From positions 1-64,000 of IMG/VR virus record IMGVR_UViG_3300002097_000869: a stretch of DNA of 64,000 nt; one strand, 5' to 3'. Origin of the DNA: an uncultured virus (IMG/VR IMGVR_UViG_3300002097_000869) (lineage: Duplodnaviria; Heunggongvirae; Uroviricota; Caudoviricetes). How positions within the stretch are numbered: the first letter of the stretch is position 1; every line of letters starts with the position of its first letter. The position numbers were made by a program, and so were the translations under genes. Shown piece after piece: positions 1 to 64,000 of the stretch. The notes under the pieces were generated by a model. The model searched no databases, was not told the origin of the DNA, and was given only the letters and a program-made list of their open reading frames with translations.

Positions 1-1
1 G

Positions 2-1510
2 GGGGGTCTTATAAGCACGGCTTATATAACGGGTAATTTTGATGCTTCTTTATATAACGAAGTAGCGACCTTGTCGGGTTCCGGTTTTTATGGTTTTTCG
101 TTAATAGATAAAGATAGTAATAATATGTATGGCGGTGTATTTTTAGCTAGTAATTGGGGGGCAGGGTTCAGTGGGTCTGTTGTCGGTGTGGGTGTTAGTG
201 CGTTAGTAAACGTTGTTAGTTCCTATGTTAATTTTAGTAGTCTTAGCATTGATCCCTATGTGTTAGTAGAAGGAGACCATAAACATACTTTAGAGTATAG
301 CTCTTCCTTGTGGTATTATACTAGGGAAAGCTTAACTCCGTCAGGTGTTTTATGGGATGTTTCTGATGTTAATGTTGGCTCTGGTCCAGGTGTGTTGTTG
401 GACGGCATGAGCGTGTCCTTGGAAACGTCAGCTATGCCTCCGGATGGTAGCCACATTAGTTTTATTACGCATAAGAGCACGGCCTCTGGGTTGAGTAGTT
501 CTACGGTTATGTTGTCTAGTAGCTATGACAGTCTATTGGGGCAGATTATTTTTAGTTTTGATGATGGGTTCGTAAGCTCTGTTCTGGTTTCAGAGATATA
601 CGGGAAGAATTTTAAAATAGGTATTTTTGGAAGTAATAGCAACTTTACTACTGTTAGTTCTACTCTATTTGAGTCTTCTGGGAGTGTTATATGGACCATA
701 CCTTGTTTTGAGGTTGTTGCTATTAATGCTGAGGGTAGTGTTACAGATGTTCCTGATGTTACTTCTGGGCGAGGTTTAGCAATATCTGCCTTGGATCTTG
801 TGCAAGACCCTGTGGCCTCTTTTGGTGACTATTATAATAAGGTGTCCATAGCAACAAACGGCTTAAGAAAAGACTCTGGTGGGGCATTGTTTCTAAGGAT
901 TAATTCAGATATTTATAGGTATGAGAAATCAGATCTCCCAATAATATTACCAGAGGAAGGGTCTACAGCTTCTGTTGTTGTCTCTGGTACTTTGCCATCT
1001 ATCGAACTACGACATTTTAGTTATGACGACTATGTTAATGGTGGTCTTAGTTATGGGTATGAGGATAGTCGTGGTGTTTTTATCACGACTGTTTCTTCCT
1101 CGTCTTTATTGGAAACTGGGTATGAGGCGGAGTTAGATTTATTGGCCTGCTCTGTTCCTTTAGCTAGGGATCCTGTAGACTATTCTGTCTTATATACACT
1201 GGTAGGGAATAGTGTATATGTATTTAATTCAGATGATACGTCTGTTGCTTTTTGTAATGTGATATCTAGTGAACCTGTGTTGCCGGCCAATTCAAACTAT
1301 AGCTCGCTTATTACAGCGCAGGTTACAAACTTGTATGGAGATCCTTTGGCTAATAAAACAGTTAATTTTTCTATAACTTCTGGGGCTGGCTCATTAAATA
1401 CGGCCTCTTCTTGTACAACGAGTAGTGGTGTTGCTACCACCGTGTTTGTAGCTGGGCCCGTTGAGGGTACCTCTGTTGTTACGGCTACAGCAACAAATAC
1501 TGCTTGTTAA
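2..1510 (+). CDS. Putative virion protein with C-terminal Big-1 (invasin/intimin-type Ig) domain; 5'-truncated by the window edge; paralog of the next gene
   Basis: Frame is open from position 2 (GGLISTAYITGNFDAS), matching GRIITNYYLSGDFTSS in 1522-4176. C-terminus ITAQVTNLYGDPLANKTVNFS...GVATTVF...VVTATA is a Big-1 signature. Confidence 0.6.
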   Translation, partial: GGLISTAYITGNFDASLYNEVATLSGSGFYGFSLIDKDSNNMYGGVFLASNWGAGFSGSVVGVGVSALVNVVSSYVNFSSLSIDPYVLVEGDHKHTLEYSSSLWYYTRESLTPSGVLWDVSDVNVGSGPGVLLDGMSVSLETSAMPPDGSHISFITHKSTASGLSSSTVMLSSSYDSLLGQIIFSFDDGFVSSVLVSEIYGKNFKIGIFGSNSNFTTVSSTLFESSGSVIWTIPCFEVVAINAEGSVTDVPDVTSGRGLAISALDLVQDPVASFGDYYNKVSIATNGLRKDSGGALFLRINSDIYRYEKSDLPIILPEEGSTASVVVSGTLPSIELRHFSYDDYVNGGLSYGYEDSRGVFITTVSSSSLLETGYEAELDLLACSVPLARDPVDYSVLYTLVGNSVYVFNSDDTSVAFCNVISSEPVLPANSNYSSLITAQVTNLYGDPLANKTVNFSITSGAGSLNTASSCTTSSGVATTVFVAGPVEGTSVVTATATNTAC

Positions 1511-1521
1511 GGGTGTAATAT

Positions 1522-4176
1522 ATGGTTACAGTTCAGCCTGGTAAAGTACCTACGTATACTTCTAGCCCCAATGTACAATTAGAGGACTATGAAGACTCTG
1601 ATCGTACTAGGTTTGTTTTTAATGGGAGTCAGTATGTTAAAGCTTCCTTAGTTTCTTCTAAGCCGTCTTTTGCTTATGTTGGGTATAACAATTCTTCTTC
1701 ATATGTAATGTTTTATACAGAATATAAGGATTCTTCTGGTAAGTATGCTCTTGTTAATGGCGAATACTATATACCCGAAGCTACGGGGCTACCTTCGTCT
1801 AGCTACTCTAATGTTATTTTAGTAGGATTTCCCACACAAATAAGTACGTCTGAAATAACTCTGTGGGGTATTTCTATGTTGGGTTTTTATGAGAATTTAA
1901 CAGTTTCATATAGTTATGATGGGGACTTCTTTTTCGATATCGCTGGGTCCTCTGTTGTTTTTGGGTACGATGCTGATAAACAGCGCAGAGTGGATGAGTC
2001 TCCCCCCACAGGACTTTACTATTTTACAATTACGTTGGGGGCTACCTATACTGCTAGGTATTTTAGAGTACAGGCGTATAAAAAGACGCTGCTAACTCAG
2101 ACAGTTCCGATTGGTGGGGCTGCTTCTCTTTTGGTAAATTCTACGGCAGGGTTTCCTACGACATGCCTTTCTGGAGGGGCAGTGTTTGTTGAAAGTGTTT
2201 CTGGAGATAATTACTATATTACATATACTGGTAAAACTGCTACAAGTTTTACTGGTGTTTCTTATGTAACCTCGCCATTATATGAGAGTACTGCTTCTGT
2301 GCACGGTGTTATATTTAAGGGAGACTTTGCCCATTTTTTAACAGAGACTGTGGTTGTTGGTTCTGCTGAACCGACATTAGAGTTTTGGGATACAGATGGT
2401 AGTAAAGCCACCACTAAAGTCCTAGATAAGATTGACTATTATGATATAGCCCATGATAGGGGGTATGATACGTATGTTTCCATAAGGTATAATGAGTCTT
2501 TGGATGGGTCTGGTGGGGTAGGTTTTTCACCTAGCGATGATTTTGATTATGCAACAGCGGCGTTAAATACTACTAGGTGGGCGGTTGGTACTGGTGAGCC
2601 AAATTTTCAGGTCAATACTTCTTCTGGTACTTTGGACTATCTTGTTCCTAATGATGAAGGTCGTATTATAACTAATTATTATTTATCCGGAGATTTTACA
2701 AGCTCCATAGACATAGGGTTTAATAACATAACCTCTAGCTTGGCTAGGTTAGAATTAAGAGCTGTGGATGATGATACAAATAATGTATTTGTACAAATGG
2801 GTGTCAGGGGATCTTGGTTATACGGGGGAGCAAAGGATGGTGTATGGGAAGCTTTGCAGGTTAGAAAAACGATTGATACCACAGGTGGAGATGCGAAAAT
2901 TAGAAATCTCAGAATAACTACTAGTGGTATGTCTTTTTCTGAGAAGTTTACTTTTGTTTATGACGCTGTTAATGAGGAGTGGGGTGTAAGTTCTGATGTT
3001 AGGGGTGACTTGTTATCATTATTACCGGGCAGTGATTATTTAGACGGCCCCTTGGCTATGAGTATAGCCCATTCCGACGATCCTGCAAATGGTGCACAGC
3101 TGGTTTTAGATGTAAATTTGCAACAAAATGCCCTTCCGTATTCTTCATGGCCTTGGGATTGGAGAATAAGTATAGACAGGGCCTCTAGTAGTATTATATG
3201 CAAGTATGATAGTGGCTCTGGTTTTGTTAATTGGGTTACTTATACCGATAGTGATCTACTAGATTTAAATCTTGAGTTGTACGCAGACGGTGCTTCACAG
3301 CCAATAGATGCTGTTTTTGATAACTTAGTTGTAACAGGGACAGACTTGTTTAGTGGTATTCCAGTTTTTTCTATAGAGACCGTGAATTCAAACGGGGTGA
3401 CGACGCAGGTAGCTGGCCTATCTGATATGGATGGTTATGTAGTTAAGAGGTTCGATGTTATAAATGATGTTCTTGAATATAATTCCTATATAGGAAATAG
3501 AGTACAGATAGCCACAGATAGTTTAACGGCTGTTCAGGGAGGGAGTTTATATATAAAGATCGGTAAGAACATATATAAGTATTCAAAGTCTTTGTTACCT
3601 TTAGACCTTGAAGACGGGTCTTTAGCTACTAAATACATGGAAAACGTGGTTCCCGAGACTTCTGCCGTAGCCTTTTCTTACTCTTCTTATACAAATGGTG
3701 CTTTAGCCTATGTAGAGTATGATAGTGAAAGAGAGGGCACGTATATAAAAACAGTCGGTACAACTACATGCAGTGGAACTTCCTATGAAGCATTATTAGA
3801 TGTGGCTTCTTCGGATTTTCCTTGGGCGTGGGACCAAAATAACTATACAACACTCTATTATGTTGATGCTTCTGACAATATTAAGTTTTATGACATGGAT
3901 GCTAGGGATGTAGCTTTTTGTAACGTCGTTTCTTCAGAAAAAATAATGTCTGCAGGTACGGGCTCGTTATCTTCTATAAATGCTACTGTCTTGAACGTGT
4001 ATGGGGAACCTTTACAGTCTAAAACAGTTACGTTTAGTGTGTCAGCTGGTGATGGAGCTGTTCCTTCTAGTACGTTCTGTACTAATGCTTCTGGTATTGC
4101 TAGTACTATCTACACTGTAGGTAACACTGTTGGTATAGTTACAATAACAGCAACAGCCTCTGATGTATCTTGTTAG
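1522..4176 (+). CDS. Putative virion protein with C-terminal Big-1 Ig-like domain (884 aa)
   Basis: C-terminus INATVLNVYGEPLQSKTVTFSVSAGDG...GIASTIYT...TITATA. The C-terminal half aligns by eye with the upstream gene (IAT...GGxLxxxIxxxIYxYxKSxLP; VAFCNVxSSE). Confidence 0.65.
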   Translation: MVTVQPGKVPTYTSSPNVQLEDYEDSDRTRFVFNGSQYVKASLVSSKPSFAYVGYNNSSSYVMFYTEYKDSSGKYALVNGEYYIPEATGLPSSSYSNVILVGFPTQISTSEITLWGISMLGFYENLTVSYSYDGDFFFDIAGSSVVFGYDADKQRRVDESPPTGLYYFTITLGATYTARYFRVQAYKKTLLTQTVPIGGAASLLVNSTAGFPTTCLSGGAVFVESVSGDNYYITYTGKTATSFTGVSYVTSPLYESTASVHGVIFKGDFAHFLTETVVVGSAEPTLEFWDTDGSKATTKVLDKIDYYDIAHDRGYDTYVSIRYNESLDGSGGVGFSPSDDFDYATAALNTTRWAVGTGEPNFQVNTSSGTLDYLVPNDEGRIITNYYLSGDFTSSIDIGFNNITSSLARLELRAVDDDTNNVFVQMGVRGSWLYGGAKDGVWEALQVRKTIDTTGGDAKIRNLRITTSGMSFSEKFTFVYDAVNEEWGVSSDVRGDLLSLLPGSDYLDGPLAMSIAHSDDPANGAQLVLDVNLQQNALPYSSWPWDWRISIDRASSSIICKYDSGSGFVNWVTYTDSDLLDLNLELYADGASQPIDAVFDNLVVTGTDLFSGIPVFSIETVNSNGVTTQVAGLSDMDGYVVKRFDVINDVLEYNSYIGNRVQIATDSLTAVQGGSLYIKIGKNIYKYSKSLLPLDLEDGSLATKYMENVVPETSAVAFSYSSYTNGALAYVEYDSEREGTYIKTVGTTTCSGTSYEALLDVASSDFPWAWDQNNYTTLYYVDASDNIKFYDMDARDVAFCNVVSSEKIMSAGTGSLSSINATVLNVYGEPLQSKTVTFSVSAGDGAVPSSTFCTNASGIASTIYTVGNTVGIVTITATASDVSC

Positions 4177-4184
4177 GAGTTTAA

Positions 4185-6698
4185 ATGCGCTGGAAAGAGG
4201 GTGGAATAAACTATGCCTCTGGTAGTTTTAGTATTCCCGGGAGTAGCGTTCGGGTGTGTGCCTATGATAATGGCACACAGGTGTGTGATAAAGGACACAA
4301 AATAACAACACCAGGACAGTGTTATTCTCAAAGCATAGGAACTATAATAAGTACAGACCCTACGTTTCAGCCTACTTACCCTATATGTTTGGTAGATTAT
4401 ATGGGTCTTATTAATAGTTCGGGTTTTATATTTAATAGACAGTATGGTATTTCTAGCACTTTTAATATAAGTACTTTAGATGTTGTTTTGTCTGCCTATA
4501 GCTTGGTGTTGTCTTCATTATATACAGAGAAAGAAGAGTATTTAGTTGTAAAAAGTATATATAAGTTGTTTGATTCTTTAGGTATTAGGGTTTGGTCAGA
4601 TAGTATAACAGACAGTTATTCAGCCTATTTATCTGATTATTATATGGTTGGTACTTTTAAGCTTTTATTGTTGAATAGTGGCTACATTCTCAGAGCTATA
4701 AATGCCTTTTCTGAGTTGTACCAGTATGATGTGTATGGTAGTGTTTCCTTACTTATGCCCTATTATTTTTTCCCTAAGATTACTAGGCAGGTAAATTTAG
4801 TAGTAATAGATGATATTACTGGTAGTTTTTCTGAGGTTGAGTCTTTATTTAAGTTGAGTGTAGAAAATTCTTCCGGCGGGGAAAATGAAAATCCTACAGA
4901 TATATGTGTAGGAGACTTAACAAAACCATCTCTAGAAAACATTCTACCTATACCAGGTTCTGTACTAAGACCAAATACTTCCTCTATATCATTTACTATA
5001 ATAGATGCTATAGGGGGTGTTGATAGGTCTTCATTATACATAACTATAAGTGGAAGTATAACAGCCCAAGCAGGTGGTAGTTCTATTATTGAGGCGGGTG
5101 TTATTCAAACTCCCCTGTATGCTTTTTTGGACGGGGATGAGAATAGTTATGAATTTACCTATAACCCACCCTTTTTGTGGGCTGATAATGAAACAGTTTC
5201 TATAGCAGCTCATGGTTCTGATAAACTGCCTTTAGACGCAGAAGATGAAGAATTTATATGTGGTGGTCTTTCTACGAATAGCTTTGATGAGGCTTGGTCT
5301 TTTAATGTTGCTGGTATAAAGGAACTTACTTGTTCTATAGTTGGGTTGGCGGATTCAGAACCTCCGTACATTGATTCTATATATCCTGTTCCTTTTTATG
5401 CTTATGCAAGATATGACGATGATATAACTTTTAACATAAAAGATGACCATGCCGGAGTTGATTTAAGTACTCTTTATGTCTATATAAATAATATTCCTGT
5501 TATTAGTGCTGGTGTGATTAATTCTGGTAATGTTTTTTTGGCCGGCGAAAAAAATTCATATCAATTTACATGGTCTAATACAGTAGGATTTATATATGGT
5601 GATAGAGTAGAAGTACATATAGTAGTTTCAGACTTATATGCTGTTTTACCAAATATGTTAGACACAACTTATTATTTTGATGTAGTTGATGATTCTTCTC
5701 TGCAGTTCTTAAATTTTTTGCCGGCGGTAGGAATAACACCTGACCTAGAAAATGTAAATATTGAAATAGATATTATAGATTCTCTTTACAATATTGATCA
5801 AAACAACTTATATATAAGTATGAACCAAGAAGTTGTAGATAGTACCAAGACAAATATACAAGGTAATAGAAATTTAACTACTACATATTCTGGTTTAACA
5901 GCAATATCAGGTACTTGGATACATGATGCAGAAGTACTAGGCAGTATAATTACAAATACAACAGTTTCTGGTTCTTATATTATAGGAGGTAGTATAGAAT
6001 ATGGAAGTTCCATTTCTGGTTTTATGGGCTCTTTTCCTGCTCCTTTCGACTTAACTCCTTCCGGTATGATTATTTCCGCTGATTTATATGAAGGAATTGT
6101 AGTTTCGGGGACACTGGAAACTGTTCTTGTTAGTGGCACTAACTGGGATGGCAAATATGAGAATTCAACTATTACTGATGTTAGTTTATCTGGGTTTTAT
6201 TGTAGCAGCGTTTCTTCTTATAATACGATAATAAGTGGTACTATTGGCTACCATTTAGAGTATCACCCAGTAAATGACTTTGCTTATGATAGACCAATAG
6301 ATATACTTATACATGCAGAAAATTTAAATTCCATTTCACCGGTTGTTCGTGAAAGGATTTATAGGTTGTTTTATGGTTATAATGTAAAGACATTTAATAC
6401 TAAGTTCAATAATAATGATAGAATAGTTGTTTATCTAGAAGCTTTAAATACATCAAATTTTTCGGCGGCGCTAAAAAATTCATATTACTTCAACACGAAA
6501 GAAAAAAGTATTTCTAATATATATGCTTCTATAAATATAGTAGAACCATGGTTAAATATAACAGCCGATATACAACCACAAGCACCCGTACACAGGTACG
6601 GAGAAACAATAACTGTAGTACTATACGCACAAGACGTACAAGGTAATGTATTGGGGCCGTATACCTTTTCATATACGATAGAAGATGCCCCAGAATAA
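4185..6698 (+). CDS. Putative virion protein with tandem Ig-like repeats and an SG-rich segment (837 aa)
   Basis: Three related units: ISFTIIDAIGGVDRSSLYITI, ITFNIKDDHAGVDLSTLYVYI, IEIDIIDSLYNIDQNNLYISM. Located in a structural-gene block. Confidence 0.55.
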   Translation: MRWKEGGINYASGSFSIPGSSVRVCAYDNGTQVCDKGHKITTPGQCYSQSIGTIISTDPTFQPTYPICLVDYMGLINSSGFIFNRQYGISSTFNISTLDVVLSAYSLVLSSLYTEKEEYLVVKSIYKLFDSLGIRVWSDSITDSYSAYLSDYYMVGTFKLLLLNSGYILRAINAFSELYQYDVYGSVSLLMPYYFFPKITRQVNLVVIDDITGSFSEVESLFKLSVENSSGGENENPTDICVGDLTKPSLENILPIPGSVLRPNTSSISFTIIDAIGGVDRSSLYITISGSITAQAGGSSIIEAGVIQTPLYAFLDGDENSYEFTYNPPFLWADNETVSIAAHGSDKLPLDAEDEEFICGGLSTNSFDEAWSFNVAGIKELTCSIVGLADSEPPYIDSIYPVPFYAYARYDDDITFNIKDDHAGVDLSTLYVYINNIPVISAGVINSGNVFLAGEKNSYQFTWSNTVGFIYGDRVEVHIVVSDLYAVLPNMLDTTYYFDVVDDSSLQFLNFLPAVGITPDLENVNIEIDIIDSLYNIDQNNLYISMNQEVVDSTKTNIQGNRNLTTTYSGLTAISGTWIHDAEVLGSIITNTTVSGSYIIGGSIEYGSSISGFMGSFPAPFDLTPSGMIISADLYEGIVVSGTLETVLVSGTNWDGKYENSTITDVSLSGFYCSSVSSYNTIISGTIGYHLEYHPVNDFAYDRPIDILIHAENLNSISPVVRERIYRLFYGYNVKTFNTKFNNNDRIVVYLEALNTSNFSAALKNSYYFNTKEKSISNIYASINIVEPWLNITADIQPQAPVHRYGETITVVLYAQDVQGNVLGPYTFSYTIEDAPE

Positions 6699-6716
6699 TA
6701 AGAGGAGGATGAATAT

Positions 6717-8288
6717 ATGACGGCAACGAGTAGATGGGTGAGGTTTCCGATTGCGGGAGCTACCTATGTATCATCGGCCAACATAGGACAAAGGGGTCTA
6801 GTAGTGGGTACGGGATCTACTTCCGATACCTTTACTATTGGGGCATCTAATAACCAAATAAGGGTTAATTTGGATGGCATTGGTGCTCAAGAGATTACTC
6901 TTACCTCTGGTACTGATTTAGATCCTAGGTTTGTTGCAAAAGATATACAGAGGAAGCTTCAGGTATTAAGTTCTCTAGGTAATGCATATAAATATGCAGA
7001 CGCTGAATTTTCTAACCTACTTTCTGGGGACGGCGAGAGTCATTATGTAATTAGGTCTGGTACGAGCGGGGCTAGTAGCTCTGTAGCTATTACCGATGGT
7101 ACAAATAATGCCAGGTCAACCCTTGGTTTGAATACTACTACCACAAAAGCCGGTGATGTCTATCATACAGACTACAATAGGGCCGCGACCAATAGCAATA
7201 CCTATGCTGGTACGGCTACTTCTAGTGGTACATATGGTGGGTTGCTTGACGAAGAATACCATGTAGCTTGTACTAATGCAGCTTTAATGGCAATAACTCC
7301 CGGGGGCGGAAATGTTTATGCTGGCACTGCCTATGTAACAGGTGACTGGAACCATAGTCTGGGTTCTACTTATACCGTTACGATTGATGCTTCTGGTGGA
7401 AAAGAGGTTATGAATGCTGGAACGGGAAGTGTTCCTACGTTTACGGCTACGGATGCTGGTGCTGCCGGCGATAATGTTGCAGTGGCTCAGGAACTTCTTT
7501 TCTCAGACGAGTGGTATTATTTAGGGACTTATGGTGCTAGGATTAAGTTTACGGACGCCCAATTTGGAAATGGTGATACTTTCACTATAACTTGTACTCC
7601 TGCGGCTGGGGGTAATGGTGCTGTAGGGGCTGCTACGGTGAGGTTCTATTCTGACCGTGGTGATAATTCTAGTGGGAACTTAACAACTAGTACTGATTAT
7701 GTAAGTATAGGTACTAAGGGTATTACCATGAAATGGACTTCAAGTGCACTAGCTGTTCAGGACGAATGGAGAATTATGTGTCGTGCTCCACATCCCGAAG
7801 CTTATGGTGTTACTAGTATGTCCTATGGAAATGTTACGGTTACAACCAACTCTCCTGTGAAAGTACACCAGTTTGAAATTATTTCTGGTGCTCGTATTCT
7901 TTCTAATGTTAAGTTTTCTCTATATAGCCATGGAACATTTAGTCATCATGATGCTGGGAACGCGGATACGCTTTTTCATTATGGTACCGTTGGCCCTGCT
8001 AATAGGGGTGATGGTTCTGGCCCTGTGGCTGATGCAGGTGTAGAGTGGGCTGCCAATATTTTAGCTACAGATATCTCTGTGGATAAGACGGGTGGTTCCA
8101 CTGGTTCTCCAACTAACCTGTGGGCATCTAAAGAAGACCTTGCTGTTGTTTCTGACGCAGATTCAGCAGAAACTATTGGAAATATTGGTCTTGCTTCCGA
8201 TGCTATATTTACTGGAATAAAATTAGGAAGCGCAGAAACGGGTAGTAATTCTGCCATATGTATGAGGGCCTACTTCGATTACTCATAG
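6717..8288 (+). CDS. Putative structural protein, Thr/Gly/Ala-rich (523 aa)
   Basis: Strong SD (AGGAGGA) upstream. Shares a module (TFTI..NN.I.V..DG....I.L.SG...AxDIxxKL...SG..SSV...LG) with 16117-21147. Confidence 0.55.
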   Translation: MTATSRWVRFPIAGATYVSSANIGQRGLVVGTGSTSDTFTIGASNNQIRVNLDGIGAQEITLTSGTDLDPRFVAKDIQRKLQVLSSLGNAYKYADAEFSNLLSGDGESHYVIRSGTSGASSSVAITDGTNNARSTLGLNTTTTKAGDVYHTDYNRAATNSNTYAGTATSSGTYGGLLDEEYHVACTNAALMAITPGGGNVYAGTAYVTGDWNHSLGSTYTVTIDASGGKEVMNAGTGSVPTFTATDAGAAGDNVAVAQELLFSDEWYYLGTYGARIKFTDAQFGNGDTFTITCTPAAGGNGAVGAATVRFYSDRGDNSSGNLTTSTDYVSIGTKGITMKWTSSALAVQDEWRIMCRAPHPEAYGVTSMSYGNVTVTTNSPVKVHQFEIISGARILSNVKFSLYSHGTFSHHDAGNADTLFHYGTVGPANRGDGSGPVADAGVEWAANILATDISVDKTGGSTGSPTNLWASKEDLAVVSDADSAETIGNIGLASDAIFTGIKLGSAETGSNSAICMRAYFDYS

Positions 8289-8296
8289 TATATTCT

Positions 8297-8326
8297 TTGA
8301 CTTTATTAGTAATGGGGCATTAAAAT
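8297..8326 (+). promoter_or_regulatory. Possible sigma70-type promoter for the nuclease gene
   Basis: TTGACT (8297-8302), 18-nt spacer, TAAAAT (8321-8326) in an AT-rich intergenic gap. Confidence 0.35.
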
Positions 8327-8432
8327 AATTATATTATGTTTCTTTTTTGATTTACAAATCATATGCTTCTTATTATATATAGGGTAAGAGTCGCTTGGGC
8401 TCATGACATTTATAGATAATAGGAGGCACAAG

Positions 8433-9569
8433 ATGTCAAATCTATGTGAGTGTGGCTGTGGAACAGAGGTACCAGGTGGAAGGTTTGTACATGGGCACAA
8501 CCGTAGGGGTAAGGCTAGTTTTACTTCTAACGGGCGCTGGTCTATGAAATATGATTGTTGTAGAGAGTGTGGTACCACAGAGTTAAAACATACTAGAGAC
8601 GGGTATTGTCGCAATTGTTATAGAAGAAAGGCTCGTTCTGGAGAGATAGTTATAAAGAGGGACTTAACAGGGGGTAAGTGGTCTAAAAAATATGATTGCT
8701 GTACTGAGTGTGGTACTACGGAGGTTAGATACAAGTCTAAGGGACGTTGTGAGCATTGTGTTGCTAAAAAACAGGTGAGGGATAGGGGGAAACGGAATCG
8801 TAATTTTGGAGGGTGGTCTTGGTATTATGATAGGTGTGTTAAATGTGGTACTAGTGAGATTCCACATGGCTCGAGGGGTTTGTGTATGCAATGTTATTCA
8901 GAATTGGGGCGTGAGGATAAAAAGGGGGACTTGGCCCGTTGTCCAGTTTGTGGGGTTGCCACTGTTAGGTTGGAGCAGCATTTGGCCATGAAGTCAAAGA
9001 GAAGTCTCGAACATAGGGGCCTATATAATAAACTTTATGATAGTGCTGTTGAGGCTTTTAGTAGTAGTCAAACGTCGAGGGAGGTTGCACTTTCCTTTGG
9101 TGTTAGTAAGAGAAGAATATTGGATATATGGCACGAAAATTTTACAAAAGAAGAGGTTGTTGCTAGGGGAGAGAAAATACGCATAAGTAAGATTTCGGGA
9201 GAAAACCATTATCTTTTTGGTACTCTTATTAGCTTTCCTTATTCTAGTATTATAAGGTTTGAGGATATTAAGGGGAAAGTTGTTTTTTTGCGGTCTTCTT
9301 GGGAAGAAAAATATGCTCGGTATTTAGATTCCCAGAGGGTTGAGTGGGAGTATGAAACATACAAATTTAAATATTATGACTCTGAGGGTTCCCCTCATTA
9401 CTATTTTCCTGATTTTTATTTGCCAGGTACAGGGGAGTTTGTTGAGGTTAAGGGTTATATGACAGATAAAGATCAGTACAAGATGGACGAGTGCAAACGT
9501 ATACACGGTATTAATATAAGGCTTATGCAAAAAGAAGATTTTAGAGTTATAGGCATAGTGGTATATTAG
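8433..9569 (+). CDS. Free-standing putative homing endonuclease: CxCGCG motif, three Cys-rich repeats, C2H2-like finger, HTH and C-terminal PD-(D/E)XK nuclease
   Basis: AGGAGG at 8421-8426 favours ATG 8433 over 8403. Motifs: CECGCG...FVHGHN; 3x WSxxYDxCxxCGTxExx(H/Y)xxxGxCxxC; RSSWE...WEYE...YFPDFYLP...FVEVKG. Confidence 0.7.
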   Translation: MSNLCECGCGTEVPGGRFVHGHNRRGKASFTSNGRWSMKYDCCRECGTTELKHTRDGYCRNCYRRKARSGEIVIKRDLTGGKWSKKYDCCTECGTTEVRYKSKGRCEHCVAKKQVRDRGKRNRNFGGWSWYYDRCVKCGTSEIPHGSRGLCMQCYSELGREDKKGDLARCPVCGVATVRLEQHLAMKSKRSLEHRGLYNKLYDSAVEAFSSSQTSREVALSFGVSKRRILDIWHENFTKEEVVARGEKIRISKISGENHYLFGTLISFPYSSIIRFEDIKGKVVFLRSSWEEKYARYLDSQRVEWEYETYKFKYYDSEGSPHYYFPDFYLPGTGEFVEVKGYMTDKDQYKMDECKRIHGINIRLMQKEDFRVIGIVVY

Positions 9570-9772
9570 TTTATGTTTTTGTATGTGTGATTTAATGCTT
9601 AAACCTAAATTATTAACCCAGAGTTGCATTTTAATTTTCGGTCTTGTTTTTTTCTTTGGGGACTATATAGGACATTACCTCTATTGTAGTATTATTTTAA
9701 GGGTTTTTTCTTTCGCCGAAAAATTTTGTGGGCGATAAAAAATCAAAATTAACTTAGGATAGGAAAAAACAA

Positions 9773-10132
9773 ATGGATGTAGCTATCATTGGACAAGTTA
9801 TCGCGGCTGTAATTGTAGCTTTGCTGGGATGGAAAGGTGGGGAAGTCGCAATTTTTCGCTATCGACATCGTAATGATGTAGAGGGCCCTGCGTCTGTTTT
9901 AGTGAGCTTGTGTGAAGAGAGGCATCGGGCAGTTGACCAACACATGTTAGAGCTTGTGAAGGCTACTGAGAATCTCTCCAATGAAATACGGAAGGTAGTT
10001 GAACTTCAACAGAATTTTTTATCTTTGGAGGGCCCACTAAATAGAATAAAAGAGGAGATTTTAGAGGAGGTAGAAGAAGAAGTGGGAAAGGCTATTTCAG
10101 TGCATGAGCAAATTCACCACAAAAGTATTTAA
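9773..10132 (+). CDS. Small protein with N-terminal transmembrane helix and coiled coil (holin-like topology; function uncertain)
   Basis: Hydrophobic N-terminus IIGQVIAAVIVALLGW followed by an E/L/K-rich helical region; SD-like AGGA upstream. Confidence 0.45.
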   Translation: MDVAIIGQVIAAVIVALLGWKGGEVAIFRYRHRNDVEGPASVLVSLCEERHRAVDQHMLELVKATENLSNEIRKVVELQQNFLSLEGPLNRIKEEILEEVEEEVGKAISVHEQIHHKSI

Positions 10133-10151
10133 TATATTTCTTTGATTAAAG

Positions 10152-10535
10152 GTGAGAGAATTTAAAATGAGAAACGCTACCCCCATAGGATTTTCTATAG
10201 ACGATAATATTATGAATTTACCTATCGGTTGGTTTTTAGTCTATAATGATGGAACAGTTATAACTGAAAACCAAGCTGATTGGAATAAGGTAAGTAAGTT
10301 TAATATAAAAACTTTGGGTTTAAAGTGGGGAGAAAAGTTTTGGACTATAAGTGGAAAGAGTTCTTATGTACAATTTAAAAGGGGGGCGGCTAGTTTTTCT
10401 CTCTCCGGAGATTTTTCTTCTGATATAGAATGTCTAGAACACTGTATAGGTTATTACGAAGGAAAAAGCAAAATAATTTATAGGGTTAATCACTATACTG
10501 GACAGATGAGGTTGGATGTCAAGGATGTAGATTAG
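10152..10535 (+). CDS. Hypothetical protein
   Basis: 127-aa ORF abutting the next gene; start could be ATG 10167. Confidence 0.55.
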   Translation: MREFKMRNATPIGFSIDDNIMNLPIGWFLVYNDGTVITENQADWNKVSKFNIKTLGLKWGEKFWTISGKSSYVQFKRGAASFSLSGDFSSDIECLEHCIGYYEGKSKIIYRVNHYTGQMRLDVKDVD

Positions 10536-12824
10536 ATGGCTAACTTGACTAGGGTAGCCAGCAATGTTTGTATTTATTGGTTGACCCATGAAAATAGCCC
10601 TTCTGTAGTTTTAGAGGGTAGCCCTGGTCGTTGTCATGCCTATACCTATTTTTCCCCTGCCAGAATTTCTTGCTATAATAAGGGTAAATGTAATGGGTCG
10701 GGCACTTGTAGAAATTGTTCTGCATATGACGTCGGCGGGCTAAAAATATCTCATAAAGATACCCAACAAGTTTATACGGATCATTTTTTACAAGTTTGGA
10801 ATGATGAACAAAATAAATATTTACCAGTAAGAAGTCTTACGGCAGATGAAGCAAGTGATATTTCTCATTTTATTAATACCCTTACCCACGGGGAACAGGT
10901 TTCTTCTTCCAATTATAGTGGTTTACAAGTTCCTATAAACTTATCTATATATAATTTAAGGGCGTCTTTTAAGAAGTGTTGTAATTGGACAACTCAACCG
11001 GTTGTTTTTGAGAAAAGTAGGGGCGGCATTCTATATGCGGTTATCTATAGTAGTTCGTTTAAAATAACAGTACCTTATTTAGCTACAAATACTAAGGGGG
11101 AGTATACTAATATAGGTAGTATAGCCTCTTTTTGTAAGTTAAGTGCTGTAACTCTTCCTTGGCTAACTCCTTTTACTGAACAAAATCCATACGCTTATGG
11201 TTGTAACGGCTGTAAGCCGGAGTGTCCTTATTATACGGGGCCTCTATGGACGTATTGTAGAGATGGTAGAATGGAGTTAGGGGATAGGATTTCTGCTTCA
11301 CAAGTATTAGAGCTTAGATACTATAGTGACGATTGGGCTTCTATGGAGGCTCCTAAGATTGAGTGGAATAAGAGATTTAAGAGTCCTGATATATGGGCCT
11401 GGACAGGTGGTTTTCAGGGCATAGAGGCTGGAGCGGACATAGATTTAGACGCTAAACCTATGGTTAAGAGGGTTCATATAGATAATTTTAGTACAAAAGA
11501 GCCCCTTATAGTTATAGACCCACCCGTAGAAACTAGTAATGGTTTAGTCGTTAACAATTTTGTTGACGATGAAATAGTTCCCACAGTTTCTTATCCTACC
11601 CTTATACAAGAGTTGTCCGATGTAGCTAGGACTATAAAAATAGCCTGGCCAAAGGCCCCAGCTACAAGCCCCTATGTTTATAGGACATTTAGACAAGGTC
11701 AAAATATTATTCGTATATTTGTGGAGACCCCCCACTATTCTAATGTAGTTGCTATCAATATAACAAAATACCCCCAAGGAAGCTTTTCAGATAAAGATTT
11801 TTTGGACTATATGCAGGGAAATTTTCCTGATGATGTTATACCTTACTATTCTACCACAACTGCTAATGATCTTATATATTTTGATGTTCCTTTAGTTTAC
11901 AAGGGGGGGTCTCAATTTATAGAGGCAGTTCCTGGTTTAAATGTTATAAAGGTTTTTGTTCCAGACTTAAGGGGGGAGACTGGCAAATACCTAACTGTTA
12001 GTGCTTATATAAAACATAAATTTTATCATGCTATGTTAGCTCAAACCAGAGGGGATGATTTATCTGGCCACCAAGAAATGCATCCATGGGTGGATAGGTT
12101 TGAGCATGTTGAGTTAGAGGCTAAGATTATGAAGTTGGTTAACTATCCTCGTGTGCATAAGGTATTGTGGGATACACATGCAGGAGGAAAGCTAACTACA
12201 TATCAAATAGAAGAGGTTATAGAAGATGAGCTACAGGTAGATTGGGACCCTATTTACTGTAATTTGGTTGCAATAAATTTCTTAGACGGTAGGTGTAATT
12301 GTGTTACACCCTGGTTGTTGTCTGGTACTTCTACTTATGGTGTACCATTAAGGGTCTATGTAGACAGGACGGAAAATGCTAAGGCTACAGAAGGCATTGT
12401 GCAATTAGAGGTCTATTATAAGTCATCTAATGGTCAATATCTACAAGGAAATGTAGTTATTGCTGGCCCTGTTAGTGGTACTAGTCTTAGTTCCAGTTTG
12501 GACCCTTTGACAGATAAGATATATGCTACGTACTCTGTTACGGAGTATAAGCAGGGCCCGGTTCTTTCACAAGATGTATCCAAGCTTAAATACCCAGATT
12601 TACTAGCTAATTATATAGATGAAATGCCTATAGAGGTTTCATATAACGAGGAGGGAGATACCTTTTCTGTTTCTGGTACATTTGTGAAGCTTTCTGGTCC
12701 AAACTCTTTAGATAAAGTTTATAATTTAGAAGACCATAAGAATCGTGTATATAGGGAGTTAGTGGGGCAGGAGGGTATTTCTCTTTATAGTTTTAGGAAC
12801 GGTGGGTTAGAGGATGGGAGTTAG
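10536..12824 (+). CDS. N-terminal part (762 aa, Cys-rich) of a large putative virion protein, truncated by a 14-bp duplication
   Basis: Stop TAG 12822-12824 lies in the second copy of the duplicated 14-mer. Cys clusters: CYNKGKCNGSGTCRNC, GCNGCKPECPYY. Confidence 0.6.
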   Translation: MANLTRVASNVCIYWLTHENSPSVVLEGSPGRCHAYTYFSPARISCYNKGKCNGSGTCRNCSAYDVGGLKISHKDTQQVYTDHFLQVWNDEQNKYLPVRSLTADEASDISHFINTLTHGEQVSSSNYSGLQVPINLSIYNLRASFKKCCNWTTQPVVFEKSRGGILYAVIYSSSFKITVPYLATNTKGEYTNIGSIASFCKLSAVTLPWLTPFTEQNPYAYGCNGCKPECPYYTGPLWTYCRDGRMELGDRISASQVLELRYYSDDWASMEAPKIEWNKRFKSPDIWAWTGGFQGIEAGADIDLDAKPMVKRVHIDNFSTKEPLIVIDPPVETSNGLVVNNFVDDEIVPTVSYPTLIQELSDVARTIKIAWPKAPATSPYVYRTFRQGQNIIRIFVETPHYSNVVAINITKYPQGSFSDKDFLDYMQGNFPDDVIPYYSTTTANDLIYFDVPLVYKGGSQFIEAVPGLNVIKVFVPDLRGETGKYLTVSAYIKHKFYHAMLAQTRGDDLSGHQEMHPWVDRFEHVELEAKIMKLVNYPRVHKVLWDTHAGGKLTTYQIEEVIEDELQVDWDPIYCNLVAINFLDGRCNCVTPWLLSGTSTYGVPLRVYVDRTENAKATEGIVQLEVYYKSSNGQYLQGNVVIAGPVSGTSLSSSLDPLTDKIYATYSVTEYKQGPVLSQDVSKLKYPDLLANYIDEMPIEVSYNEEGDTFSVSGTFVKLSGPNSLDKVYNLEDHKNRVYRELVGQEGISLYSFRNGGLEDGS

Positions 12825-12835
12825 AGGATGGGAGT
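12806..12835. repeat. Perfect 14-bp tandem duplication GTTAGAGGATGGGA x2 causing a frameshift
   Basis: Read directly: ggtgg GTTAGAGGATGGGA GTTAGAGGATGGGA gtataaaa. Confidence 0.9.
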
Positions 12836-12901
12836 ATAAAAGCCTCTAGCCAAATTTTTGAGTCAGAGGGGGCTTATTTAGAAAACTCTTACGCAGGTAA
12901 T

Positions 12902-15900
12902 GTGTTTTCTAGTGACGGTACTCCGTTTTCTTTGTCTAGACTATGCGAAAAATTGTCCGAAGTTAGGCTGCACGAAGGCAGCTATACGTTTACGGTTATG
13001 TTTAAGGACGAGGATGGAAGATTAATCGGTATTAAGCGCATAAGCTTGCTTGTGCAGTCTGCTTTTGCAGAGACTAGGGACGTGGAAATAAAATATAAGT
13101 GGAGCATGGCTACTAGGGAATGGCCTATAGTAGACTCGATGCTTTTATTGGCAAAATATAATGAGCCTATAATAGCGTCGTCTCCAGAGGGCAGTATTAA
13201 TTATAGCCCTATGTGTGGGGACCATTCTGAAACCATGGGCAGTAGGCATTTTTTTGGTGATCCTGGCCCAATGTGGTACCCATATTCTAGGTGTTTAGAC
13301 CCAAAGTATGATAACACCAGCTATACTGATGAGGTTAAATGTAAAAATTATGTAGAGGGGTTTAGTTCGCAAACCTCTGGTAAAAGGTGGTCTTACTGGG
13401 AGAGAATGAGGGGCCCTGATAAGTTCTATACTTGGAATGCTGGTGGTATATATATACTTGGGTGTTTTTATAGAAGTATTAGTTATACATATGAAACTGT
13501 TGGCGAGCAAGAGTTCGTAGGGTATACAAGGATAAGATCACTACATATGAACGGTCCCTATGCTAAGGATAGGGAGGCTTTGCATATAAATAGGCACTAT
13601 ATAAAAAGAAATTTAAAGGTTAGGGATGAGGTAATACAGCGGGCAGACGACCCTAATACTATTTCTTGGACAGATGAATATTCACAGTTGTTGTTTACTG
13701 ACGGGGGTGTGGAGAGGGTAGGGGAGGACAGGGAAACAGCTATATGGTCGCATATAAACGATAATGCATCTGAGGTTAGTACTACCACAGAAGATATTCA
13801 GCATCCGTTTACGCATTATTTGTTAAAAACAGTTGGTAACTATAGTTATGATGAGGTATTTAATACGGGACTTAGGGTAAGTTTAGATGGGCTTTTTTCT
13901 GATAGGGACCTTACCTCAACTCAGCAAAGAAACCCTGTTACTGGTACTCTTATTTATAAGCCGGGCGAGCCTATGTACACTGCTGGTTTAGAGCAGTATG
14001 ACGATATTTTACCTGTATTTTCTGAGCCAAGCACTGCTTGGTCTTGGATGGAGGTGTCTAAAGACCCGGTTAGGGGCTCTCCAAGAGTGACTGGTATACG
14101 TATTTATGCTCCTAGTAGTACTGAGTGGAAACAGGATAAGACTTCTGCTACACATTCTGACGAGGGCATACATACTTTGTATTATAGCCCCCCGGCGTTT
14201 AATGATTCTGGTGTTTTGGTTTCTTTACCTTATGTTTCTTGGGATGATGGGCCAGAAAGGCCTTTAAATTGGTACGCAGGTAGGTGGCGGGACTCTGGTA
14301 CTGTGTACGAATATTCTTCGCATACAAATGTTGAAAATTTTAAGTTGTTTGGCGTTGGGTCTACCTCTACTGGTAGTAGCTTTTTAATTGATTCATCAGG
14401 CATACATCAGTGCGTGCTTGGTAACGATAACGCTGGTGTTGTGTATGGGTATACTTATAGGGGCGTGGGTGTAAATAGTTTGGTTTCTATATTTCAGCTT
14501 CCTAGTGTAGTAACGGATTTTATAGAGGAGGACTTGTCATCTGGGAAGAAGGTTGAATTGTTGAATTCTAAGTTTAGTAATTACACAACTAATACTATAA
14601 CGATACCTTTAAAGGGTTATTTTTATGTAGATAGCGTGGATATAACCTATAATTTTGGTCCTTATACAGACGAGCTTGGGCAGCCCATACGGTATGATAT
14701 TCCTGGCATTAGTGTTATGGCTGCTATTTTGGTAACAGAAAATGGGGAGACTTCTTCTAATAGGTATGTAGAGGTCGCTAATAGGGGATACCAGAGAATA
14801 ACTACCGGCGAGGTTTCTGAGGGTGAAGACGATGAAGGCACGGTTTTTACTTATCAGGGTCTTAGTAGTAAAAAGATAGTATACCAGGTAGGTATGTTTT
14901 GCGACCATGTAGTTGTGAGTTATTCTTCTTTGGAGACTGTGGCAAGGGCTAGTATTTCTTCTTTTCGTATATGGTATAGAAAGCCTATTGAAGTTTCAGA
15001 GTCTGTATATAGCTATGAACGAAAGTTTAATTATAGTTCTGGTAACTATGGTACACATGACTATAGAAATATGCTTTATTACTATAATCGTACTTATAGA
15101 GACTATGGTGATGATTTAGCTTATACTGTTTCTAGTAATACCTCAAGGCCGTCTGTAAAACTTACAAATAGAAATATAAAAGACGTTATATTAGAGTATG
15201 AGTTTGTTGACCCTACGTATACAAGATTTGCGTATAAGAGTGAAATAAGGCCTGAAAATAACCCGCTGGCAGCTGTAGACGTTGATGGTCTTCGTACTAT
15301 TCCAGGGTCCATTAGTGTGTGTACTAAGGGTAGGACCCTTATAGCCGGTATCCATAAGAACGATTGTCCACAATATAGGGCAGATGGAAGCTTGAATACT
15401 CGTAATGTGGCGTTTAATGAAACTTCTACTTGTTCTTCTGAGGTTGGAAATAAAACATTAAACGAGGGCGTACAAGAATGCCTGTATAATGAAGCTAGAA
15501 ATTTGGCTGGTAGGGGCGACATTGTAACTGTATACGATTGGTTTTGGCATCCTGATGAAGTAGAGTTCTGGGAAAATACAGTGGGTATATCTCTCGGTAC
15601 ATTTAATACTCAGTTAACCATGACTAGTAAGGTTGCTGAATTTAACAAGGTGTGGGAACATGAGTCGTTTGGCTGCGCTAGTGATTTGTCCGTACCATAT
15701 TACGATGGGTATGTACACCCAATTGGAAAGTGGCAAGCTATGGGGCATATTTTAGAGGTTACTAGTCCATTGTTTAACGAGTCGTGCTGGGATGTCGTTG
15801 TAACAAAAGAGGGTAAGCATTTAGGGGAGAGTACTTATGGTACAAAGGAGTATGGGTCATTGGTTGGTAAAGCTAGGTGGCCATATGAGGCGGCTAAGGA

Positions 15901-16117
15901 TAGCGGGTATTATTTAGCGGCCGGGCTAATTATGGATAGGAGAACATACGAGGGTGGTAGTATAGGAGGGGCCGGTATATGGGGTATTGTAATAGACCAC
16001 GCTAAAGCAGCGGGTAACTTGCCACAACAGAGGTCTCTGATGGCTGAATTGAATGAGGAGGTTTATAGTGGCAGGGAAATGTCTGTTAGGGCAGATGCTC
16101 CAAGAACAGGGTTCTAG
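12902..16117 (+). CDS. C-terminal part (1071 aa) of the same large putative virion protein
   Basis: Its frame stays open upstream to the duplication. Removing one 14-mer fuses it with 10536-12824 into a single 1855-aa ORF. Confidence 0.6.
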   Translation: MFSSDGTPFSLSRLCEKLSEVRLHEGSYTFTVMFKDEDGRLIGIKRISLLVQSAFAETRDVEIKYKWSMATREWPIVDSMLLLAKYNEPIIASSPEGSINYSPMCGDHSETMGSRHFFGDPGPMWYPYSRCLDPKYDNTSYTDEVKCKNYVEGFSSQTSGKRWSYWERMRGPDKFYTWNAGGIYILGCFYRSISYTYETVGEQEFVGYTRIRSLHMNGPYAKDREALHINRHYIKRNLKVRDEVIQRADDPNTISWTDEYSQLLFTDGGVERVGEDRETAIWSHINDNASEVSTTTEDIQHPFTHYLLKTVGNYSYDEVFNTGLRVSLDGLFSDRDLTSTQQRNPVTGTLIYKPGEPMYTAGLEQYDDILPVFSEPSTAWSWMEVSKDPVRGSPRVTGIRIYAPSSTEWKQDKTSATHSDEGIHTLYYSPPAFNDSGVLVSLPYVSWDDGPERPLNWYAGRWRDSGTVYEYSSHTNVENFKLFGVGSTSTGSSFLIDSSGIHQCVLGNDNAGVVYGYTYRGVGVNSLVSIFQLPSVVTDFIEEDLSSGKKVELLNSKFSNYTTNTITIPLKGYFYVDSVDITYNFGPYTDELGQPIRYDIPGISVMAAILVTENGETSSNRYVEVANRGYQRITTGEVSEGEDDEGTVFTYQGLSSKKIVYQVGMFCDHVVVSYSSLETVARASISSFRIWYRKPIEVSESVYSYERKFNYSSGNYGTHDYRNMLYYYNRTYRDYGDDLAYTVSSNTSRPSVKLTNRNIKDVILEYEFVDPTYTRFAYKSEIRPENNPLAAVDVDGLRTIPGSISVCTKGRTLIAGIHKNDCPQYRADGSLNTRNVAFNETSTCSSEVGNKTLNEGVQECLYNEARNLAGRGDIVTVYDWFWHPDEVEFWENTVGISLGTFNTQLTMTSKVAEFNKVWEHESFGCASDLSVPYYDGYVHPIGKWQAMGHILEVTSPLFNESCWDVVVTKEGKHLGESTYGTKEYGSLVGKARWPYEAAKDSGYYLAAGLIMDRRTYEGGSIGGAGIWGIVIDHAKAAGNLPQQRSLMAELNEEVYSGREMSVRADAPRTGF

Positions 16118-19100
16118 TGCGAGTACTTCCAAATATAGTTAATATACTTAAAAATGCGAGTATTAGAAACTGTGTGTCGTGTATGCACGATAACAAGAAA
16201 GGCTACTCTGTTGTTTGGAATACCAACAATGATTTAAATGGTTATTCATCTGTGGGGGGTGTCGTTTCACATACTGTTTGGGACGGTGTTTATTTTGGCG
16301 TTTCTGTTTCTGGTTCTTGTTATATAGAAAGCCCAGATACTCTTGATATAAATGGTTCATACTATACACAGTTTAAAGCAGACTATAGGGTTGATTCTGG
16401 TAACAAAATAGTATCATCGTTATCTGGTAAGGTGCAGTTTAAGACTAATAGGGAACAGTATTGGTCAGAAGAAAAGTCTCTATATTTTGATGCTTATACA
16501 GATAATGCCTATCACGAGCATGTTGTTGATATGTCTATGCATGCTAAGTGGAATGGCACTATAACCGCTTTAAGGTTCTACCCGTTTATCGATGGTGTAA
16601 GTGGTTTAAAATTTCATTTACGTGAGTTAGGGGTAGATTCTAGTAATAGGTATTATTGTGATACAGGTAGTAGCGATGATGTTTGTGATAAGTATTTTGA
16701 GTACTCACACCCCTGTCCTTGGACAGGCAGTCCCGGGTACGCCTTAGCCAGTACTGTAACGGGCACACTAACTATATACGAAGGTGTGAATGATACCTTA
16801 TTGGTTGACATAGATGACTATGGATATCACTCTGTTAAAATAGGATCTGGGGTTAATAGGGAACTTAGTAGTATAGCTTGCGATATAGAGGAGAAGTTGA
16901 ACTTAATTGGTGTTGGTGGGTACGCATATGCTAGGTGTTATGTAGATGAAAGCAGGTTAATAGTAGAGTCTGATTGGCGGAATAGTTCTTCTAGGGTAGT
17001 AATAGGTGTTCCAGAAGAGGGCTCTGCTTGTGTCGTCCTAGGTTTTTTTGGTGCCACAGGCGCTCCTTTATATACTAGTTTTTATGGTACAGATAAGGCT
17101 AGTGGGTACGAGGCTCCTTCTGTCCTAGTCTCTCCGTCCTCTTTGTCTTATTTAAAAAGCGCGGATAGGTCTAGTGCCGAAAGTTCTTTTAGTATTACTG
17201 GAAATGACTATTCTGTTTATGGGGGGAATAAGGATTATAAAAATTTTTCGCGCGACACAAAAATAATCTTTAGAAATCAAACTATAATAGACTACTGTAA
17301 TCCTATAATAAGAACAGGAAAATTAAAGTTTTTAGGGTACAGTGGGGATAGGTATAACAATACAGAATTAAGAATATATAGAGAAAAAGTTGACGGTTCA
17401 ATTTCTTTAGTAGGAAGTGTTTCTGTTCCTAGCTCTGCTGATGAGCTTGATAGGGTTTTTGAACTTGATATAGACCTTGACGTAAAGAAGGGTGACTTGG
17501 TTTCTTTATATAGTGCGGGTTTGCATTTAGGGGCAGAGACAGAAAAAGGGGACTTTTCGTACTATCTTTATGATTATGACCTAGGAAGCCTTAACGAACA
17601 CGTGGAGTATTTATCTGGAGCAGGGGAGGCGGGGCTACCCTTATATGTCAGGGGGTCTAGAGTAGCCTCTGAGGCTGTTATAGACATCATTTTTGATGAG
17701 GTTTTACCTGTGGAGTCTCTGGTTGTGTCTGCGGAGCACGAAGGCGTGTCTGAAGATATAAACCTGTGCACCTTGAGGGCAGGTGGTAACAATGGGGGGC
17801 CTTATTTAACTGGCTATACTGGTTTAGACATAGAGGGCAACCAGGCCCCCACTTTAGTTAATATTGATTCTATAATAGACGGGGTTAAGCAGGACGTTAA
17901 TACTGTTTCCACTTATTGTTACCCAGGCTGGCTAGATTTAGGACTTCCTGCCCAGGAAGATTATTATTATACTCCTTTTAGTGTGGCCATAGATTTCATT
18001 AAGGGTATAGATGTATTTTTTGATGTTTATAAGATAAAGCTTTATTTTGTAGATAAGAAAAACATAAAGAGCTTTAGAATAGAGGTACCCTTTAGTTTTG
18101 ATGCTAATGATGAAAACAAAATATGGGGGATAGGGTTTCCTACTTATAATGAAGTCTATACAGAGCTTGGGTTGATGGATAGTGAATATATCTATCTCTA
18201 TAATAATCCAGCTATATTAGTTGCAAATGATTATCAGGTAGCTTACTCGCATCTTGATTATAGGTATTTAGAGTTAGTTTTGGAGCCATATAAAACGAAG
18301 GCGATTCGCTATAATGCTTCTTTAGAGGGGTATTTTGTAGAGGACCCCCTACAGTTAGACTACTCTGGTTTTCCTATAGCGCCAAGCCCAAAAATTCAAG
18401 AAATAGAAGTATATGCCAAGTCTATACCTGAGAATAGCATATCATCATATTTTAGTGTAGAGACCTCTAAAGATGGCACCATATATTTGGGGCATAATGA
18501 CATAGACACAGTGTCTTCAACACGGGCTTCTTATACTGTGGGTAGGCCAACAAGATATTTAAGATTAAATATAAAGGCGAAAACACCCCTTAAGGTTTTT
18601 GATATTTATGGTATCTTAAGTGAGGGTCTTGTTGAACTTAATTCTAACAATTCACATTGTTTGAGTTTAAACCCGCCCCTAGATTTACCTGGGTCTTCTG
18701 TAGAAAAGGTAACTGTAACCAATGACAGTAGTAGTGTGTCCGATTTTTATGTAGATATATTGGAAGATAGGTCTTCAAGAGAGCTTTGTGTATTATGGAA
18801 TAAGCTAGATTCAGATACTAGTGTCCAATATAGCGAGATTGGGCCGGGGGGTATTGTTCATCGTAGACAGCCTTTTTATCTTAGAGCATATAACTATGCT
18901 TATAGGTGTCCAGGATATTTTTTGGATAAGTATTTTTTACGTGATACTAACTCTTATCTTAGCCAGGATGGAGGGCTTTCTTGGTCTAATATTGGTACTA
19001 TTGTAACTGATGGCCAGAACTCTACTTATATAACAAATGAATACGAGTTGTATCATCAGTATAACACCATGTATGTGGCGATTCCTCTAGGGGATAGGTA

Positions 19101-21147
19101 TAATGTAAGCGGTGTTTCTTTTGAGGCCCCTGTTGATGCACCTGTTTTTGACGGTTCTGTTTTATACTCTGATTTAGATACTACTAATCCAGGCTCTATA
19201 CCATTTGAGGTCGGTGTACCACATGCTTGGTCTGTTTCTTATTCTGTTTCTGCTAGGTGGGTTTTAGTTCAGGTTGTTGGTACATATATAGGAAATCCAA
19301 ACGCTAAATATTTATCTAACGTTGGTGTTTCTCTTAATTTGTCTAGTATAACAAATAGGGGAAAGCTTCCTTGGGTTTCCGCCGGCGGGTATCTTACAAA
19401 TGGGGTGTCAGGGTATGTAGGGGACGAAGGTGAGGTTGCCGAGGGGTGGATAAGCGATGGAGAGGCAGAATACTTTTGTGTGGACCTGCAATGGTTTCAT
19501 AATGTTTCTAATGTTATTGTCGGTCCGTTTGGTGCCCTAATTAGTAGCGTTGATGATATCGATTCTGTGGTCGCGGGTGAGTGGCCTAGTATTGTAGACG
19601 AGAACGGTACCGGTATAAACGTTGCATACTCCTCGTCCCCTGTTAATGAGCCTAGCAAGGTTACCTGGGGTTCTTTTGGCGGGGCTCCTCCTATGGATAC
19701 TAAGTGGGTGTTGGTTAAGACTGCTACCAGAGTGGAGGAGATTATTGTCCATGTAAATAGCAACGACCAGGGTACAAAGAAGCCTTTTCTTAATAGCTCT
19801 TGGTGTAGTTGTACTACGTTGGTTCCTTACACAGATGTTGTGAATACTCGTTCCAATGGTGTATCTGTGGGGGTTGTGTGTCCAGGGGGCCATGGACTTA
19901 TGGAAACCTTTAGTTTGAAACAAAGTTTTGGCATAGACGCGGAATTATCCCCTAGGGATTCCCTAGTCTTTTGGTTCTATGTTTCAGATGTTTCTGAACT
20001 GGATTTTTCTGTTGGGTACTTTAGGGTTGGTAGGTCTGTTACACAGGATAATAGCCCTATAGATATAAACTTAACTTCCGACACTAATTCTTATTATGAG
20101 TGGCCTTTGTCTTTATTGGGGAGTTCTTTGTTAGACGGGTGGAATGTTGTTAACTTACCATTTTCTGATAACTACAGGGTTGGGGACCTATACTTTACTA
20201 GGGATGACAGGGCCAGGTCTGGGTATACAAATAAAAGGGACAGAATAATCTATATAGACTTAGTTTTTTCTGGTGTTTCTGACAACGATGAATTTACAAT
20301 TCTGTTTGATGACTTTAGAATTGCTAGGAGGTATTATTCTAGCGGGGAATTTGGGTATGGGGTGTATATTCCGTATCAAGAGCACATAAAGTTTCCGTTG
20401 GGAGATTTTGACCCAACAAAAGGTACCATAGAGTTTTATTTGAAGTCAGATTGGAATCGTACTGTTTTGTGTAACTCGTGTGATTCTCCTGTTGACCATT
20501 CTCTGCTTAGAGTTTTTAGTTCTGAAGATTCTTCACTGTTTTTTCTATATGCTTCACAGGACGGGCTTTGTTTTTATGTGACAGACGGATCCAGGGAGTT
20601 TGTGTTGTCTGACAATTCTTTGAATGGGTTTCTTTCCGATACTCCTGTTCATATTGCTATAGTGTGGGACTTTGGTAGTAGGTACGGTAATATAGCTTCT
20701 GGTATTTATGTTAATAATATTCTTAACACTTATTTAAATTATTCTTATTTATATACTGTGGGTGAGTTGCCTATATTTTCGCAGAGGTCGTCTTATAGTT
20801 TGATTCTTGGTGGTCGTGGCACAGAAATGTTGGTTTCTTCTATGGGGTCTTCTGCAGACTCTGTTTTTGAGAACATAAAGGTTTATAACTACCCTATTTT
20901 TGACCATTCTTATTCTATGTCTAACCAGGGGGTTCTTATACCTAAAAGATCACATGAGTTAGTGGAAGTTTCTCTAGACGGGGTAAATTTTATGGATTAT
21001 TCAGATAGAGGGAATGGAATTCCTTTGGTTGTAGAAAACGTCAGTGTGGGTTCTTCTTTTGATGTTTTTGTTAGGGCTAAGGATATAAGTTTGACTAGAG
21101 AAAAACAATTTAATAGAAAAAGTACCCTTTCAATTTCGAGGTCTTAG
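16117..21147 (+). CDS. Large putative tail/adsorption protein (1676 aa) with carbohydrate-binding-type beta-sandwich and C-terminal LamG/ConA-like domain
   Basis: N-terminal YVDMS..AKWNGTITALRFYP-type CBM-like motif (HVVDMSMHAKWNGTITALRFYP); C-terminal KGTIEFYLK...HIAIVWD...GIYVNN...FENIKVYN LamG-like pattern. Confidence 0.55.
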   Translation: MRVLPNIVNILKNASIRNCVSCMHDNKKGYSVVWNTNNDLNGYSSVGGVVSHTVWDGVYFGVSVSGSCYIESPDTLDINGSYYTQFKADYRVDSGNKIVSSLSGKVQFKTNREQYWSEEKSLYFDAYTDNAYHEHVVDMSMHAKWNGTITALRFYPFIDGVSGLKFHLRELGVDSSNRYYCDTGSSDDVCDKYFEYSHPCPWTGSPGYALASTVTGTLTIYEGVNDTLLVDIDDYGYHSVKIGSGVNRELSSIACDIEEKLNLIGVGGYAYARCYVDESRLIVESDWRNSSSRVVIGVPEEGSACVVLGFFGATGAPLYTSFYGTDKASGYEAPSVLVSPSSLSYLKSADRSSAESSFSITGNDYSVYGGNKDYKNFSRDTKIIFRNQTIIDYCNPIIRTGKLKFLGYSGDRYNNTELRIYREKVDGSISLVGSVSVPSSADELDRVFELDIDLDVKKGDLVSLYSAGLHLGAETEKGDFSYYLYDYDLGSLNEHVEYLSGAGEAGLPLYVRGSRVASEAVIDIIFDEVLPVESLVVSAEHEGVSEDINLCTLRAGGNNGGPYLTGYTGLDIEGNQAPTLVNIDSIIDGVKQDVNTVSTYCYPGWLDLGLPAQEDYYYTPFSVAIDFIKGIDVFFDVYKIKLYFVDKKNIKSFRIEVPFSFDANDENKIWGIGFPTYNEVYTELGLMDSEYIYLYNNPAILVANDYQVAYSHLDYRYLELVLEPYKTKAIRYNASLEGYFVEDPLQLDYSGFPIAPSPKIQEIEVYAKSIPENSISSYFSVETSKDGTIYLGHNDIDTVSSTRASYTVGRPTRYLRLNIKAKTPLKVFDIYGILSEGLVELNSNNSHCLSLNPPLDLPGSSVEKVTVTNDSSSVSDFYVDILEDRSSRELCVLWNKLDSDTSVQYSEIGPGGIVHRRQPFYLRAYNYAYRCPGYFLDKYFLRDTNSYLSQDGGLSWSNIGTIVTDGQNSTYITNEYELYHQYNTMYVAIPLGDRYNVSGVSFEAPVDAPVFDGSVLYSDLDTTNPGSIPFEVGVPHAWSVSYSVSARWVLVQVVGTYIGNPNAKYLSNVGVSLNLSSITNRGKLPWVSAGGYLTNGVSGYVGDEGEVAEGWISDGEAEYFCVDLQWFHNVSNVIVGPFGALISSVDDIDSVVAGEWPSIVDENGTGINVAYSSSPVNEPSKVTWGSFGGAPPMDTKWVLVKTATRVEEIIVHVNSNDQGTKKPFLNSSWCSCTTLVPYTDVVNTRSNGVSVGVVCPGGHGLMETFSLKQSFGIDAELSPRDSLVFWFYVSDVSELDFSVGYFRVGRSVTQDNSPIDINLTSDTNSYYEWPLSLLGSSLLDGWNVVNLPFSDNYRVGDLYFTRDDRARSGYTNKRDRIIYIDLVFSGVSDNDEFTILFDDFRIARRYYSSGEFGYGVYIPYQEHIKFPLGDFDPTKGTIEFYLKSDWNRTVLCNSCDSPVDHSLLRVFSSEDSSLFFLYASQDGLCFYVTDGSREFVLSDNSLNGFLSDTPVHIAIVWDFGSRYGNIASGIYVNNILNTYLNYSYLYTVGELPIFSQRSSYSLILGGRGTEMLVSSMGSSADSVFENIKVYNYPIFDHSYSMSNQGVLIPKRSHELVEVSLDGVNFMDYSDRGNGIPLVVENVSVGSSFDVFVRAKDISLTREKQFNRKSTLSISRS

Positions 21148-24100
21148 TGGTAAGCCAAACAGGTTATAACATAGTAAAGGAAGGAGACTTATATAATTCA
21201 GAGATTGCTACGTATTTTGTCTCTGTTTCTGGCTTAAGGTTTCTCTATGTTAACCCATCAGAGGCGGTTTCGTTTGTAGTACCACAGGGCCGCGTATCCT
21301 CTTTAGACATAGTTTTTGGGGAATACTTTGATATAGACAATATAAAATGTTACCTTTCTCCAATAAACTTGGGGGATATTAGTATAAGCTATGGCATCGA
21401 GTCTCCTTTAGAAAGCAGTGCTACAATATCTTCGTCCGGTACTTTTATTTATGCAGATATAAAAAACGCCGTTGGTTTTTGTAGGATAACGTGCTCGGGT
21501 TCTGTTGACACCTCTGTTAGTAGCTTATTTGTTGAGGGTGTTCGTAACGAGTCTATGTATTTTGGTGTTCAGAATGCCCCTATCAGTATAACTAGTATAG
21601 GAAATTCCCCTATTGGGTATTATGGTTCTGCTTCTGAGATTTCTATATATAATAAAGATAAGGCGTCCTCAAAGGCCCTGGTAGCCGTTGCTCCTACAGG
21701 GACCTATATAGATGAGTATTTGTATTTGGGGACTACCTCTTCTGGTCAGTTCTATGGTATAAACCAGCTGGGTATAACACAGCCTTCTTTTGATAAAATA
21801 TTGACTACTCAGGATAGTTTCGTCTATTCCGACGAGTCAGGCCTTGTGAATTTGTGGGACATTGTTTCCACCTCCAGCTCGTATTTTACTGTAAATTCCG
21901 ACAGCCTGTCTTTTGTGGCTTCTTTTATTAATGCCGATATACATGTGGCCAGGCCAGCTCATGGGTATAATGAGTCTAGTGTCTTAGGTTTAGTATGTAA
22001 GGATACTTTTACTACAGATCAAAGTTTTGTTGCCTCATTAAAGATAAAATTTACTGATTCTTCTTTCGATTCTTATGATAAGTCTTGGGTTTATAAACCT
22101 AATAAATTTTTATTTGGTTTTACTAATAGCTTTCCTATTCAGGAGCCCTTGCTATCCTACTCGTCTTTAGACCAGGGGTCGTATTCTAGACAGGGAGGAA
22201 GTTTAGCCGCTGTTTGGGTTGGTGCTGACAATAAAGAGCAGGGTACCCTATATGTTGGCGCGGCTGCTAATGATGGGGATTTTTCTAGTAATAATATACT
22301 TAGTTCTTTTGATGAAGTAAGAACTGTTCATAATGGTCACAGTATACTCTCTGCCTATAGTTTGGAAAGTATTTCTGAGTTTGTTCTTTATGAAGAAAAT
22401 TATACAGACGGAACTTTGCAGGCTCCGTGGAGGACATTGAAGGTTTCGTATGATCACCTTAGTGGCAAGGCAGTGTTCTTGTTCGACGGGGTTATTGTTG
22501 GGGAATATGTTTTTAGTTCCGGGTCTTTTTTTGAGGGTAGTAGGTTTTTCTTGTCTTTCGTGGGGTTTGGGGGTGCAGAAGTAGCGGTGAAGGATTTTTT
22601 TGTAAGCGTGGATGAGTACTTAACCTTGTATTCAAACCAGTCCTCTGCTACTGCCTATGGTTCTAAAGATAGCACACAACTACCGTACAAACTTGTGGAT
22701 GGTTTTTATGACAATAGTAACTATAGCTCTGCTTGGGTTTCCTCTACGGTGCCCTCTCCTGCCAATTCTTTTTCTGTGTATTTTGGTGGTGTGTATAATG
22801 TAGAGGCTGTACGAATAAAGAGGGCCTCTGAAGGTAGCACCATTACTATTTCAGGCCTTTCTTCTTATACTCCTACGTCATCTGTAAAAACTTTGCAACT
22901 TAATTTTGACACAGGGGACCAGCGATACGTTTCTTTTAATAAGGAACCTTTTCTTATTGACGGGTGGGATATTGGTTATATGTATACAGTGTTCGGGGAA
23001 AGGTCTCCTGTTTTGGGGGCCTCATCTGTTACTGCTAATTTTTATCAGGTTAATAGCCTAAGTGGTAATACTGGGTGTTTAGTTATAGACGAAGTAGAGT
23101 TTTTTACTGTTTCCGGTATTAGGTCGCTTCCATCTAGTAGTTATATAGATGATAGTTATGGTTTTTTTTCCGGCCAAAAAAGAAATCTGTCTAAAACTTC
23201 TACCTCTCCAACTATGGTTATGGTAAGTAAAGATTTATACGATGTGTCTACTAATGAAATGTGCCATTTATTATTGGAGAATCGAGATTACGGGGGATCT
23301 TCTTTGGTATTTAACAATGACGACCCTTGGAAATATATAAATAGGACCTATGCAGAGTCTGTATTTAAGCGTGATGGAAGGGGCAGTGAGTGGGTGTTTT
23401 GTAGTGTAGAGGGCAATACAGCTTATATATGGAGACAGTTTGAGGAAGTTGTAGATTTAGGGGCCTTTTTTGTTAATTTTGTAAACTCTTCTAGTGATTA
23501 TGGGTTGGGGTTTTCTGGAAGGCCCGATAGTTGGAAACTACAGTTTTTAAGAATAGGAGGTGACCCGCTAACAGATAGTGACTGGATTAACATACCACCA
23601 GTTTCGACTTCGTATCACAGTGTCTCTGATTACAAAACCTATAGGGATAGGTTAGTTTCTAATAATGACGGAGAATACTATACTCTGTATTTGAACGCAT
23701 TTGATGGTCTTGGCACAAGTGTGTCCCTTCCTTCGGATTTATTGTGTCGTCTTAATAGGGATAATAAGCAGACGTATTTATATAGTACAAGCGCAGAATT
23801 TTCTGCTTACGTCGAGTTTGATAGTGAGATAAGAACACAAGGTATTAGATTGTATATATCATATGGTTACACAACGACCAGCAGGGCAGTAGTTGCTTCG
23901 GGTTATTCTATGACAGGGTTTGTGGTTTATAGTAGCATGGCTGTTGGTTCGTATACGTCCCCTATTTTTGATTTGGGTGGTAAACAAAATACGGAGAGGG
24001 TATTTGTTGATACTGTGCACAACGAAGGTAGCTCCTATATAATGTATAGGGCGGGGCCTGTTCCTCCAGAGTATAGTTATGATCCCAACTATGAGGAGTG

Positions 24101-26279
24101 GGAGGACCTGGGCTCTTCGTATGCCGGACTTTCTGAGTACTCTTCGGATCCTCTACGAGACGGCTTTGCTATGGTTTCTTATGGTAATTATATTTGTTTT
24201 ATTGGTTGTACTAGCCCAGACGGTGAGGTGTATAGATATAATACCATTACTAAAAAGTGGGGAGTCGGTTTTTATATGCCAGAGGATGGTGGCGGCGTTG
24301 TATTGTCCCCTGATTTTAGAACAAGGAACAGTGTTGTTAACACAGGTTCCGTTATTCTTATGGCGGAAGGAACCGATGGTGGAGAGGGACTATATACTTC
24401 AGGTATTTATAAGTATAATCTAGTAGCTAATGAGTATGGGTATGATGGTTGGGAAGCTTTTCCTTCTCAACGTCAGGCCTCTGCATATTATGCGGGAATG
24501 GCCTATGACGGGGCTAACAAGTTGTATTTTGTTGGTAGGGATGGTACTATTACTGTTTTTGATAGTCTTACTGGTGTAATAAATACAGAAGGAAGAGCAG
24601 AGGCGCCTCTTCATGGCCTTTCTTCTAGGGACTATTTTATACCAACTATTGTGGAAAATAGGCTGTTTGTTATAGGAGGCCATGCAGTAGGGTCTAGTGA
24701 CTACTCTGATTCAGTAGCGACTGTAGATATTTATGATATCACAAATAACACTTGGTCTGAGGGTACGTCTGCTCCCTATAAACTCCCAACTTCTTGGTGT
24801 ATTTTTTATAGTCCATATATATATGTTTTTCCATACGCACCTATGGGTTCTCACTATAGCCCGTTCCTTAAATATGATATCTACGCGGACGAATGGACGG
24901 AGGTTGTTTCGTTGGGGTATAATCGTGCCACCCAGTTTCTTTATAATAATGACGTGGTTGTTGGAAATAATCATTCACACGCATACTGTCTTTGTGGGGA
25001 CTATATATATGGCTACAACTCTTTGTACGGGGATTTTAGAAGAGTAAAGGTTGGAAAGGAGGGGTGGGTTTCAGGGAAATTGCCGGATAAGGACTCTCAT
25101 GAGTGGGGTGTTTTGGGTGGTATTCCTTGGGTAGAGTGTGCTATCAGTGGCGAAGTTATGCCTCAGGATAGGTATGCTCAATATAAAGCAGTGTTATCTT
25201 GTGAAGAGGGGTTACCAGGACCCTCCCTTAGATCTTCGTGTATTGTTAAGCCTCTTTCTATTGACGTTTCTATTAGTGGTACCACGAGTGTATTTGTAAA
25301 AACCGGAGTGTCCACTGAGTATGATGCAGAGGTTTGGTATGCTGGTAAGAGGTATAGGGACGTTGGTAGCACTACTGTATATTCCTCAATAATTTATGGT
25401 ATTACTTCTGATAGTTTATCTATCAGTTCTTCTGTTCCTTGCGTAGATATACATACAGATACTATTTCTGGGGTTTTTTGTTATTTTGATCCTTGTGTTG
25501 TAAAAGAGGGGGACGATTATACTATGTGGGCTTCTCATGGTTTAGTAAACGGGGTAGCCACTATTTCCTATTCTAATATACATGTAATGTCTTCTGTGGT
25601 TGGGTACGAATGGTCTTCTCCTGTACATAGTATAGGAAGAGGTACTTTATCTCCGTATGATAGTAGCGGTGTTTATGGCCCCCACGTTGTGCACAATGAT
25701 ATATATGAGGTGTGGTATACGGCCCTTGATTCTTTGGGTGTAGAAAGGGTGCTAAGAGCCACTAGTATCGACGGTGTAAACTGGTATAATTTTTCACTGG
25801 TTCAGGATATTGGTACGGTAGGGCTTCAATATGAAGCAGACTCTAATGGCGCAGGCTCTCCTTCCGTTATTCTTTTGGAAAGCATATATCATATGTGGTA
25901 TCATGGTAAGGATGTTTACGGGGTATACAGAATTATACATTGTGTTTCTTCAGATGGGGTGCTTTGGGGTGACCATGAGGTGGTTATGGTTCCAACAAGT
26001 ATGGGTACATTGTATACGTACTGTATGAGTCCAAGGGTTGTATACGATAGGGGTGTGTATAAGATGTGGGTTATAGCTGGAAATGAGGGCAACAAAAGCG
26101 TGTATTATGGTGAGTCGGATGAGGGTTCTAGTTGGGGCAGTTTTATTTGTAGCATTCATAAGGGGGAGAACTATGACTACGACAACTTAGGGGTTGGTAC
26201 CCCGTCTGTGACATTAAATAGACTATATGAGACACCAAATAGGGTTCTTTTTGGTAAGTTGAAGTTGTACAATGACTAA
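21147..26279 (+). CDS. Large putative tail/adsorption protein (1710 aa) with Kelch repeats and a C-terminal five-bladed beta-propeller (GH32/GH43/GH130-like fold)
   Basis: Kelch: LFVIGG...VDIYDITNNTWSEG, KYDIYADEWTEV. Propeller blades: DPCVVKEGDDYTMW, GPHVVHNDIYEVWY...SIDGVNW, SPSVILLESIYHMWY...SSDGVLW, SPRVVYDRGVYKMW...SDEGSSW. Confidence 0.6.
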   Translation: MVSQTGYNIVKEGDLYNSEIATYFVSVSGLRFLYVNPSEAVSFVVPQGRVSSLDIVFGEYFDIDNIKCYLSPINLGDISISYGIESPLESSATISSSGTFIYADIKNAVGFCRITCSGSVDTSVSSLFVEGVRNESMYFGVQNAPISITSIGNSPIGYYGSASEISIYNKDKASSKALVAVAPTGTYIDEYLYLGTTSSGQFYGINQLGITQPSFDKILTTQDSFVYSDESGLVNLWDIVSTSSSYFTVNSDSLSFVASFINADIHVARPAHGYNESSVLGLVCKDTFTTDQSFVASLKIKFTDSSFDSYDKSWVYKPNKFLFGFTNSFPIQEPLLSYSSLDQGSYSRQGGSLAAVWVGADNKEQGTLYVGAAANDGDFSSNNILSSFDEVRTVHNGHSILSAYSLESISEFVLYEENYTDGTLQAPWRTLKVSYDHLSGKAVFLFDGVIVGEYVFSSGSFFEGSRFFLSFVGFGGAEVAVKDFFVSVDEYLTLYSNQSSATAYGSKDSTQLPYKLVDGFYDNSNYSSAWVSSTVPSPANSFSVYFGGVYNVEAVRIKRASEGSTITISGLSSYTPTSSVKTLQLNFDTGDQRYVSFNKEPFLIDGWDIGYMYTVFGERSPVLGASSVTANFYQVNSLSGNTGCLVIDEVEFFTVSGIRSLPSSSYIDDSYGFFSGQKRNLSKTSTSPTMVMVSKDLYDVSTNEMCHLLLENRDYGGSSLVFNNDDPWKYINRTYAESVFKRDGRGSEWVFCSVEGNTAYIWRQFEEVVDLGAFFVNFVNSSSDYGLGFSGRPDSWKLQFLRIGGDPLTDSDWINIPPVSTSYHSVSDYKTYRDRLVSNNDGEYYTLYLNAFDGLGTSVSLPSDLLCRLNRDNKQTYLYSTSAEFSAYVEFDSEIRTQGIRLYISYGYTTTSRAVVASGYSMTGFVVYSSMAVGSYTSPIFDLGGKQNTERVFVDTVHNEGSSYIMYRAGPVPPEYSYDPNYEEWEDLGSSYAGLSEYSSDPLRDGFAMVSYGNYICFIGCTSPDGEVYRYNTITKKWGVGFYMPEDGGGVVLSPDFRTRNSVVNTGSVILMAEGTDGGEGLYTSGIYKYNLVANEYGYDGWEAFPSQRQASAYYAGMAYDGANKLYFVGRDGTITVFDSLTGVINTEGRAEAPLHGLSSRDYFIPTIVENRLFVIGGHAVGSSDYSDSVATVDIYDITNNTWSEGTSAPYKLPTSWCIFYSPYIYVFPYAPMGSHYSPFLKYDIYADEWTEVVSLGYNRATQFLYNNDVVVGNNHSHAYCLCGDYIYGYNSLYGDFRRVKVGKEGWVSGKLPDKDSHEWGVLGGIPWVECAISGEVMPQDRYAQYKAVLSCEEGLPGPSLRSSCIVKPLSIDVSISGTTSVFVKTGVSTEYDAEVWYAGKRYRDVGSTTVYSSIIYGITSDSLSISSSVPCVDIHTDTISGVFCYFDPCVVKEGDDYTMWASHGLVNGVATISYSNIHVMSSVVGYEWSSPVHSIGRGTLSPYDSSGVYGPHVVHNDIYEVWYTALDSLGVERVLRATSIDGVNWYNFSLVQDIGTVGLQYEADSNGAGSPSVILLESIYHMWYHGKDVYGVYRIIHCVSSDGVLWGDHEVVMVPTSMGTLYTYCMSPRVVYDRGVYKMWVIAGNEGNKSVYYGESDEGSSWGSFICSIHKGENYDYDNLGVGTPSVTLNRLYETPNRVLFGKLKLYND

Positions 26280-28491
26280 TCGGCTATATGATACCTCATA
26301 CGTAGATGGCAGGGGTAACCAGGTGGTGTGGTCTAACGATACTAAGTTAGTGTCCTACTATAGCTGTGAGGGAGAGTCGTGGGATATTTATGGGGGTACC
26401 TCTTCAAGTTGGTACTTAGAAAATTATAGGCCTACCGATTTTTTCTATTCTACAGATTTGGCAGATGATAAGTGGTCATATTTTTCTTATAGAGGTACTA
26501 TTTCTGGGTCTGTTTCTAGTGGTTTGACTTTGGGTACTTATGGAAAAGAGGTTAGAGGAGGTGTGACTTCCTACGGAAAGTGGACTCTTTCAGGAATATT
26601 TGATATAAGACTTTACATTGATGAAAATTCTTATTATAATGAATATAGGAGTAATGTAGCTGTTGGTCTATCTGTTTCTAAGGATAGTTCTTATAAATAT
26701 AGGGTGTCTAAGTATTTTGATGGGTCTTCTATAGGAGCTATGTCTCATTATGTAGAGGGTAAAGAACTAAAATATTACTCTTGGTTCAACAACGGTTCTT
26801 TTGTTTCTACTGAGGCTGATTCAAGTGTATCTTGTTTGAGGATCGTTCGTGATGCCTCGGGGGTGTCCTCCTATGTAGATTACGGGGGCGGTTTCGTACA
26901 GGTCGGTAGCACGGTATCTGGGTTATGCTGGGAGAAGCCTTTGTATGTGGAGTTGGAGTTGGAGGCTGAGCAGGCTAATACAGTAGTGTGTAGGGTTGAG
27001 GGGGTGTCTATAAGCGGGTCCGTTATCCCCTCAACTATGTTTTCCTCAAAAATACGTGGGGTTACACAGTCTTTTCCTGGTGAGACTATTTTTGTTGTTG
27101 ATTCTTTGGGCTTATCTGTGGTGGACTTGTCAGACTCCTCCCTTTGGATGAGGTTTGATTTGGATAGCGGCGCTATGTTTAGAGACGTTGATTGTAAAAT
27201 TTCGGCGGGGGAAGGAAAAATTTATTATACTTCCACACAAGGACTTAATTGCATAGATTTTTCAAATGATACTTTTTATAGGTATATAAAAGGAAAGAAA
27301 CAAACTAGTAGTTATTGTATAGTAGAAAGAAATTTTGATACAATTTTGTACGATTCTATTAGTATGGATTTGCTTCCAGACAATCAGGTTAACGACGTAT
27401 TTTTTAGGAAGTTTAATGGTACAGACTATTTAGCGGTCACTACTGTTAGTGGTTTGGATATACTAGTAGATGATTTTTCAGTATATAGTAGTTTAAATAG
27501 AAATGAAAATATATCAAATGTTTTTATTTCCCCCGCTGGGAAATTATTGTGGTCTTCTTATAGCCAGGACTCCAATACAGGAAAACTCTATGCTTTAGAT
27601 GACATATCTGCTATACTTACTGGTGGTGGGGTGTTCAATTATTCAGTTTTTTATGATTCTGATACTACCCCTATTTCCCTATCTTCTGAGAAAATAAATT
27701 CTATATTCTGTTCTATTGAGGGGGAGATAGTTTTAGCAAATGAGTTTGGAATAGATTATATAAATAATAGTGGGTCAGTTTCTTTTGGCCCAATTAACTC
27801 TATTAATCCCTTAAGCAGCCCTTCTTTTGAATCGTTTTTAGGGGTTGATTGGCACTTGCTTTACTCTTCTGTTTTACCAAAGCCCCTGGTTTCCGTTTCT
27901 AGGTCTTCTTCTTGGAAAACTAATGGTAGTTATAGCTTAAAGCTTTCTTCTATTAGTGGCGGTTACTATGTTTCTAATTATAGTGGTGGTGTTTATCAAC
28001 AGGTAGATTTTTCATTAATAGATAAATTATATTTCGATATTAAGGTTGTGAATACTACTGGTATTACCTCTAATATAGGGGTGTTTGAGGTTCTTTGTGG
28101 TGGGTCTGTTTTATTGTCTGTTAATAGTATAGAAGGCTCCTTTATAAAGTATAATTATTCGATAGATTGTTCTTCTATTAATTCTGTAGGTCAGCTGGTA
28201 TTTAGACTTAGATATCTTACTTCTATTGCAGGTGTTGGGGAACTTTCTTATTATGTTGATAACGTAAGGGTATTTATAAAGGAACCAGACTATAATATAA
28301 TACCAACTAGAACACATGAGGTTTTATCTGCAACTTTATTTGAAGCTTTAGGCCAGAAAAAGATATATTTTTCTTGTAAAGATGGTTACGGAGCAATAGA
28401 TGTAGATACAAATACGCTAGACTACTACACATATATTAATGATTTTGTACAGGGTGGTATTATAAATAAAGCTGAGTATGCTATAGGATAA
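26272..28491 (+). CDS. Putative virion protein (739 aa), partial paralog of 29632-35805
   Basis: Shares RG.T..FP...VVD..GLSV....LWMRF...GL..IDF...YRY and YQ.VD...ID..Y.D with the 2057-aa protein. Confidence 0.55.
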   Translation: MTNRLYDTSYVDGRGNQVVWSNDTKLVSYYSCEGESWDIYGGTSSSWYLENYRPTDFFYSTDLADDKWSYFSYRGTISGSVSSGLTLGTYGKEVRGGVTSYGKWTLSGIFDIRLYIDENSYYNEYRSNVAVGLSVSKDSSYKYRVSKYFDGSSIGAMSHYVEGKELKYYSWFNNGSFVSTEADSSVSCLRIVRDASGVSSYVDYGGGFVQVGSTVSGLCWEKPLYVELELEAEQANTVVCRVEGVSISGSVIPSTMFSSKIRGVTQSFPGETIFVVDSLGLSVVDLSDSSLWMRFDLDSGAMFRDVDCKISAGEGKIYYTSTQGLNCIDFSNDTFYRYIKGKKQTSSYCIVERNFDTILYDSISMDLLPDNQVNDVFFRKFNGTDYLAVTTVSGLDILVDDFSVYSSLNRNENISNVFISPAGKLLWSSYSQDSNTGKLYALDDISAILTGGGVFNYSVFYDSDTTPISLSSEKINSIFCSIEGEIVLANEFGIDYINNSGSVSFGPINSINPLSSPSFESFLGVDWHLLYSSVLPKPLVSVSRSSSWKTNGSYSLKLSSISGGYYVSNYSGGVYQQVDFSLIDKLYFDIKVVNTTGITSNIGVFEVLCGGSVLLSVNSIEGSFIKYNYSIDCSSINSVGQLVFRLRYLTSIAGVGELSYYVDNVRVFIKEPDYNIIPTRTHEVLSATLFEALGQKKIYFSCKDGYGAIDVDTNTLDYYTYINDFVQGGIINKAEYAIG

Positions 28492-28493
28492 CA

Positions 28494-29624
28494 ATGTCTT
28501 ATACACTTACAGGAAACATAACAGGGATTTTAGGTATTACTAATATTGTTTCTAGTGATTTAACTTATATGTCCGATGGCGATAAGTATGTTAACGGGCC
28601 CACGATTTCTGTAGGAGAGACAGCGGAATTTATTATAGATTTGTATAATAGGTATTATACGTTGGGGGTGTATTATTATTATAGTGGTGGGGGTGTGGTT
28701 TCTATGTATGTTGAGGAGTCTTTTGGTTATTGGGTACAAGTTTTTCCGTCTGTTATTCTTGGTGGTTTATTTATTGGTCTTACGGGTGTTTATCCTAAAA
28801 GAGTAAAGGTTGTGCACTTGGCTTCTTTGAGTCTTGTTACTGCACATGAGTTACAAATATATAATAAAGATACTCTACTGGTTTTTGATTTTGATAAGGT
28901 AGCTTTAGATTCAAGTGGTGTTTTAGATACTATGGTTTCTGTATATAATAGTAGCACTGGTGTTAAAGATATAAATGTATTTGTTTCTGAGGGGAGCGGG
29001 GTAGAAAGTGTAGCCCTTTCTTATTCTGGGTCCGGCCCCTATTATTTTAGATATGAAAAGGGTTTAATACTACCCGGGGCTTTTTCTTGGGATAGTGGGA
29101 GACATATTAATACTGTGGTTAGTGGCACAAACCTTACTATTTCAGGGGTCTCTGTTAGTGGTACCTACTATAGCCCTGTTGTTGATTTGTATGGCTATAG
29201 TGGATACAGGGTTTTTTGGGATGAATTTTTACCAGACGGTGATTTTATAGGTTTTATAGATAACAGTGGAAGCGAGAGGTGTATTGGGGTTAGGTCTTCA
29301 TATATTGCTCCAGTAGAGGGTTGGTCTAGTGGGTCGTTGGCTTCTGAGTCAGACCCGTTTTGGAGCATTGCGGATGGGTCTCTAAATTTTTTGGCGGCGC
29401 CGAAAGAGATCATAATAGCAGATGATATAAATAGGTATTCCCAATTTTGTATAACAATTACAGGATCAATAACGAACAAACCATATATAAAAAAGGCAGG
29501 TTTTGAAACACCCATAACGATATCTGGTGTTCAACCAAGCACTTATGCAAATATATATATTCGTAATAATGAAGATACCTCTGGAAAAACAGCTGGTATC
29601 ATAACATGGTATACAGAACAATAG
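28494..29624 (+). CDS. Putative virion protein (376 aa), related to a module of 21147-26279
   Basis: GTYYSPVVDL vs GSYTSPIFDL; RYSQFCITI vs RYAQYKAVL. Confidence 0.5.
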   Translation: MSYTLTGNITGILGITNIVSSDLTYMSDGDKYVNGPTISVGETAEFIIDLYNRYYTLGVYYYYSGGGVVSMYVEESFGYWVQVFPSVILGGLFIGLTGVYPKRVKVVHLASLSLVTAHELQIYNKDTLLVFDFDKVALDSSGVLDTMVSVYNSSTGVKDINVFVSEGSGVESVALSYSGSGPYYFRYEKGLILPGAFSWDSGRHINTVVSGTNLTISGVSVSGTYYSPVVDLYGYSGYRVFWDEFLPDGDFIGFIDNSGSERCIGVRSSYIAPVEGWSSGSLASESDPFWSIADGSLNFLAAPKEIIIADDINRYSQFCITITGSITNKPYIKKAGFETPITISGVQPSTYANIYIRNNEDTSGKTAGIITWYTEQ

Positions 29625-29631
29625 GTACTCA

Positions 29632-32600
29632 ATGTCAAGTTTAGACACTATTTTAAATATAGATTCTACCTATACAGATATTAACGGTAATTACATCCTT
29701 AATTCCGATGTAGTCACTTCTGTCTCAAACTATAATTCTACTGTTACTGGTACAGAAAATGCATGGGACCATAAATGGAATGTAGCTAGTCCTTTTATAA
29801 ATAGTAGTTTTTCTTTACCAACCAGTGGTACTTGGACTTATGGCACGGATGATTCTGCTACTCCGTATAAACACAATTTTTTTAGGATGCCATGGATAGG
29901 CGAGACAGATTTGTTATCAGGTAAGTCTGTCACAAGTAGTGGGTATTCAGGGAGTTTTGATGCTCCTAACTTAGTAGTTTTTAATAGTGCTAATGGTTGG
30001 TGGACTGCAAATAAGACTGAGTATGTTAATGCGGTTATAGTAGACATGGGGGTTGTAAGTAGTATATCTCATATTTGTGTTATACCTGGGTTTGGTACAG
30101 ATTATACAAATTGGGTTAAGAACTATAGGGTGGGAGTATCTAATACTATTAATTATTGGGATTTTGAAATAGTAGCCAGCGGTATTACTACTAGTGGGGT
30201 TTTAGAGCCAATACAGGTGTTTCTGGGTGAAGATAGCACTCGGTATGTTAAGTTTTACGCAGATACAAATTGGGGGGGTGCTTCCTATATTTCTGTTGGA
30301 AAGTTACATGCTTATGACAATCCTACCTGGGGGGTGTTTGGGTATAAAGAGAAGGACCAAGTTGATGGTAGTTATGCTTTAATGTACCAATCTGTAGATT
30401 TAACAGAAATTGACACTGTTTATATTGATTTATTGTCTTTGATGTCAAGTGCAATACAAGATGGTACAATTTCTTTTTATGTAGATTCCAATCAAGTGGG
30501 CAGTACCCTTAGTTACTCTTCTACATTAGCTTGGGTGGATTCGGAAGATGGAAATAGGTGGAAGTATAGAGAATATCCAGTCGATGTTTCTGCTTATAGT
30601 GGGATTAGACAGTTTAAGGTTCAATTTAACACAACCAGGTCTGATAACACTAGGGCTTATTTTTATTTTTCCGCTTCAAATTTAGCTACTATGCCACGAT
30701 GGTTTTATGAGGGGGTATCTGGTGTCAGGGGTTTGACCGCAGAGTTTCCTACTCAGGTGTATGTTGTTGTTGATACCGAGGGTTTGTCCGTAATAAATGC
30801 GGCCGACAACACATTATGGATGAGGTTTTTGATTGGGTATGGCTATGCATTGGGGGAGGCTCCTGTTTCTGTGTGTGCTAGTAACGGTAAAGTTTGGGCT
30901 GCTACTAGTAAGGGGTTATATAGAATAGATTTCATTGATAACAGAGTTTATCGGTATAATAGTGCTGGTGTTTATTATAGGCCATCAATAGCTGCCAGAA
31001 ATGAATATTCAAAGTGGTTTTTGTTAAATACAGATGTAGCTACTCCCTCGGACTTTATAAGGTGTGTTGCTTGTGGCACCTATTTAGGCGACGAGTTTAT
31101 TATAGCAGGTACTTCTGATGGTTTGTATTTTTTGAAGGACCCTTTTATAGGGGTGTCAGGGGCGTATAATTCTGTATATAAATGGAATATAAATAGTGTC
31201 TCAATAAATAATGGCAAGGTTGCTGTCTCTGTTGATGGTGGAACAAGTTCTAGGATTATTTACTATGATAGTATAGCCGCCTTATTGTCAGAAAATTTTG
31301 TTGTTGGTAATGAGGTTTTTTCTAACGATAGTCTGCCTATAAATTTTAGTCTTTCCGGGTCTTTACCTGAACAATTGTCTTCTATACGGTGTGGTGAGTT
31401 AGAGTTTTTACCTAATGGCGCCCATTTTACCGTTTCAGGTACCAAGGTTTTACCTGGTTCTGTCAGTTTGGTTTCAAACAGGTATCCTTCTAGACCCTTT
31501 GATTTGTACGCTGACGTAAGGATAGATGACTGGGTAAGTCGTTGTGGAGGGGGTTTACATTTAGGGGCAGGTACTGGGTGGCCCTATTCGTTAGATTCTT
31601 ATTATAGTGGGCATAGAAATAGCTATTCAGTTTCAGCGTCCAACTTAACATTCATGCCTGTTATACAAAATGACCCCTTGGTAGATAATATATATGACAG
31701 GTGGTCAAAAAATATTTCTACTAATACTACCTCTATGTTGTTGTCTGTTAGCGGTACTAGGTTTTATGGTTACACTTCAAGTAGCAGTACGGGTTCTCAA
31801 TATGGCCCCCTTGTTGGTAGTTATCTTTCCCTAGCTAGTCCTTCGTCGTTTACTGCTAGGGTAAAGGTTTGTATCAATAGTATGCCAACAGGAATTACTG
31901 CTGGTAGGTTTAAATCTGTATTGTTTGGTGTCAGTAATGGTAGCGGTGGTTCTACAAGTACGGTTTCTACTGCCATGGCTTTTACTTATCACACTTCTGA
32001 TATAAATCCTGCTGCTTATAATACTATAGCTCAATCGGCTATAAATACGTGGACTCCGAATACCATCAATACTGTGGCGGCTTTTTCTGGGGATGGTACT
32101 GGTGCTGCAGTTTTTCATCAATGGGAATTTACTTATAACAGTTCTACTGGTTTATTTTCTTGTAGTGTTGATGGTACACATATAAGAACATTTACAAATT
32201 CTGTTGGTTCTAATGTTTATATTGTGTTTGGATTTAAAGAGAGTGATAATTCTGTCCAAAATGTATCTTCTTATTTTAAAGATTTTGAGATAGATTTTGG
32301 TTATCCATCAGACAACATTAGTAGAAAATATATACTAGCCACTCATAATTCTGCCGGCGGGATTAAACCCACGGTTAGTGGTGGTACGCATCTAGATGGT
32401 GTACAATTTGATACCATAGACGGTACCGCTCTAGCGGAATGGCGAACTTGGCGACTTTCTTATGACGGTAGTAATGTTTCTAGTTATGTAGATGGAGCTT
32501 TGGTGGGGGGCCCTACGGGAGTTTCTTTTGGTAGTTTTGTAAACTTTTTCGTTGGTTATGACATGCCGGTTACTGTTAGTGGCATATCTTCCGTCTGTTT

Positions 32601-35600
32601 TGACATAAAAAACTTTAAGGTGGAGTTTGACCCAGATTATACAGTTATATCTGGTGGTATAAATGAAGTAAGATTAAATAATGGTGTGTACGTAGAGGTT
32701 GAGCAGGACGCTTCTTTTGTTTCTACGACCAGTGGTGTTAATATTTGTGTATATACAGGTTCTCTTGCTGGACAGCCTGATTATATTTATGATTATGGCA
32801 TAGATGAGTCTGGCATGGATAATAACGTACTATATGGTAGTGCTAAAATAGTATCCAATGTAGAACCAGATTCCGGGGTAATAGGTTATACAGGGCTTAT
32901 GTATGTTGGTACTTCTAATTACTTTAATGATTCATTCGGTAATTCTTGGAATAGGTGGATAGACAGGCCTGCTAGTGCGAATAGTTCTGCTAAGGGGTGT
33001 CTTTGTGTGTCTTATTTAGGTGACGTTGGGTATTTTTACTATAATTATACACCAGATACTTTTTCTTTATTTTCTCGGTCCTTGTCCTCGTCTTATGGAC
33101 AGTGGAGTTTAATAGGGTGTAATACTCAAGCTCCTGGTTATACAGGAGTTGGCTCTAGTAGGGCATATTGTGTTGATATAGATGATGGAAATCAGTATCT
33201 CATTGGTCCTACTTTTATGTCTTATTTCAATAAAGAAACAGGAGTGTGGAGTTCGAGTAATATCGGGACCGGTCCTGTGTATGTAGGCGGTGGAGAGGTC
33301 TTTGATGACGGTGAGGTGTCGCCTGCTGTTTCTAGAAAGGAGCTCTTCCTAGTGCAAGACGGGGAGGTAGGGAGGTTTAAGTCCGAGTGGTTAAATTGGG
33401 AGGGGGCTAGTTTATGTGGCACTTATAGTCCTGTAGGAGCTGTAGATACCTGTGTTGTTTATTCTGAATATGATAATGCTATTTATGTTTGGTCTTATGG
33501 TACGACTTCTAATTTTTATAGAATAATGCTTGATCAAAGAAGTTGGGAAGGGCCTTTGTCAGATCCTCCTGTACCATATAATGTTGATACTGGTATATAT
33601 AGTTTTTATAGGCCTTATGATGAGTGTTTGTATTTTATGATAAGTAAGTATAATAGGTTTTTGTGCTATGATATAAAGAAAGGGGCGTGGATTAATACCA
33701 GTTCTGGTTGGTTTTTTGCCTCCGTATCCAATAATATGAGTGCTTCTTATTCTCCAATAACAGATACTGTGTATTTGAATTATGGAATAGGGACTTTAAG
33801 TACGGCAAAATATAGGTTCAAAAATAATGAGTTTAAAGATTATGTTTCTTGGGAGCCTGCTTTATTAATTAACCCTGAGGGCCAATCAGGGAAAAGTTTC
33901 AGTAGGGTTTCTCTTGGTTCTGGTAAGTATGCTAAGTCTGATAGTTTTTCTGATTCTTTAGTAGACGGGGTCTGGTTTGATTTTGAGAGCCATGCCGTGA
34001 GTAAGACTTCTGTGGACGAGGGGGGAGGGGTTTTAAGTTTTATAATTAACAATATTACAGAAACGGGAGGGTCCCAAGCTTTGCGGACTAATGCGTGCCC
34101 GGTTCCCTCGGCGAGTTTTTCTGCTACTATGAAAGTGAAAATTTTGGGTCTTCCTTCTCCAAACCACGCTAGTTCTTTTAATAGTTTTGTTTTTGGTGTT
34201 ACGGATTACCTGGGTAGTAGGGGTAATGATTCTTGGACTGGTGTTTCTAGAATGGGTAATACCTTGTTAGGTAAAAACGGGCTGTGGCTTATTGGTTATA
34301 ATACGCAGACACTGTCTTCTAGGTATTCTTTATGGAAGAAAGAGGGACAAAGTGAGACTAGGTATGGTAGTACAAACTATATAGGTTTTAATGCCACTGA
34401 TGGTACAGAAAATGCTTCTTATAGGCTTTGGCGTATAGATTATAATTATCTAACATCAACTTTATCTGCCTATATAGATGGTGTTTTTGTAGGGTCTGTG
34501 CTGCTCACGAGTCAACTAAAGCATGGTATGTATTTATGCTTTGGTGGTTATTGTAACCAGATTTCTAGTTCTGGACAGTTGGATGTGGACGTTATAGATC
34601 TAGTAGTAAATGATTACACAAATATTTCTACGGTAGCAGGTTATATGACATTGGGCTGTTCTTCCCTTTGCTCTGAAAATTATTATGAGCGCTATGACTG
34701 TACTATGCGGTCAGAAGTACAGTTTTGTTTTGAAAATGACTTTGTTTTAGATACCTATTCAACGGATTCCAATAATTATGTGTGTACAATAGCAAATATC
34801 GAGAATGGTGAAAAGAAATATGAGTTGAACGCTCTCTATGATGGTTCTAAGAAAATAGGGATATATTCTTTTGGTAGCCAGTCAGAGCTGGGGTCTTATT
34901 CCTCTGTTGTGTTGCATGATTGGGCTTCTAGGTCTTTGTATAAGCTTAGTGTGGATAGTGATAAAAATCTTAGTGTTTTTGTAGATGGAACCCTAAAAGA
35001 AGAGTTGTATACTTTAGGTATAAATATTCCAGATACCTTATTAAAGCGGGTTTCATTTGGTAAGAATAATTTTAACAATCCCGCTATACGAAATATAATG
35101 GATACTAACACGGACCATATTACAACCTCTGGAACATGGTCTTTACAGCAAAACTCCGCTTCTTATAGGGGGGCTTATTTTGGGGCTCAGCGTTATAAGT
35201 ATAATGGGTCATCTTCGGACGTTATCATATTTAGATTTAATTGTGGCAGTGCTATCTATGGTAGCTTGTATATGTTTTACAATGTTGACCCGGTGTATTC
35301 TACAACAACCCCTATTATTATTTATCATAATGGTGTGGAGACTTTGCCCGTATCAGATTCTTTTTCTACAAACCCTCTTGTGTCTGTTTTAGATAACATA
35401 GGGGAGGGAGGGGCCTCTGATTTAGATGCAACTACAGTTGTTGTGTCTCAGGTACGGGATTGTAGTGGGTATTCTGTAGATGTTGTTAGGGCATCCGGGT
35501 GGGTTTATTTGGGCAGTTATTTGGGTATAAATAGGGTTATTGTTACCGGTTATACTGGTAAGAGTGTTGTAGCAGATACGTTTAAAGTCGAATATGGGGA

Positions 35601-35805
35601 TGAGCCTTCTTACAGTACCTTTTCTTCTAAGGTTTACAAATTTGGGTATGCTGTGGGTCAAGATTCCGTTAAATATTTAAGTAGTGCTTCTCCTGGTTTT
35701 AGTGTTGTTAATTTAGATACTAGTGAGTTGGTTGATTATTATGATAGTAATTCTTCACCGAATATAGTCGGTAGTGACATATCCGATATTAATATAGTAA
35801 TATAG
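29632..35805 (+). CDS. Giant putative tail/receptor-binding protein (2057 aa): discoidin (F5/8C), ConA-like repeats, Kelch-like propeller, C-terminal golvesin/Xly-CBD-like domain
   Basis: Discoidin: VIVDMG...VKNYRVGVS...TRYVKFYADTNWGG..YISVGKL. Three DGT....(W/F/Y)..W...Y......S..(V/I)DG modules. C-terminus SGTW...IYHNG...VSQ...GWVYLGSY...VVADTFK. Confidence 0.55.
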   Translation: MSSLDTILNIDSTYTDINGNYILNSDVVTSVSNYNSTVTGTENAWDHKWNVASPFINSSFSLPTSGTWTYGTDDSATPYKHNFFRMPWIGETDLLSGKSVTSSGYSGSFDAPNLVVFNSANGWWTANKTEYVNAVIVDMGVVSSISHICVIPGFGTDYTNWVKNYRVGVSNTINYWDFEIVASGITTSGVLEPIQVFLGEDSTRYVKFYADTNWGGASYISVGKLHAYDNPTWGVFGYKEKDQVDGSYALMYQSVDLTEIDTVYIDLLSLMSSAIQDGTISFYVDSNQVGSTLSYSSTLAWVDSEDGNRWKYREYPVDVSAYSGIRQFKVQFNTTRSDNTRAYFYFSASNLATMPRWFYEGVSGVRGLTAEFPTQVYVVVDTEGLSVINAADNTLWMRFLIGYGYALGEAPVSVCASNGKVWAATSKGLYRIDFIDNRVYRYNSAGVYYRPSIAARNEYSKWFLLNTDVATPSDFIRCVACGTYLGDEFIIAGTSDGLYFLKDPFIGVSGAYNSVYKWNINSVSINNGKVAVSVDGGTSSRIIYYDSIAALLSENFVVGNEVFSNDSLPINFSLSGSLPEQLSSIRCGELEFLPNGAHFTVSGTKVLPGSVSLVSNRYPSRPFDLYADVRIDDWVSRCGGGLHLGAGTGWPYSLDSYYSGHRNSYSVSASNLTFMPVIQNDPLVDNIYDRWSKNISTNTTSMLLSVSGTRFYGYTSSSSTGSQYGPLVGSYLSLASPSSFTARVKVCINSMPTGITAGRFKSVLFGVSNGSGGSTSTVSTAMAFTYHTSDINPAAYNTIAQSAINTWTPNTINTVAAFSGDGTGAAVFHQWEFTYNSSTGLFSCSVDGTHIRTFTNSVGSNVYIVFGFKESDNSVQNVSSYFKDFEIDFGYPSDNISRKYILATHNSAGGIKPTVSGGTHLDGVQFDTIDGTALAEWRTWRLSYDGSNVSSYVDGALVGGPTGVSFGSFVNFFVGYDMPVTVSGISSVCFDIKNFKVEFDPDYTVISGGINEVRLNNGVYVEVEQDASFVSTTSGVNICVYTGSLAGQPDYIYDYGIDESGMDNNVLYGSAKIVSNVEPDSGVIGYTGLMYVGTSNYFNDSFGNSWNRWIDRPASANSSAKGCLCVSYLGDVGYFYYNYTPDTFSLFSRSLSSSYGQWSLIGCNTQAPGYTGVGSSRAYCVDIDDGNQYLIGPTFMSYFNKETGVWSSSNIGTGPVYVGGGEVFDDGEVSPAVSRKELFLVQDGEVGRFKSEWLNWEGASLCGTYSPVGAVDTCVVYSEYDNAIYVWSYGTTSNFYRIMLDQRSWEGPLSDPPVPYNVDTGIYSFYRPYDECLYFMISKYNRFLCYDIKKGAWINTSSGWFFASVSNNMSASYSPITDTVYLNYGIGTLSTAKYRFKNNEFKDYVSWEPALLINPEGQSGKSFSRVSLGSGKYAKSDSFSDSLVDGVWFDFESHAVSKTSVDEGGGVLSFIINNITETGGSQALRTNACPVPSASFSATMKVKILGLPSPNHASSFNSFVFGVTDYLGSRGNDSWTGVSRMGNTLLGKNGLWLIGYNTQTLSSRYSLWKKEGQSETRYGSTNYIGFNATDGTENASYRLWRIDYNYLTSTLSAYIDGVFVGSVLLTSQLKHGMYLCFGGYCNQISSSGQLDVDVIDLVVNDYTNISTVAGYMTLGCSSLCSENYYERYDCTMRSEVQFCFENDFVLDTYSTDSNNYVCTIANIENGEKKYELNALYDGSKKIGIYSFGSQSELGSYSSVVLHDWASRSLYKLSVDSDKNLSVFVDGTLKEELYTLGINIPDTLLKRVSFGKNNFNNPAIRNIMDTNTDHITTSGTWSLQQNSASYRGAYFGAQRYKYNGSSSDVIIFRFNCGSAIYGSLYMFYNVDPVYSTTTPIIIYHNGVETLPVSDSFSTNPLVSVLDNIGEGGASDLDATTVVVSQVRDCSGYSVDVVRASGWVYLGSYLGINRVIVTGYTGKSVVADTFKVEYGDEPSYSTFSSKVYKFGYAVGQDSVKYLSSASPGFSVVNLDTSELVDYYDSNSSPNIVGSDISDINIVI

Positions 35806-35814
35806 GGGTGGTTA

Positions 35815-36615
35815 ATGGTATACTATTCTGCAGGAACGGCAACAACTGAGCAGGATTTAATAGTGGCAATAGACACATTCTTGACTAGTACCATAGGTTC
35901 TTGGTCTAGAATAGGGACTATAACTGACACTTCCTCAGATAAAGATTATGTTTATAAAGTGGCTGGTCCCGGTACACCAGGGCAGTATAGGGATATTTAT
36001 GTTCGTTGGAGGGGGTATAGTAATACTTTATATGTATACGGATATAGTGCTTGGTATAGTGCTGCTTCATATAGCGACCAATTGTATAGTACTACATATG
36101 CTGCTACTGGTGCTTCTGCTATAAAGTACTGGTTTTTTGGGGATAGTACATATCTGTGGGTTGTTATAAAAAATGGAGATGACAATTATTATTATTCGTG
36201 TTTTGGTGGTTTTATAGACAGTTATTATTCTTATACTTACGATCCTTTACCCTTGGCCGTTGTTGGGCAGACATCATACGCTACCGGTCTTCAGGAGGCA
36301 GGTAGAACACAGATGTATTCTGCTACAGTTAGTGGGTCAAATGTCAACTATTTGGTTGACCATGCCCAAACAGATTTTTTAGCCTATGGTGACCCTAATG
36401 TTAGGGATAATAGTCAAGCACACTATCCTCTTATTCTGTATAGCACTACAGCAGGATCTAAGGAGATTAGGGGGGAATTTCCAGGAGCAGTAAAGTTTTC
36501 TGGCGATACTTTGGTTTCAGAAGATTGGGTGGTGGTGTCGGGAACAGACTATAAGTTTTTTATACGTAGGTATAGTACGGACGACTGTGAGGGTTATGGC
36601 CCGGTCCATGTTTAA
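35815..36615 (+). CDS. Putative virion structural protein (266 aa), paralog of the next gene
   Basis: YSAGTATTEQDLIVAIDTFL...DIYVRWRGYS...KYWFFGD...DPLPL...EIRGE shared with 36631-37470. Confidence 0.6.
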   Translation: MVYYSAGTATTEQDLIVAIDTFLTSTIGSWSRIGTITDTSSDKDYVYKVAGPGTPGQYRDIYVRWRGYSNTLYVYGYSAWYSAASYSDQLYSTTYAATGASAIKYWFFGDSTYLWVVIKNGDDNYYYSCFGGFIDSYYSYTYDPLPLAVVGQTSYATGLQEAGRTQMYSATVSGSNVNYLVDHAQTDFLAYGDPNVRDNSQAHYPLILYSTTAGSKEIRGEFPGAVKFSGDTLVSEDWVVVSGTDYKFFIRRYSTDDCEGYGPVHV

Positions 36616-36630
36616 AGTGGAGGTAGAGTT

Positions 36631-37470
36631 ATGAAAATATATGATTATACATCAGGAACTTGTATTACTGAGCAGGATTTTATAACTGTTCTGGACGATT
36701 TTCTTCTTAATACAATTACTGGGTGGACTAGGATAGAAAAAGTCTCTGATTTATCTTCTGATAGGGATTATGCGTGGAAGTCTCCAGGAGAAACTCCTGC
36801 TGACAATGGGGATATATATATAAGATTTAGGGGATATAGTGATAATGTTTATCTTTATGGTTATGGCGTCTATGTTAGTAGTGCAAGTTATGCAGATCAG
36901 ATGTACGATGTTTCTTATACGTATATGCCTACGAACGGTCTTCCTTTTAAGTACTGGCTATATGGGGATAGAAACTTTGTGTGTGTTATTATCCTGAATA
37001 ATAGTACAGGAAATACACATACCGTTTATGCCGGTTTGATAAGAAGTTATTATGTGCCCGTTACAGACCCTTTACCATTGTTAATAAGAGGAAACACTAG
37101 TGCGGATTACCCCTGGACAGATGCAACAAATTCTAGGGCATATATGTTTAATTGCGTTTCCAGCGGGGTAGCTGTTAATGTTTCTTACAATTGGAGTACC
37201 CTTTTGGGTAATGACGTAGGGGTTAGAAGTAGCGCTGCTATTTTATTCCCTGTAATGTTGATGAATAGAAATGCGGGTGCATATGAGGTTAGAGGAGAGC
37301 CTTATGGGGTATACCAAGTAAATGGCTTTAGGGTGGGGCCTATGTCTGCCTTAATAACTGCTTCCGGTATTTTTGTTGTGTTTAGGCAGGGGGGCTCTTC
37401 TTATACAGATAGAACATATGCGTTTGGTCCTGTAGCTCCTGTTTCAGAGGAAACCACCTTTACAGTATAA
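36631..37470 (+). CDS. Putative virion structural protein (279 aa)
   Basis: GGAGG SD upstream. YTSGTCITEQDFITVLDDFL...DIYIRFRGYS...KYWLYGD...DPLPL...EVRGE. Confidence 0.6.
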   Translation: MKIYDYTSGTCITEQDFITVLDDFLLNTITGWTRIEKVSDLSSDRDYAWKSPGETPADNGDIYIRFRGYSDNVYLYGYGVYVSSASYADQMYDVSYTYMPTNGLPFKYWLYGDRNFVCVIILNNSTGNTHTVYAGLIRSYYVPVTDPLPLLIRGNTSADYPWTDATNSRAYMFNCVSSGVAVNVSYNWSTLLGNDVGVRSSAAILFPVMLMNRNAGAYEVRGEPYGVYQVNGFRVGPMSALITASGIFVVFRQGGSSYTDRTYAFGPVAPVSEETTFTV

Positions 37471-37475
37471 TCTAT

Positions 37476-40301
37476 ATGTCTCTAATTAAGAACATAGGCC
37501 TATTTGGGGCTAGAATGTCCAAGCCGGGTGTTCTTGGTGGTGTTATGGACGTTGTTTTGGGTACCAGGCTTTCCAGAAGAGGCAGTGTTGGGGCTGTTTT
37601 AGAGGGCCCTGTTCAGGGACATCTTAAATATAGGGGCTTGGTGGACTCTAGTGCTTTTCCTAAAAATGTTTATGCTAGACTTAAACATGATGATGCCGGA
37701 GGGTTTCTCCCTCTATATTCTGGTACGTTGGATTTGTCTGCCTTTATCAATGCTTTATTGAGAACCAGCACAGATTTATTCACAGATATTTTTGCCGAGG
37801 TTTTGTATTCGGATTTAAGGGCATTTATTTATCCTAAGGTTACCTTAGTAACCAGTGATTTACGAAGTATAATTGTGTCGTCCTATCAAACAAGTATTAA
37901 TTTATACGTTGGTATATCTGGTACTGCTCGTGTTCACACAGAGGCTCTCTCTTATACCTCTGTTTTATTGGCTACCCCATTTGGTTTTTCCATATTAAAA
38001 CGTTGTTTAACTAAGTTGCCAGATTTAACGGGTAGTATTAGGGGGTGGGCTGTTTCAGATCTATCCGTGTATTCGGGTATTGGTTTTAGAGGCGAGGCTA
38101 TTACATATGCCAATATACGAGGGATAGGGAAGGGTATATCTGATCTCAATGCTTATTTGGGGCCGACACGAATTAGGGATATGCTGGGTGAGCTTGTAAC
38201 TATACAACCTTCTGATATTGGGGCTCTTGTTGTGGGGTATTCACCTGCTGATCTTAATTCTTATATTTTATCTATTGAACCTAAGGAGCTAAGGGCCGTT
38301 GGGGGAGGGCATTTACCGGAAGATATTTATGCAAATTTGTTGGTTATACCACCGAAAGATTTACCTGTTTTTATACGTTCTGGTCTTAGTGGAATGTTAG
38401 ATCTTTTGTCTAGTCTTACTTCTACGGGGTATTGGGTGGATATGGGGGGTAGAATAGATGCTATGTATAGGAATTTTTCTAGCATTTTTGCAGGTATTAT
38501 TGTCAGTATACCAAAAGATATTTATGCTCGTTTGTATGGTTGGGCTACTAGTGATTTAACTGTTTTTATATTAGGTGAATATACTGATAGTATGTATGCT
38601 TATATAAAGGGTATAAGTGTTGGTAATTTAAAGGATCTTGTTTCGTTTATACGTGCTACTACTCATGTTACTATTGATGTTCTTGTCTTTGTAAAGGGTA
38701 TAATAAGTGCCCATACAACAGATAAGCCATATAATTATTATTTATTTACTCACCCCCATAGAAAGTTCTTGGTTGGATCTAGAGGTGGTTTGTCCATTAT
38801 GACAATGGATCCGATTAGGGGCTATTTTCCTGATTTAAGTGCTTCTGTAGTTGCTTTTCAATTATACACGTCAACCTTTAGGGCTTTTATACGACCAGCT
38901 CTTAGACTTTCGTATGATTTGTCCACAAGTAGTTTTTCTGTTACTAAACCCCTAGTTATAAATAAGTTGGACCTAATTTTTAGGAATTTTAGTGGTTTAT
39001 TTGCTGAGTTAAATGCTTTTTCTGCTTATAAAGTATTGTCTTGTTTTATACAGGGGTTTGTTTCTACTGGTACAAGTACTTCTGTTGGTGCTCATTGGAT
39101 AACTTCTGCTTCTATTAGTAGGGCTTTTTTGGCTACCAATTATGGTCTTTTTATTCCAGGGCCAGTTATAGGGGTTGTTCGTCCTATTACGTTTGTTAAC
39201 AATAGCTCAACTCCAGATTTATGGGCATATGTTAGGTCATGGGCTGTTTCCGATCTTTATTCCTCTATAAGTGTTTGGCCCTACGCAAATTTATTGGCCT
39301 CAGTGGTGTCTTTGGATTTGACACATGTGGCTATTTTAGCGGTTTTATTACAGTCGTTCACACTTTCTGATATAACGGCGGATATTTCTTCAAGTGGGGG
39401 TTTTTATGATTTGTTTTCTTCAGTTATTTCTGTAGGTAGTGTGTCTACTATTGGTGCTAGTATAAATGCTTATAGGGAAGTAAAGGGGCTTCGTTTAATA
39501 CCTGTTTATACCATACCATTTTTGGAGCTAAGGGCGTTTATTAATCCTGGGGGAAGTTGTGCCCCCTTGTCTTCTTATAAAGACTTGTTATCTTTTATAA
39601 GGTGTTCTGTTAGTGGGGCTGGTAGTGGTGATTTATATGCTACTATAGATTCCTTATCTTGTATATCTGATATTTTTTCATTTATTGTAGGAAAAAAACT
39701 TACCAGAATACGTGTTATAGATTTATATTTTAATACAAGAGAAAGGTTATTTTGTAATTTATATGGACGTATTATAGGTACTCGTGCATATAATAATGAT
39801 ATGCAAGCCAGTATTTTGGGTTTATTCCTCAGCAGCGATTTAACTGCTACTATACGTCCATATATACATAGGTTTAGAAATTTATCAGATAGTAGTATTA
39901 TTGATATATATAAAAATGAGGGTACAACGGCTTCTTTGTATAAGAAGTTGCGGCTGTATTTCTCTTCTGGTGTTTCAGAGTATATATATGACCCAGCTAG
40001 TGGTGGGGTATATTCTATAGATAATAAGCGCTGGGTTCTTAATTTAGAAGAAGTTACCAGTACTGGTTCTTTTTTTGATAGGGGTATTAATGATAGAATT
40101 AAACGTATTAATTCCATCGTTAATTTCAATTCTACGGATGAAGCTGTGCGTTCGGCAATAGCCATGCTAGTTGATTTAAGCACTTACGACATGCAAGCAG
40201 TCGTGTCTGCTGTAGGAGGGGTCTATCATCTACAGGCTTTTGTTATAGGTATGTCACAAGATAGGGTTATAGATTTATCTGGTAGTATTGTTTGTGTATA
40301 A
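37476..40301 (+). CDS. Repetitive putative fibre/beta-helical protein (941 aa) with about 12-aa D-L-x-A-x-I repeats
   Basis: Periodic units, e.g. TIQPSDIGALVV GYSPADLNSYIL SIEPKELRAVGG GHLPEDIYANLL VIPPKDLPVFIR. Confidence 0.5.
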   Translation: MSLIKNIGLFGARMSKPGVLGGVMDVVLGTRLSRRGSVGAVLEGPVQGHLKYRGLVDSSAFPKNVYARLKHDDAGGFLPLYSGTLDLSAFINALLRTSTDLFTDIFAEVLYSDLRAFIYPKVTLVTSDLRSIIVSSYQTSINLYVGISGTARVHTEALSYTSVLLATPFGFSILKRCLTKLPDLTGSIRGWAVSDLSVYSGIGFRGEAITYANIRGIGKGISDLNAYLGPTRIRDMLGELVTIQPSDIGALVVGYSPADLNSYILSIEPKELRAVGGGHLPEDIYANLLVIPPKDLPVFIRSGLSGMLDLLSSLTSTGYWVDMGGRIDAMYRNFSSIFAGIIVSIPKDIYARLYGWATSDLTVFILGEYTDSMYAYIKGISVGNLKDLVSFIRATTHVTIDVLVFVKGIISAHTTDKPYNYYLFTHPHRKFLVGSRGGLSIMTMDPIRGYFPDLSASVVAFQLYTSTFRAFIRPALRLSYDLSTSSFSVTKPLVINKLDLIFRNFSGLFAELNAFSAYKVLSCFIQGFVSTGTSTSVGAHWITSASISRAFLATNYGLFIPGPVIGVVRPITFVNNSSTPDLWAYVRSWAVSDLYSSISVWPYANLLASVVSLDLTHVAILAVLLQSFTLSDITADISSSGGFYDLFSSVISVGSVSTIGASINAYREVKGLRLIPVYTIPFLELRAFINPGGSCAPLSSYKDLLSFIRCSVSGAGSGDLYATIDSLSCISDIFSFIVGKKLTRIRVIDLYFNTRERLFCNLYGRIIGTRAYNNDMQASILGLFLSSDLTATIRPYIHRFRNLSDSSIIDIYKNEGTTASLYKKLRLYFSSGVSEYIYDPASGGVYSIDNKRWVLNLEEVTSTGSFFDRGINDRIKRINSIVNFNSTDEAVRSAIAMLVDLSTYDMQAVVSAVGGVYHLQAFVIGMSQDRVIDLSGSIVCV

Positions 40302-40307
40302 TTTTTC

Positions 40308-40336
40308 TTGTCAATTTTTTGTTTTTTTAGTATAAT
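40308..40336 (+). promoter_or_regulatory. Sigma70-type promoter of the replication operon
   Basis: TTGTCA (40308-40313), 17-nt spacer, TATAAT (40331-40336); SD AGGAGA at 40355-40360 precedes the dnaN ATG. Confidence 0.75.
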
Positions 40337-40365
40337 TAATACGTGATGGTAAAAAGGAGATTTTA

Positions 40366-41505
40366 ATGCGTTTTACAGTACAACTTGTAGACTTACTTCC
40401 TGCTGTTATTGTTTTGTCCGATTTTGTGCCAATAAAGGATAGTAGTGGGGCGTTTACTTCTATTAGAGTTATTGCTAATGATAACTTTGTTAGCTTGGCT
40501 TTTAGTAGTCAAATCTGCTTCGTAAATATAAAGGTACCTGCAACAGTATTAGAGGTAGGGGATTTATCTCTTCAATTTGATCCATTAAATAAAGCTGTTA
40601 GAAGTTTTTCTCCTCTTTCTCAGGAAGGGATAGGGACTGAAAGCTTGTCCTTCGAGTTAAATGAGAGGGGGATTTTATTAAAGGCTTGCTCCTTGTATAA
40701 AGAAAAAAAGTCGTACAGTCGTAGACTTATTCCAGTCTCTCCTTCGTTTGTTCCAATGCTAAAGTCAGTAGAGGGCATGCCCTCTGTAGATATCAATGCG
40801 GACTTGTTTTCTTCTGTATTGAAGGGTATAATAGTGTCTGCGTCTGTACAGGATGGAGGATCAGATTCAGGTGTCAGGTTTTTGGTAGAAGGAAGTAACT
40901 TTGTTTGTGCTTCCACGAATAGGGTTACTTTGACAGAGGCTGGAGGGGAAAACGATTCTTCTATAGATGGTTCCCTTTCTTGTGTTTTAGATAGCCCTAT
41001 GGTTGCCAAGATTGTAAAAACTATAGTAAAAATGAGGGACAGTGAGTACGATTCCGTAACTTTGTTTTTTAGTGACAACGCACTTGTGGTATCTTTTGCT
41101 GGGGTCTTTTTAAAGGCAGCTATATCAACCCTAGTCTTTCCTGATTATGAGCCCTTATTCCAAGGATTTAAAAACCACTTTGACATAGAAGCGAAGATTC
41201 TTTCAGAGAATATTCGTAACTTAGCTTTTAGTGCTTCAAAGAGTGACGATTATAGAGTATCTCTGTTTCTAAAAAGTGGGCAGTTATCTGTGTTTTCTAA
41301 TGAAAGTGAGAATAGTGGTATAAATATAGAGGGGTTCTTAGGGGAGTTAGCTATAGATTTTAATTGTTTCCTTCTTGAGCCTATAGTTAGCAATGCTGGC
41401 TATGGTGTGGTTAGGATATGGTTTAAGGACAATATTTCCCCTGTTTATCTAGAGTTTATAAAAAATGATATTAAAATAAGGTCTTTAGTAGCTTCATTAG
41501 GTTAA
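40366..41505 (+). CDS. dnaN: DNA polymerase III beta sliding clamp (divergent)
   Basis: 379 aa. Motifs: GVRFLV...CASTNRVTL (cf. ATDGHRL), FPDYE, IDFNCFLL (cf. IGFNxxYL), SPV...SLVASL C-terminus. Confidence 0.75.
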   Translation: MRFTVQLVDLLPAVIVLSDFVPIKDSSGAFTSIRVIANDNFVSLAFSSQICFVNIKVPATVLEVGDLSLQFDPLNKAVRSFSPLSQEGIGTESLSFELNERGILLKACSLYKEKKSYSRRLIPVSPSFVPMLKSVEGMPSVDINADLFSSVLKGIIVSASVQDGGSDSGVRFLVEGSNFVCASTNRVTLTEAGGENDSSIDGSLSCVLDSPMVAKIVKTIVKMRDSEYDSVTLFFSDNALVVSFAGVFLKAAISTLVFPDYEPLFQGFKNHFDIEAKILSENIRNLAFSASKSDDYRVSLFLKSGQLSVFSNESENSGINIEGFLGELAIDFNCFLLEPIVSNAGYGVVRIWFKDNISPVYLEFIKNDIKIRSLVASLG

Positions 41506-41507
41506 AA

Positions 41508-42083
41508 ATGTCTAAACAGTCAACAATTTTTTCGGGCGCCGAAAAAAATATTACTGAACAAGATTGTATTGACATATTAAAAGAAAAAAACTATATAATA
41601 ATAAAGCTAGACGATTTAGACACAACACAGGTTAAAACAGCTAAGGAGCTAGTTTCTTTTTTCTATGCTACTTTATCTTTTTATAATAGGTCAAGATTAT
41701 TACATTATGGGAAGACAACAAAAAAAGATTTAAAGTTAGCTTCATCTTTTATAAAGATAAGACAAGAAGAAGCCGGTCTTAGTAAGGGTAGGGCTGTACA
41801 AGAATGTGCCATGATAGTAAGGTGTGTAATAGCAAATGAACCAAAGTTTTCTCTTTCTGAGCCGTTACATAATATGGAATGTTTTGGACAGGAAAATATG
41901 CGGTGGGTTACTGATAAAGCAATAAGCATAATAAACGGGGAGAATAAGAAGATAGAAGAGGAAAAATATAATAAGTATATAGAAGATCTTTATGGTGCGC
42001 AAGAAAAAATAGCCATTGAAAATATAGATAATAAACATGTAGAAAATCTTAAGGATATTTTAGGAGATTTAGAAAATGGGTAG
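41508..42083 (+). CDS. Hypothetical protein in the replication operon
   Basis: 191-aa ORF tightly packed between dnaN and recA. Confidence 0.6.
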   Translation: MSKQSTIFSGAEKNITEQDCIDILKEKNYIIIKLDDLDTTQVKTAKELVSFFYATLSFYNRSRLLHYGKTTKKDLKLASSFIKIRQEEAGLSKGRAVQECAMIVRCVIANEPKFSLSEPLHNMECFGQENMRWVTDKAISIINGENKKIEEEKYNKYIEDLYGAQEKIAIENIDNKHVENLKDILGDLENG

Positions 42084-43122
42084 AAAGAAAGAAGCAACAG
42101 AAACTGTAGATATAGTTGAAGAAACCAAGAAGAATAAAAACAGTGCATTAGATTTAGCGTTTAATCAGATAAATAAAAAGCACGGTAGTGTTCTAAAATG
42201 GCTTAGTGATGTTCCCTCCGGTTACGAATTTATTTCTACTGGGTCTATTTCTATGGATCATGCTTTGGGAGGAGGTTTTCCTAGGGGTCGTATGATAGAA
42301 ATATTTGGGGAGGAGTCTACAGGAAAGAGTACTGTGGCACTAGGTGCCTCAGCTTGTGCAAATAGAATGGGCTTGAAGGTTCTTTACATAGATTGTGAAA
42401 GGGCCATAGATAGAAAATTGGTAGCCGGTTATGGAGTTGATCCTTCTATGTTTTTACTAGACAATGTTTCTTTGTCTATGGAAGAACATTTTGATGTTGT
42501 ATATGGATTATTGGGCACCGGTGAGATAGGGATGGTGGTTGTAGATAGTGTCCCTAGTCTTATACCAAAAGCTGAGCTTGCGGGTGACGCTGGGGATTCA
42601 CATGTAGGGTTGCAGGCTCGGTTTTTGAGCCAGGAGTGTCGCAGAATTGTTAATATGATAGGGGAGTCTAATACTCTGTTTATTTTCATAAATCAGCTGC
42701 GCGAAAAAGTAATGGCTTATGGTGATCCTAGAGTTACTCCTGGGGGTAAGGCTATAAAATTTTATAGCACTCATAGGGTTAGTGTTGATGGGAGTGGCAA
42801 AACCAAGAGTGCCAGAATATTAGATGACAAGGGTGTTCTTATAGGTCATAAAATGTCCTATCAGGTTGTAAAAAACAAAATTAGTGCTCCCTTTAGGTCT
42901 GGTTCTGTTGACTTAATTTATGGTAAAGGGTTTGATAAGACTTCCGAGTTGGTTGATTTGTCAACGGATTTAGGTATAATACAGCTTGGTGGGGCTTGGT
43001 ATACTATACCGGAGGTTGGAGAGAAAATACAGGGTCGTGACAGTGTAAAAGCCTATTTTGATAGTAATCCGGACTTTATGGCCCGAGTTGAGAAACAGAT
43101 CCGCGAAATGCTTGCCTTATGA
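42076..43122 (+). CDS. recA: RecA/UvsX recombinase
   Basis: ISTGSISMDHALGGGFPRGRMIEIFGEESTGKS (Walker A); VVVDSV; FINQLREK; TPGGKAIKFYS; VVKNKISAPF; GAWY. Confidence 0.95.
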   Translation: MGRKKEATETVDIVEETKKNKNSALDLAFNQINKKHGSVLKWLSDVPSGYEFISTGSISMDHALGGGFPRGRMIEIFGEESTGKSTVALGASACANRMGLKVLYIDCERAIDRKLVAGYGVDPSMFLLDNVSLSMEEHFDVVYGLLGTGEIGMVVVDSVPSLIPKAELAGDAGDSHVGLQARFLSQECRRIVNMIGESNTLFIFINQLREKVMAYGDPRVTPGGKAIKFYSTHRVSVDGSGKTKSARILDDKGVLIGHKMSYQVVKNKISAPFRSGSVDLIYGKGFDKTSELVDLSTDLGIIQLGGAWYTIPEVGEKIQGRDSVKAYFDSNPDFMARVEKQIREMLAL

Positions 43123-43463
43123 GTTTAGTAGCAGATAAAGTGCATGAGCTTCTTATTGGTGCTTTCCCTTTTGCTCGTATTGTTAAAGAATATTCAATTG
43201 AATATAAGGGAAAAAGAATGTTTGTAGATTTTTTCTTACCTTCATATTCTATAGCCGTGGAGGTACATGGTCAACAGCATGACAAGTTTGTTCAACATTT
43301 TCATGTTGACGAGGCGGGGTGGAGAAACCATCGCTATAGAGACAGAGCTAAAGAAGAGTGGGCCTCTTTAAATAATATAACTTTGGTTATTATACATGAG
43401 AATGAGGTACCAAAAACTAAGGAAGGTCTTATAGGACTAATTGAGGAGGTTTGTTATGGTTGA
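43119..43463 (+). CDS. Small Vsr/DUF559-like PD-(D/E)XK endonuclease
   Basis: KEY...FVDFFLP..SIAVEVHGQQH...DRAKEEWA...I.LVII. Confidence 0.7.
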   Translation: MSLVADKVHELLIGAFPFARIVKEYSIEYKGKRMFVDFFLPSYSIAVEVHGQQHDKFVQHFHVDEAGWRNHRYRDRAKEEWASLNNITLVIIHENEVPKTKEGLIGLIEEVCYG

Positions 43464-43929
43464 TGACTTATGGAGTGAGCTTGGTATTTTTTCTGAAAAA
43501 TTTATGTTTAATAGGGTTACTCCTAATAGCACATTACTAGAGGAGGTTCTTTCTTTGGATGCTGCTCGATTGGATACTGTAGAGGCTACTACATTAAGAA
43601 AATATATTGTTGTATTAGCCCAGTATTTTATTACATTGCAGTTCGAAGAAAACTCTGTTGTGGCTGTTGGAAATGCGTGGAGAAATTCCTTGGAGTCTCG
43701 CATTTTTAGTGTTCTTAGACAGGATCCTTTGGGTAAAATAAAAACTGTTGCCGAGAAACGAGGTTTTATTATAGAGACAGACGAGGAGGCTGGACAGTTA
43801 GAGCAACAGGGTAGGGTAGCTGACGCAAAGAGGGACCTTATAAAAGGGATGTCAAAGCCGGTAGAGCAGTATATACAGGTTCTAAAGAAAGAAATAGAGG
43901 CTAGGGAAAATGAGAAAACTAGAGGATAG
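43456..43929 (+). CDS. Helical hypothetical protein (possible UvsY-like recombination mediator)
   Basis: GAGGAGG SD at 43443-43449 supports ATG 43456. Coiled-coil character; located between recA and dnaB. Confidence 0.4.
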   Translation: MVDDLWSELGIFSEKFMFNRVTPNSTLLEEVLSLDAARLDTVEATTLRKYIVVLAQYFITLQFEENSVVAVGNAWRNSLESRIFSVLRQDPLGKIKTVAEKRGFIIETDEEAGQLEQQGRVADAKRDLIKGMSKPVEQYIQVLKKEIEARENEKTRG

Positions 43930-45340
43930 TATTTCAGTAAATGTGCCTTCAGCCGATTGGTATTCAAAGCCAGCGGCTGAGAGAGCTTTGCTATCTTTAT
44001 GCTTACAAAATTATTCAACTTTTATTGATGTTTCCTCAAAACTTTTTCATGAGGATTTTCTGGACCCAGGAAACCGTGCTTTATTTATAACTATGTTATC
44101 TGTGCATTCTTTGGGTACAGAAGAGTTCGATTTGCCTACTGTTATTTCTTTTGCTGAGAATATGGGCGTTTTAGAAGATATAGGGGGCTATAAATATATA
44201 GACGCTCTTTTTAGGTCAGAGATTAGTCAGTCAAATTTAGAGGTGTATGTAAAACAAGTTCTAGATGCCTCTTTGTTATTTAAGCTGGAGAGGGTCTTAA
44301 GATTGAATGTTGAGTCTGTAAAAACTAGTGTTTCTGAAAATAAGACGGCTTCTGAGGTTATGTCGTCTGTGGAAAACCAGATTTTGAATCTTTCTTTGGA
44401 TACATTAAAGGTTGATGATGGACAAGATTTGGTAGCTGGTCTGGAGGAAAGGTTAAAAGAATTTGAATCAAACCCAGCCGCTGTTAGAGGTATAAGGTGT
44501 GGTTTCGAAGTACTGGACCGCACTATAAACGGGTTTAAGCCAGGGACTTTATCAATTTTGGCCGCGCGGCCAAAAACAGGAAAAAGTACATTGTTATTAA
44601 ATTGGGGTATACATATTTGTTTACATGAAAAACTTCCTGTATTATATTTAGATACAGAAATGAGTAAAGAAGAACAACAGACAAGAGCTTTATCAATCAT
44701 ATCAGGTGTTCCTGAACGTGTAATACTTAATGGGCTTTACATTAATGACGAGAATGTTATGAAGTCTGTATACTATGGTGTAGAAATAATGAATAAAATG
44801 AAATTTATCCATAAATACACACCAGGGTATAGAATAGAAGAACTTAAGGGCTTAATACGGAAGTATAAAGCTAAAAATAATATAGGTGTATTTATATATG
44901 ATTACATCAAAATGACAGATATGGAAGATAAGTTTAACGAAACCCAAACTCTTGGATATATAACAAGTGGTTTGAAGGACACGGCGGGTATATTGGGTAT
45001 AGCTGGAATATCTGCGGTGCAATTAAACCGTGGGGCTGAGGGGAAATCATTGGTTGGTTCCGGGGACATTGCCGATTCGGATAAAATTTTGAGATATTGT
45101 TCTACATTGATGGCTATGAGTAGAAAAACAAGGGCAGAAATAGATAAAGAGGGGGGTAGAAGTGGGACACATCGTTTACAAATTCTTGACAGCAGAGGCA
45201 GCAGAAGCTTATATAGTGGTATAGACTTGGAAGTTAATTTTCCCACATTGACAATAAAAGAAGCCAGAGCACAGTCTTCAGCTGCATTTTTGGAACAAAA
45301 ACAACTTGAGGAAGAAGTTACAAAATTAGGAGGAAGATAG
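43910..45340 (+). CDS. dnaB: Replicative DNA helicase
   Basis: AERALLSLCL N-terminal domain; GIRCGFEVLDRTINGF; AARPKTGKS Walker A; DTEMS; YDYIK; AVQLNR; IADSD. Confidence 0.92.
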   Translation: MRKLEDSISVNVPSADWYSKPAAERALLSLCLQNYSTFIDVSSKLFHEDFLDPGNRALFITMLSVHSLGTEEFDLPTVISFAENMGVLEDIGGYKYIDALFRSEISQSNLEVYVKQVLDASLLFKLERVLRLNVESVKTSVSENKTASEVMSSVENQILNLSLDTLKVDDGQDLVAGLEERLKEFESNPAAVRGIRCGFEVLDRTINGFKPGTLSILAARPKTGKSTLLLNWGIHICLHEKLPVLYLDTEMSKEEQQTRALSIISGVPERVILNGLYINDENVMKSVYYGVEIMNKMKFIHKYTPGYRIEELKGLIRKYKAKNNIGVFIYDYIKMTDMEDKFNETQTLGYITSGLKDTAGILGIAGISAVQLNRGAEGKSLVGSGDIADSDKILRYCSTLMAMSRKTRAEIDKEGGRSGTHRLQILDSRGSRSLYSGIDLEVNFPTLTIKEARAQSSAAFLEQKQLEEEVTKLGGR

Positions 45341-45751
45341 ATGTCAACATTAGTTACTGTTCTTATTGCTCTAGGGATTGTTTTAGTGGTTGGTTTTCTT
45401 GTTTTTGTGATTTATAAGTGGGGAGCTAAAAATCCCGTTGTAGCCGGTGGTGTTTTAGGACTATTATCAGCGGTATCCTTCTATTTGAGGGGCATGTTTA
45501 AGGACGACCCAGATAAGTTGGATGCTCATGATTTTATGGTGTTATTCGATTTACTTTCTAAGGTGGGGTTAGAGGCACTTAAGCTTAAGAAGGAGGGAAA
45601 GCCCTTTGTTGAAGCTAAGGAACTTATTACAGAAAAAGTAAAGGAGGTTGTTGAGACCGTTCCTGCGTTTAGAAACAAAGTACCAGATGAAACAGTAGAC
45701 AGTATTGCCAAAGTAATTTTTGATGTTCTTGGTTATGTGCCAGGAGTTTAA
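45341..45751 (+). CDS. Membrane protein with two predicted N-terminal TM helices
   Basis: Hydrophobic stretches LVTVLIALGIVLVVGFLVFVIY and VVAGGVLGLLSAVSFYL; AGGAGG SD upstream. Confidence 0.6.
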   Translation: MSTLVTVLIALGIVLVVGFLVFVIYKWGAKNPVVAGGVLGLLSAVSFYLRGMFKDDPDKLDAHDFMVLFDLLSKVGLEALKLKKEGKPFVEAKELITEKVKEVVETVPAFRNKVPDETVDSIAKVIFDVLGYVPGV

Positions 45752-45789
45752 TCTCTTATTTTCGCGGCGAAAGCCGCACAAGAGGTAAA

Positions 45790-46818
45790 ATGGATACTTT
45801 AACATTAGAAAAGATAAAGGCTAGTGTGGACCCAGATACTTTATTATTGAGTCTTGGGTTTGTGGCCCATTATTCCAATGAGACGGAAATACGGTGTGCT
45901 TGTATTTTGCATGGAGGAGATAATAAAACAGCTTTTTGTTTCAAAAAAGAGTCGAAGAGATTTTGTTGTTACACACACGGGTGTGAGCTGGATTCTACGG
46001 GAAGACTGGACAATGATGTTGTCGCGCTGGTAATGAAGACAAATAAATGCTCTTTTGTAGAGGCAATAAAGTATCTTAGTATGTTGACGGGTATTTCTAT
46101 TGATAATTCTTCTCACCAAGATGAGGACATACTTAAACATAAAAAGAAGCTAGAAAAAGACAGCTTCATACGGTTCATGGAAGATGACACTACCGTGCAG
46201 GAAATACCAGAAAGTATTATGGAAAAGTACGAAAAAAATGGTGCAGAATATTTTTATGGGCTGGGAATATCTGAGGATATTATAAGTAAGTATCGTTTAG
46301 GGTCTGGGTATGATAGTAAAGGGGTACATAGAGGAATGATCCCTATATTGGACGAACACGGAAGGCTAGTGGGTGTTAGTGGAAGGCGAACAGACAATGA
46401 AAAAGCCTCTAAATACTTATTAATGGAGAAATTTCAAAAAAGAAAAATACTTTATAATTTAAATAATGCATTAGAGTTTACAAATAAATACAAACAATCT
46501 ATAATAATAGTAGAAGGATTCAAGGTTTGTTGGCATGTTTCTTCATCTGGGTTTCCAAATGTTGTTGCTATAATGGGTAAGTCAATAAGGCCAGAACAAG
46601 TTAACTTGTTAGTTAAATATGGAATATTTAATGTTATATTATTATTGGATGGGGATGATGAAGGAAAAAAAGGGATGGAGGTCTCAAGAAAACTGTTGGA
46701 CAGAGGGAAGATAAATGTACTACCAATTTATTTACCTGATAAAAAATCACCGGATGATTTTTCTTGTGAAGAAATTAGTAGTTTGATCTCAATGTTTTTG
46801 GATTCTATAGGAGGCTAG
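45790..46818 (+). CDS. dnaG: DNA primase (CHC2 zinc finger + TOPRIM)
   Basis: CILHGGDN..AF...FCCYTHGC; IPILDEHGRLVGVSGR; KYL; IIVEGF; LLLDGDDEG; SPDD. Confidence 0.9.
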   Translation: MDTLTLEKIKASVDPDTLLLSLGFVAHYSNETEIRCACILHGGDNKTAFCFKKESKRFCCYTHGCELDSTGRLDNDVVALVMKTNKCSFVEAIKYLSMLTGISIDNSSHQDEDILKHKKKLEKDSFIRFMEDDTTVQEIPESIMEKYEKNGAEYFYGLGISEDIISKYRLGSGYDSKGVHRGMIPILDEHGRLVGVSGRRTDNEKASKYLLMEKFQKRKILYNLNNALEFTNKYKQSIIIVEGFKVCWHVSSSGFPNVVAIMGKSIRPEQVNLLVKYGIFNVILLLDGDDEGKKGMEVSRKLLDRGKINVLPIYLPDKKSPDDFSCEEISSLISMFLDSIGG

Positions 46819-46820
46819 TT

Positions 46821-47156
46821 ATGGAAGGTTTAAATTACGTTCGTATGAGGGGTTTTTTGAGGAGACCAAAGGCGGGTTTTACGCCCACCGGGTATTCAAA
46901 GTTTAGTGCTTCTTTAGCGGTCCCTGTTACGTATAAGAAAGGCGGAGAAGAGGTTAGTTCTCTTATATACCATAATGTAAGCGCGTGGGGGGATACGGCC
47001 GAGGCTCTGGCGGAGCTGGCGGAGGAAACCCCTCTCGAGATAGAGGGACACATTAATAGCCGTTCGTATGATTCTCCTTGTAAATCGTGTGGTGCTGTTG
47101 AAAAGAAATACTGGGTTGAGATTCAGGTTGGTAATTTCACTATTGTCTTTGACTAG
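46821..47156 (+). CDS. ssb: Single-stranded DNA-binding protein (OB fold), with a CxxC insert and no acidic tail
   Basis: LNYVRMRGFL...FSASLAV...YHNVSAWGDTAE...LEIEGHINSRSY...KKYWVEIQV. Confidence 0.8.
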   Translation: MEGLNYVRMRGFLRRPKAGFTPTGYSKFSASLAVPVTYKKGGEEVSSLIYHNVSAWGDTAEALAELAEETPLEIEGHINSRSYDSPCKSCGAVEKKYWVEIQVGNFTIVFD

Positions 47157-47166
47157 GAGACTCGAG

Positions 47167-47502
47167 ATGAATGATATTTTGTTTGGTGTCGCTGGGCCTG
47201 TTTTTATGAAGGCAGCAAGGTATAAGAGGGAGCACGTTAGTGGCCCCCACGCGTTAGAGGTTTGCTTGGATAAGATGTCGAACACAGTAATAGATAAAAC
47301 TATAGAAAACGATGTTCGTATTGACTTTTCTTTGCTGGTTCGTTTACTTTTTGATCAAGTTAAGTATCCAGATCTAAAAGAAGGGGAATACTTTGTAATT
47401 AGTGGACTATTGTTGGAGGATAATTTCGGGTCAGTAACTATAGTTGGTAATGTAGTAAAGCTTTTGGAGGAGGGTTTTTATGTTAACAAAACAGACGATT
47501 GA
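47167..47502 (+). CDS. Hypothetical protein
   Basis: AGGAGA SD just after the ssb stop supports ATG 47167 rather than 47068. Confidence 0.55.
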   Translation: MNDILFGVAGPVFMKAARYKREHVSGPHALEVCLDKMSNTVIDKTIENDVRIDFSLLVRLLFDQVKYPDLKEGEYFVISGLLLEDNFGSVTIVGNVVKLLEEGFYVNKTDD

Positions 47503-47668
47503 TTTTGATGTTTCAGTAAGTCATCTTACTGCTTTTTATGATTCTGACGTTACGTGTCCTTTTTGTGACAGCACCTATATTTCTTTGTTCGATAATGGGG
47601 GGACAGTTGAGTACATTTGCCCCGAGTGTGGAAATGTTTGGGTTGTTCTTGGTGCTGGTGAGGAATAA
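47480..47668 (+). CDS. Small zinc-ribbon protein
   Basis: CPFC...YICPECGNVW; GGAG upstream. Confidence 0.6.
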   Translation: MLTKQTIDFDVSVSHLTAFYDSDVTCPFCDSTYISLFDNGGTVEYICPECGNVWVVLGAGEE

Positions 47669-47674
47669 TAGCTC

Positions 47675-48511
47675 GTGGTTGTTAAATCAGGAATATATTG
47701 CATTTGTAATTTAATTAATGGGAAAATATACATTGGGTCAACTATAGATTTTGAGGCGAGATGGCACGAGCACAAAAGGCAACTAAATAAAGGTAGTCAT
47801 CACTCTTTACATCTACAGAACGCTTGGAACAAATATGGTGAGGGTAACTTCTATTTTGGTGTTTTGGAGGACGTAATAGATAAGTGTGAACTTATTACCG
47901 TGGAACAGCGTTGGATAGATGAGCTACATCCTGAATATAATATTTGTCCTACAGCGGGTAATACTCGTGGGCGGGAAGTTTTAGAGAAAACTAGGCAGAA
48001 GATATCTAAGTCTAATAAGGGAAAGCTTTTAGGGGAGAAAAACCCAATGTATGGTAGGACAGGTGAGAAACACCCAATGTACGGTTGCACAGGTGAGAAA
48101 AACCCAATGTACGGTCGTACAGGTGAAAGTAGCCCAAATTTTGGTAAACCACGTCCAGAAGAAACCAAACGGAGGATATCTAAGTCTAATAAGGGAAAGC
48201 TTTTAGGGGAGAATCACCCGCTGTTTGGCCGTACAGGAAAGGATAGCCCTAATTATGGTAAACATCGTACAGAAGAATACAAGCGTAAGCGGTCTGAGTC
48301 CCTAATGGGTAAGAATAACCCTATGTGGGGACGCACAGGGGTGAAGAGCCCATGCTATAAACGGGCTAAATGTTGGTCTTACAATGGAAAATCCCAACCG
48401 TTGTCCGACTGGTCCAGAGAATATAATATAGACCAAACAACACTAGCTTCTCGTGTAAAAAAGTTGGGTTGGTCCCTTGAGAGGGCCCTCCTAACACCGG
48501 TGAAAAAATGA
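47675..48511 (+). CDS. GIY-YIG homing endonuclease with NUMOD3-type repeats and C-terminal HTH-like domain
   Basis: [19 protein letters not shown]...RW..H...LQNAWNKYG...EQRWID...YN; repeated GEKNPMYG. Confidence 0.9.
48001..48213. repeat. Internal repeats in the GIY-YIG gene: 39-bp exact direct repeat and three 30-bp tandem units
   Basis: gatatctaagtctaataagggaaagcttttaggggagaa at 48001-48039 and 48175-48213; 30-bp units at 48031-48120 encode GEK(N/H)PMYG(R/C)T. Confidence 0.85.
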
Positions 48512-49344
48512 CTTTTTATGATGTGTTAGGCGCGTCTAAAGAGGCCTCAGAAGATGAGATAAAAAAAGCCTATAGAAAGAAAGCTAAGGAAACCCATCCA
48601 GATATAAATAAGGATGACCCAGAAGCTGAAGAGAAGTTTAAGAAGGTTTCTGAGGCTTATGGGGTTTTAGGAGACTCTGAAAAACGACAACAGTATGATT
48701 TTTCATTAGAAAACCCTGGTTTTAATGGGGGACCTGGATTTAATTCCTGGACTAGTACTAATTTTGATGATATTTTTGGTGCACATTTTGGATTTGGTGC
48801 TAGTGGTCCCAGACAAAGACCAAAACCAAATCCTAAGGTAGTAGCTCGTGGGAAGGATGTAAGAATTAAGTATGACACTACTCTTTACTCAGCAATATTT
48901 GGTGGAGAGTTTTCTGGTAGGTTAAAATTTGACTCTGGATGTCCAAATTGTGCGGGGTATGGCTATCTTAAGTATGATACCCCGTGCAGTACTTGTGGGG
49001 GCTCAGGCCAGCAGTTTATATCCCATGGTATGCTTCGTATGAGTCAGCCTTGCTCTTCTTGTAGAGGCCTTGGGTTGGCTCCTAGTGAACAGTGTCCTGA
49101 GTGTTCTGGTTCTGGTAAGTGTAGTAATGAGTTTGAATACTTTGTTACTATTCCAAGAGGGTTTGTATATTCCAATAATGAAAATGGTGGTGTTATTATA
49201 GTAGAAGGTAAGGGGGCACCAGGAATTAACGGCGGGGAAAAAGGAAATTTAATAATAATAACAAATATTTTAACCCCAAAAATAAATTTAGAACAGATAA
49301 CAGAAGAAGAAAAGGAAATACTCAAAAAGTATATAGATAATTAA
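48508..49344 (+). CDS. dnaJ: DnaJ-family co-chaperone (J domain, G/F region, four CxxCxGxG repeats, shortened C-terminus)
   Basis: FYDVLG...[16 protein letters not shown]...[44 protein letters not shown]. Confidence 0.9.
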
Positions 49345-49348
49345 AAAA

Positions 49349-49825
49349 ATGTCAAGAATATTAGGATTAGATGTATCTTCATCCAGTACCGGTTGGGCAC
49401 TTACAATAAATAATAGATTTTATTTAAAAGAAGAATGTTATTATGGTATAATAAGTCCAGAAAAGAATTTAACTCTTGCCGAAAAACTAGAATTTTTTAG
49501 GGTTAAATTAATAGAAATTTTAGATAAAACTAAACCAGATATAGTAATAATAGAAGACGTGTTTTTACAGCGTAATGTTAGTACTCTTAAACTATTATCT
49601 AGATTTTCTGGTGTGGCTATAGAAGCAGTAAAATCTAATTCAAAAATAGAACCACAACTTCAAACAGTAAAAAAAATACGTTCCAAAGTAGGAACACAAG
49701 ACAAAAAATCAACATATACATTTGTTGTAGAAAGGTTCAAGCTTCCGTGGAAAAAAGAAGACTTTAATAAGCGTAATGATATAACTGACGCACTGGCTCT
49801 GTGCTTGTTTGTAACTACAAAATAG
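49349..49825 (+). CDS. ruvC: RuvC-like Holliday junction resolvase
   Basis: ILGLDVSSSSTGWA; PDIVIIEDVF; NDITDALAL. Confidence 0.85.
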   Translation: MSRILGLDVSSSSTGWALTINNRFYLKEECYYGIISPEKNLTLAEKLEFFRVKLIEILDKTKPDIVIIEDVFLQRNVSTLKLLSRFSGVAIEAVKSNSKIEPQLQTVKKIRSKVGTQDKKSTYTFVVERFKLPWKKEDFNKRNDITDALALCLFVTTK

Positions 49826-49836
49826 GAGTTTAAAAA

Positions 49837-51015
49837 ATGCAAAATCGATCTGTGTCTGCTACCGCCATGAAATTGTTTCTCCAATGTTTACAAAAGTTTT
49901 ATTTTAAGTATTATTCAGATAAAGCTCCCCTAGTCTCTAGGGATTCTATGGCTTTTGGGTCAGCAGTTCACGAAGCCCTGGAACAGATGTATAAAAGACT
50001 AGGAAACCAAGGAAGGCTTCCTAATCAGGATGACTACGATTACGTAATAGATGTTTTTATGAAATCGGCAGTTCAAAATCACCTTTCGGACCAATCTCTC
50101 TATGATGAAGGTCGGTTGATGTTGAAGAGCCGGTTGGACAAGTTTGATCCTAGCGAAAAAGTAATTGGTTTGGAGGTAATCTTTGGTAGACCTTATGAGA
50201 ATCCTGAGGTACCTGTCTCTACCAAAAAAGGTACCCCACTTTTGGGAGCCATAGATAAACTTATAGAATTAGATAAAGATACTATAGTAATATTGGATTA
50301 TAAAACTAGTCGTATGGCATTTACCCAAGAGGAAGCCGATCATGACGAGCAGCTTTCCCTGTATGATTTGGTGGTTAGTATCCTGTACCCCCAATACAAA
50401 AATAGGATACTTGTTCTAGATTATTTACGATTAGAGCCTGTTATTACACATAGAACCTCGGTACAGAGAGTTTCGTTTGAAAGTCAGTTAGATTGCATCT
50501 ATGAGGAAATTAAACAGCTATCATTTGAGAAGGTTAAGCCTTCTATTAATGAGTTCTGTGGGTGGTGTGAGTATAAGAATTATTGTGCTGCTTTCCAGAA
50601 GGTAGTATCTGACCCCGACTTATTAATAAAGCCTTATGGTGTGTGCTCTGATCAGGAGCTTATAGAAGAATGGGAAAACTTCGGCAAGATAAAACGAATC
50701 ATAGACTCTCACGATAGGGATTTAAAAATGCATATTTCAAAGACTGCCATGGATAGAGATTCTTCCGGTATTTCTGGTGACGAAAAAGAACTGTACAGAG
50801 TCCAAAACAGTCGTGTGTCATACAATACGCAGGCTGTAGCTAAAGTTATCCCGCTAGAAGACTGTTTGCAGTTCTTTTCCGTAAATACTAAGGGTTTAGA
50901 GCGGTTTTTAGTGGATCACCCAGAGTATTCAGAGGAAGTCTTAAATAGTGCCGAAGTTTCTTTTAACAATTCCTTTTTTAAGTTGAGGGGAAAAAGGACT
51001 TCTTCGAGAAAGTAA
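49837..51015 (+). CDS. Cas4/RecB-like PD-(D/E)XK exonuclease with predicted 4-Cys cluster
   Basis: SATAMKLFLQC; GSAVHEALE; GAIDKL; ILDYKT; QLSLY; CGWCEYKNYC. Confidence 0.85.
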   Translation: MQNRSVSATAMKLFLQCLQKFYFKYYSDKAPLVSRDSMAFGSAVHEALEQMYKRLGNQGRLPNQDDYDYVIDVFMKSAVQNHLSDQSLYDEGRLMLKSRLDKFDPSEKVIGLEVIFGRPYENPEVPVSTKKGTPLLGAIDKLIELDKDTIVILDYKTSRMAFTQEEADHDEQLSLYDLVVSILYPQYKNRILVLDYLRLEPVITHRTSVQRVSFESQLDCIYEEIKQLSFEKVKPSINEFCGWCEYKNYCAAFQKVVSDPDLLIKPYGVCSDQELIEEWENFGKIKRIIDSHDRDLKMHISKTAMDRDSSGISGDEKELYRVQNSRVSYNTQAVAKVIPLEDCLQFFSVNTKGLERFLVDHPEYSEEVLNSAEVSFNNSFFKLRGKRTSSRK

Positions 51016-51017
51016 AA

Positions 51018-51212
51018 ATGGTTGAAAAGAAAGAAAAAAAATATCAAATATATAAAGAAGGTGTGTTTGTCGGACTTCAACTTCTAGATGGGACAAAGGT
51101 TTTTGGTATAATTGATACTTTTGACAATTACTTCTTATATATAGACGATGGAATAACTATCATTGATGTACCACGGGACATAGTGAGAAGAATTTTTGCG
51201 GTTGTAAAGTAA
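51018..51212 (+). CDS. Small Sm/Hfq-like fold protein (64 aa)
   Basis: VGLQLLDGTKVFGIIDTFDNYFLYI resembles the Hfq Sm1 motif ([25 protein letters not shown]). Confidence 0.55.
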   Translation: MVEKKEKKYQIYKEGVFVGLQLLDGTKVFGIIDTFDNYFLYIDDGITIIDVPRDIVRRIFAVVK

Positions 51213-51958
51213 TGATTACAAAATCTGGTATATACTGTATTTGTAATTTAGTTAATGGAAAAATATACATAGGACAGACGGCTGATTTTAAGCTAAGGTG
51301 GAGAAGCCATATTAAAAGGTTTAATAGAGGTTCTAGGAGTGCAAACCCACACCTTCTTAGCGCGTGGAGAAAGTATGGCCCAGAAGCTTTTGTTTTTGAG
51401 GTTATAGAATATGTTCCTAAAGATAAAGAACTCCTTAAAGAACGGGAACAGTATTGGATGGACTATTTGAATGTGACCGACTCGGAGGTGGGATATAATA
51501 TATCTCCCACGTCCGGGTCATCTTTGGGAGTTAAGTATACAGAGGAACAAAAGCAGAAAATGTCTGGTGAAAACAGCGTTGGGTATCAACATGCTAAGTG
51601 CTGGGAATACAATGGAAAATCCCTGCCTTTGTCTGTTTGGGCGAAAGAGTACAATATGAGCCAAACAACCCTTGCCTCCCGAGTAAAAGAGATGGGCTGG
51701 CCGCTTGAAAGGGCCTTAGCCACGACGGTAAAAAGTGACATGTTTGGTGAAAATAACAATATGTTTGGTCACAAAGGTGAAAAAAGTCCTGGTTATAAAC
51801 ATGCTAAGCGCTATGACTATGATGGAAAATTACAGACTCTGTCCGATTGGGCTAAAGAGTATGGTATAAATCAAACTACATTGAGTTCTAGGATAAAGAA
51901 ATTAGGGATGTCTATTGAAAGAGCCCTAACAACCCCTGTAAAGTCTAGAAAGAAATAA
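51212..51958 (+). CDS. Second GIY-YIG homing endonuclease, with a duplicated C-terminal DNA-binding module
   Basis: [19 protein letters not shown]...REQYWMD...GYN; two copies of YxGK...LS.WAKEY...QTTL.SR.K..G...ERAL.T.VKS. Confidence 0.9.
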   Translation: MITKSGIYCICNLVNGKIYIGQTADFKLRWRSHIKRFNRGSRSANPHLLSAWRKYGPEAFVFEVIEYVPKDKELLKEREQYWMDYLNVTDSEVGYNISPTSGSSLGVKYTEEQKQKMSGENSVGYQHAKCWEYNGKSLPLSVWAKEYNMSQTTLASRVKEMGWPLERALATTVKSDMFGENNNMFGHKGEKSPGYKHAKRYDYDGKLQTLSDWAKEYGINQTTLSSRIKKLGMSIERALTTPVKSRKK

Positions 51959-52008
51959 TCTTTTGGTTGTTGTTTTTTGTATACAATATTTTCATAAAAA
52001 GGAGATTT

Positions 52009-53298
52009 ATGGTGGAACAAAAGAAAGATAAAATAAAGATGCTAGTATACGCTGACTCTGTGACCGCATCTACAGGTTTTGGGGTCGTTATGAAAAATAT
52101 ATTGTTGCCTTTGCATAACACAGGCAAGTATGAAATAACCATGCTTGGCATAAATTACTGGGGAACCCCACACCAGGCCCCGTTTGAAATCTGGCCTGTG
52201 GGTGTGGAGTCCATGTTTAGTGGGGACAAGGATCCGTATGGACGGTTGTTTGTCCAAAGAAAAATAGCAGAATCTGAATTTGATATTTTATTTATGTTGC
52301 AAGATTCATTTATCCTTGAGTTTGTAAAGGATTTTCTTCCAAAGTTAAGGCAGAAGGGAAAAAAGTTTACTTCCGTTATATATTTTCCTATAGATGGAAT
52401 CCCTAAGAAAAGTTGGATTGAAGCTATGAATGTAGCTGACATTCCCGTCACGTATACTGAATTTGCGAAAAATGAGTGTATAAAGATTATTCCGTCTATG
52501 GAGAAAAGACTTAGAATAATTCCTCATGGTGCTAATATGGCAGATTTTTATCCATTATCTTATAGGGAAAACTATGAGTTTAAGAAGGCTTATTATAGAC
52601 ATTTGGCTGACCGATTTATAGTTTTAAACGTAAACCGCAATCAGCAGAGAAAAGACATATTTCGCACAATGCTTGCGTTTAGAGAATTTCATAGGAAGTA
52701 TCCTGATACACTTTTGAATCTGCACCTTGCGGTAAAGGATCAGGGTGGTGATATTCTGGCAGTAGCGGATTCTCTGGGTTTAGTGCCAAATGTCGATTTT
52801 ATTTTTCCGTATAATTTTTCTCCTTCTACTGGTTTTCCTGTAGACGTGCTAAATAGGATTTATAATTCTGCTGACGTAGTGATTAGCACATCTAAAGGAG
52901 AGGGCTGGGGGTTGGCTCAGGTAGAAGCGATGGCCTGCAAAACTTTAGTAATTTCCCCAAATAATACGGCTTGTACGGAAATAGTAGGTGAAGACAGGGG
53001 ATTATTAGTAAAAAGTGGTCATGATATTGACCATCTTGAAATTATGATGTATGACAACGAAGTTCTTCGTCCTGTGGTTAATGTCCAAGACTTAGTAGAT
53101 AAGTTAGAATTAGCTTATAATGATGAAGTATTAAGAATGAAGCTAGCAGAGAATGGATATAACTGGGTTAGAAACACACTTGTGTGGGAAAATAATATAG
53201 TTCCCTTGTGGGAGGTCATATTTGAAGAGGCTATGGAGATGAAGAATAAGGGGCATGTTGTTGAAAGTGATGGTTTCGGTGAGGTAGAGGAGGTTTAG
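52009..53298 (+). CDS. GT4-family (GT-B) glycosyltransferase
   Basis: AGGAG SD before ATG 52009. Motifs: STGFG, IPHG, NRNQQRKD, IYNSADV...GEGWGLAQVEAMAC. Confidence 0.85.
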   Translation: MVEQKKDKIKMLVYADSVTASTGFGVVMKNILLPLHNTGKYEITMLGINYWGTPHQAPFEIWPVGVESMFSGDKDPYGRLFVQRKIAESEFDILFMLQDSFILEFVKDFLPKLRQKGKKFTSVIYFPIDGIPKKSWIEAMNVADIPVTYTEFAKNECIKIIPSMEKRLRIIPHGANMADFYPLSYRENYEFKKAYYRHLADRFIVLNVNRNQQRKDIFRTMLAFREFHRKYPDTLLNLHLAVKDQGGDILAVADSLGLVPNVDFIFPYNFSPSTGFPVDVLNRIYNSADVVISTSKGEGWGLAQVEAMACKTLVISPNNTACTEIVGEDRGLLVKSGHDIDHLEIMMYDNEVLRPVVNVQDLVDKLELAYNDEVLRMKLAENGYNWVRNTLVWENNIVPLWEVIFEEAMEMKNKGHVVESDGFGEVEEV

Positions 53299-53300
53299 TT

Positions 53301-54422
53301 ATGCGAGGTATAAAGGTCATAGGCCCATATAATGATGCTTCTGGTTATGCCCAGGCATTTAGAGACAACGTTTTGTCTTTATATAAACTAGGTTTTGATA
53401 TTACTATACAACCTAGGAATTTTGAACCAAACCCCCCACCGGTTTCAAATAAAGAACACGCAGCTATATTGGATAAACTTGTTGGAAGAAATATTAAGTA
53501 TGATATAACCTTCCAACAGCTCACCCCAGACTTGTGGCGTGACCATGTGGAGCCTGACAAGTATAATATAGGTTTTATGGCTTGGGAGACTTCTTTGCTC
53601 CCGCCNAAATTTGTTCATTCTTGTTCTTCTGTACAAGAAATTTGGGTTCCCAGTGATTATAATGTAAGTGTACTAAGGTCTTGTGGGGTTGAAGTTCCAA
53701 TAACAAAAATACCACATAGTATAGACCCAAATTTGTTTAGTTCAATAGACTGTGGAGAGTATAGCCTAAAAGGTTTGTCAAATAACACATATAAGTTTTA
53801 TAGTATTTTTCAATGGATCGAACGAAAAAATCCTATGGGTCTTGTACGTTCATATTTTAATGCTTTTGATGACAGCGATGATGTTGTTCTTATATTAAAG
53901 ACGTATCGTACTGGTATGGGACGTGATAAAGATTTTATTAGAGAAAAGATAGTGGAAATCAAAAGGGATATGAACATAGGGGCATATCCTAGGGTAGTGC
54001 TTATTGGGGACATGCTTAGTAAAAATCAGGTGTTAGGATTACATAAGTATTGTGATAGTTATGTATGTTTGCACCGGGGTGAGGGGTTCGGCCTTCCTCT
54101 GTTCGAGGCCGGGCTAGTCGGTAACCCTGTAATCGGTACTGGTTATGGTGGGAACACAGAGTTCATGAAAGAAGACAACAGCTATTTAGTAGAGTATCAA
54201 ATGACGTATGTTTCTGGTATGAGTTCATTTAATCCTTGGTACTTAGGAAGCGGACAATGGGCAGAACCTAATTTGATTGACGCAAGTGAGAAAATGAATT
54301 ATGTATTTAATAATAGAATAGAAGCTAGAGAGACAGGAAGGAGACTTCAAGATTATATAGCTAGTAATTTTTCTACAGAAGCAGTTTCTAAGTTAATGTT
54401 TGATAGGTTATCAAAACTATAA
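53301..54422 (+). CDS. GT4-family glycosyltransferase
   Basis: SGYAQA; WET; WVPS; ERKN; HRGEGFGLPLFEA...PVIGTGYGGN.EF. Confidence 0.85.
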   Translation: MRGIKVIGPYNDASGYAQAFRDNVLSLYKLGFDITIQPRNFEPNPPPVSNKEHAAILDKLVGRNIKYDITFQQLTPDLWRDHVEPDKYNIGFMAWETSLLPXKFVHSCSSVQEIWVPSDYNVSVLRSCGVEVPITKIPHSIDPNLFSSIDCGEYSLKGLSNNTYKFYSIFQWIERKNPMGLVRSYFNAFDDSDDVVLILKTYRTGMGRDKDFIREKIVEIKRDMNIGAYPRVVLIGDMLSKNQVLGLHKYCDSYVCLHRGEGFGLPLFEAGLVGNPVIGTGYGGNTEFMKEDNSYLVEYQMTYVSGMSSFNPWYLGSGQWAEPNLIDASEKMNYVFNNRIEARETGRRLQDYIASNFSTEAVSKLMFDRLSKL

Positions 54423-54438
54423 CTTTTTGGGGGTTTTT

Positions 54439-55272
54439 ATGTTGCTGCGCGAAAAAATTATCTCATTGATTTACAGGGAAATTCTTGGTAGGGATGTAGA
54501 CGATATTGGTTTGGGTATATATATGAGGTCTAGCGTTCCTATAGAGGTTGTATATAGTGAGGTTTATAATTCCGATGAAGCAATGGAGTATAGGGATAGG
54601 ATGGAGGAAGAGAGGTTTTTAAAGCAGGCGAATATTAAGTTGCCATTAACCTTAGCAATGTTTGTTAAGGACGTAGAAGACAGTGTAGAAATGGCTATAA
54701 GAAGTGTTTTACCTATAGTTAGTGAGGTTGTTATTACAGATACTGGTTCCTCTGATAGAACTATAGAGGTGTGTAAGGACCTGGGGGCTCGTGTCTATAG
54801 TGTGGGGTTTTCTGACTTTGGTAGCATAAGAACGGTGTCTGGTCATTTAAGTAGGCAGCCCTGGGTTCTTGGTTTGGACGCCGACGAGGTTGTTCTTTCT
54901 GAAGACCTTCCAAAATTTAAGGATTTAATAGAGAATAGTAATGTAGATGCCTGGGGTTTGCCAAGAAAACGATGGGCCGATTTGGAAATGCTAGTACAGG
55001 TAGAGCCGGAGGCATACCCGGATTTTCAATATAGGCTATTTCGTAATGATTTAAATATTATTTATGTTAGACGAATACACGAAATAATTAAAGGAACTGA
55101 TAAAAAAGTGGAGGCGCTTGACGGTCCTTGTATACAGCACTTTCAAGATGTTTTTAAGTTCGGAGAAAAATTAAAATCAAGAAATTTACTTTATAAGAAT
55201 TTGTATGATAAAGATATTTGTGATGGTGTGGGGCACGAGGGTTTAGCCGTACAACCCATTGACGAGGTGTGA
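54439..55272 (+). CDS. GT2-family glycosyltransferase with a DUF4214-like N-terminal helical domain
   Basis: YREILGRDVD..G N-terminus; LAMFVKD, DTGSSDRT, LDADE, PDFQYRLF, IHE. Confidence 0.8.
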   Translation: MLLREKIISLIYREILGRDVDDIGLGIYMRSSVPIEVVYSEVYNSDEAMEYRDRMEEERFLKQANIKLPLTLAMFVKDVEDSVEMAIRSVLPIVSEVVITDTGSSDRTIEVCKDLGARVYSVGFSDFGSIRTVSGHLSRQPWVLGLDADEVVLSEDLPKFKDLIENSNVDAWGLPRKRWADLEMLVQVEPEAYPDFQYRLFRNDLNIIYVRRIHEIIKGTDKKVEALDGPCIQHFQDVFKFGEKLKSRNLLYKNLYDKDICDGVGHEGLAVQPIDEV

Positions 55273-56081
55273 TTTTGTATATTAGTGTTCCAATAATTCT
55301 ACGTAACATCGTAAGGCTTAATTACCCTGTGGAAATGGTAGTTGGTAGTGTTGCGGGCTTGGCTAATGAGGTTGTTTTGTGCGTCGACCCTTCCTCGGAG
55401 GACTCGACTGTTAAGTTGTGTGAGGAGATGTCTTTAAGGTCGAAGCTCGGTGGAATAAAGACAGATATACGTGTAGTATATAGTAAATGGGATTTAAAAA
55501 ACATAACTGATACAGGATATGAATTTGCTAAACAAACAAATATAGCAATAGATTACTGTATTGGGGACTGGGTGCTTCTTTTACAGGCCGATGAAGCAAT
55601 TCACGAACAAGATTTTGATAAGATACTTGACGCAATTGATTATGCAAACGATAATAATATAGATGGGTATGAAATGACACGTCTGTATTTTTATGGTAGT
55701 ATGGATGTCATACGAGACGATTGGACAGTTCCTATTATAAGATTATTTAAGAAGGGGTCTAGAAAATCGTGTGGGGACGCTATGAATACCTTAGGTAAGG
55801 GAAGGGTTGAAAGACTTAATGTTCCAATATATCATTATTCACGTATAGGGGATCCTGAAATTATATCTAAACGTATATTATCTTTGGATAAATTTTTTCA
55901 CCGCGCGGAAAAATTAAAGGACGAAAAAGAACTTAAACCATACTCATTTGACACATATAACTTTGATTGTCAACATAAAGACAATATAGACATAGGAAGA
56001 AAAAAAGTAGAACAATCATTTAGTACATTTACAGGCACACACCCAAAAATATTCGTTGGGTATACTGGGGAGGGTTTTTAG
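55269..56081 (+). CDS. GT2-family (GT-A) glycosyltransferase
   Basis: NYP...EVV..VD.SSEDST; QTNIA...C.GDWVLLLQADE..HE; RLFK; IYHY. Confidence 0.75.
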   Translation: MILYISVPIILRNIVRLNYPVEMVVGSVAGLANEVVLCVDPSSEDSTVKLCEEMSLRSKLGGIKTDIRVVYSKWDLKNITDTGYEFAKQTNIAIDYCIGDWVLLLQADEAIHEQDFDKILDAIDYANDNNIDGYEMTRLYFYGSMDVIRDDWTVPIIRLFKKGSRKSCGDAMNTLGKGRVERLNVPIYHYSRIGDPEIISKRILSLDKFFHRAEKLKDEKELKPYSFDTYNFDCQHKDNIDIGRKKVEQSFSTFTGTHPKIFVGYTGEGF

Positions 56082-56084
56082 TTC

Positions 56085-56723
56085 ATGATATTAGAAATGT
56101 CTTCCTGGGCCAAACTAAATATAAAAGAACCTGCCCCTTTATATGAAGTTCCAGGAATTAATTCTATAGAACCTATTGATGTATATAATTTTCGTTATTC
56201 TCGTCCGTATACTGAATTAAGTAAACCAGAACTAGAGGACCCACACAGGCAGTATTTGGATGTTTTGTGTAATTTGGACAGGGGAAGCTCTCTTTTAATT
56301 TTTGGCTCTGGTCACAGTTTTAATATGAACATCTTTTATGATTATGGGAGGTTTTCTAGGCTTGTAGCTGTAGATTTTTCCGCGGCGGCAAAAATAGGTC
56401 TTTACAAAGAAATAGAATTTTACGATAATAATATACTAGAAGGTGACTTACCTGTTGTTTGTGACTATGTTTTTTCAGCTCATACTATAGAGCATTTTTA
56501 TAAGAAAGAATTATTTGATATTGTTTTACCTAGATTGTTTAAGGCTGCTAGAAGGGGTGTAGTGATATTAGTACCGTACGGTACTAATTGGGCCGGGGAA
56601 CCTTACCATAAGTGTCAGTTTTATGAAAATGATGAATTTGCATCGTTGTTTGATAAATACAGGATTGTAAGAAAGGGTTCAGAAATTATATTTTTTAAAG
56701 GGGAAACTGACCATGGATTTTAG
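56085..56723 (+). CDS. Class I SAM-dependent methyltransferase (degenerate motif I)
   Basis: LLIFGSG; VAVDFS; DYVFSAHTIEHF; VILVP. Confidence 0.65.
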   Translation: MILEMSSWAKLNIKEPAPLYEVPGINSIEPIDVYNFRYSRPYTELSKPELEDPHRQYLDVLCNLDRGSSLLIFGSGHSFNMNIFYDYGRFSRLVAVDFSAAAKIGLYKEIEFYDNNILEGDLPVVCDYVFSAHTIEHFYKKELFDIVLPRLFKAARRGVVILVPYGTNWAGEPYHKCQFYENDEFASLFDKYRIVRKGSEIIFFKGETDHGF

Positions 56724-57267
56724 TGGACTAAACACTGTTAAACAGGTATGTGAAAAAATAGGGCAGGTTATGCGTCCTTGTCCCGTATGTGTAGAAACAG
56801 GTACAATGTATGCTATTTCAGAAGAAAATCTAGTACACACAACTACCAACAATATATTAAAGCATATATGCAGGCCTAATGGCGGTAAATTATTTTCTTT
56901 AGATATAGATAAAGAACATCAATACATTGCTAGGTCTGTGTGCTGCGGAGATGATTGTGTATATGTTCTTGGTGATAGTATTGTTTCTTTGGGTCTCTTA
57001 AATTTTGAATTATCTTCTAAGGATTGTCCTATTGATGTTTTATGGTTAGATTCTAAGGAATTTGATATTGCACACACTGTTAATGAGTATAATGCTATCA
57101 AAGGGTGTTTAAATAAGAAGGGACATTTTGTTATGGTTGATGATATACACAATGCTAATTCTGTTAAATATAAAGAAATAGTTCCTATTTTAAAGGGGGC
57201 CGGTTATTTTTGGGTAGAAGTCCTAACACCCACAGGGCTTTTTGTTTCGTGGGTTGGCTATGCCTAG
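56713..57267 (+). CDS. Class I SAM-dependent methyltransferase (Methyltransf_24-like)
   Basis: VETGT; LFSLDID; GDS; IDVLWLDS; VMVDD. Confidence 0.75.
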   Translation: MDFSGLNTVKQVCEKIGQVMRPCPVCVETGTMYAISEENLVHTTTNNILKHICRPNGGKLFSLDIDKEHQYIARSVCCGDDCVYVLGDSIVSLGLLNFELSSKDCPIDVLWLDSKEFDIAHTVNEYNAIKGCLNKKGHFVMVDDIHNANSVKYKEIVPILKGAGYFWVEVLTPTGLFVSWVGYA

Positions 57268-57404
57268 GTTGGTCGTTTTAAGTAATCCTAGGTCTGGTAC
57301 ATCTTTATTAACACATTTATAGTCATCTTACAGGGCCGTAAAACCCATCCCTTTAGGGGTGGGATATAAGGCCTTCTTGATTTTTAGAAAGATTAAAATA
57401 ATAG

Positions 57405-57433
57405 TTGACCTTTTTAGCCTCGCAACCTATTAT
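57405..57433 (+). promoter_or_regulatory. Probable tnpB promoter
   Basis: TTGACC (57405-57410), 17-nt spacer, TATTAT (57428-57433). Confidence 0.5.
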
Positions 57434-57461
57434 TATAATAAGTCCCAGGGAGGGACTTTCA

Positions 57462-58538
57462 ATGGTTAAAACTTTTTCCTTCCGTATAAAAGATTCCACC
57501 TCTGCTAAGCACCTTTATGCTATGGCTAGAGCTGTAAACTTTGTATGGAACTATTGCAATGAGGTTCAAAAGAAGGCTGCTAATAGTCATAGGCCCTGGG
57601 TTAATTGGGTAATGTTAAATAACCTAACTTCCGGGTGTTCCAAGGAACTTCGTTTGCATAGCCAAACTATTCAAGCTATTGACGAATGTTATGCTACTTC
57701 ACTAAAGGAAGCCAAATCTCCTACTGGTAAAAAGAAACGTTTCCTACGATTCCGTGGTAGAAGAAGCCAGGGCTGGATTCCTTTCAAAGCTTCTGGAATA
57801 AAACTTCGTAAGGATTCCGTTGTTTACCAAGGACGAATATTCCGCTTCTGGAAGACTCGAAGTATTCCTGAACAAATTAAGGGTGGAAACTTCTCTTGTG
57901 ACGTTAGGGGTCGTTGGTACCTTAACCTTGTCTGTGAATACGAGGAAGCCCTTGTTTCCAACGAAGGTAGTGTTGGCATTGATTTAGGACTTAAGTCTTT
58001 GGCTACCTTGTCTAACGGTAAAAAGTACGATGCTCAAAAGTTCTTCCGCAAGTATGAGAGAAAGCTTGCTCACCACCAACGGTGTAATAATGCACGTCAA
58101 GTAAGAACGATTCATGCTAAGATAGCTAACTCTCGTAAAGATTTCAACCATAAAGTTTCCCATGAGTTGACCAGAGACTTTAATAAGGTATTCATCGGTG
58201 ACGTAGACAGCCTTGGTCTATTAAAGACCAGGCTAGCCAAGTCAGTTTCCGACGCTTCTTGGGGTCAGCTCCGTACCTTCATTGAATACAAAGCGATTGC
58301 GCGTGGTGGTACGTACTACGTTGTTGACGAGAACAACACTACTCGAACCTGTTCAGCCTGTGGGTGCCTTACTGGGCCCTCCGGTCTAGCAGGGCTTCGA
58401 GTTAGAGAATGGCAGTGTAAAGAGTGTGGCACGGTGCACGATAGGGATACCAACTCAGCTATCAATATTGAACAACGAGGCCTCTCAACTCTGCATTCTC
58501 CACTCAGGACATTGAGTGCTAAAGAGGAAATTCCTTAG
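57462..58538 (+). CDS. tnpB: RNA-guided endonuclease TnpB with rearranged RuvC-II
   Basis: TFSFRI...VNFVWNY; GRWYL; VGIDLGLK (RuvC-I); VFIGDV...VVDENNTTRTCSACG; REWQCKECGTVHDRDTNSAINI (zinc finger + RuvC-III). GGGAGG SD supports ATG 57462. Confidence 0.92.
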   Translation: MVKTFSFRIKDSTSAKHLYAMARAVNFVWNYCNEVQKKAANSHRPWVNWVMLNNLTSGCSKELRLHSQTIQAIDECYATSLKEAKSPTGKKKRFLRFRGRRSQGWIPFKASGIKLRKDSVVYQGRIFRFWKTRSIPEQIKGGNFSCDVRGRWYLNLVCEYEEALVSNEGSVGIDLGLKSLATLSNGKKYDAQKFFRKYERKLAHHQRCNNARQVRTIHAKIANSRKDFNHKVSHELTRDFNKVFIGDVDSLGLLKTRLAKSVSDASWGQLRTFIEYKAIARGGTYYVVDENNTTRTCSACGCLTGPSGLAGLRVREWQCKECGTVHDRDTNSAINIEQRGLSTLHSPLRTLSAKEEIP

Positions 58539-58592
58539 GAATCCCCTGACTTTAGTCGGGGGAGGATGTCAATGCTTCGTTCTTTTGATTTG
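58420..58592 (+). ncRNA. Predicted TnpB reRNA/omegaRNA (3' end of tnpB + right end) with flank-derived guide TGCTTCGTTCTTTTGATTTG; 5' boundary approximate
   Basis: Established TnpB architecture applied to the mapped RE (ends TCAA 58572). The scaffold itself was not folded. Confidence 0.55.
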
Positions 58593-59175
58593 GGTTTTTT
58601 AGGAATAGTTCCCTATAATAATTTAGATCCACAGGATATGTATTCTTATCGTCTAGAGTTTTCTTCTATAAACTTACAGAGTATTACTGCAGAAGATAAG
58701 TTGTTTTTTATAATAAGGGACCCGCGGTCGGTTATTACCTCTGTGCATCCTTCAGGGGGGGGGGCCTTATGGATTTGATTATTCTGGGTGGATTAAGAAT
58801 TTTCTTTTAGTAGAGCACTTATTTTTGTGTCCATTTTTATGCACAATATGGTTTGACGATCTTATATTACGCCCTAGTTTGGTTGAGGGTGTTATTTCAA
58901 GGTTTTTAAGGGCATCCCCTGTTAAATCATTTGAGTCTCATGGGGATACTTTTGAAGCAAAGTACGTTGGAGAAGACGGGATGGGGTTTGAAGCAGGGGG
59001 CTTTAGGTCTTTTGATGCAGAAAAGGTTTGTTCTTGGGAAAAAATAGAGCATAGGGAGCGTTTAAAGAAGCAAATAATAACAAGTCCTTCTATGTTGAGC
59101 GATTTAGTGTACTTAGGGTTTGAGAATGACTCTTCTTGGGTTGCTGCCCTTTAATTCTAGCTTAGGAGACTACGT

Positions 59176-60216
59176 ATGAGAATTAAATTTTGTAATCCTA
59201 TAACTCCGGATTTAAAATTAGTTAATTCCTACCTAAAAGAAAGCTTTACTTCTGGGTATTTATCTAATTTTGGTCCTGCCTATACTGAATTGTGTAGGAA
59301 GTTTAAAGAAAATGTATTTAATCTAGGCCCAGATAGGGAAATATTATTGACATCTTCCGGTCACACTGCTCTTATGGCTGCTTATGCCGCTTTAGGGGTA
59401 AAAAGGCTATTGGTGCCGTCTTTTACATTTGAGGCTACTAGAGCGGCTGCTACTTTGCAGGGTATAGGTACCATAATAAAGGATGTTGATCCTATGTCGG
59501 GATGTTTTACCGTTGATATTATAAAATCTGTGGACCCCTCCACATATGATGCTATAGTGGTTGTTTGTGCTTTATCAACAATACCAGATTTGGATAGTAT
59601 ACAACGATATTGTAGGTCGATGGGAAAACGTATGATTATTGATGCCGCCCCAGCTTTTGGTACTAAGAATATTTATTATTATGGGGATGCTTTTTGCTTG
59701 TCTTTTCATGCTACGAAAACATTGCCGGCCGGGGAGGGTGGAGCGGTTATACTTAAATCAGATTACTACGATAAGGCTAGAAGTTTTATAAATTTTGGTT
59801 TCGATGACAAAAAAAATGTTTCTATGGTGGGCATGAATGCAAAGATTAGTGAGTATTCGTGTGCTGTTTTGCTGGCTCTTATTGAAAAAGTCAGGTTTGT
59901 TGTGGACAAGAGGCTAGAGAATTTACAGGTTTATCGTTCTTTTATTGACCATTTAATACCTCCTACTTGGGTTTATAACACTGTGTACCAAAGTCTACCA
60001 ATTTTTTTAGATAGCTCAGAAAAAGTTGGTCCTATAAGGAAAAGGTTGTCGGAGGTTGGAGTAGACACCCTACAATATTACTCCCCACTAGACCCTGGTT
60101 CTCCTGTTTCTGCTTCCCTTTATAGCAGAAATATAAATATTCCTATACACCAAGGTGTAAGTATAGAGGATATAGGTTTTATTTGTTCTGTAATTTTAGA
60201 TGGGGGTTTAGAATGA
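59176..60216 (+). CDS. DegT/DnrJ/EryC1/StrS PLP-dependent sugar aminotransferase (VioA-like)
   Basis: SNFGP; SSGHTAL; PSFTFEAT; IIDAAPAFG; LSFHATKTLPAGEGGA; GMNAKISE; NIPIH. Confidence 0.9.
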   Translation: MRIKFCNPITPDLKLVNSYLKESFTSGYLSNFGPAYTELCRKFKENVFNLGPDREILLTSSGHTALMAAYAALGVKRLLVPSFTFEATRAAATLQGIGTIIKDVDPMSGCFTVDIIKSVDPSTYDAIVVVCALSTIPDLDSIQRYCRSMGKRMIIDAAPAFGTKNIYYYGDAFCLSFHATKTLPAGEGGAVILKSDYYDKARSFINFGFDDKKNVSMVGMNAKISEYSCAVLLALIEKVRFVVDKRLENLQVYRSFIDHLIPPTWVYNTVYQSLPIFLDSSEKVGPIRKRLSEVGVDTLQYYSPLDPGSPVSASLYSRNINIPIHQGVSIEDIGFICSVILDGGLE

Positions 60217-61472
60217 AGGACCTGCTAATTTTTGTTCCGTTAGATACTTTTGCGAAGGCACAATATGAGTTTCTTCCATTAGGTCCATTATATTTGTCTT
60301 CGTATTTAAGTAGGGCAGGATTTGAAGTAGATGTTGTTCATGGCTTAGTTTCAGATATAAAGCCAGGGTATAAATACTACGGGCTTTCTGCGTCTACTGC
60401 TCAGTATATAATGATAAAAGAAGCTCTTTCTTATATTAGGGAAATACAGTTGGGGGCGGTTGTTGTGGCAGGGGGGCCCCATTTTAATGCAGGGCAGTGT
60501 GTAGAGGAGGCTCGTGGTGACGGATGGGACCATATAGTGGTCGGTGATGGTGAGGTGGCCTTGTTAGATATTATGTCTAATAAGGTTTCTAGGACTGACC
60601 TTGTAATATATGGCACCCCTATTTTAAACGTTGACGAGGTTCCTTTCCCCGACTACGATAAATTAGACATACATAAGTATAATTTTCCTTTAAAAGATGG
60701 ATTAAAATGTGTAAATATTATAACTTCTAGAGGATGCCCCTTTAAGTGTGCTTTTTGTAGCACTTCCAATAAGAAGCTAAGGCAAAGGTCAGCAGATAAC
60801 GTTTTGGAAGAGGTAGACCTATTAATAAATAAGTATGGTTTTGATAGTCTTATGTTTGTTGATGACACAATGTCGATAAACTCTAAAAGATACTACTCAA
60901 TACTGTCTGGTTTGGAGGAGTTTGACTTAAAATGGCGTTCTTATGCTAGAACTACTACTATAACCTATGAAGGCCTAGAAAGAATGAAGAGGTCTGGGTG
61001 TATAGAGGCAGGACCTGGCATAGAATCCGGAAATCAGGATATTTTGGATATGATAGGAAAAGGGACAAACGTTGAGTCAAATATTGCCTGGTGTAGGCGG
61101 TGTGAGGAAACAGGTATAACCTGTACACCCTCAATCATAATAGGTTTACCAAATGAGTCTTATAGTACTATTAATGATGCACTAGTTTTTATGGAGAGGG
61201 CTAAGACTAGTGCCTTTGCATATAATATGCTTATGCCTTTTCCTGACTCTCCTATTTTACAAAATTATGATTACTGGAAAGATTATGTAACGGTATACCC
61301 TTATACGTGGGAAGATTGTGTTACTAAATCTAAGAAAATAACCAAGTGTTTTATTTCTACCCCGTACCTGACAAGGGAACAGATATTGGAAGAGTACTAT
61401 AAAAATTATGGTCGTTTTGCTGAAATCACAGGGTTTGACCCTAGAAAAAGGGGCACTAGAAAAGATGATTAG
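60213..61472 (+). CDS. B12-binding radical SAM enzyme (class B methyltransferase-like)
   Basis: PLGPLYLSSYL; VAGGPH; GDGE; TSRGCPFKCAFC (CxxxCxxC); FVDD; GIESGNQDILDMIGKG. ATGA overlap with the upstream stop supports start 60213. Confidence 0.88.
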   Translation: MKDLLIFVPLDTFAKAQYEFLPLGPLYLSSYLSRAGFEVDVVHGLVSDIKPGYKYYGLSASTAQYIMIKEALSYIREIQLGAVVVAGGPHFNAGQCVEEARGDGWDHIVVGDGEVALLDIMSNKVSRTDLVIYGTPILNVDEVPFPDYDKLDIHKYNFPLKDGLKCVNIITSRGCPFKCAFCSTSNKKLRQRSADNVLEEVDLLINKYGFDSLMFVDDTMSINSKRYYSILSGLEEFDLKWRSYARTTTITYEGLERMKRSGCIEAGPGIESGNQDILDMIGKGTNVESNIAWCRRCEETGITCTPSIIIGLPNESYSTINDALVFMERAKTSAFAYNMLMPFPDSPILQNYDYWKDYVTVYPYTWEDCVTKSKKITKCFISTPYLTREQILEEYYKNYGRFAEITGFDPRKRGTRKDD

Positions 61473-62076
61473 AACATATACACAGGATTGGTTTGATAGG
61501 TGTATACCTTCTTGGACAAAATATCTTGATAAATATAAGGGAAAGGAAAACCTTAGGTTTCTAGAAGTTGGAAGTTATGAGGGGCGTTCCACTTGTTGGT
61601 TGTTGGACAATATTCTTACACATTTATCATCTAAAATAAAGTGTTTTGATTTGTTTGAGGGTTGTTCTTCTCAGGGGGAGTGGTCTAAAGAACTCTACGA
61701 TAGGTATAATATGAGTGAGGTTTTCAGGAACTTCATTAGTAATGTTTCTTCTTATGGTGACCGTGTTGAATATAGGGTAGGGGTTTCTCAAGAACTCTTA
61801 CGTGAACTAGGGCATTCTCCCTTGTTTGATTTTATATATATAGATGGTTCCCATATAGCTTGTGACGTTCTTGAAGATTCCGTTCTTGCTTTTAGGCTTC
61901 TTAAGCCCAACGGTATAATGATATTGGATGACTATACCTGGGAATTTTTTGAGGAACCTTTACGCCATCCTAAAATGGGAATAGATGCTTTTCTTACTAT
62001 TTTTCATGGTCAATTTGATGTGTTGTTAAAAGACAGACAGGTTATATTAAGAAAGACAGGAATAAAAGAAGAGTAA
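61465..62076 (+). CDS. Class I SAM-dependent methyltransferase (Methyltransf_24-like)
   Basis: FLEVGSYEGRST; FDFIYIDGSH; LLKPNGIMILDDY.W; PKMGIDAFL. Confidence 0.85.
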   Translation: MIRTYTQDWFDRCIPSWTKYLDKYKGKENLRFLEVGSYEGRSTCWLLDNILTHLSSKIKCFDLFEGCSSQGEWSKELYDRYNMSEVFRNFISNVSSYGDRVEYRVGVSQELLRELGHSPLFDFIYIDGSHIACDVLEDSVLAFRLLKPNGIMILDDYTWEFFEEPLRHPKMGIDAFLTIFHGQFDVLLKDRQVILRKTGIKEE

Positions 62077-62315
62077 GCAACCCCACGCCTAAGGGCGGGG
62101 GCTTTCGAGTCCTTGCTTACTAGGGAACAATTCCAAAAAAGGAGTCGTTAATCGTTGAGTAGAAGAAATACATACACACCTACGGATGCTCCTCAAGTTC
62201 GTAGCAACTGTGACGCTGAATTAAAAACCCCTAGGGGTAGGGGTGGTGTTCAGCGTTTAAAAACTCTACCCAACCGTCCCGATGAGGATCTAATCTTAGC
62301 TTCGGCTAAGAGACA
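62053..62315 (+). ncRNA. IscB omegaRNA: 5' flank-derived guide (about 62053-62072) plus structured scaffold from 62073
   Basis: Directly upstream of iscB. GTAAGCAA...TTGCTTAC closing stem; CTACGGA...TTCGTAG; ACGCTGAA...TTCAGCGT; TCTTAGC-TTCG-GCTAAGA hairpin; CCTC/GAGG possible pseudoknot pairing. Confidence 0.75.
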
Positions 62316-63569
62316 GAACTTGCGAGTCTCTGTCTATGTCTTAAACCAGCGAAGTCAGCCATTGATGCCAACAACACCAAGAAAAGCTGAGAAGCTATTG
62401 AAGGAGGGAAAGGCTATAGTTGTTAAGCGAGCGCCTTTCACTATTCAGTTGACCTATTCTACGGGAGAGAACAAACAGCCCATCAGGCTAGGGGTAGATA
62501 GTGGTTTCGTACACGTAGGATTATCAGCAGTTTCAAAGAAACAAGAACTTTACTCTGCCGAGGTTCAACTACGAATCGATATAGTGAATTTATTATCGGA
62601 ACGTAGGTCTTATAGGAGAAATCGTAGAAATAGAAAGACTCGCTATCGTCAAGCTCGTTTCCTTAATCGAGGTATAAAAAAAGGCTGGCGGGCTCCTTCT
62701 ATTCAGCACAAATTGGATAGCCATATTAGGTTGGTAAACAAGGTTAAGCAAATCTTACCCATTACTGAGGTGGTGGTAGAGGTAGCCTCGTTTGATATTC
62801 AGAAGATAAAGAACCCAGAGATAAGTGGTAAACAGTATCAAGAGGGGGAACAAAAGGACTTTTGGAACACCAGAGAATACATCCTTCATAGAGATGACCA
62901 TAAGTGCTGCCATTGTAAGGGTAAATCAAAGGACCCCATTCTTAGTGTTCACCATTTGGAATCTAGGAAGACTGGTGGTGATAAACCAGCTAATTTGATA
63001 ACGCTGTGTAAGACGTGCCACGATGATTACCATGGTGGAAAAATTGAATTGAAAGCGAAACCTTCCAAAGGGTTCAAAGCTGAAGTTTTTATGACAATGG
63101 TACGATGGCGCTTAGTAGAACAGTTGCAATGTAGGTACATCTATGGCTATGTCACCAAACAAGCTAGGGTATTGTTAGGCTTGCCTAAGAGCCATATCAA
63201 CGACGCATTTGTAATCGTGAGTTCAGGGGCGTGTCCTAGAAGCCAAACCTACTTTATTAAGCAGGTTAGAAAGCAAAATCGTAAGCTCTTTAAGGGACTA
63301 CATAGTGGAATAAGAAACACAGCAACTCGTTATATCCAAGGTTTTCAACGGTATGATAAAGTACTATGGAAGGGACAGGAGTGTTTTGTGTTTGGTAGAC
63401 GAACCACGGGTTACTTTGACCTGAGATTATTAGACGGCACCAAAGTCCATACTTCAGCTAAGGCTAAGGACTGTGTTAGACTAGAAAGCGGTAAAACGTT
63501 ACTAACCCAAATAAGGAGCAGCGCTTCCTCCCCATGGTTAAAACCAAGGGTTTCCGCGCTGGAGATTCA
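62073..63569 (-). mobile_element. Non-autonomous IS200/IS605-family IscB element (ends read on the - strand; target TCAT, = ATGA on +)
   Basis: On the - strand: target TCAT | LE TGAATCTCCAGCGCG-GAAA (+16..+19)-hairpin CCCTTGGTT-TT-AACCATGGG; RE AAAG-CCCCCGCCCTTAGGCGTGGGG-TTGC-TTAC. The guide/cleavage pairs GAAA/TCAT and AAAG/TTAC follow the IS608 pairing rule. Confidence 0.85.
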
Positions 63570-63573
63570 ATGA
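62320..63573 (+). CDS. iscB: RNA-guided endonuclease IscB (PLMP, split RuvC, Arg-rich bridge helix, HNH); start TTG 62320 or in-frame TTG 62155
   Basis: VYVLNQRSQPLMPT; LGVDSG (RuvC-I); RRSYRRNRRNRKTRYRQARFLNR; VVVEVASFD (RuvC-II); CCHC...VHHL...NLITLCKTCHDDYH (HNH); KSHINDA (RuvC-III). Confidence 0.95.
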   Translation: MRVSVYVLNQRSQPLMPTTPRKAEKLLKEGKAIVVKRAPFTIQLTYSTGENKQPIRLGVDSGFVHVGLSAVSKKQELYSAEVQLRIDIVNLLSERRSYRRNRRNRKTRYRQARFLNRGIKKGWRAPSIQHKLDSHIRLVNKVKQILPITEVVVEVASFDIQKIKNPEISGKQYQEGEQKDFWNTREYILHRDDHKCCHCKGKSKDPILSVHHLESRKTGGDKPANLITLCKTCHDDYHGGKIELKAKPSKGFKAEVFMTMVRWRLVEQLQCRYIYGYVTKQARVLLGLPKSHINDAFVIVSSGACPRSQTYFIKQVRKQNRKLFKGLHSGIRNTATRYIQGFQRYDKVLWKGQECFVFGRRTTGYFDLRLLDGTKVHTSAKAKDCVRLESGKTLLTQIRSSASSPWLKPRVSALEIQ

Positions 63574-64000
63574 CTGCTTTAGCTATAGTAGGAGCAGGGG
63601 GCCATGGTAGAGAGGTTTTATTATATTCTCAAGGGGTGCATGATTATAAATTTGAGGACGTATTTTTTCTTGACGATAATGAGAAACTAATAGGTTCTTA
63701 TGTTTGTGATGCTTTGGTATTAGGTACAATAGAGGGGACCGTTGAAAGGCTGGATCCAGAAGATACCCTTTTTGTATGTGCCGTGGGTTCCCCTTATTTA
63801 CGTATGGCCTTTGTTAACAGAGTACTCGCTGTGTGGGGCGACAGGGCTAAGTTCGCAAACATAGTGCATAGTAGTATTTTTTTATCGAAGTTTGTAAGTT
63901 TGGGTGTCGGGAGTATGGTTTGTCCTGGTACCTTAGTGACTACCAATGTAAAGATAGGTAACCATGTGAGTGTAAATTTGAATTGCACTCTAAGTCACGA
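63570..64000 (+). CDS. NeuD/PglD/VioB-family sugar N/O-acetyltransferase, 3'-truncated by the window edge (not in the ORF track)
   Basis: My translation: MTALAIVGAGGHGREV...FFLDD...VCAVGSPYLR...FANIVHSS...LGVGSMVCPGTLVTTNVKIGNHVSVNLNCTLSH (hexapeptide repeats). Confidence 0.88.
   Translation, partial: MTALAIVGAGGHGREVLLYSQGVHDYKFEDVFFLDDNEKLIGSYVCDALVLGTIEGTVERLDPEDTLFVCAVGSPYLRMAFVNRVLAVWGDRAKFANIVHSSIFLSKFVSLGVGSMVCPGTLVTTNVKIGNHVSVNLNCTLSH

Follow-up and report, generated by a model that had tools for sequence, protein, structure and literature searches.

Stoperators of Cluster A mycobacteriophages are conserved asymmetric sequences of 13-14 bp that are biased in orientation and bound by a known repressor. 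In reports on these phages they are described as occurring in many dispersed copies in short gaps and genes and as acting on elongating transcription (PMC9283540, PMC6550527). Repeated regulatory punctuation is also reported for T4-type phages, where the PeSLs flank small or variable genes (PMC2839356, PMC4122927). For RNA polymerase itself, a non-template TTNTTT at -11 to -6 is described as pausing the bacterial enzyme with NusG, the contacts of which are conserved; such pause sites, reported from Bacillus and Mycobacterium, need no hairpin and are frequent in leaders and between genes (PMC9963633). Termination of Pol II is reported to be directed by a non-template T-tract, independently of a hairpin (PMC7615648). 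Intrinsic bidirectional terminators have AT runs around a GC-rich centre and are found after stop codons. Archaeal RNA polymerase and Pol III terminate at T-tracts, again in a hairpin-independent manner.

The element described here consists of a T-run (typically 4-8 nt) followed by a G/C-rich, CpG-bearing core (8-11 nt) and an A-run (4-8 nt). It is present in about 40 copies in an uncultured huge siphophage of roughly 220-260 kb from groundwater, of which our window, a stretch of 64,000 nucleotides, is a part. As in the NusG pause sites, its T-run gives a non-template TTNTTT, here in either direction, no hairpin is needed, and leaders and intergenic positions are frequent. Unlike the phage element, known pause sites are one-directional, require neither a GC block nor an opposed A-run and show no dyad within ORFs. 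The element shares with stoperators the many dispersed copies in short gaps and genes, but its core is not conserved and the unit is compositionally symmetric. Its position between small early genes of a relative, G007, recalls PeSLs, but a PeSL combines an early promoter with a stem-loop terminator, whereas the phage element lacks both a promoter consensus and a stable stem-loop. Compared with intrinsic bidirectional terminators, the order is inverted (T first and A last on both strands), and the GC centre is not long enough and does not pair with itself. The archaeal, Pol III and Pol II systems are not bacterial, whereas the phage has intergenic sigma70-type promoters and Shine-Dalgarno sites of the bacterial type. 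Our search for descriptions of phage signals combining T- or A-tracts with GC-rich sequence, conducted outside subscription journals, did not find this motif.

The window is CpG-poor (observed/expected 0.62) and skewed to G and T (G 15119 versus C 9489; T 21168 versus A 18223), as the sequence-only reading had it. Nine G/C runs in the window hold three CpG, and eight of them are preceded by T and followed by A. The pattern TTTTS6N0-5AAAA has 22 matches at 7 loci of the window, versus 0.18 on average over 100 dinucleotide shuffles, none of which reached 22; the reversed order, AAAA..TTTT, has no match in the window. A strict pattern was defined as at least four T, a core of at least 75% GC with CpG, and at least four A. 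In the 133-kb contig, 20 sites were counted versus 5.76 +/- 1.76 (maximum 11) in 200 codon-preserving shuffles, which held every protein and the codon usage constant, so that the motif exceeds the codon-shuffled expectation against which the earlier reading had proposed to measure it. The reversed order was found 4 times there, versus 2.0 in the shuffles. Half units are also in excess (T5+S6, 23; S6+A5, 28; about 8 expected for each), and we estimate that the majority of them fall inside full sites. What is enriched is the whole T..A unit, which suits a signal working in both directions. The T..A order outnumbers A..T by 19 to 0 in the upstream 87 kb, by 26 to 2 in G007 and by 29 to 6 across the loci of 46 relatives. 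Cores range from 6 to 13 nt and runs from 4 to 10. Among 41 sites, the T-run reaches five or more in 28 and the A-run in 37, with means on the coding strand of 5.4 and 5.9, respectively. Ahead of the T-run, A is found at -1, -2 and -3 in 13, 11 and 10 of 18 sites. Among 2.9 million viral contigs, the strict form T7-S8-A7 is found in only five stretches, four of them from this phage. Species genomes contain at least 120 scattered matches to the strict motif, which indicate no host. Multi-copy cases there represent a different, truly palindromic repeat family; in Latescibacterota genomes, T7-GGGCGCGC-A7 is contained in a true repeat family with paired flanks and conserved sequence.

All eight sites that had been singled out as clear lie where the sequence-only reading placed them and match the strict pattern. 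Two are in the same ORF (4185-6698): T7-GGCCGGCG-A7 at 5533..5554, encoding the peptide VFLAGEKNSYQF, and T5-CGGCGGCGCT-A6 at 6458..6478, in a repeat of that peptide. T5-CGCGCGACAC-A5 at 17244..17263 lies in a 1676-aa ORF, T8-CCGGCC-A6 at 23162..23181 in a 1710-aa ORF, and T6-CGGGCGCCG-A7 at 41527..41548 occupies codons 7-14 of ORF 41508-42083. The site T4-GGCCGCGCGGCC-A5 at 44556..44576 encodes the Walker A loop of DnaB (AARPKTGKS) and is thus partly forced by the protein. The last two are T6-CACCGCGCGG-A5 at 55893..55913, in a glycosyltransferase ORF, and T5-CCGCGGCGGC-A5 at 56375..56394, in ORF 56085-56723. The shared peptide repeat and the Walker A loop contradict the earlier statement that the encoded proteins are unrelated. 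The eleven looser cases fared unevenly. Near 9714, two units stand in tandem (T-rich, CGCCG, A5, T4, GGGCG, A-rich; 9704..9742), in an intergenic position about 30 nt ahead of the start at 9773. Near 4873, 5720, 27203, 27530 and 29393 the T-run or the A-run is broken: 4868..4885 reads ttctt-CCGGCGGGG-AAAA, 5714..5727 is a half site, T6-GCCGGCGG, without an A-run, 27521..27543 has a broken T-run, CCCCCGCTGGG and AAA, and 29387..29405 reads T6-GGCGGCGCCG-AAAG. At 10730, 42696 and 49230 the T-run is lacking, although core and A-run are present; at 54444 a broken T-rich stretch precedes the core and A-run; and the case at 45763 is a true GC hairpin pairing with the ribosome-binding site of the next gene. 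Contigs from four runs over 4001-24000 come from near-identical populations and show no ends, joints or variants in any site, which makes them uninformative on selection or nicking.

The motif is selected at synonymous sites. Codon-preserving shuffles lose it, third positions in the cores are almost exclusively G or C, and the core begins in all three codon phases; the signal therefore acts at the nucleotide rather than the protein level, as had been suspected, and a protein-level motif was rejected. The genome is CpG-poor, and the CpG-rich cores are made of rare codons. A run of T5 or A5 always imposes a Phe or Lys codon. The earlier reading had also proposed a switch in synonymous composition, and a step at the cores is indeed found: A at third positions rises from about 0.25 to 0.40-0.44 for about 150 nt. 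In detail, A makes up 0.26 of third positions over the whole genome and 0.22-0.28 upstream of sites, then 0.42, 0.44 and 0.40 in three successive 50-nt bins downstream, and 0.33 beyond; third-position G drops from 0.20 to 0.09-0.12 downstream, and third-position T upstream is 0.49-0.51 versus 0.42. For 16 sites deep in ORFs, A and G over the downstream 150 nt are 0.387 and 0.176, versus 0.288 and 0.248 in 423 control windows. The A-rich zone first seen after the site at 55893..55913 has an A content of 0.45 at 55914-56063, and such zones recur on the coding strand after other sites, for example at 5555..5704 (plus strand; about 150 nt, A-rich and G-poor). In the relative L015, which lacks the motif at four orthologous positions, downstream third-position A is 0.41, 0.41, 0.50 and 0.28; in these four comparisons only, it is fairly high without the motif, so part of the A-rich zone may be motif-independent.

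Sites were said to lie mostly inside genes, which is true of the window but does not extend to the phage overall. Non-coding sequence makes up 8% of the 87 kb upstream of the window, yet it holds 9 of the 19 sites there, the majority directly after stop codons; in G007, it makes up 16% and holds 17 of 26 sites. Many sites are located shortly past a stop codon and 0-90 nt ahead of the next start, some of them upstream of a sigma70-like promoter, and about half of this phage's sites are deep in ORFs and distant from starts. The in-gene sites originated by substitution, not insertion. Three of the G007 sites are at the same gene junctions as in this phage, at 57% TerL identity, with different cores. 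The TerL-portal junction has GGCGCGCG in this phage and CCCCGGCGGT in the relative L036; the gap carries the motif and no visible promoter, and other short gaps are alike. In the early block of G007, gaps without translational coupling read stop, T-run, core, A-run, SD and ATG, the start lying 0-30 nt past the A-run, and homing-endonuclease genes adjoin two of the junction sites. The motif is present in this phage, G007 and L015 and absent from L035, L037 and L038. A sister clade has the same gene order, compact junctions and no sites at all, indicating that the signal is dispensable for these genes. The only convergent junction between the two gene blocks (contig 102226-102346) is free of the motif. 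Among isolated phages, the search found no near match to this phage, and DnaB matches were distant only; no PolA relatives were found in species genomes.

Hairpins, which the sequence-only reading had proposed as priming or pausing sites, do not survive inspection. Facing bases at the two core ends could pair in 15, 14 and 11 of 41 sites (expected 15.6, 15.0 and 16.7), complementarity of the flanks beyond the runs is 0.15-0.41, about chance, and the median RNA minimum free energy is -3.2 kcal/mol, with 8 of the 41 sites unfolded. The 200-nt windows at sites fold more weakly than 300 control windows (-35.2 versus -44.8 kcal/mol, p 7e-10). A hairpin or cruciform, short or long range, was therefore rejected. 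An intrinsic (Rho-independent) terminator was rejected on both of its features: the cores are not self-complementary and fold weakly, and the T-run lies 5' of the core on both strands, with no A..T unit in the window. The elements are not promoters, since sigma70-type promoters are separate from them and the spacing from T-run to A-run is much too short. Nor are they N4-type hairpin promoters of a virion RNA polymerase. The giant ORF of 3587 aa is a tape measure protein, and no virion polymerase is present; transcription, given the intergenic sigma70-type promoters, is by the polymerase of the host. In an all-against-all blastn of sites with 200 nt on either side, similarity was confined to the motif; this, together with the origin of in-gene sites by substitution, rejects a repeat or mobile element. 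REP/BIME- or MITE-like palindromic repeats are rejected as well, since the arms are not complementary and the copies are unlike, and so are PeSL cassettes, given the dissimilar flanks, the separate sigma70-like promoters and the lack of a stable stem-loop. A stoperator or operator family defined by shared sequence is rejected because the half-site base maximum is 0.59 and orthologous cores differ. A role of about 40 dispersed sites in packaging is unlikely.

We tentatively read the element as an orientation-independent pause or attenuation signal for RNA polymerase, where both the reader and the effect are inferred. It may possibly be a punctuation signal specific to this siphophage lineage and defined by its composition. 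Each site sits in a zone of about 200 nt that is rich in AT and weakly structured as RNA, with T prevailing ahead of the core and A behind it. The transcribing host polymerase would read it from either direction and independently of a hairpin, since on whichever strand is non-template it would meet the T-run first and then a GC clamp. The non-template TTNTTT of the NusG pause is present as a sequence match, and its geometry would put the pause within the GC core. T-rich antisense pausing is also reported for a Firmicute RNA polymerase (bioRxiv 10.64898/2026.05.06.723315). Intergenic sites would punctuate long co-directional operons. At in-gene sites, sense transcription would proceed with the help of the coupled ribosome, and antisense transcripts, which are not translated, would be halted; ribosomes are reported to suppress terminators within and just past ORFs (PMC4824070). 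On the coding strand, the A-run is longer than the T-run and the A-rich flank is the more pronounced, suggesting that the antisense-facing side is the stronger one. Composition is kept and core sequence is not, which suits a polymerase sensing physical properties better than a sequence-specific protein.

Several observations count against reading by RNA polymerase. A bidirectional stop would be most expected at the convergent junction that lacks the motif, and a strong terminator between TerL and portal, with no promoter in view, would starve the downstream late genes. For a signal against antisense transcripts only, the sense-side T-run would be superfluous, yet nearly all sites have both runs. 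The motif-free genes of the sister clade and the third-position A in L015 also weigh against it. Finally, the weak preference shared by both half sites, a T-run followed by C-G-C, would fit a dimeric DNA-binding protein as well.

Such a protein, phage- or host-encoded and specific to the lineage, might bind a dyad-symmetric site in duplex DNA, reading the shape of two opposed A-tracts that flank a GC block and serving as a stoperator-like roadblock, a silencer, or a genome-organising or architectural protein. We consider this unlikely, although both runs are needed, covariation of base pairs is absent, and the left and right half sites weakly prefer C (0.46/0.51), G (0.59/0.51) and C (0.56/0.54) next to the run, again in G007. 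The presence and absence of the motif among clades suggest that lineages can acquire or lose its reader, and stoperators are described as dispersed operator-like sites in short gaps and at gene ends of phages (PMC9283540, PMC6550527). Cores of 6-13 nt between runs of 4-10, differing between orthologous sites, are, however, poorly suited to a sequence-specific dimer, and the polar flank composition and run lengths along genes are not explained by a symmetric site. No candidate reader gene and no immunity repressor were noticed in the Pfam and PHROG scans, which served gene annotation and spanned 220 kb of a genome some 30-40 kb longer. Given the variable core, a binding or bending site for a protein, as the sequence-only reading had it, fits poorly.

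The signal could instead act in polycistronic mRNAs, as an intercistronic element where an RNase E/Y-type endoribonuclease enters or cleaves, or as a leader that insulates and remains open to ribosomes. The RNA would present a GC island between U- and A-runs, an unstructured stretch just upstream of the next ribosome-binding site. The arrangement of the early-block gaps in G007 is as such an element would have it, the motif stands 20-45 nt ahead of several starts in this phage, and one site follows a sigma70-like promoter, within the 5' leader (U 6280-6452). The 200 nt around sites are significantly less structured than controls. RNase E prefers R-N|W-U-U, which the AAA ahead of the T-run resembles. 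This explanation is nonetheless doubtful, since about half of the sites are deep in ORFs, some lie upstream of a promoter and hence outside the transcript of the downstream gene (U 40284-40418), and, with hairpins excluded, a symmetric unit would serve no evident purpose in RNA.

A site of DNA transactions is quite improbable; here a GC clamp set in readily melting DNA would serve replication priming or R-loop initiation, site-specific nicking, or preferred Holliday-junction resolution or recombination, possibly as a PeSL-like boundary of module exchange. The AT-rich flanks extend over 100-150 bp, and the template strands leading away from the core on either side are T-rich. The scans assigned to the phage RecA, Rad52-like, RuvC, RuvB, endonuclease I domain and Hjc-like nuclease genes, along with DnaB, a DnaG-type primase and more than 20 homing endonucleases. 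The cleavage preference of RuvC matches the TTT|S found at the junction of T-run and core on both strands. The homing-endonuclease genes next to two G007 sites would fit a module boundary, and PeSLs are reported as repeated regulatory cassettes able to mediate shuffling (PMC2839356, PMC4122927). Yet the similarity between sites, limited to the motif, is too short for homologous exchange, the in-gene sites arose by substitution, and the top-strand skew, T-rich and then A-rich, is opposite to the mutational skew of an origin.

That the element has no function and only reflects local composition or a mutational process, such as polymerase slippage making runs beside GC islands, is very improbable: A-rich zones do persist in part in a relative without the motif at the position, and homopolymers exceed the codon-shuffle expectation (T5+, 604 versus 524; A5+, 581 versus 470), but the T..A order is strict, with no A..T beside 22 T..A in the window and 19 in the upstream 87 kb, the CpG-rich cores use rare codons, sites are retained at three orthologous junctions, and T7-S8-A7 is nearly confined to this phage.

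If the reading by RNA polymerase were right, a clade of huge groundwater phages would use a hairpin-free, orientation-independent code to stop or slow the polymerase, placed at junctions and, by codon choice, in ORFs, and directed chiefly against antisense transcription over nearly 200 kb of co-directional genes. This would be a new class of transcription punctuation in bacterial viruses, gained or lost between sister lineages; as a whole we regard this picture as improbable. Whether its reader is RNA polymerase or a dedicated protein, the element would be a compact, portable signal that can be written into coding sequence without altering protein function. The on/off pattern of the motif among syntenic relatives is a natural experiment for finding its reader. 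If borne out, the element would offer a sequence-only handle to map the transcription units of uncultured huge phages, the synonymous sites of which would hold a second regulatory layer across hundreds of kilobases.

All large ORFs of the window lie on the + strand, with tail and structural proteins encoded at 1–40 kb and genes for RecA, DnaB, primase, SSB, homing endonucleases, DnaJ, RuvC, glycosyltransferases, TnpB and sugar-modifying enzymes thereafter. The window makes up the first 64 kb of a 133,010-bp virus record, in which the + block extends to ~102 kb and is followed by a − strand block encoding a sigma-70-family protein, RuvB, a helicase, SSB and COOH-NH2 ligases. A 145.5-kb contig of IMG/VR matches window positions 1–58670 at 99.96% identity and extends 86.9 kb upstream. 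This extension, hereafter U, encodes a clamp loader, TerL, portal, major head protein, many homing endonucleases and a tape measure protein of 3587 aa (U 59335–70098, L029), which implies an exceptionally long tail. Identical PolA and TerL are found on contigs of 247.6 and 258.5 kb. This is thus a huge siphophage. Its only known sources are metagenomes of groundwater and soil, and a search among isolated phages found no near relative. Since its intergenic regions contain ordinary TTGACA-17-TATAAT-type promoters, Shine-Dalgarno (SD) sites and a few canonical hairpin-plus-T terminators, the phage is transcribed by bacterial RNA polymerase.

Several other features were recorded. At window 62073–63573, a HEARO RNA (Rfam RF02033, 113.9 bits) runs into a 472-aa RRXRR+HNH ORF; we take the pair to be an IscB-type OMEGA element inside the phage. 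A second such ORF (467 aa) lies at 77823–79289 of the continuing record, G000 (L004 13823–15289), and the upstream spacers of the two are visibly alike (…cttactaggga…aaaggagtcgttaatcg TTG). Behind the TnpB-like ORF (57405–58824; OrfB_IS605 and Cas12f-like TNB domain) come 286 non-coding nt in which its guide RNA could be encoded. More than 20 free-standing homing endonuclease genes (window 47675–48511 and 51212–51958, many more in U and in G000 64–102 kb) belong to GIY-YIG+NUMOD3, HNH and a large CapR/DUF4379 zinc-ribbon family matching PHROG HNH/homing endonucleases. A 388-aa ORF of the structural block (8403–9569) has a C-terminal phage endonuclease I (junction-resolving) domain. The sugar-modification cluster (51967–64000, onward to ~70.8 kb of the contig) comprises four glycosyltransferases, a DegT aminotransferase, a B12 radical-SAM enzyme, methyltransferases, a PglD-like domain and two epimerases. 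An intergenic hairpin, GCGGC-GAAA-GCCGC (45752–45789), has an outer arm, CUCUU, pairing with AAGAG of the primase ribosome-binding site, and may be a translational switch. At the end of ORF 10536–12824, contigs of all four runs compared carry G>T at position 12806 and are 14 bases shorter than the window at 12807; this reflects either true variation or the way the window's record was assembled.

The motif considered here is a T-run, a G/C-rich core with CpG and an A-run, in that order (T..A; A..T when reversed). The window strand is CpG-poor (observed/expected 0.62) and G/T-rich. All eight positions singled out as clear cases by the sequence-only reading (5540, 6463, 17249, 23170, 41533, 44560, 55899 and 56380) satisfy a strict motif definition, and eight of the nine G/C runs containing three CpG are preceded by T and followed by A. 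TTTTS6N0-5AAAA (S, G or C) gives 22 matches at seven loci of the window, versus 0.18 matches expected from dinucleotide shuffles; the reversed AAAA..TTTT gives none versus 0.34. That the signal resides in DNA had been proposed, and the motif count indeed exceeds codon-shuffled expectation: the 133-kb record has 20 sites versus 5.76 ± 1.76 (maximum 11 in 200 shuffles), or 22 versus 7.7 ± 2.1 under a laxer rule. U, under a slightly laxer rule, has 19 versus 12.4 ± 1.9, a count reached by one of 100 shuffles; nine of these 19 are intergenic, hence beyond the reach of codon shuffling. Cores start in all three codon phases and their codons nearly all end in G/C, which occupies 31% of third positions in the genome. 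Together with the shuffle excess, this places the signal at the nucleotide level, with two caveats: site 44560 codes for the Walker A loop of DnaB, and 5540 and 6463, thought earlier to lie in unrelated proteins, both encode a repeated peptide of one protein. Across all of IMG/VR, only five stretches contain strict T7-S8-A7, and four come from this phage. The 27 nt at 4864–4890, which include a looser site at 4873, have a second, inverted match in the same long contigs.

Anatomy was examined in 41 strict sites of U and the 133-kb record. Cores measure 8–11 nt in 33 of them, and T-runs and A-runs both span 4–8 nt (means 5.4 and 5.9), with a tendency for AAA ahead of the T-run and T behind the A-run. 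Core palindromy is not above chance (15, 14 and 11 of 41 versus 15.6, 15.0 and 16.7 expected), and complementarity of the flanks beyond the runs (0.15–0.41) is about at chance level. RNA folding at the sites is weak (median −3.2 kcal/mol; 8/41 unfolded). Surrounding 200-nt windows are less structured than 300 random ones (−35.2 versus −44.8 kcal/mol, p = 7e-10), and base pairs spanning the site centre show no excess over control windows. No similarity was found among the flanks of different sites. Half sites (23 of T-run plus GC, 28 of GC plus A-run) exceed the ~8 expected, and by our estimate most belong to full sites; both halves weakly prefer C-G-C adjoining the run, in this phage as in the related contig G007. 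This makes the unit a dyad defined by composition, neither a hairpin, a repeat family nor a fixed word.

A local switch in codon composition, likewise claimed earlier, is borne out: averaged third-position A (A3) steps up at the cores from ~0.25 to 0.42–0.44. Genome-wide A3 is 0.26, and it is 0.22–0.28 across the 200 nt upstream of sites; downstream, the three nearest 50-nt bins have 0.42, 0.44 and 0.40, and A3 is 0.33 beyond them, with G3 falling from 0.20 to 0.09–0.12. Upstream, T3 rises to 0.49–0.51 and C3 drops to 0.06–0.08. In the 16 sites located 150 nt or more from the nearest ORF end, the 150 nt downstream contain A 0.387 and G 0.176 versus 0.288 and 0.248 (sd 0.06, 0.05) in 423 control windows, and the upstream side is near background (A 0.307, T 0.344). 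Both flanks are thus AT-rich, the downstream coding-strand effect being clearly stronger. In L015, a related phage contig without the motif at four orthologous positions, downstream A3 is fairly high as well (four comparisons), and the A-rich zone may be partly independent of the motif.

Location mostly inside genes holds for the window, where most sites are within ORFs, but not for U, where 9/19 fall in non-coding DNA, 8% of that stretch. Many U sites stand just past a stop codon, with the following start codon 20–90 nt further on (at TerL|portal, M24 peptidase|protease, protease|next gene and behind two LamG structural genes). Some precede a sigma70-like promoter (U 40284–40418), and one lies within a leader, downstream of the promoter (U 6280–6452). 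The 133-kb record has 20 sites in the 102-kb + block versus two in the 31-kb − block, and none at their convergent junction. Two CapR-family genes carry the motif near the 3′ end, directly after a C-terminal WESDF peptide.

By their defining tests, the motif is not an intrinsic terminator, stoperator, PeSL, REP/MITE-like repeat or N4-type promoter; to a NusG pause site it corresponds in sequence only. A conserved multi-hairpin repeat family in Latescibacterota genomes and one Proteobacteria MAG, often at contig ends in the latter, has a T7-GGGCGCGC-A7 or T9-GCGCGCGC-A9 centre (loci L086, L098, L108, L111, L118, L124, L139, L149, L158, L160–L164; L097, L131, L134, L151, L154, L156), but its flanks are paired and it is a distinct element. 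A search of the openly accessible literature found no description of the motif. Dispersed cis-acting punctuation is known in phage genomes, and we rate the motif as a variant form of it.

A reader attending to composition and order instead of sequence, acting from both sides without a hairpin, favouring gene junctions and polar along genes would most simply be a polymerase. Our tentative first choice is therefore a pause or attenuation signal that works in either orientation and most strongly against antisense transcripts. The T-run supplies TTNTTT on the non-template strand in both directions of travel; with NusG, bacterial polymerase is described as pausing 5 nt further along (PMC9963633), which at these sites would fall within the GC clamp. 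Pausing of Firmicute polymerase on T-rich antisense strands (bioRxiv 10.64898/2026.05.06.723315), hairpin-free ending of Pol II transcription by T-tracts (PMC7615648) and ribosomal suppression of terminators in and just behind ORFs (PMC4824070) have likewise been described. Against pausing stand the motif-free convergent junction and several junction sites without a promoter after them, and it does not explain the need for both runs. A stoperator-like protein reading DNA shape would have to recognize a unit that is no fixed word, and is unlikely; equally so is an RNA-level intercistronic element, which would act at weakly folded sites, many of them between a stop and a start. A replication, nicking or recombination site is a little less likely still, and lack of any function is very improbable.

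Related contigs were gathered through alignments of PolA and TerL homologues. In L015 (PolA 47% identical), the epimerase gene that lies upstream of PolA contains T7-CGGCCGCC-A7; in our phage it does too, 29 codons away, and the two sites arose by substitutions, without a gap. The 46 TerL loci contain 29 T..A versus 6 A..T sites. G007 (87 kb, TerL 57% identical) has 26 versus 2, with 17/26 non-coding, and gaps in its small early-gene block run stop, T-run, core (often CAGCCGGCG-like), A-run, SD and ATG. Its 35–45 kb region (reverse-complement coordinates), between two gene blocks, has 51–53% GC versus ~35% elsewhere and no motif sites. G007 and our phage share sites at TerL|portal, after LamG-1 and after LamG-2, with unrelated cores; other sites are not common to both. 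The related records L035, L037 and L038 (84 kb in total) contain no sites, with gene order unchanged and junctions compact. A TerL tree of 11 rows that we picked from 49 loci gives (L036, (ours, (L035, (L037, L038)))), with 92/93 support for the node joining our phage to the motif-free clade. On the simplest reading of these sequences, the motif would be ancestral and was then lost in one subclade. It is maintained by selection where present, yet dispensable.

Follow-up and report, generated by a model that had tools for sequence, protein, structure and literature searches.

A phage IscB element that sits between two genes without altering either neighbouring protein is probably an ordinary, apparently intact, non-autonomous IscB/omega-RNA element inserted at N|ATGA. 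Its silent fit is likely to reflect an ATG-containing target together with the survival of harmless, transcribed, same-strand insertions, rather than a device built for gene overlaps. These two factors would explain most of the pattern described below. The window, meaning the whole stretch of DNA that was analysed, comprises positions 1-64,000 of IMGVR_UViG_3300002097_000869, a large groundwater phage (Caudoviricetes), and the element lies in the phage's sugar-modification gene cluster.

Element, boundaries and copies

By sequence, the element is an IscB/omega-RNA (ISC) element of the IS200/IS605 superfamily, a known kind. The first-pass annotation had called it an IscB element, an assignment upheld by its HEARO RNA, RRXRR and HNH domains and matches to IscB structures (Table 1). 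Pfam matched RRXRR (PF14239) at E 1.6e-65 and HNH (PF01844) at E 5.4e-06, and solved IscB structures matched the window protein at E 6e-43 to 4e-41. Alignment with four relatives kept the GVDSG, HH and NDAF columns, which we take to be the catalytic residues. Position 1 of the Rfam HEARO model coincides with 62073 and sets the 5' end of the element, whose GTAA bases pair in that model with the 3' arm of the first omega-RNA stem. The iscB gene begins 26 nt after the scaffold on the same strand, and the guide was assumed to be 16 nt long. An 8-nt linker separates the subterminal hairpin from the 3' end, which directly abuts ATGA; the left flank (...AAGA) carries no target-site duplication. The boundaries proposed here rest on the Rfam start, comparison of three copies in the phage genome, and 84 relatives. 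No match to Y1 transposase (PF01797) was found in the 133-kb record, which is an estimated 58% of the phage genome, and the element is therefore filed as non-autonomous.

Table 1. Features at the insertion site (window coordinates) and further copies (coordinates of the genome record)
Feature	Position	Strand	Basis
Methyltransferase gene (Methyltransf_24); stop TAA 62074-62076 within the element's first four bases	61465..62076	+	ORF and Pfam
Predicted omega-RNA guide, 16 nt of host DNA, the last methyltransferase codons	62057..62072	+	Position directly 5' of HEARO scaffold; guide layout per passages of Meers 2023
IscB/omega-RNA element, non-autonomous (ISC type, IS200/IS605 superfamily), 1,497 bp	62073..63569	+	5' end, Rfam; 3' end, comparison with copies 2 and 3 and 84 relatives
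Omega-RNA scaffold (HEARO, RF02033)	62073..62294	+	113.9 bits (gathering score 83), E 3.9e-24, model positions 1-211
iscB CDS, 417 aa, probable TTG start, stop TGA 63571-63573	62320..63573	+	RRXRR and HNH
Subterminal imperfect hairpin at target-side transposon end	63519..63561	+	DNA fold -9.6 kcal/mol; same architecture in relatives
GGAG inside the element's terminal linker, 5 nt before acetyltransferase ATG (spacer ATTCA)	63561..63564	+	Sequence
ATGA, at once putative target/TAM, acetyltransferase start and iscB stop	63570..63573	+	Sequence; relatives' flank bases
PglD-like acetyltransferase, running past window end, 219 codons in genome record	63570..64000	+	Pfam PglD_N, residues 4-85
Copy 2, 79% identical to window element	77803-79288 (genome record)		
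Copy 3, 257-bp remnant, both ends kept	121034-120778 (genome record)		

The phage genome carries three copies, two full and one remnant, and all three precede the ATG of a gene. Start-like ATGR account for 121 of 2,183 in this genome, so that three of three copies at starts corresponds to p=1.7e-4. Transposition is suggested by the presence of copies at three unrelated sites, the remnant being a deletion derivative that retains both of its ends. Copy 2, which also has a GTAA terminus, alters the tail of the RNase HII encoded upstream.

Junction with the neighbouring genes

The methyltransferase ATG at 61465 overlaps the stop of a radical SAM gene, and the gene ends GAA (62068-70), GAG (62071-73), TAA (62074-76). 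This GAG/TAA reading is exact to the base and agrees with the first-pass proposal that the GTAA terminus supplies the methyltransferase stop. At the other end, the iscB TGA (63571-73) overlaps the acetyltransferase ATG (63570-72); here too the sequence agrees with what had been described, namely that iscB stops on the TGA of ATGA and that GGAG stands 5 nt before the ATG. This ATG is a sensible start because the PglD_N match begins at residue 4. Homologues of the methyltransferase with 71% and 67% identity terminate at most one residue from its own end, which fits an unchanged C-terminus. In keeping with read-through, the + strand showed no terminator-like site between 61300 and 63800, and promoter-like sites were not in excess.

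Before insertion, the methyltransferase would have stopped, and the acetyltransferase started, within a shared ATGA. The last codon would then have exchanged its third base, A, for the element's G, a synonymous change, and the element's TAA would have supplied the stop, leaving the upstream protein unchanged. This silent overlap is a reconstruction, well supported by the family boundaries, the homologue C-termini and a comparable insertion in another phage (locus L107, below). Further ATGA stop/start overlaps had been noted at 43119, 48508 and 60213; all are real and all are unoccupied.

Searches for the element-free junction returned no empty allele from phage records, IMG/VR, JGI metagenome contigs or the contigs of four runs. 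Matches in INPHARED phages fell only within iscB (three records, 69-71% identity). With the methyltransferase as query, IMG/VR yielded one identical contig, which is occupied, and a next match at most 44% identical. JGI metagenomes yielded an identical 247,608-bp contig, also occupied, and three further methyltransferase relatives (67-71%), of which one (L250) has a different gene downstream and two lie on contigs that stop at or before the gene end. Contigs of the four runs held no joint spanning 62073-63569, the only joints coming from other copies, although run contigs lose rare variants and this result says nothing on the absence of an empty allele. Contigs in three runs (X1, X6, X10) bridged the occupied junction, which two further assemblies also contain.

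Family survey

We surveyed 102 loci with a HEARO 5' end and placed both ends in 84. The 3' ends were set by a motif-filtered hairpin rule with manual picks for 25 loci; the rule seeks ATGR after the terminal hairpin, and ATGR at 84 of 84 is thus true by construction. A rule based on hairpin stability around the iscB stop was dropped because it often selected unrelated hairpins. The 18 unplaced loci include four whose hairpin is not followed by ATGR at the spacing expected (L191, L212, L220, L228), three with a transposase gene after iscB, and L101, which has two ATGA 10 nt from each other, the second of them alone opening a long ORF, and which was left unplaced against bias. ORF proxies served to call gene starts. 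Loci were dereplicated at 90% identity over 60% length and are not fully independent, three Duodenibacillus loci belonging to two sets.

The first flank bases of placed relatives were ATGA in 72 of 84 and ATGG in 12; by eye, linker bases did not covary in any simple way with the fourth base of the target. Insertion sites were start-like in 17/23 cases in viral contigs, 27/54 in genomes and 12/17 among the copies of one Duodenibacillus genome, as compared with 75/930, 130/1846 and 14/190 of the other ATGR in the same flanks. Overall this is about 60% versus 7-8%, with p from 1e-10 to 1e-17 in the three sets; in the fully automatically placed subset, 32 of 53 were start-like. Left flanks carried an SD-like motif at positions -17 to -4 in 15/26, 23/56 and 6/17 cases (viral, genomes, Duodenibacillus) over background rates of 13%, 12% and 5%, and 18 of 84 relatives had one in the last 17 to 4 nt of the element itself. 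Of the 17 Duodenibacillus copies, 16 open a long ORF, presumably more than a rough expectation from intergenic ATGA frequencies, a number that may strain an explanation by survivorship alone. Relatives with start placement occur in phages, bacteria and archaea, and one (L103) carries a Y1 transposase (E 3.9e-42). About 40% of sites were not start-like. As judged from these sequences, the survey showed a family preference, not a rule, for insertion directly 5' of a start-codon ATGR; on the left, host ribosome-binding sites stop just short of the element.

At one Duodenibacillus site, six of six element-free related species have ATG at the orthologous start. This fits the N|ATGA target published for ISC elements and verified with empty sites in passages of Kapitonov, Makarova and Koonin (2016, PMC4810608). 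The first-pass statement that ATGA is a known IscB TAM likewise accords with the target and TAM given in passages of that paper and of Meers 2023 (bioRxiv 10.1101/2023.03.14.532601).

ATGA stop/start overlaps accounted for 19 of 101 sites. Insertions had been suggested to favour such overlaps; enrichment was clear for start codons, whereas overlaps made up 12/56 inserted start-like sites versus 26/219 background sites (odds ratio 2.0, p=0.08). The usual terminus is GTCA, and GTAA was found in only 6 of 84 elements (5/26 in viral contigs, 1/58 in genomes). GTCA termini add a short tail to the upstream protein, which was 5 aa at 10 of the 19 overlap sites. The upstream protein was unchanged at only two of these 19, the window element and L107, both GTAA. 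A GTAA terminus at an in-frame ATGA overlap is thus silent for the upstream protein, as the first-pass annotation claimed, necessarily so, and L107 is a second independent case. Its broader claim, that the GTAA/ATGA pair constitutes a safe-harbour mechanism, was not supported in that form: GTAA is in the minority, only two of six GTAA elements use its stop in frame, copy 2 changes the tail of its upstream neighbour, and five ATGA overlaps in the phage record are empty. Overlaps appear to be one subclass of start-codon landing, and the comparisons reveal no design for them.

Discussion

The reading we favour, an ordinary element whose harmless insertions survive, would operate as follows. By analogy with published work on relatives, omega RNA would be made by read-through transcription of the methyltransferase gene, with the gene's final 16 nt as its guide. 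Loaded with this RNA, IscB may then cut an element-free junction, recognized by guide match and ATGA, and repair would copy the element in. New sites would require a Y1 transposase supplied in trans. Translation of the acetyltransferase would now be coupled to that of iscB by the TGA/ATG overlap and by the GGAG that precedes the ATG by 5 nt.

A tentative extension, on balance unlikely, is that IscB/HEARO elements with ATGR targets are adapted as 'translation-transparent' operon passengers. They would sit between ribosome-binding site and ATG, close incoming frames in a matter of a few codons and, in several lineages, hand ribosomes on through an element-borne SD and an iscB stop overlapping the ATG, their guide being the conserved region of ribosome-binding site and gene end. 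Incoming frames would be closed at once by GTAA or, in GTCA types, by a conserved stop that follows a tail of five residues. The guide target would be a region that relatives cannot easily mutate away.

We consider it improbable that selection shaped the GTAA, GGAG and iscB stop of this lineage so as to restore stop, ribosome-binding site and coupling, with in-frame ATGA overlaps as preferred sites. Silent insertions do occur in two different phages, those of the window and L107, with near-identical ends and IscB proteins only 55% identical, and GTAA termini are commoner in viral contigs than in genomes. By hand count, an SD-like linker accompanies an iscB stop overlapping the target in 8 of 16 cases and occurs in 10 of 68 other relatives. 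Yet the roughly 2-fold excess of overlaps among start-like insertion sites reaches only the p value given above, and GTAA elements were not found in overlaps more often than others (2/6 vs 17/90, Fisher p=0.34). Four of six, including copy 2 of the same phage, make no in-frame use of the TAA, the phage's five further overlaps stand unoccupied, and the GTAA bases are constrained otherwise because they pair in the first omega-RNA stem. Moreover, GTAA and SD-bearing cases are confined to two or three lineages.

Quite improbable is a GT|GA cut, in which the element would span 62075-63571, the empty site would be GTGA, and the acetyltransferase would have had a native GTG start overlapping the methyltransferase TGA, its ATG being supplied by the element. 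Passages of Kapitonov 2016 describe ISC families whose apparent termini are likewise GTCA ... ATGG and whose empty sites are GTGG or GTGA. The two models differ by one base at the junction and leave the methyltransferase unchanged in both. However, empty sites in passages of the same paper place GT in the transposon and ATGA in the target for elements with 5'-GTCA and CG|ATGA, and the TTCAT given for Geobacillus stearothermophilus IscB on the transposase strand (passages of Meers 2023) becomes ATGAA when read on the iscB strand. In the Rfam model the first G and U are paired within the scaffold, and the element-free Duodenibacillus orthologues all start with ATG, both of which also speak against this cut.

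Very improbable, finally, is a fixed element that has lost transposition and whose IscB helps the phage, as a nuclease for homing or exclusion, against element-free relatives that co-infect: the 133-kb record lacks a Y1 match, the occupied junction recurs in three runs and two further assemblies, and passages of a 2026 review discuss transposase-free homing on plasmids and phages, but the transposase may lie in the remainder of the genome or in the host, and the three unrelated sites with their end-intact deletion derivative argue for transposition.

The element thus offers a worked example, with numbers, of a 1.5-kb selfish element within a packed phage operon that leaves both neighbour proteins unaltered. 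The example is a clean one, but the find itself is ordinary, since element type, target motif and the need for outside transcription have already been published. The neat fit is largely what an ATGA target and selection against disruptive insertions would lead one to expect. If the ends were tuned for translational hand-over, this would bear on the persistence of such elements in operons and on the placing of IscB-type cargo without polar effects.

Comparison with known systems

The literature searched contained no ribosome-binding-site or start-codon placement rule for IscB elements; the terms 'start codon' and 'initiation codon' do not occur in the main text of Kapitonov 2016, and the passages of Meers 2023 concerned with these elements do not describe such placement. 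The closest known systems are probably the ISC2/ISC1 transposons ISC1-1_MA, ISC2-1_HM and ISC2-1_MS, which, in passages of PMC4810608, share with the window element a single iscB gene, a length of about 1.5 kb, a 5'-GT(C/A)A terminus, a subterminal hairpin, insertion 5' of ATGA without duplication (apparent for the window element) and, in most, the lack of their own transposase. The window copy differs in residing in a phage and in ending GTAA, not GTCA. Passages of Meers 2023 report that only about 1.5% of iscB genes have tnpA nearby, and describe a same-orientation bias and a guide derived from outside the element. The ISGst IscB of Geobacillus stearothermophilus treated there has a HEARO-type omega RNA upstream of iscB, a flank-derived guide, a need for outside transcription (conjectural for the window) and same-orientation bias, and its TAM, TTCAT on the transposase strand, matches the window ATGA(A). 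Activity was shown experimentally for ISGst and is predicted for the window element.

The OgeuIscB-omega RNA complex (PDB 7xht, 7utn, 8csz) contains a protein homologous by sequence (E 2e-41) with the same RuvC-HNH layout and RNA family; its published TAM, NWRRNA, differs from ATGR. The free-standing homing endonuclease genes of T-even phages (intronless homing) are alike in placing a nuclease gene between two conserved phage genes and in the expected cutting of a co-infecting element-free allele followed by copy-in (passages of PMC13565253). The window IscB does not belong to the T-even homing endonuclease protein families; unlike these, the window element uses a guide RNA and a 4-base motif and splits its own target.

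Results

Genetic context and composition of the element

The window makes up the first 64 kb of a virus record totaling 133,010 bases, an estimated 58% of the genome. The stretch recurs in two contigs, one of 52 kb in IMG/VR and one of 247,608 bases from a metagenome, and is also present in groundwater and soil metagenome runs. A sugar-modification cluster at 59176-64000 is made up of genes for a DegT aminotransferase, B12-binding radical SAM enzyme, Methyltransf_24 methyltransferase and PglD-like acetyltransferase, and the larger contig carries an identical stretch of this region. The carrier of the cluster seems to be a jumbo phage.

IscB elements and associated features (blank cells, not listed here)
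Feature	Coordinates	Strand	Description
IscB/omega-RNA element (copy 1)	62073-63569	+	1,497 bp, between methyltransferase and acetyltransferase
HEARO omega RNA (Rfam RF02033)	62073-62294	+	model matched end to end, 113.9 bits (gathering score 83)
Terminal imperfect hairpin	63519-63561	+	-9.6 kcal/mol folded as DNA
Genes round copy 1		+	five, in order: DegT-type aminotransferase, B12-binding radical SAM enzyme, Methyltransf_24 methyltransferase, iscB frame, PglD-like acetyltransferase (ORFs and Pfam)
Copy 2, full	77803-79288		79% identical to copy 1; between RNase HII and IMPDH/GMP-reductase genes
Remnant	121034-120778	-	257-bp deletion derivative; precedes helicase-like gene
L107 (survey locus)			silent GTAA-type IscB element in ATGA overlap, on a 196,895-bp viral contig

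The frame behind HEARO encodes RRXRR (E 1.6e-65) and HNH domains (Pfam), and solved IscB structures are matched by its product (E 6e-43 to 4e-41). A long ORF opening at 62155 passes through the omega-RNA gene; because RRXRR begins only at residue 60 of this ORF, the putative iscB start was set at TTG 62320. An imperfect hairpin and an 8-nt linker occupy the final 51 bases. All three frames entering from the left are closed within 51 nt of the element (62073-62123) by stop codons at element positions 2-4 (TAA), 18-20 (TAA) and 49-51 (TAG). At the other end (63534-63572), an ATG within the terminal hairpin shares the acetyltransferase reading frame and, if used, would add a 12-residue N-terminal extension, MVKTKGFRAGDS. 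No terminator-like site was found on the + strand between 61300 and 63800.

Probable silent insertion of copy 1

The first-pass annotation described silent insertion into an ATGA stop/start overlap, and its base-level reading of both occupied junctions was confirmed. The methyltransferase ends GAA, GAG, TAA, of which the last four bases (GTAA) are the element's own 5' end; the iscB stop TGA (63571-63573) overlaps the acetyltransferase ATG (63570-63572), with GGAG (63561-63564) 5 nt upstream of that ATG. Read from 63570, the acetyltransferase aligns with PglD_N from its fourth residue. Three other ATGA overlaps cited alongside are real and unoccupied, and the whole record holds five unoccupied overlaps. 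A search for the empty allele in phage records, IMG/VR, JGI metagenome contigs and contigs of four runs returned occupied copies or distant relatives only. Two methyltransferases, 71% and 67% identical, terminate within one residue of the window enzyme, which lends indirect support to silent insertion.

For elements ending 5'-GTCA ... CG|ATGA, cleavage at N|ATGA has been verified by empty sites, whereas GT|GA or GT|GG was verified for other, similar-looking families (Kapitonov et al. 2016, PMC4810608). At our junction a single nucleotide separates these models. This nucleotide, A or G, ends the last Glu codon and begins the start codon; the methyltransferase is unaltered under both models. At one Duodenibacillus site, the orthologous gene begins with ATG in six related element-free species, which favors N|ATGA for that lineage. 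We infer the cut model for the phage copy.

Each of the three copies in the record is directly followed by ATGA or ATGG whose ATG starts the downstream gene. Start-like sites account for 121 of 2,183 ATGR (ATGA or ATGG) sites in the record, yet 3/3 copies precede a gene's ATG (p=1.7e-4). Copy 1 alone is probably silent upstream. Copy 2 joins the RNase HII frame in a different phase, changing a reconstructed tail ...IKPNG to ...IKPSKQPHA, and the remnant, whose 5' end is weakly defined (14.8 bits), lies after a native stop and GAGGA motif. No Y1 transposase was found in the record, that is, in the estimated 58% of the genome it represents.

Family-wide preference for start codons

With an alignment of five IscB proteins, we gathered 80 loci from IMG/VR, 80 from species-representative genomes and two further IscB loci. 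These 162 loci formed 107 clusters, and Rfam was run on one representative each, giving 102 HEARO 5' ends in total, including copy 1, copy 2 and a further copy, L331. The 3' end was defined as the ATGR downstream of the terminal hairpin, which is conserved; 59 loci were placed automatically by rule, 25 were hand-picked among listed candidates and 18 were unplaced. Bases flanking the 84 placed elements were ATGA (72) or ATGG (12), which is not an independent motif test, as the rule itself seeks ATGR; ATGR is supported instead by its regular distance from the hairpin and by the published target.

Sites were termed start-like when, in the joined flanks, an ATG opened at least 60 codons with an in-frame stop at most 30 codons upstream. 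Start-like insertion sites numbered 17/23 in viral contigs, 27/54 in genomes and 12/17 among copies in one Duodenibacillus genome; for the remaining ATGR sites of these flanks the counts were 75/930, 130/1846 and 14/190, respectively (p=1.6e-14, 2.3e-17 and 1.1e-10). The automatically placed subset alone gave 32/53. SD-like motifs occurred at -17 to -4 of the left flank in 15/26 viral, 23/56 genome and 6/17 Duodenibacillus sites, compared to 13, 12 and 5% of control sites; therefore, the element usually separates a gene's ribosome-binding site from its ATG. Start-codon landing is a strong preference and no rule, with roughly 40% of sites lacking a start-like ATG.

ATGA overlaps and GTAA termini

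Overlap sites numbered 19 of 101; in these, the joined flanks form an ATGA stop/start overlap and the upstream ORF spans 50 codons or more. For the proposed preference for in-frame overlaps, the odds ratio among start-like sites was 2.0 (12/56 insertions versus 26/219 background; p=0.08). The 5' terminus was GTCA in 71 and GTAA in 6 of 84 elements. GTCA-type elements at overlaps lengthen the upstream protein; at 10/19 overlap sites the added tail is 5 residues, terminated within the first hairpin loop, and tails range from 2 to 54 residues. The upstream protein is unaltered in just two overlap cases, both GTAA-type: copy 1 and L107. L107 repeats the copy 1 layout, with TAA in frame and the iscB TGA on the downstream ATG; the ends are near-identical, the IscB proteins only 55% identical. 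The suggestion that such overlaps offer GTAA elements a safe harbor thus holds as logic and gains L107 as a second example, but GTAA is no commoner at overlaps (Fisher p=0.34). Four of six GTAA elements make no in-frame use of the TAA, and in the Rfam model the GTAA bases belong to the first omega-RNA stem. The adaptive generalization from copy 1 is weakly supported.

Two IscB elements (1255-2768 and from 4031 onward) flank a short gene block in the L107 contig, one being the silent GTAA-type element and the other GTCA-type, beginning 16 nt past a stop.

Right end and variant relatives

The iscB stop overlaps the target in 16/84 elements and abuts it (TGATG) in 4/84; in most others it falls within the hairpin loop, some 30 nt before the target. 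The terminal linker carries an SD-like motif in 18/84, which goes with an overlapping stop in a few lineages: copy 1, L107 and a Methanoperedens-type group. GGAG could matter for acetyltransferase translation, because SD-like motifs mark 54/138 start-like ATGs in this phage versus 9% of all ATGs. On our reading, the acetyltransferase may be translated by coupling to iscB.

In L103 an IS200-type Y1 transposase gene (2349-2771; PF01797, E 3.9e-42) directly follows iscB, as in L200 and L210, making these autonomous relatives of the window element. L191 has a canonical terminal hairpin and linker with ACGA, not ATGA, at the target position (~2755), the next ATG being 9 nt downstream. The Duodenibacillus genome G007 contains 21 HEARO matches, with both ends placed in 17/19 regions (L333-L351); several of these 17 have lost internal sequence, measuring 596-1,417 bp with both ends retained, and resemble the 257-bp phage remnant. 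The iscB frames of L209 (757 codons; 1387-3657) and L092 (641 codons; 1321-3243) could represent fusions or read-through. The phage of L088/L089 has a third, decaying copy, L331, which scores 129.8 bits for HEARO but has a broken iscB frame (207 codons).

Discussion

As described in the preprint of Meers et al. (2023, bioRxiv 10.1101/2023.03.14.532601), the omega-RNA scaffold comes from the transposon end upstream of iscB and the guide from adjoining outside DNA, the element requires external transcription, upstream genes show a same-orientation bias, and the nuclease cleaves the element-free donor joint beside the transposase's own target motif. By analogy, read-through from the methyltransferase gene would produce an omega RNA with predicted guide 62057-62072, and IscB would cut element-free junctions beside ATGA. 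Spread between co-infecting phages would then need no transposase. For insertion at new sites, a transposase supplied in trans would be required.

The simplest explanation of the start-codon habit, perhaps only a partial one, combines an ATG-containing target, the need for sense transcription and loss of disruptive insertions. Placement relative to start codons or ribosome-binding sites was not found in the literature searched, and the term "start codon" is absent from the main text of Kapitonov 2016 (PMC4810608). Earlier publications already cover the element type, its RNA, target and hairpins, as well as its non-autonomy and orientation bias. Collectively, copy 1 is an ordinary member of a known family, correctly observed, in an instructive position.
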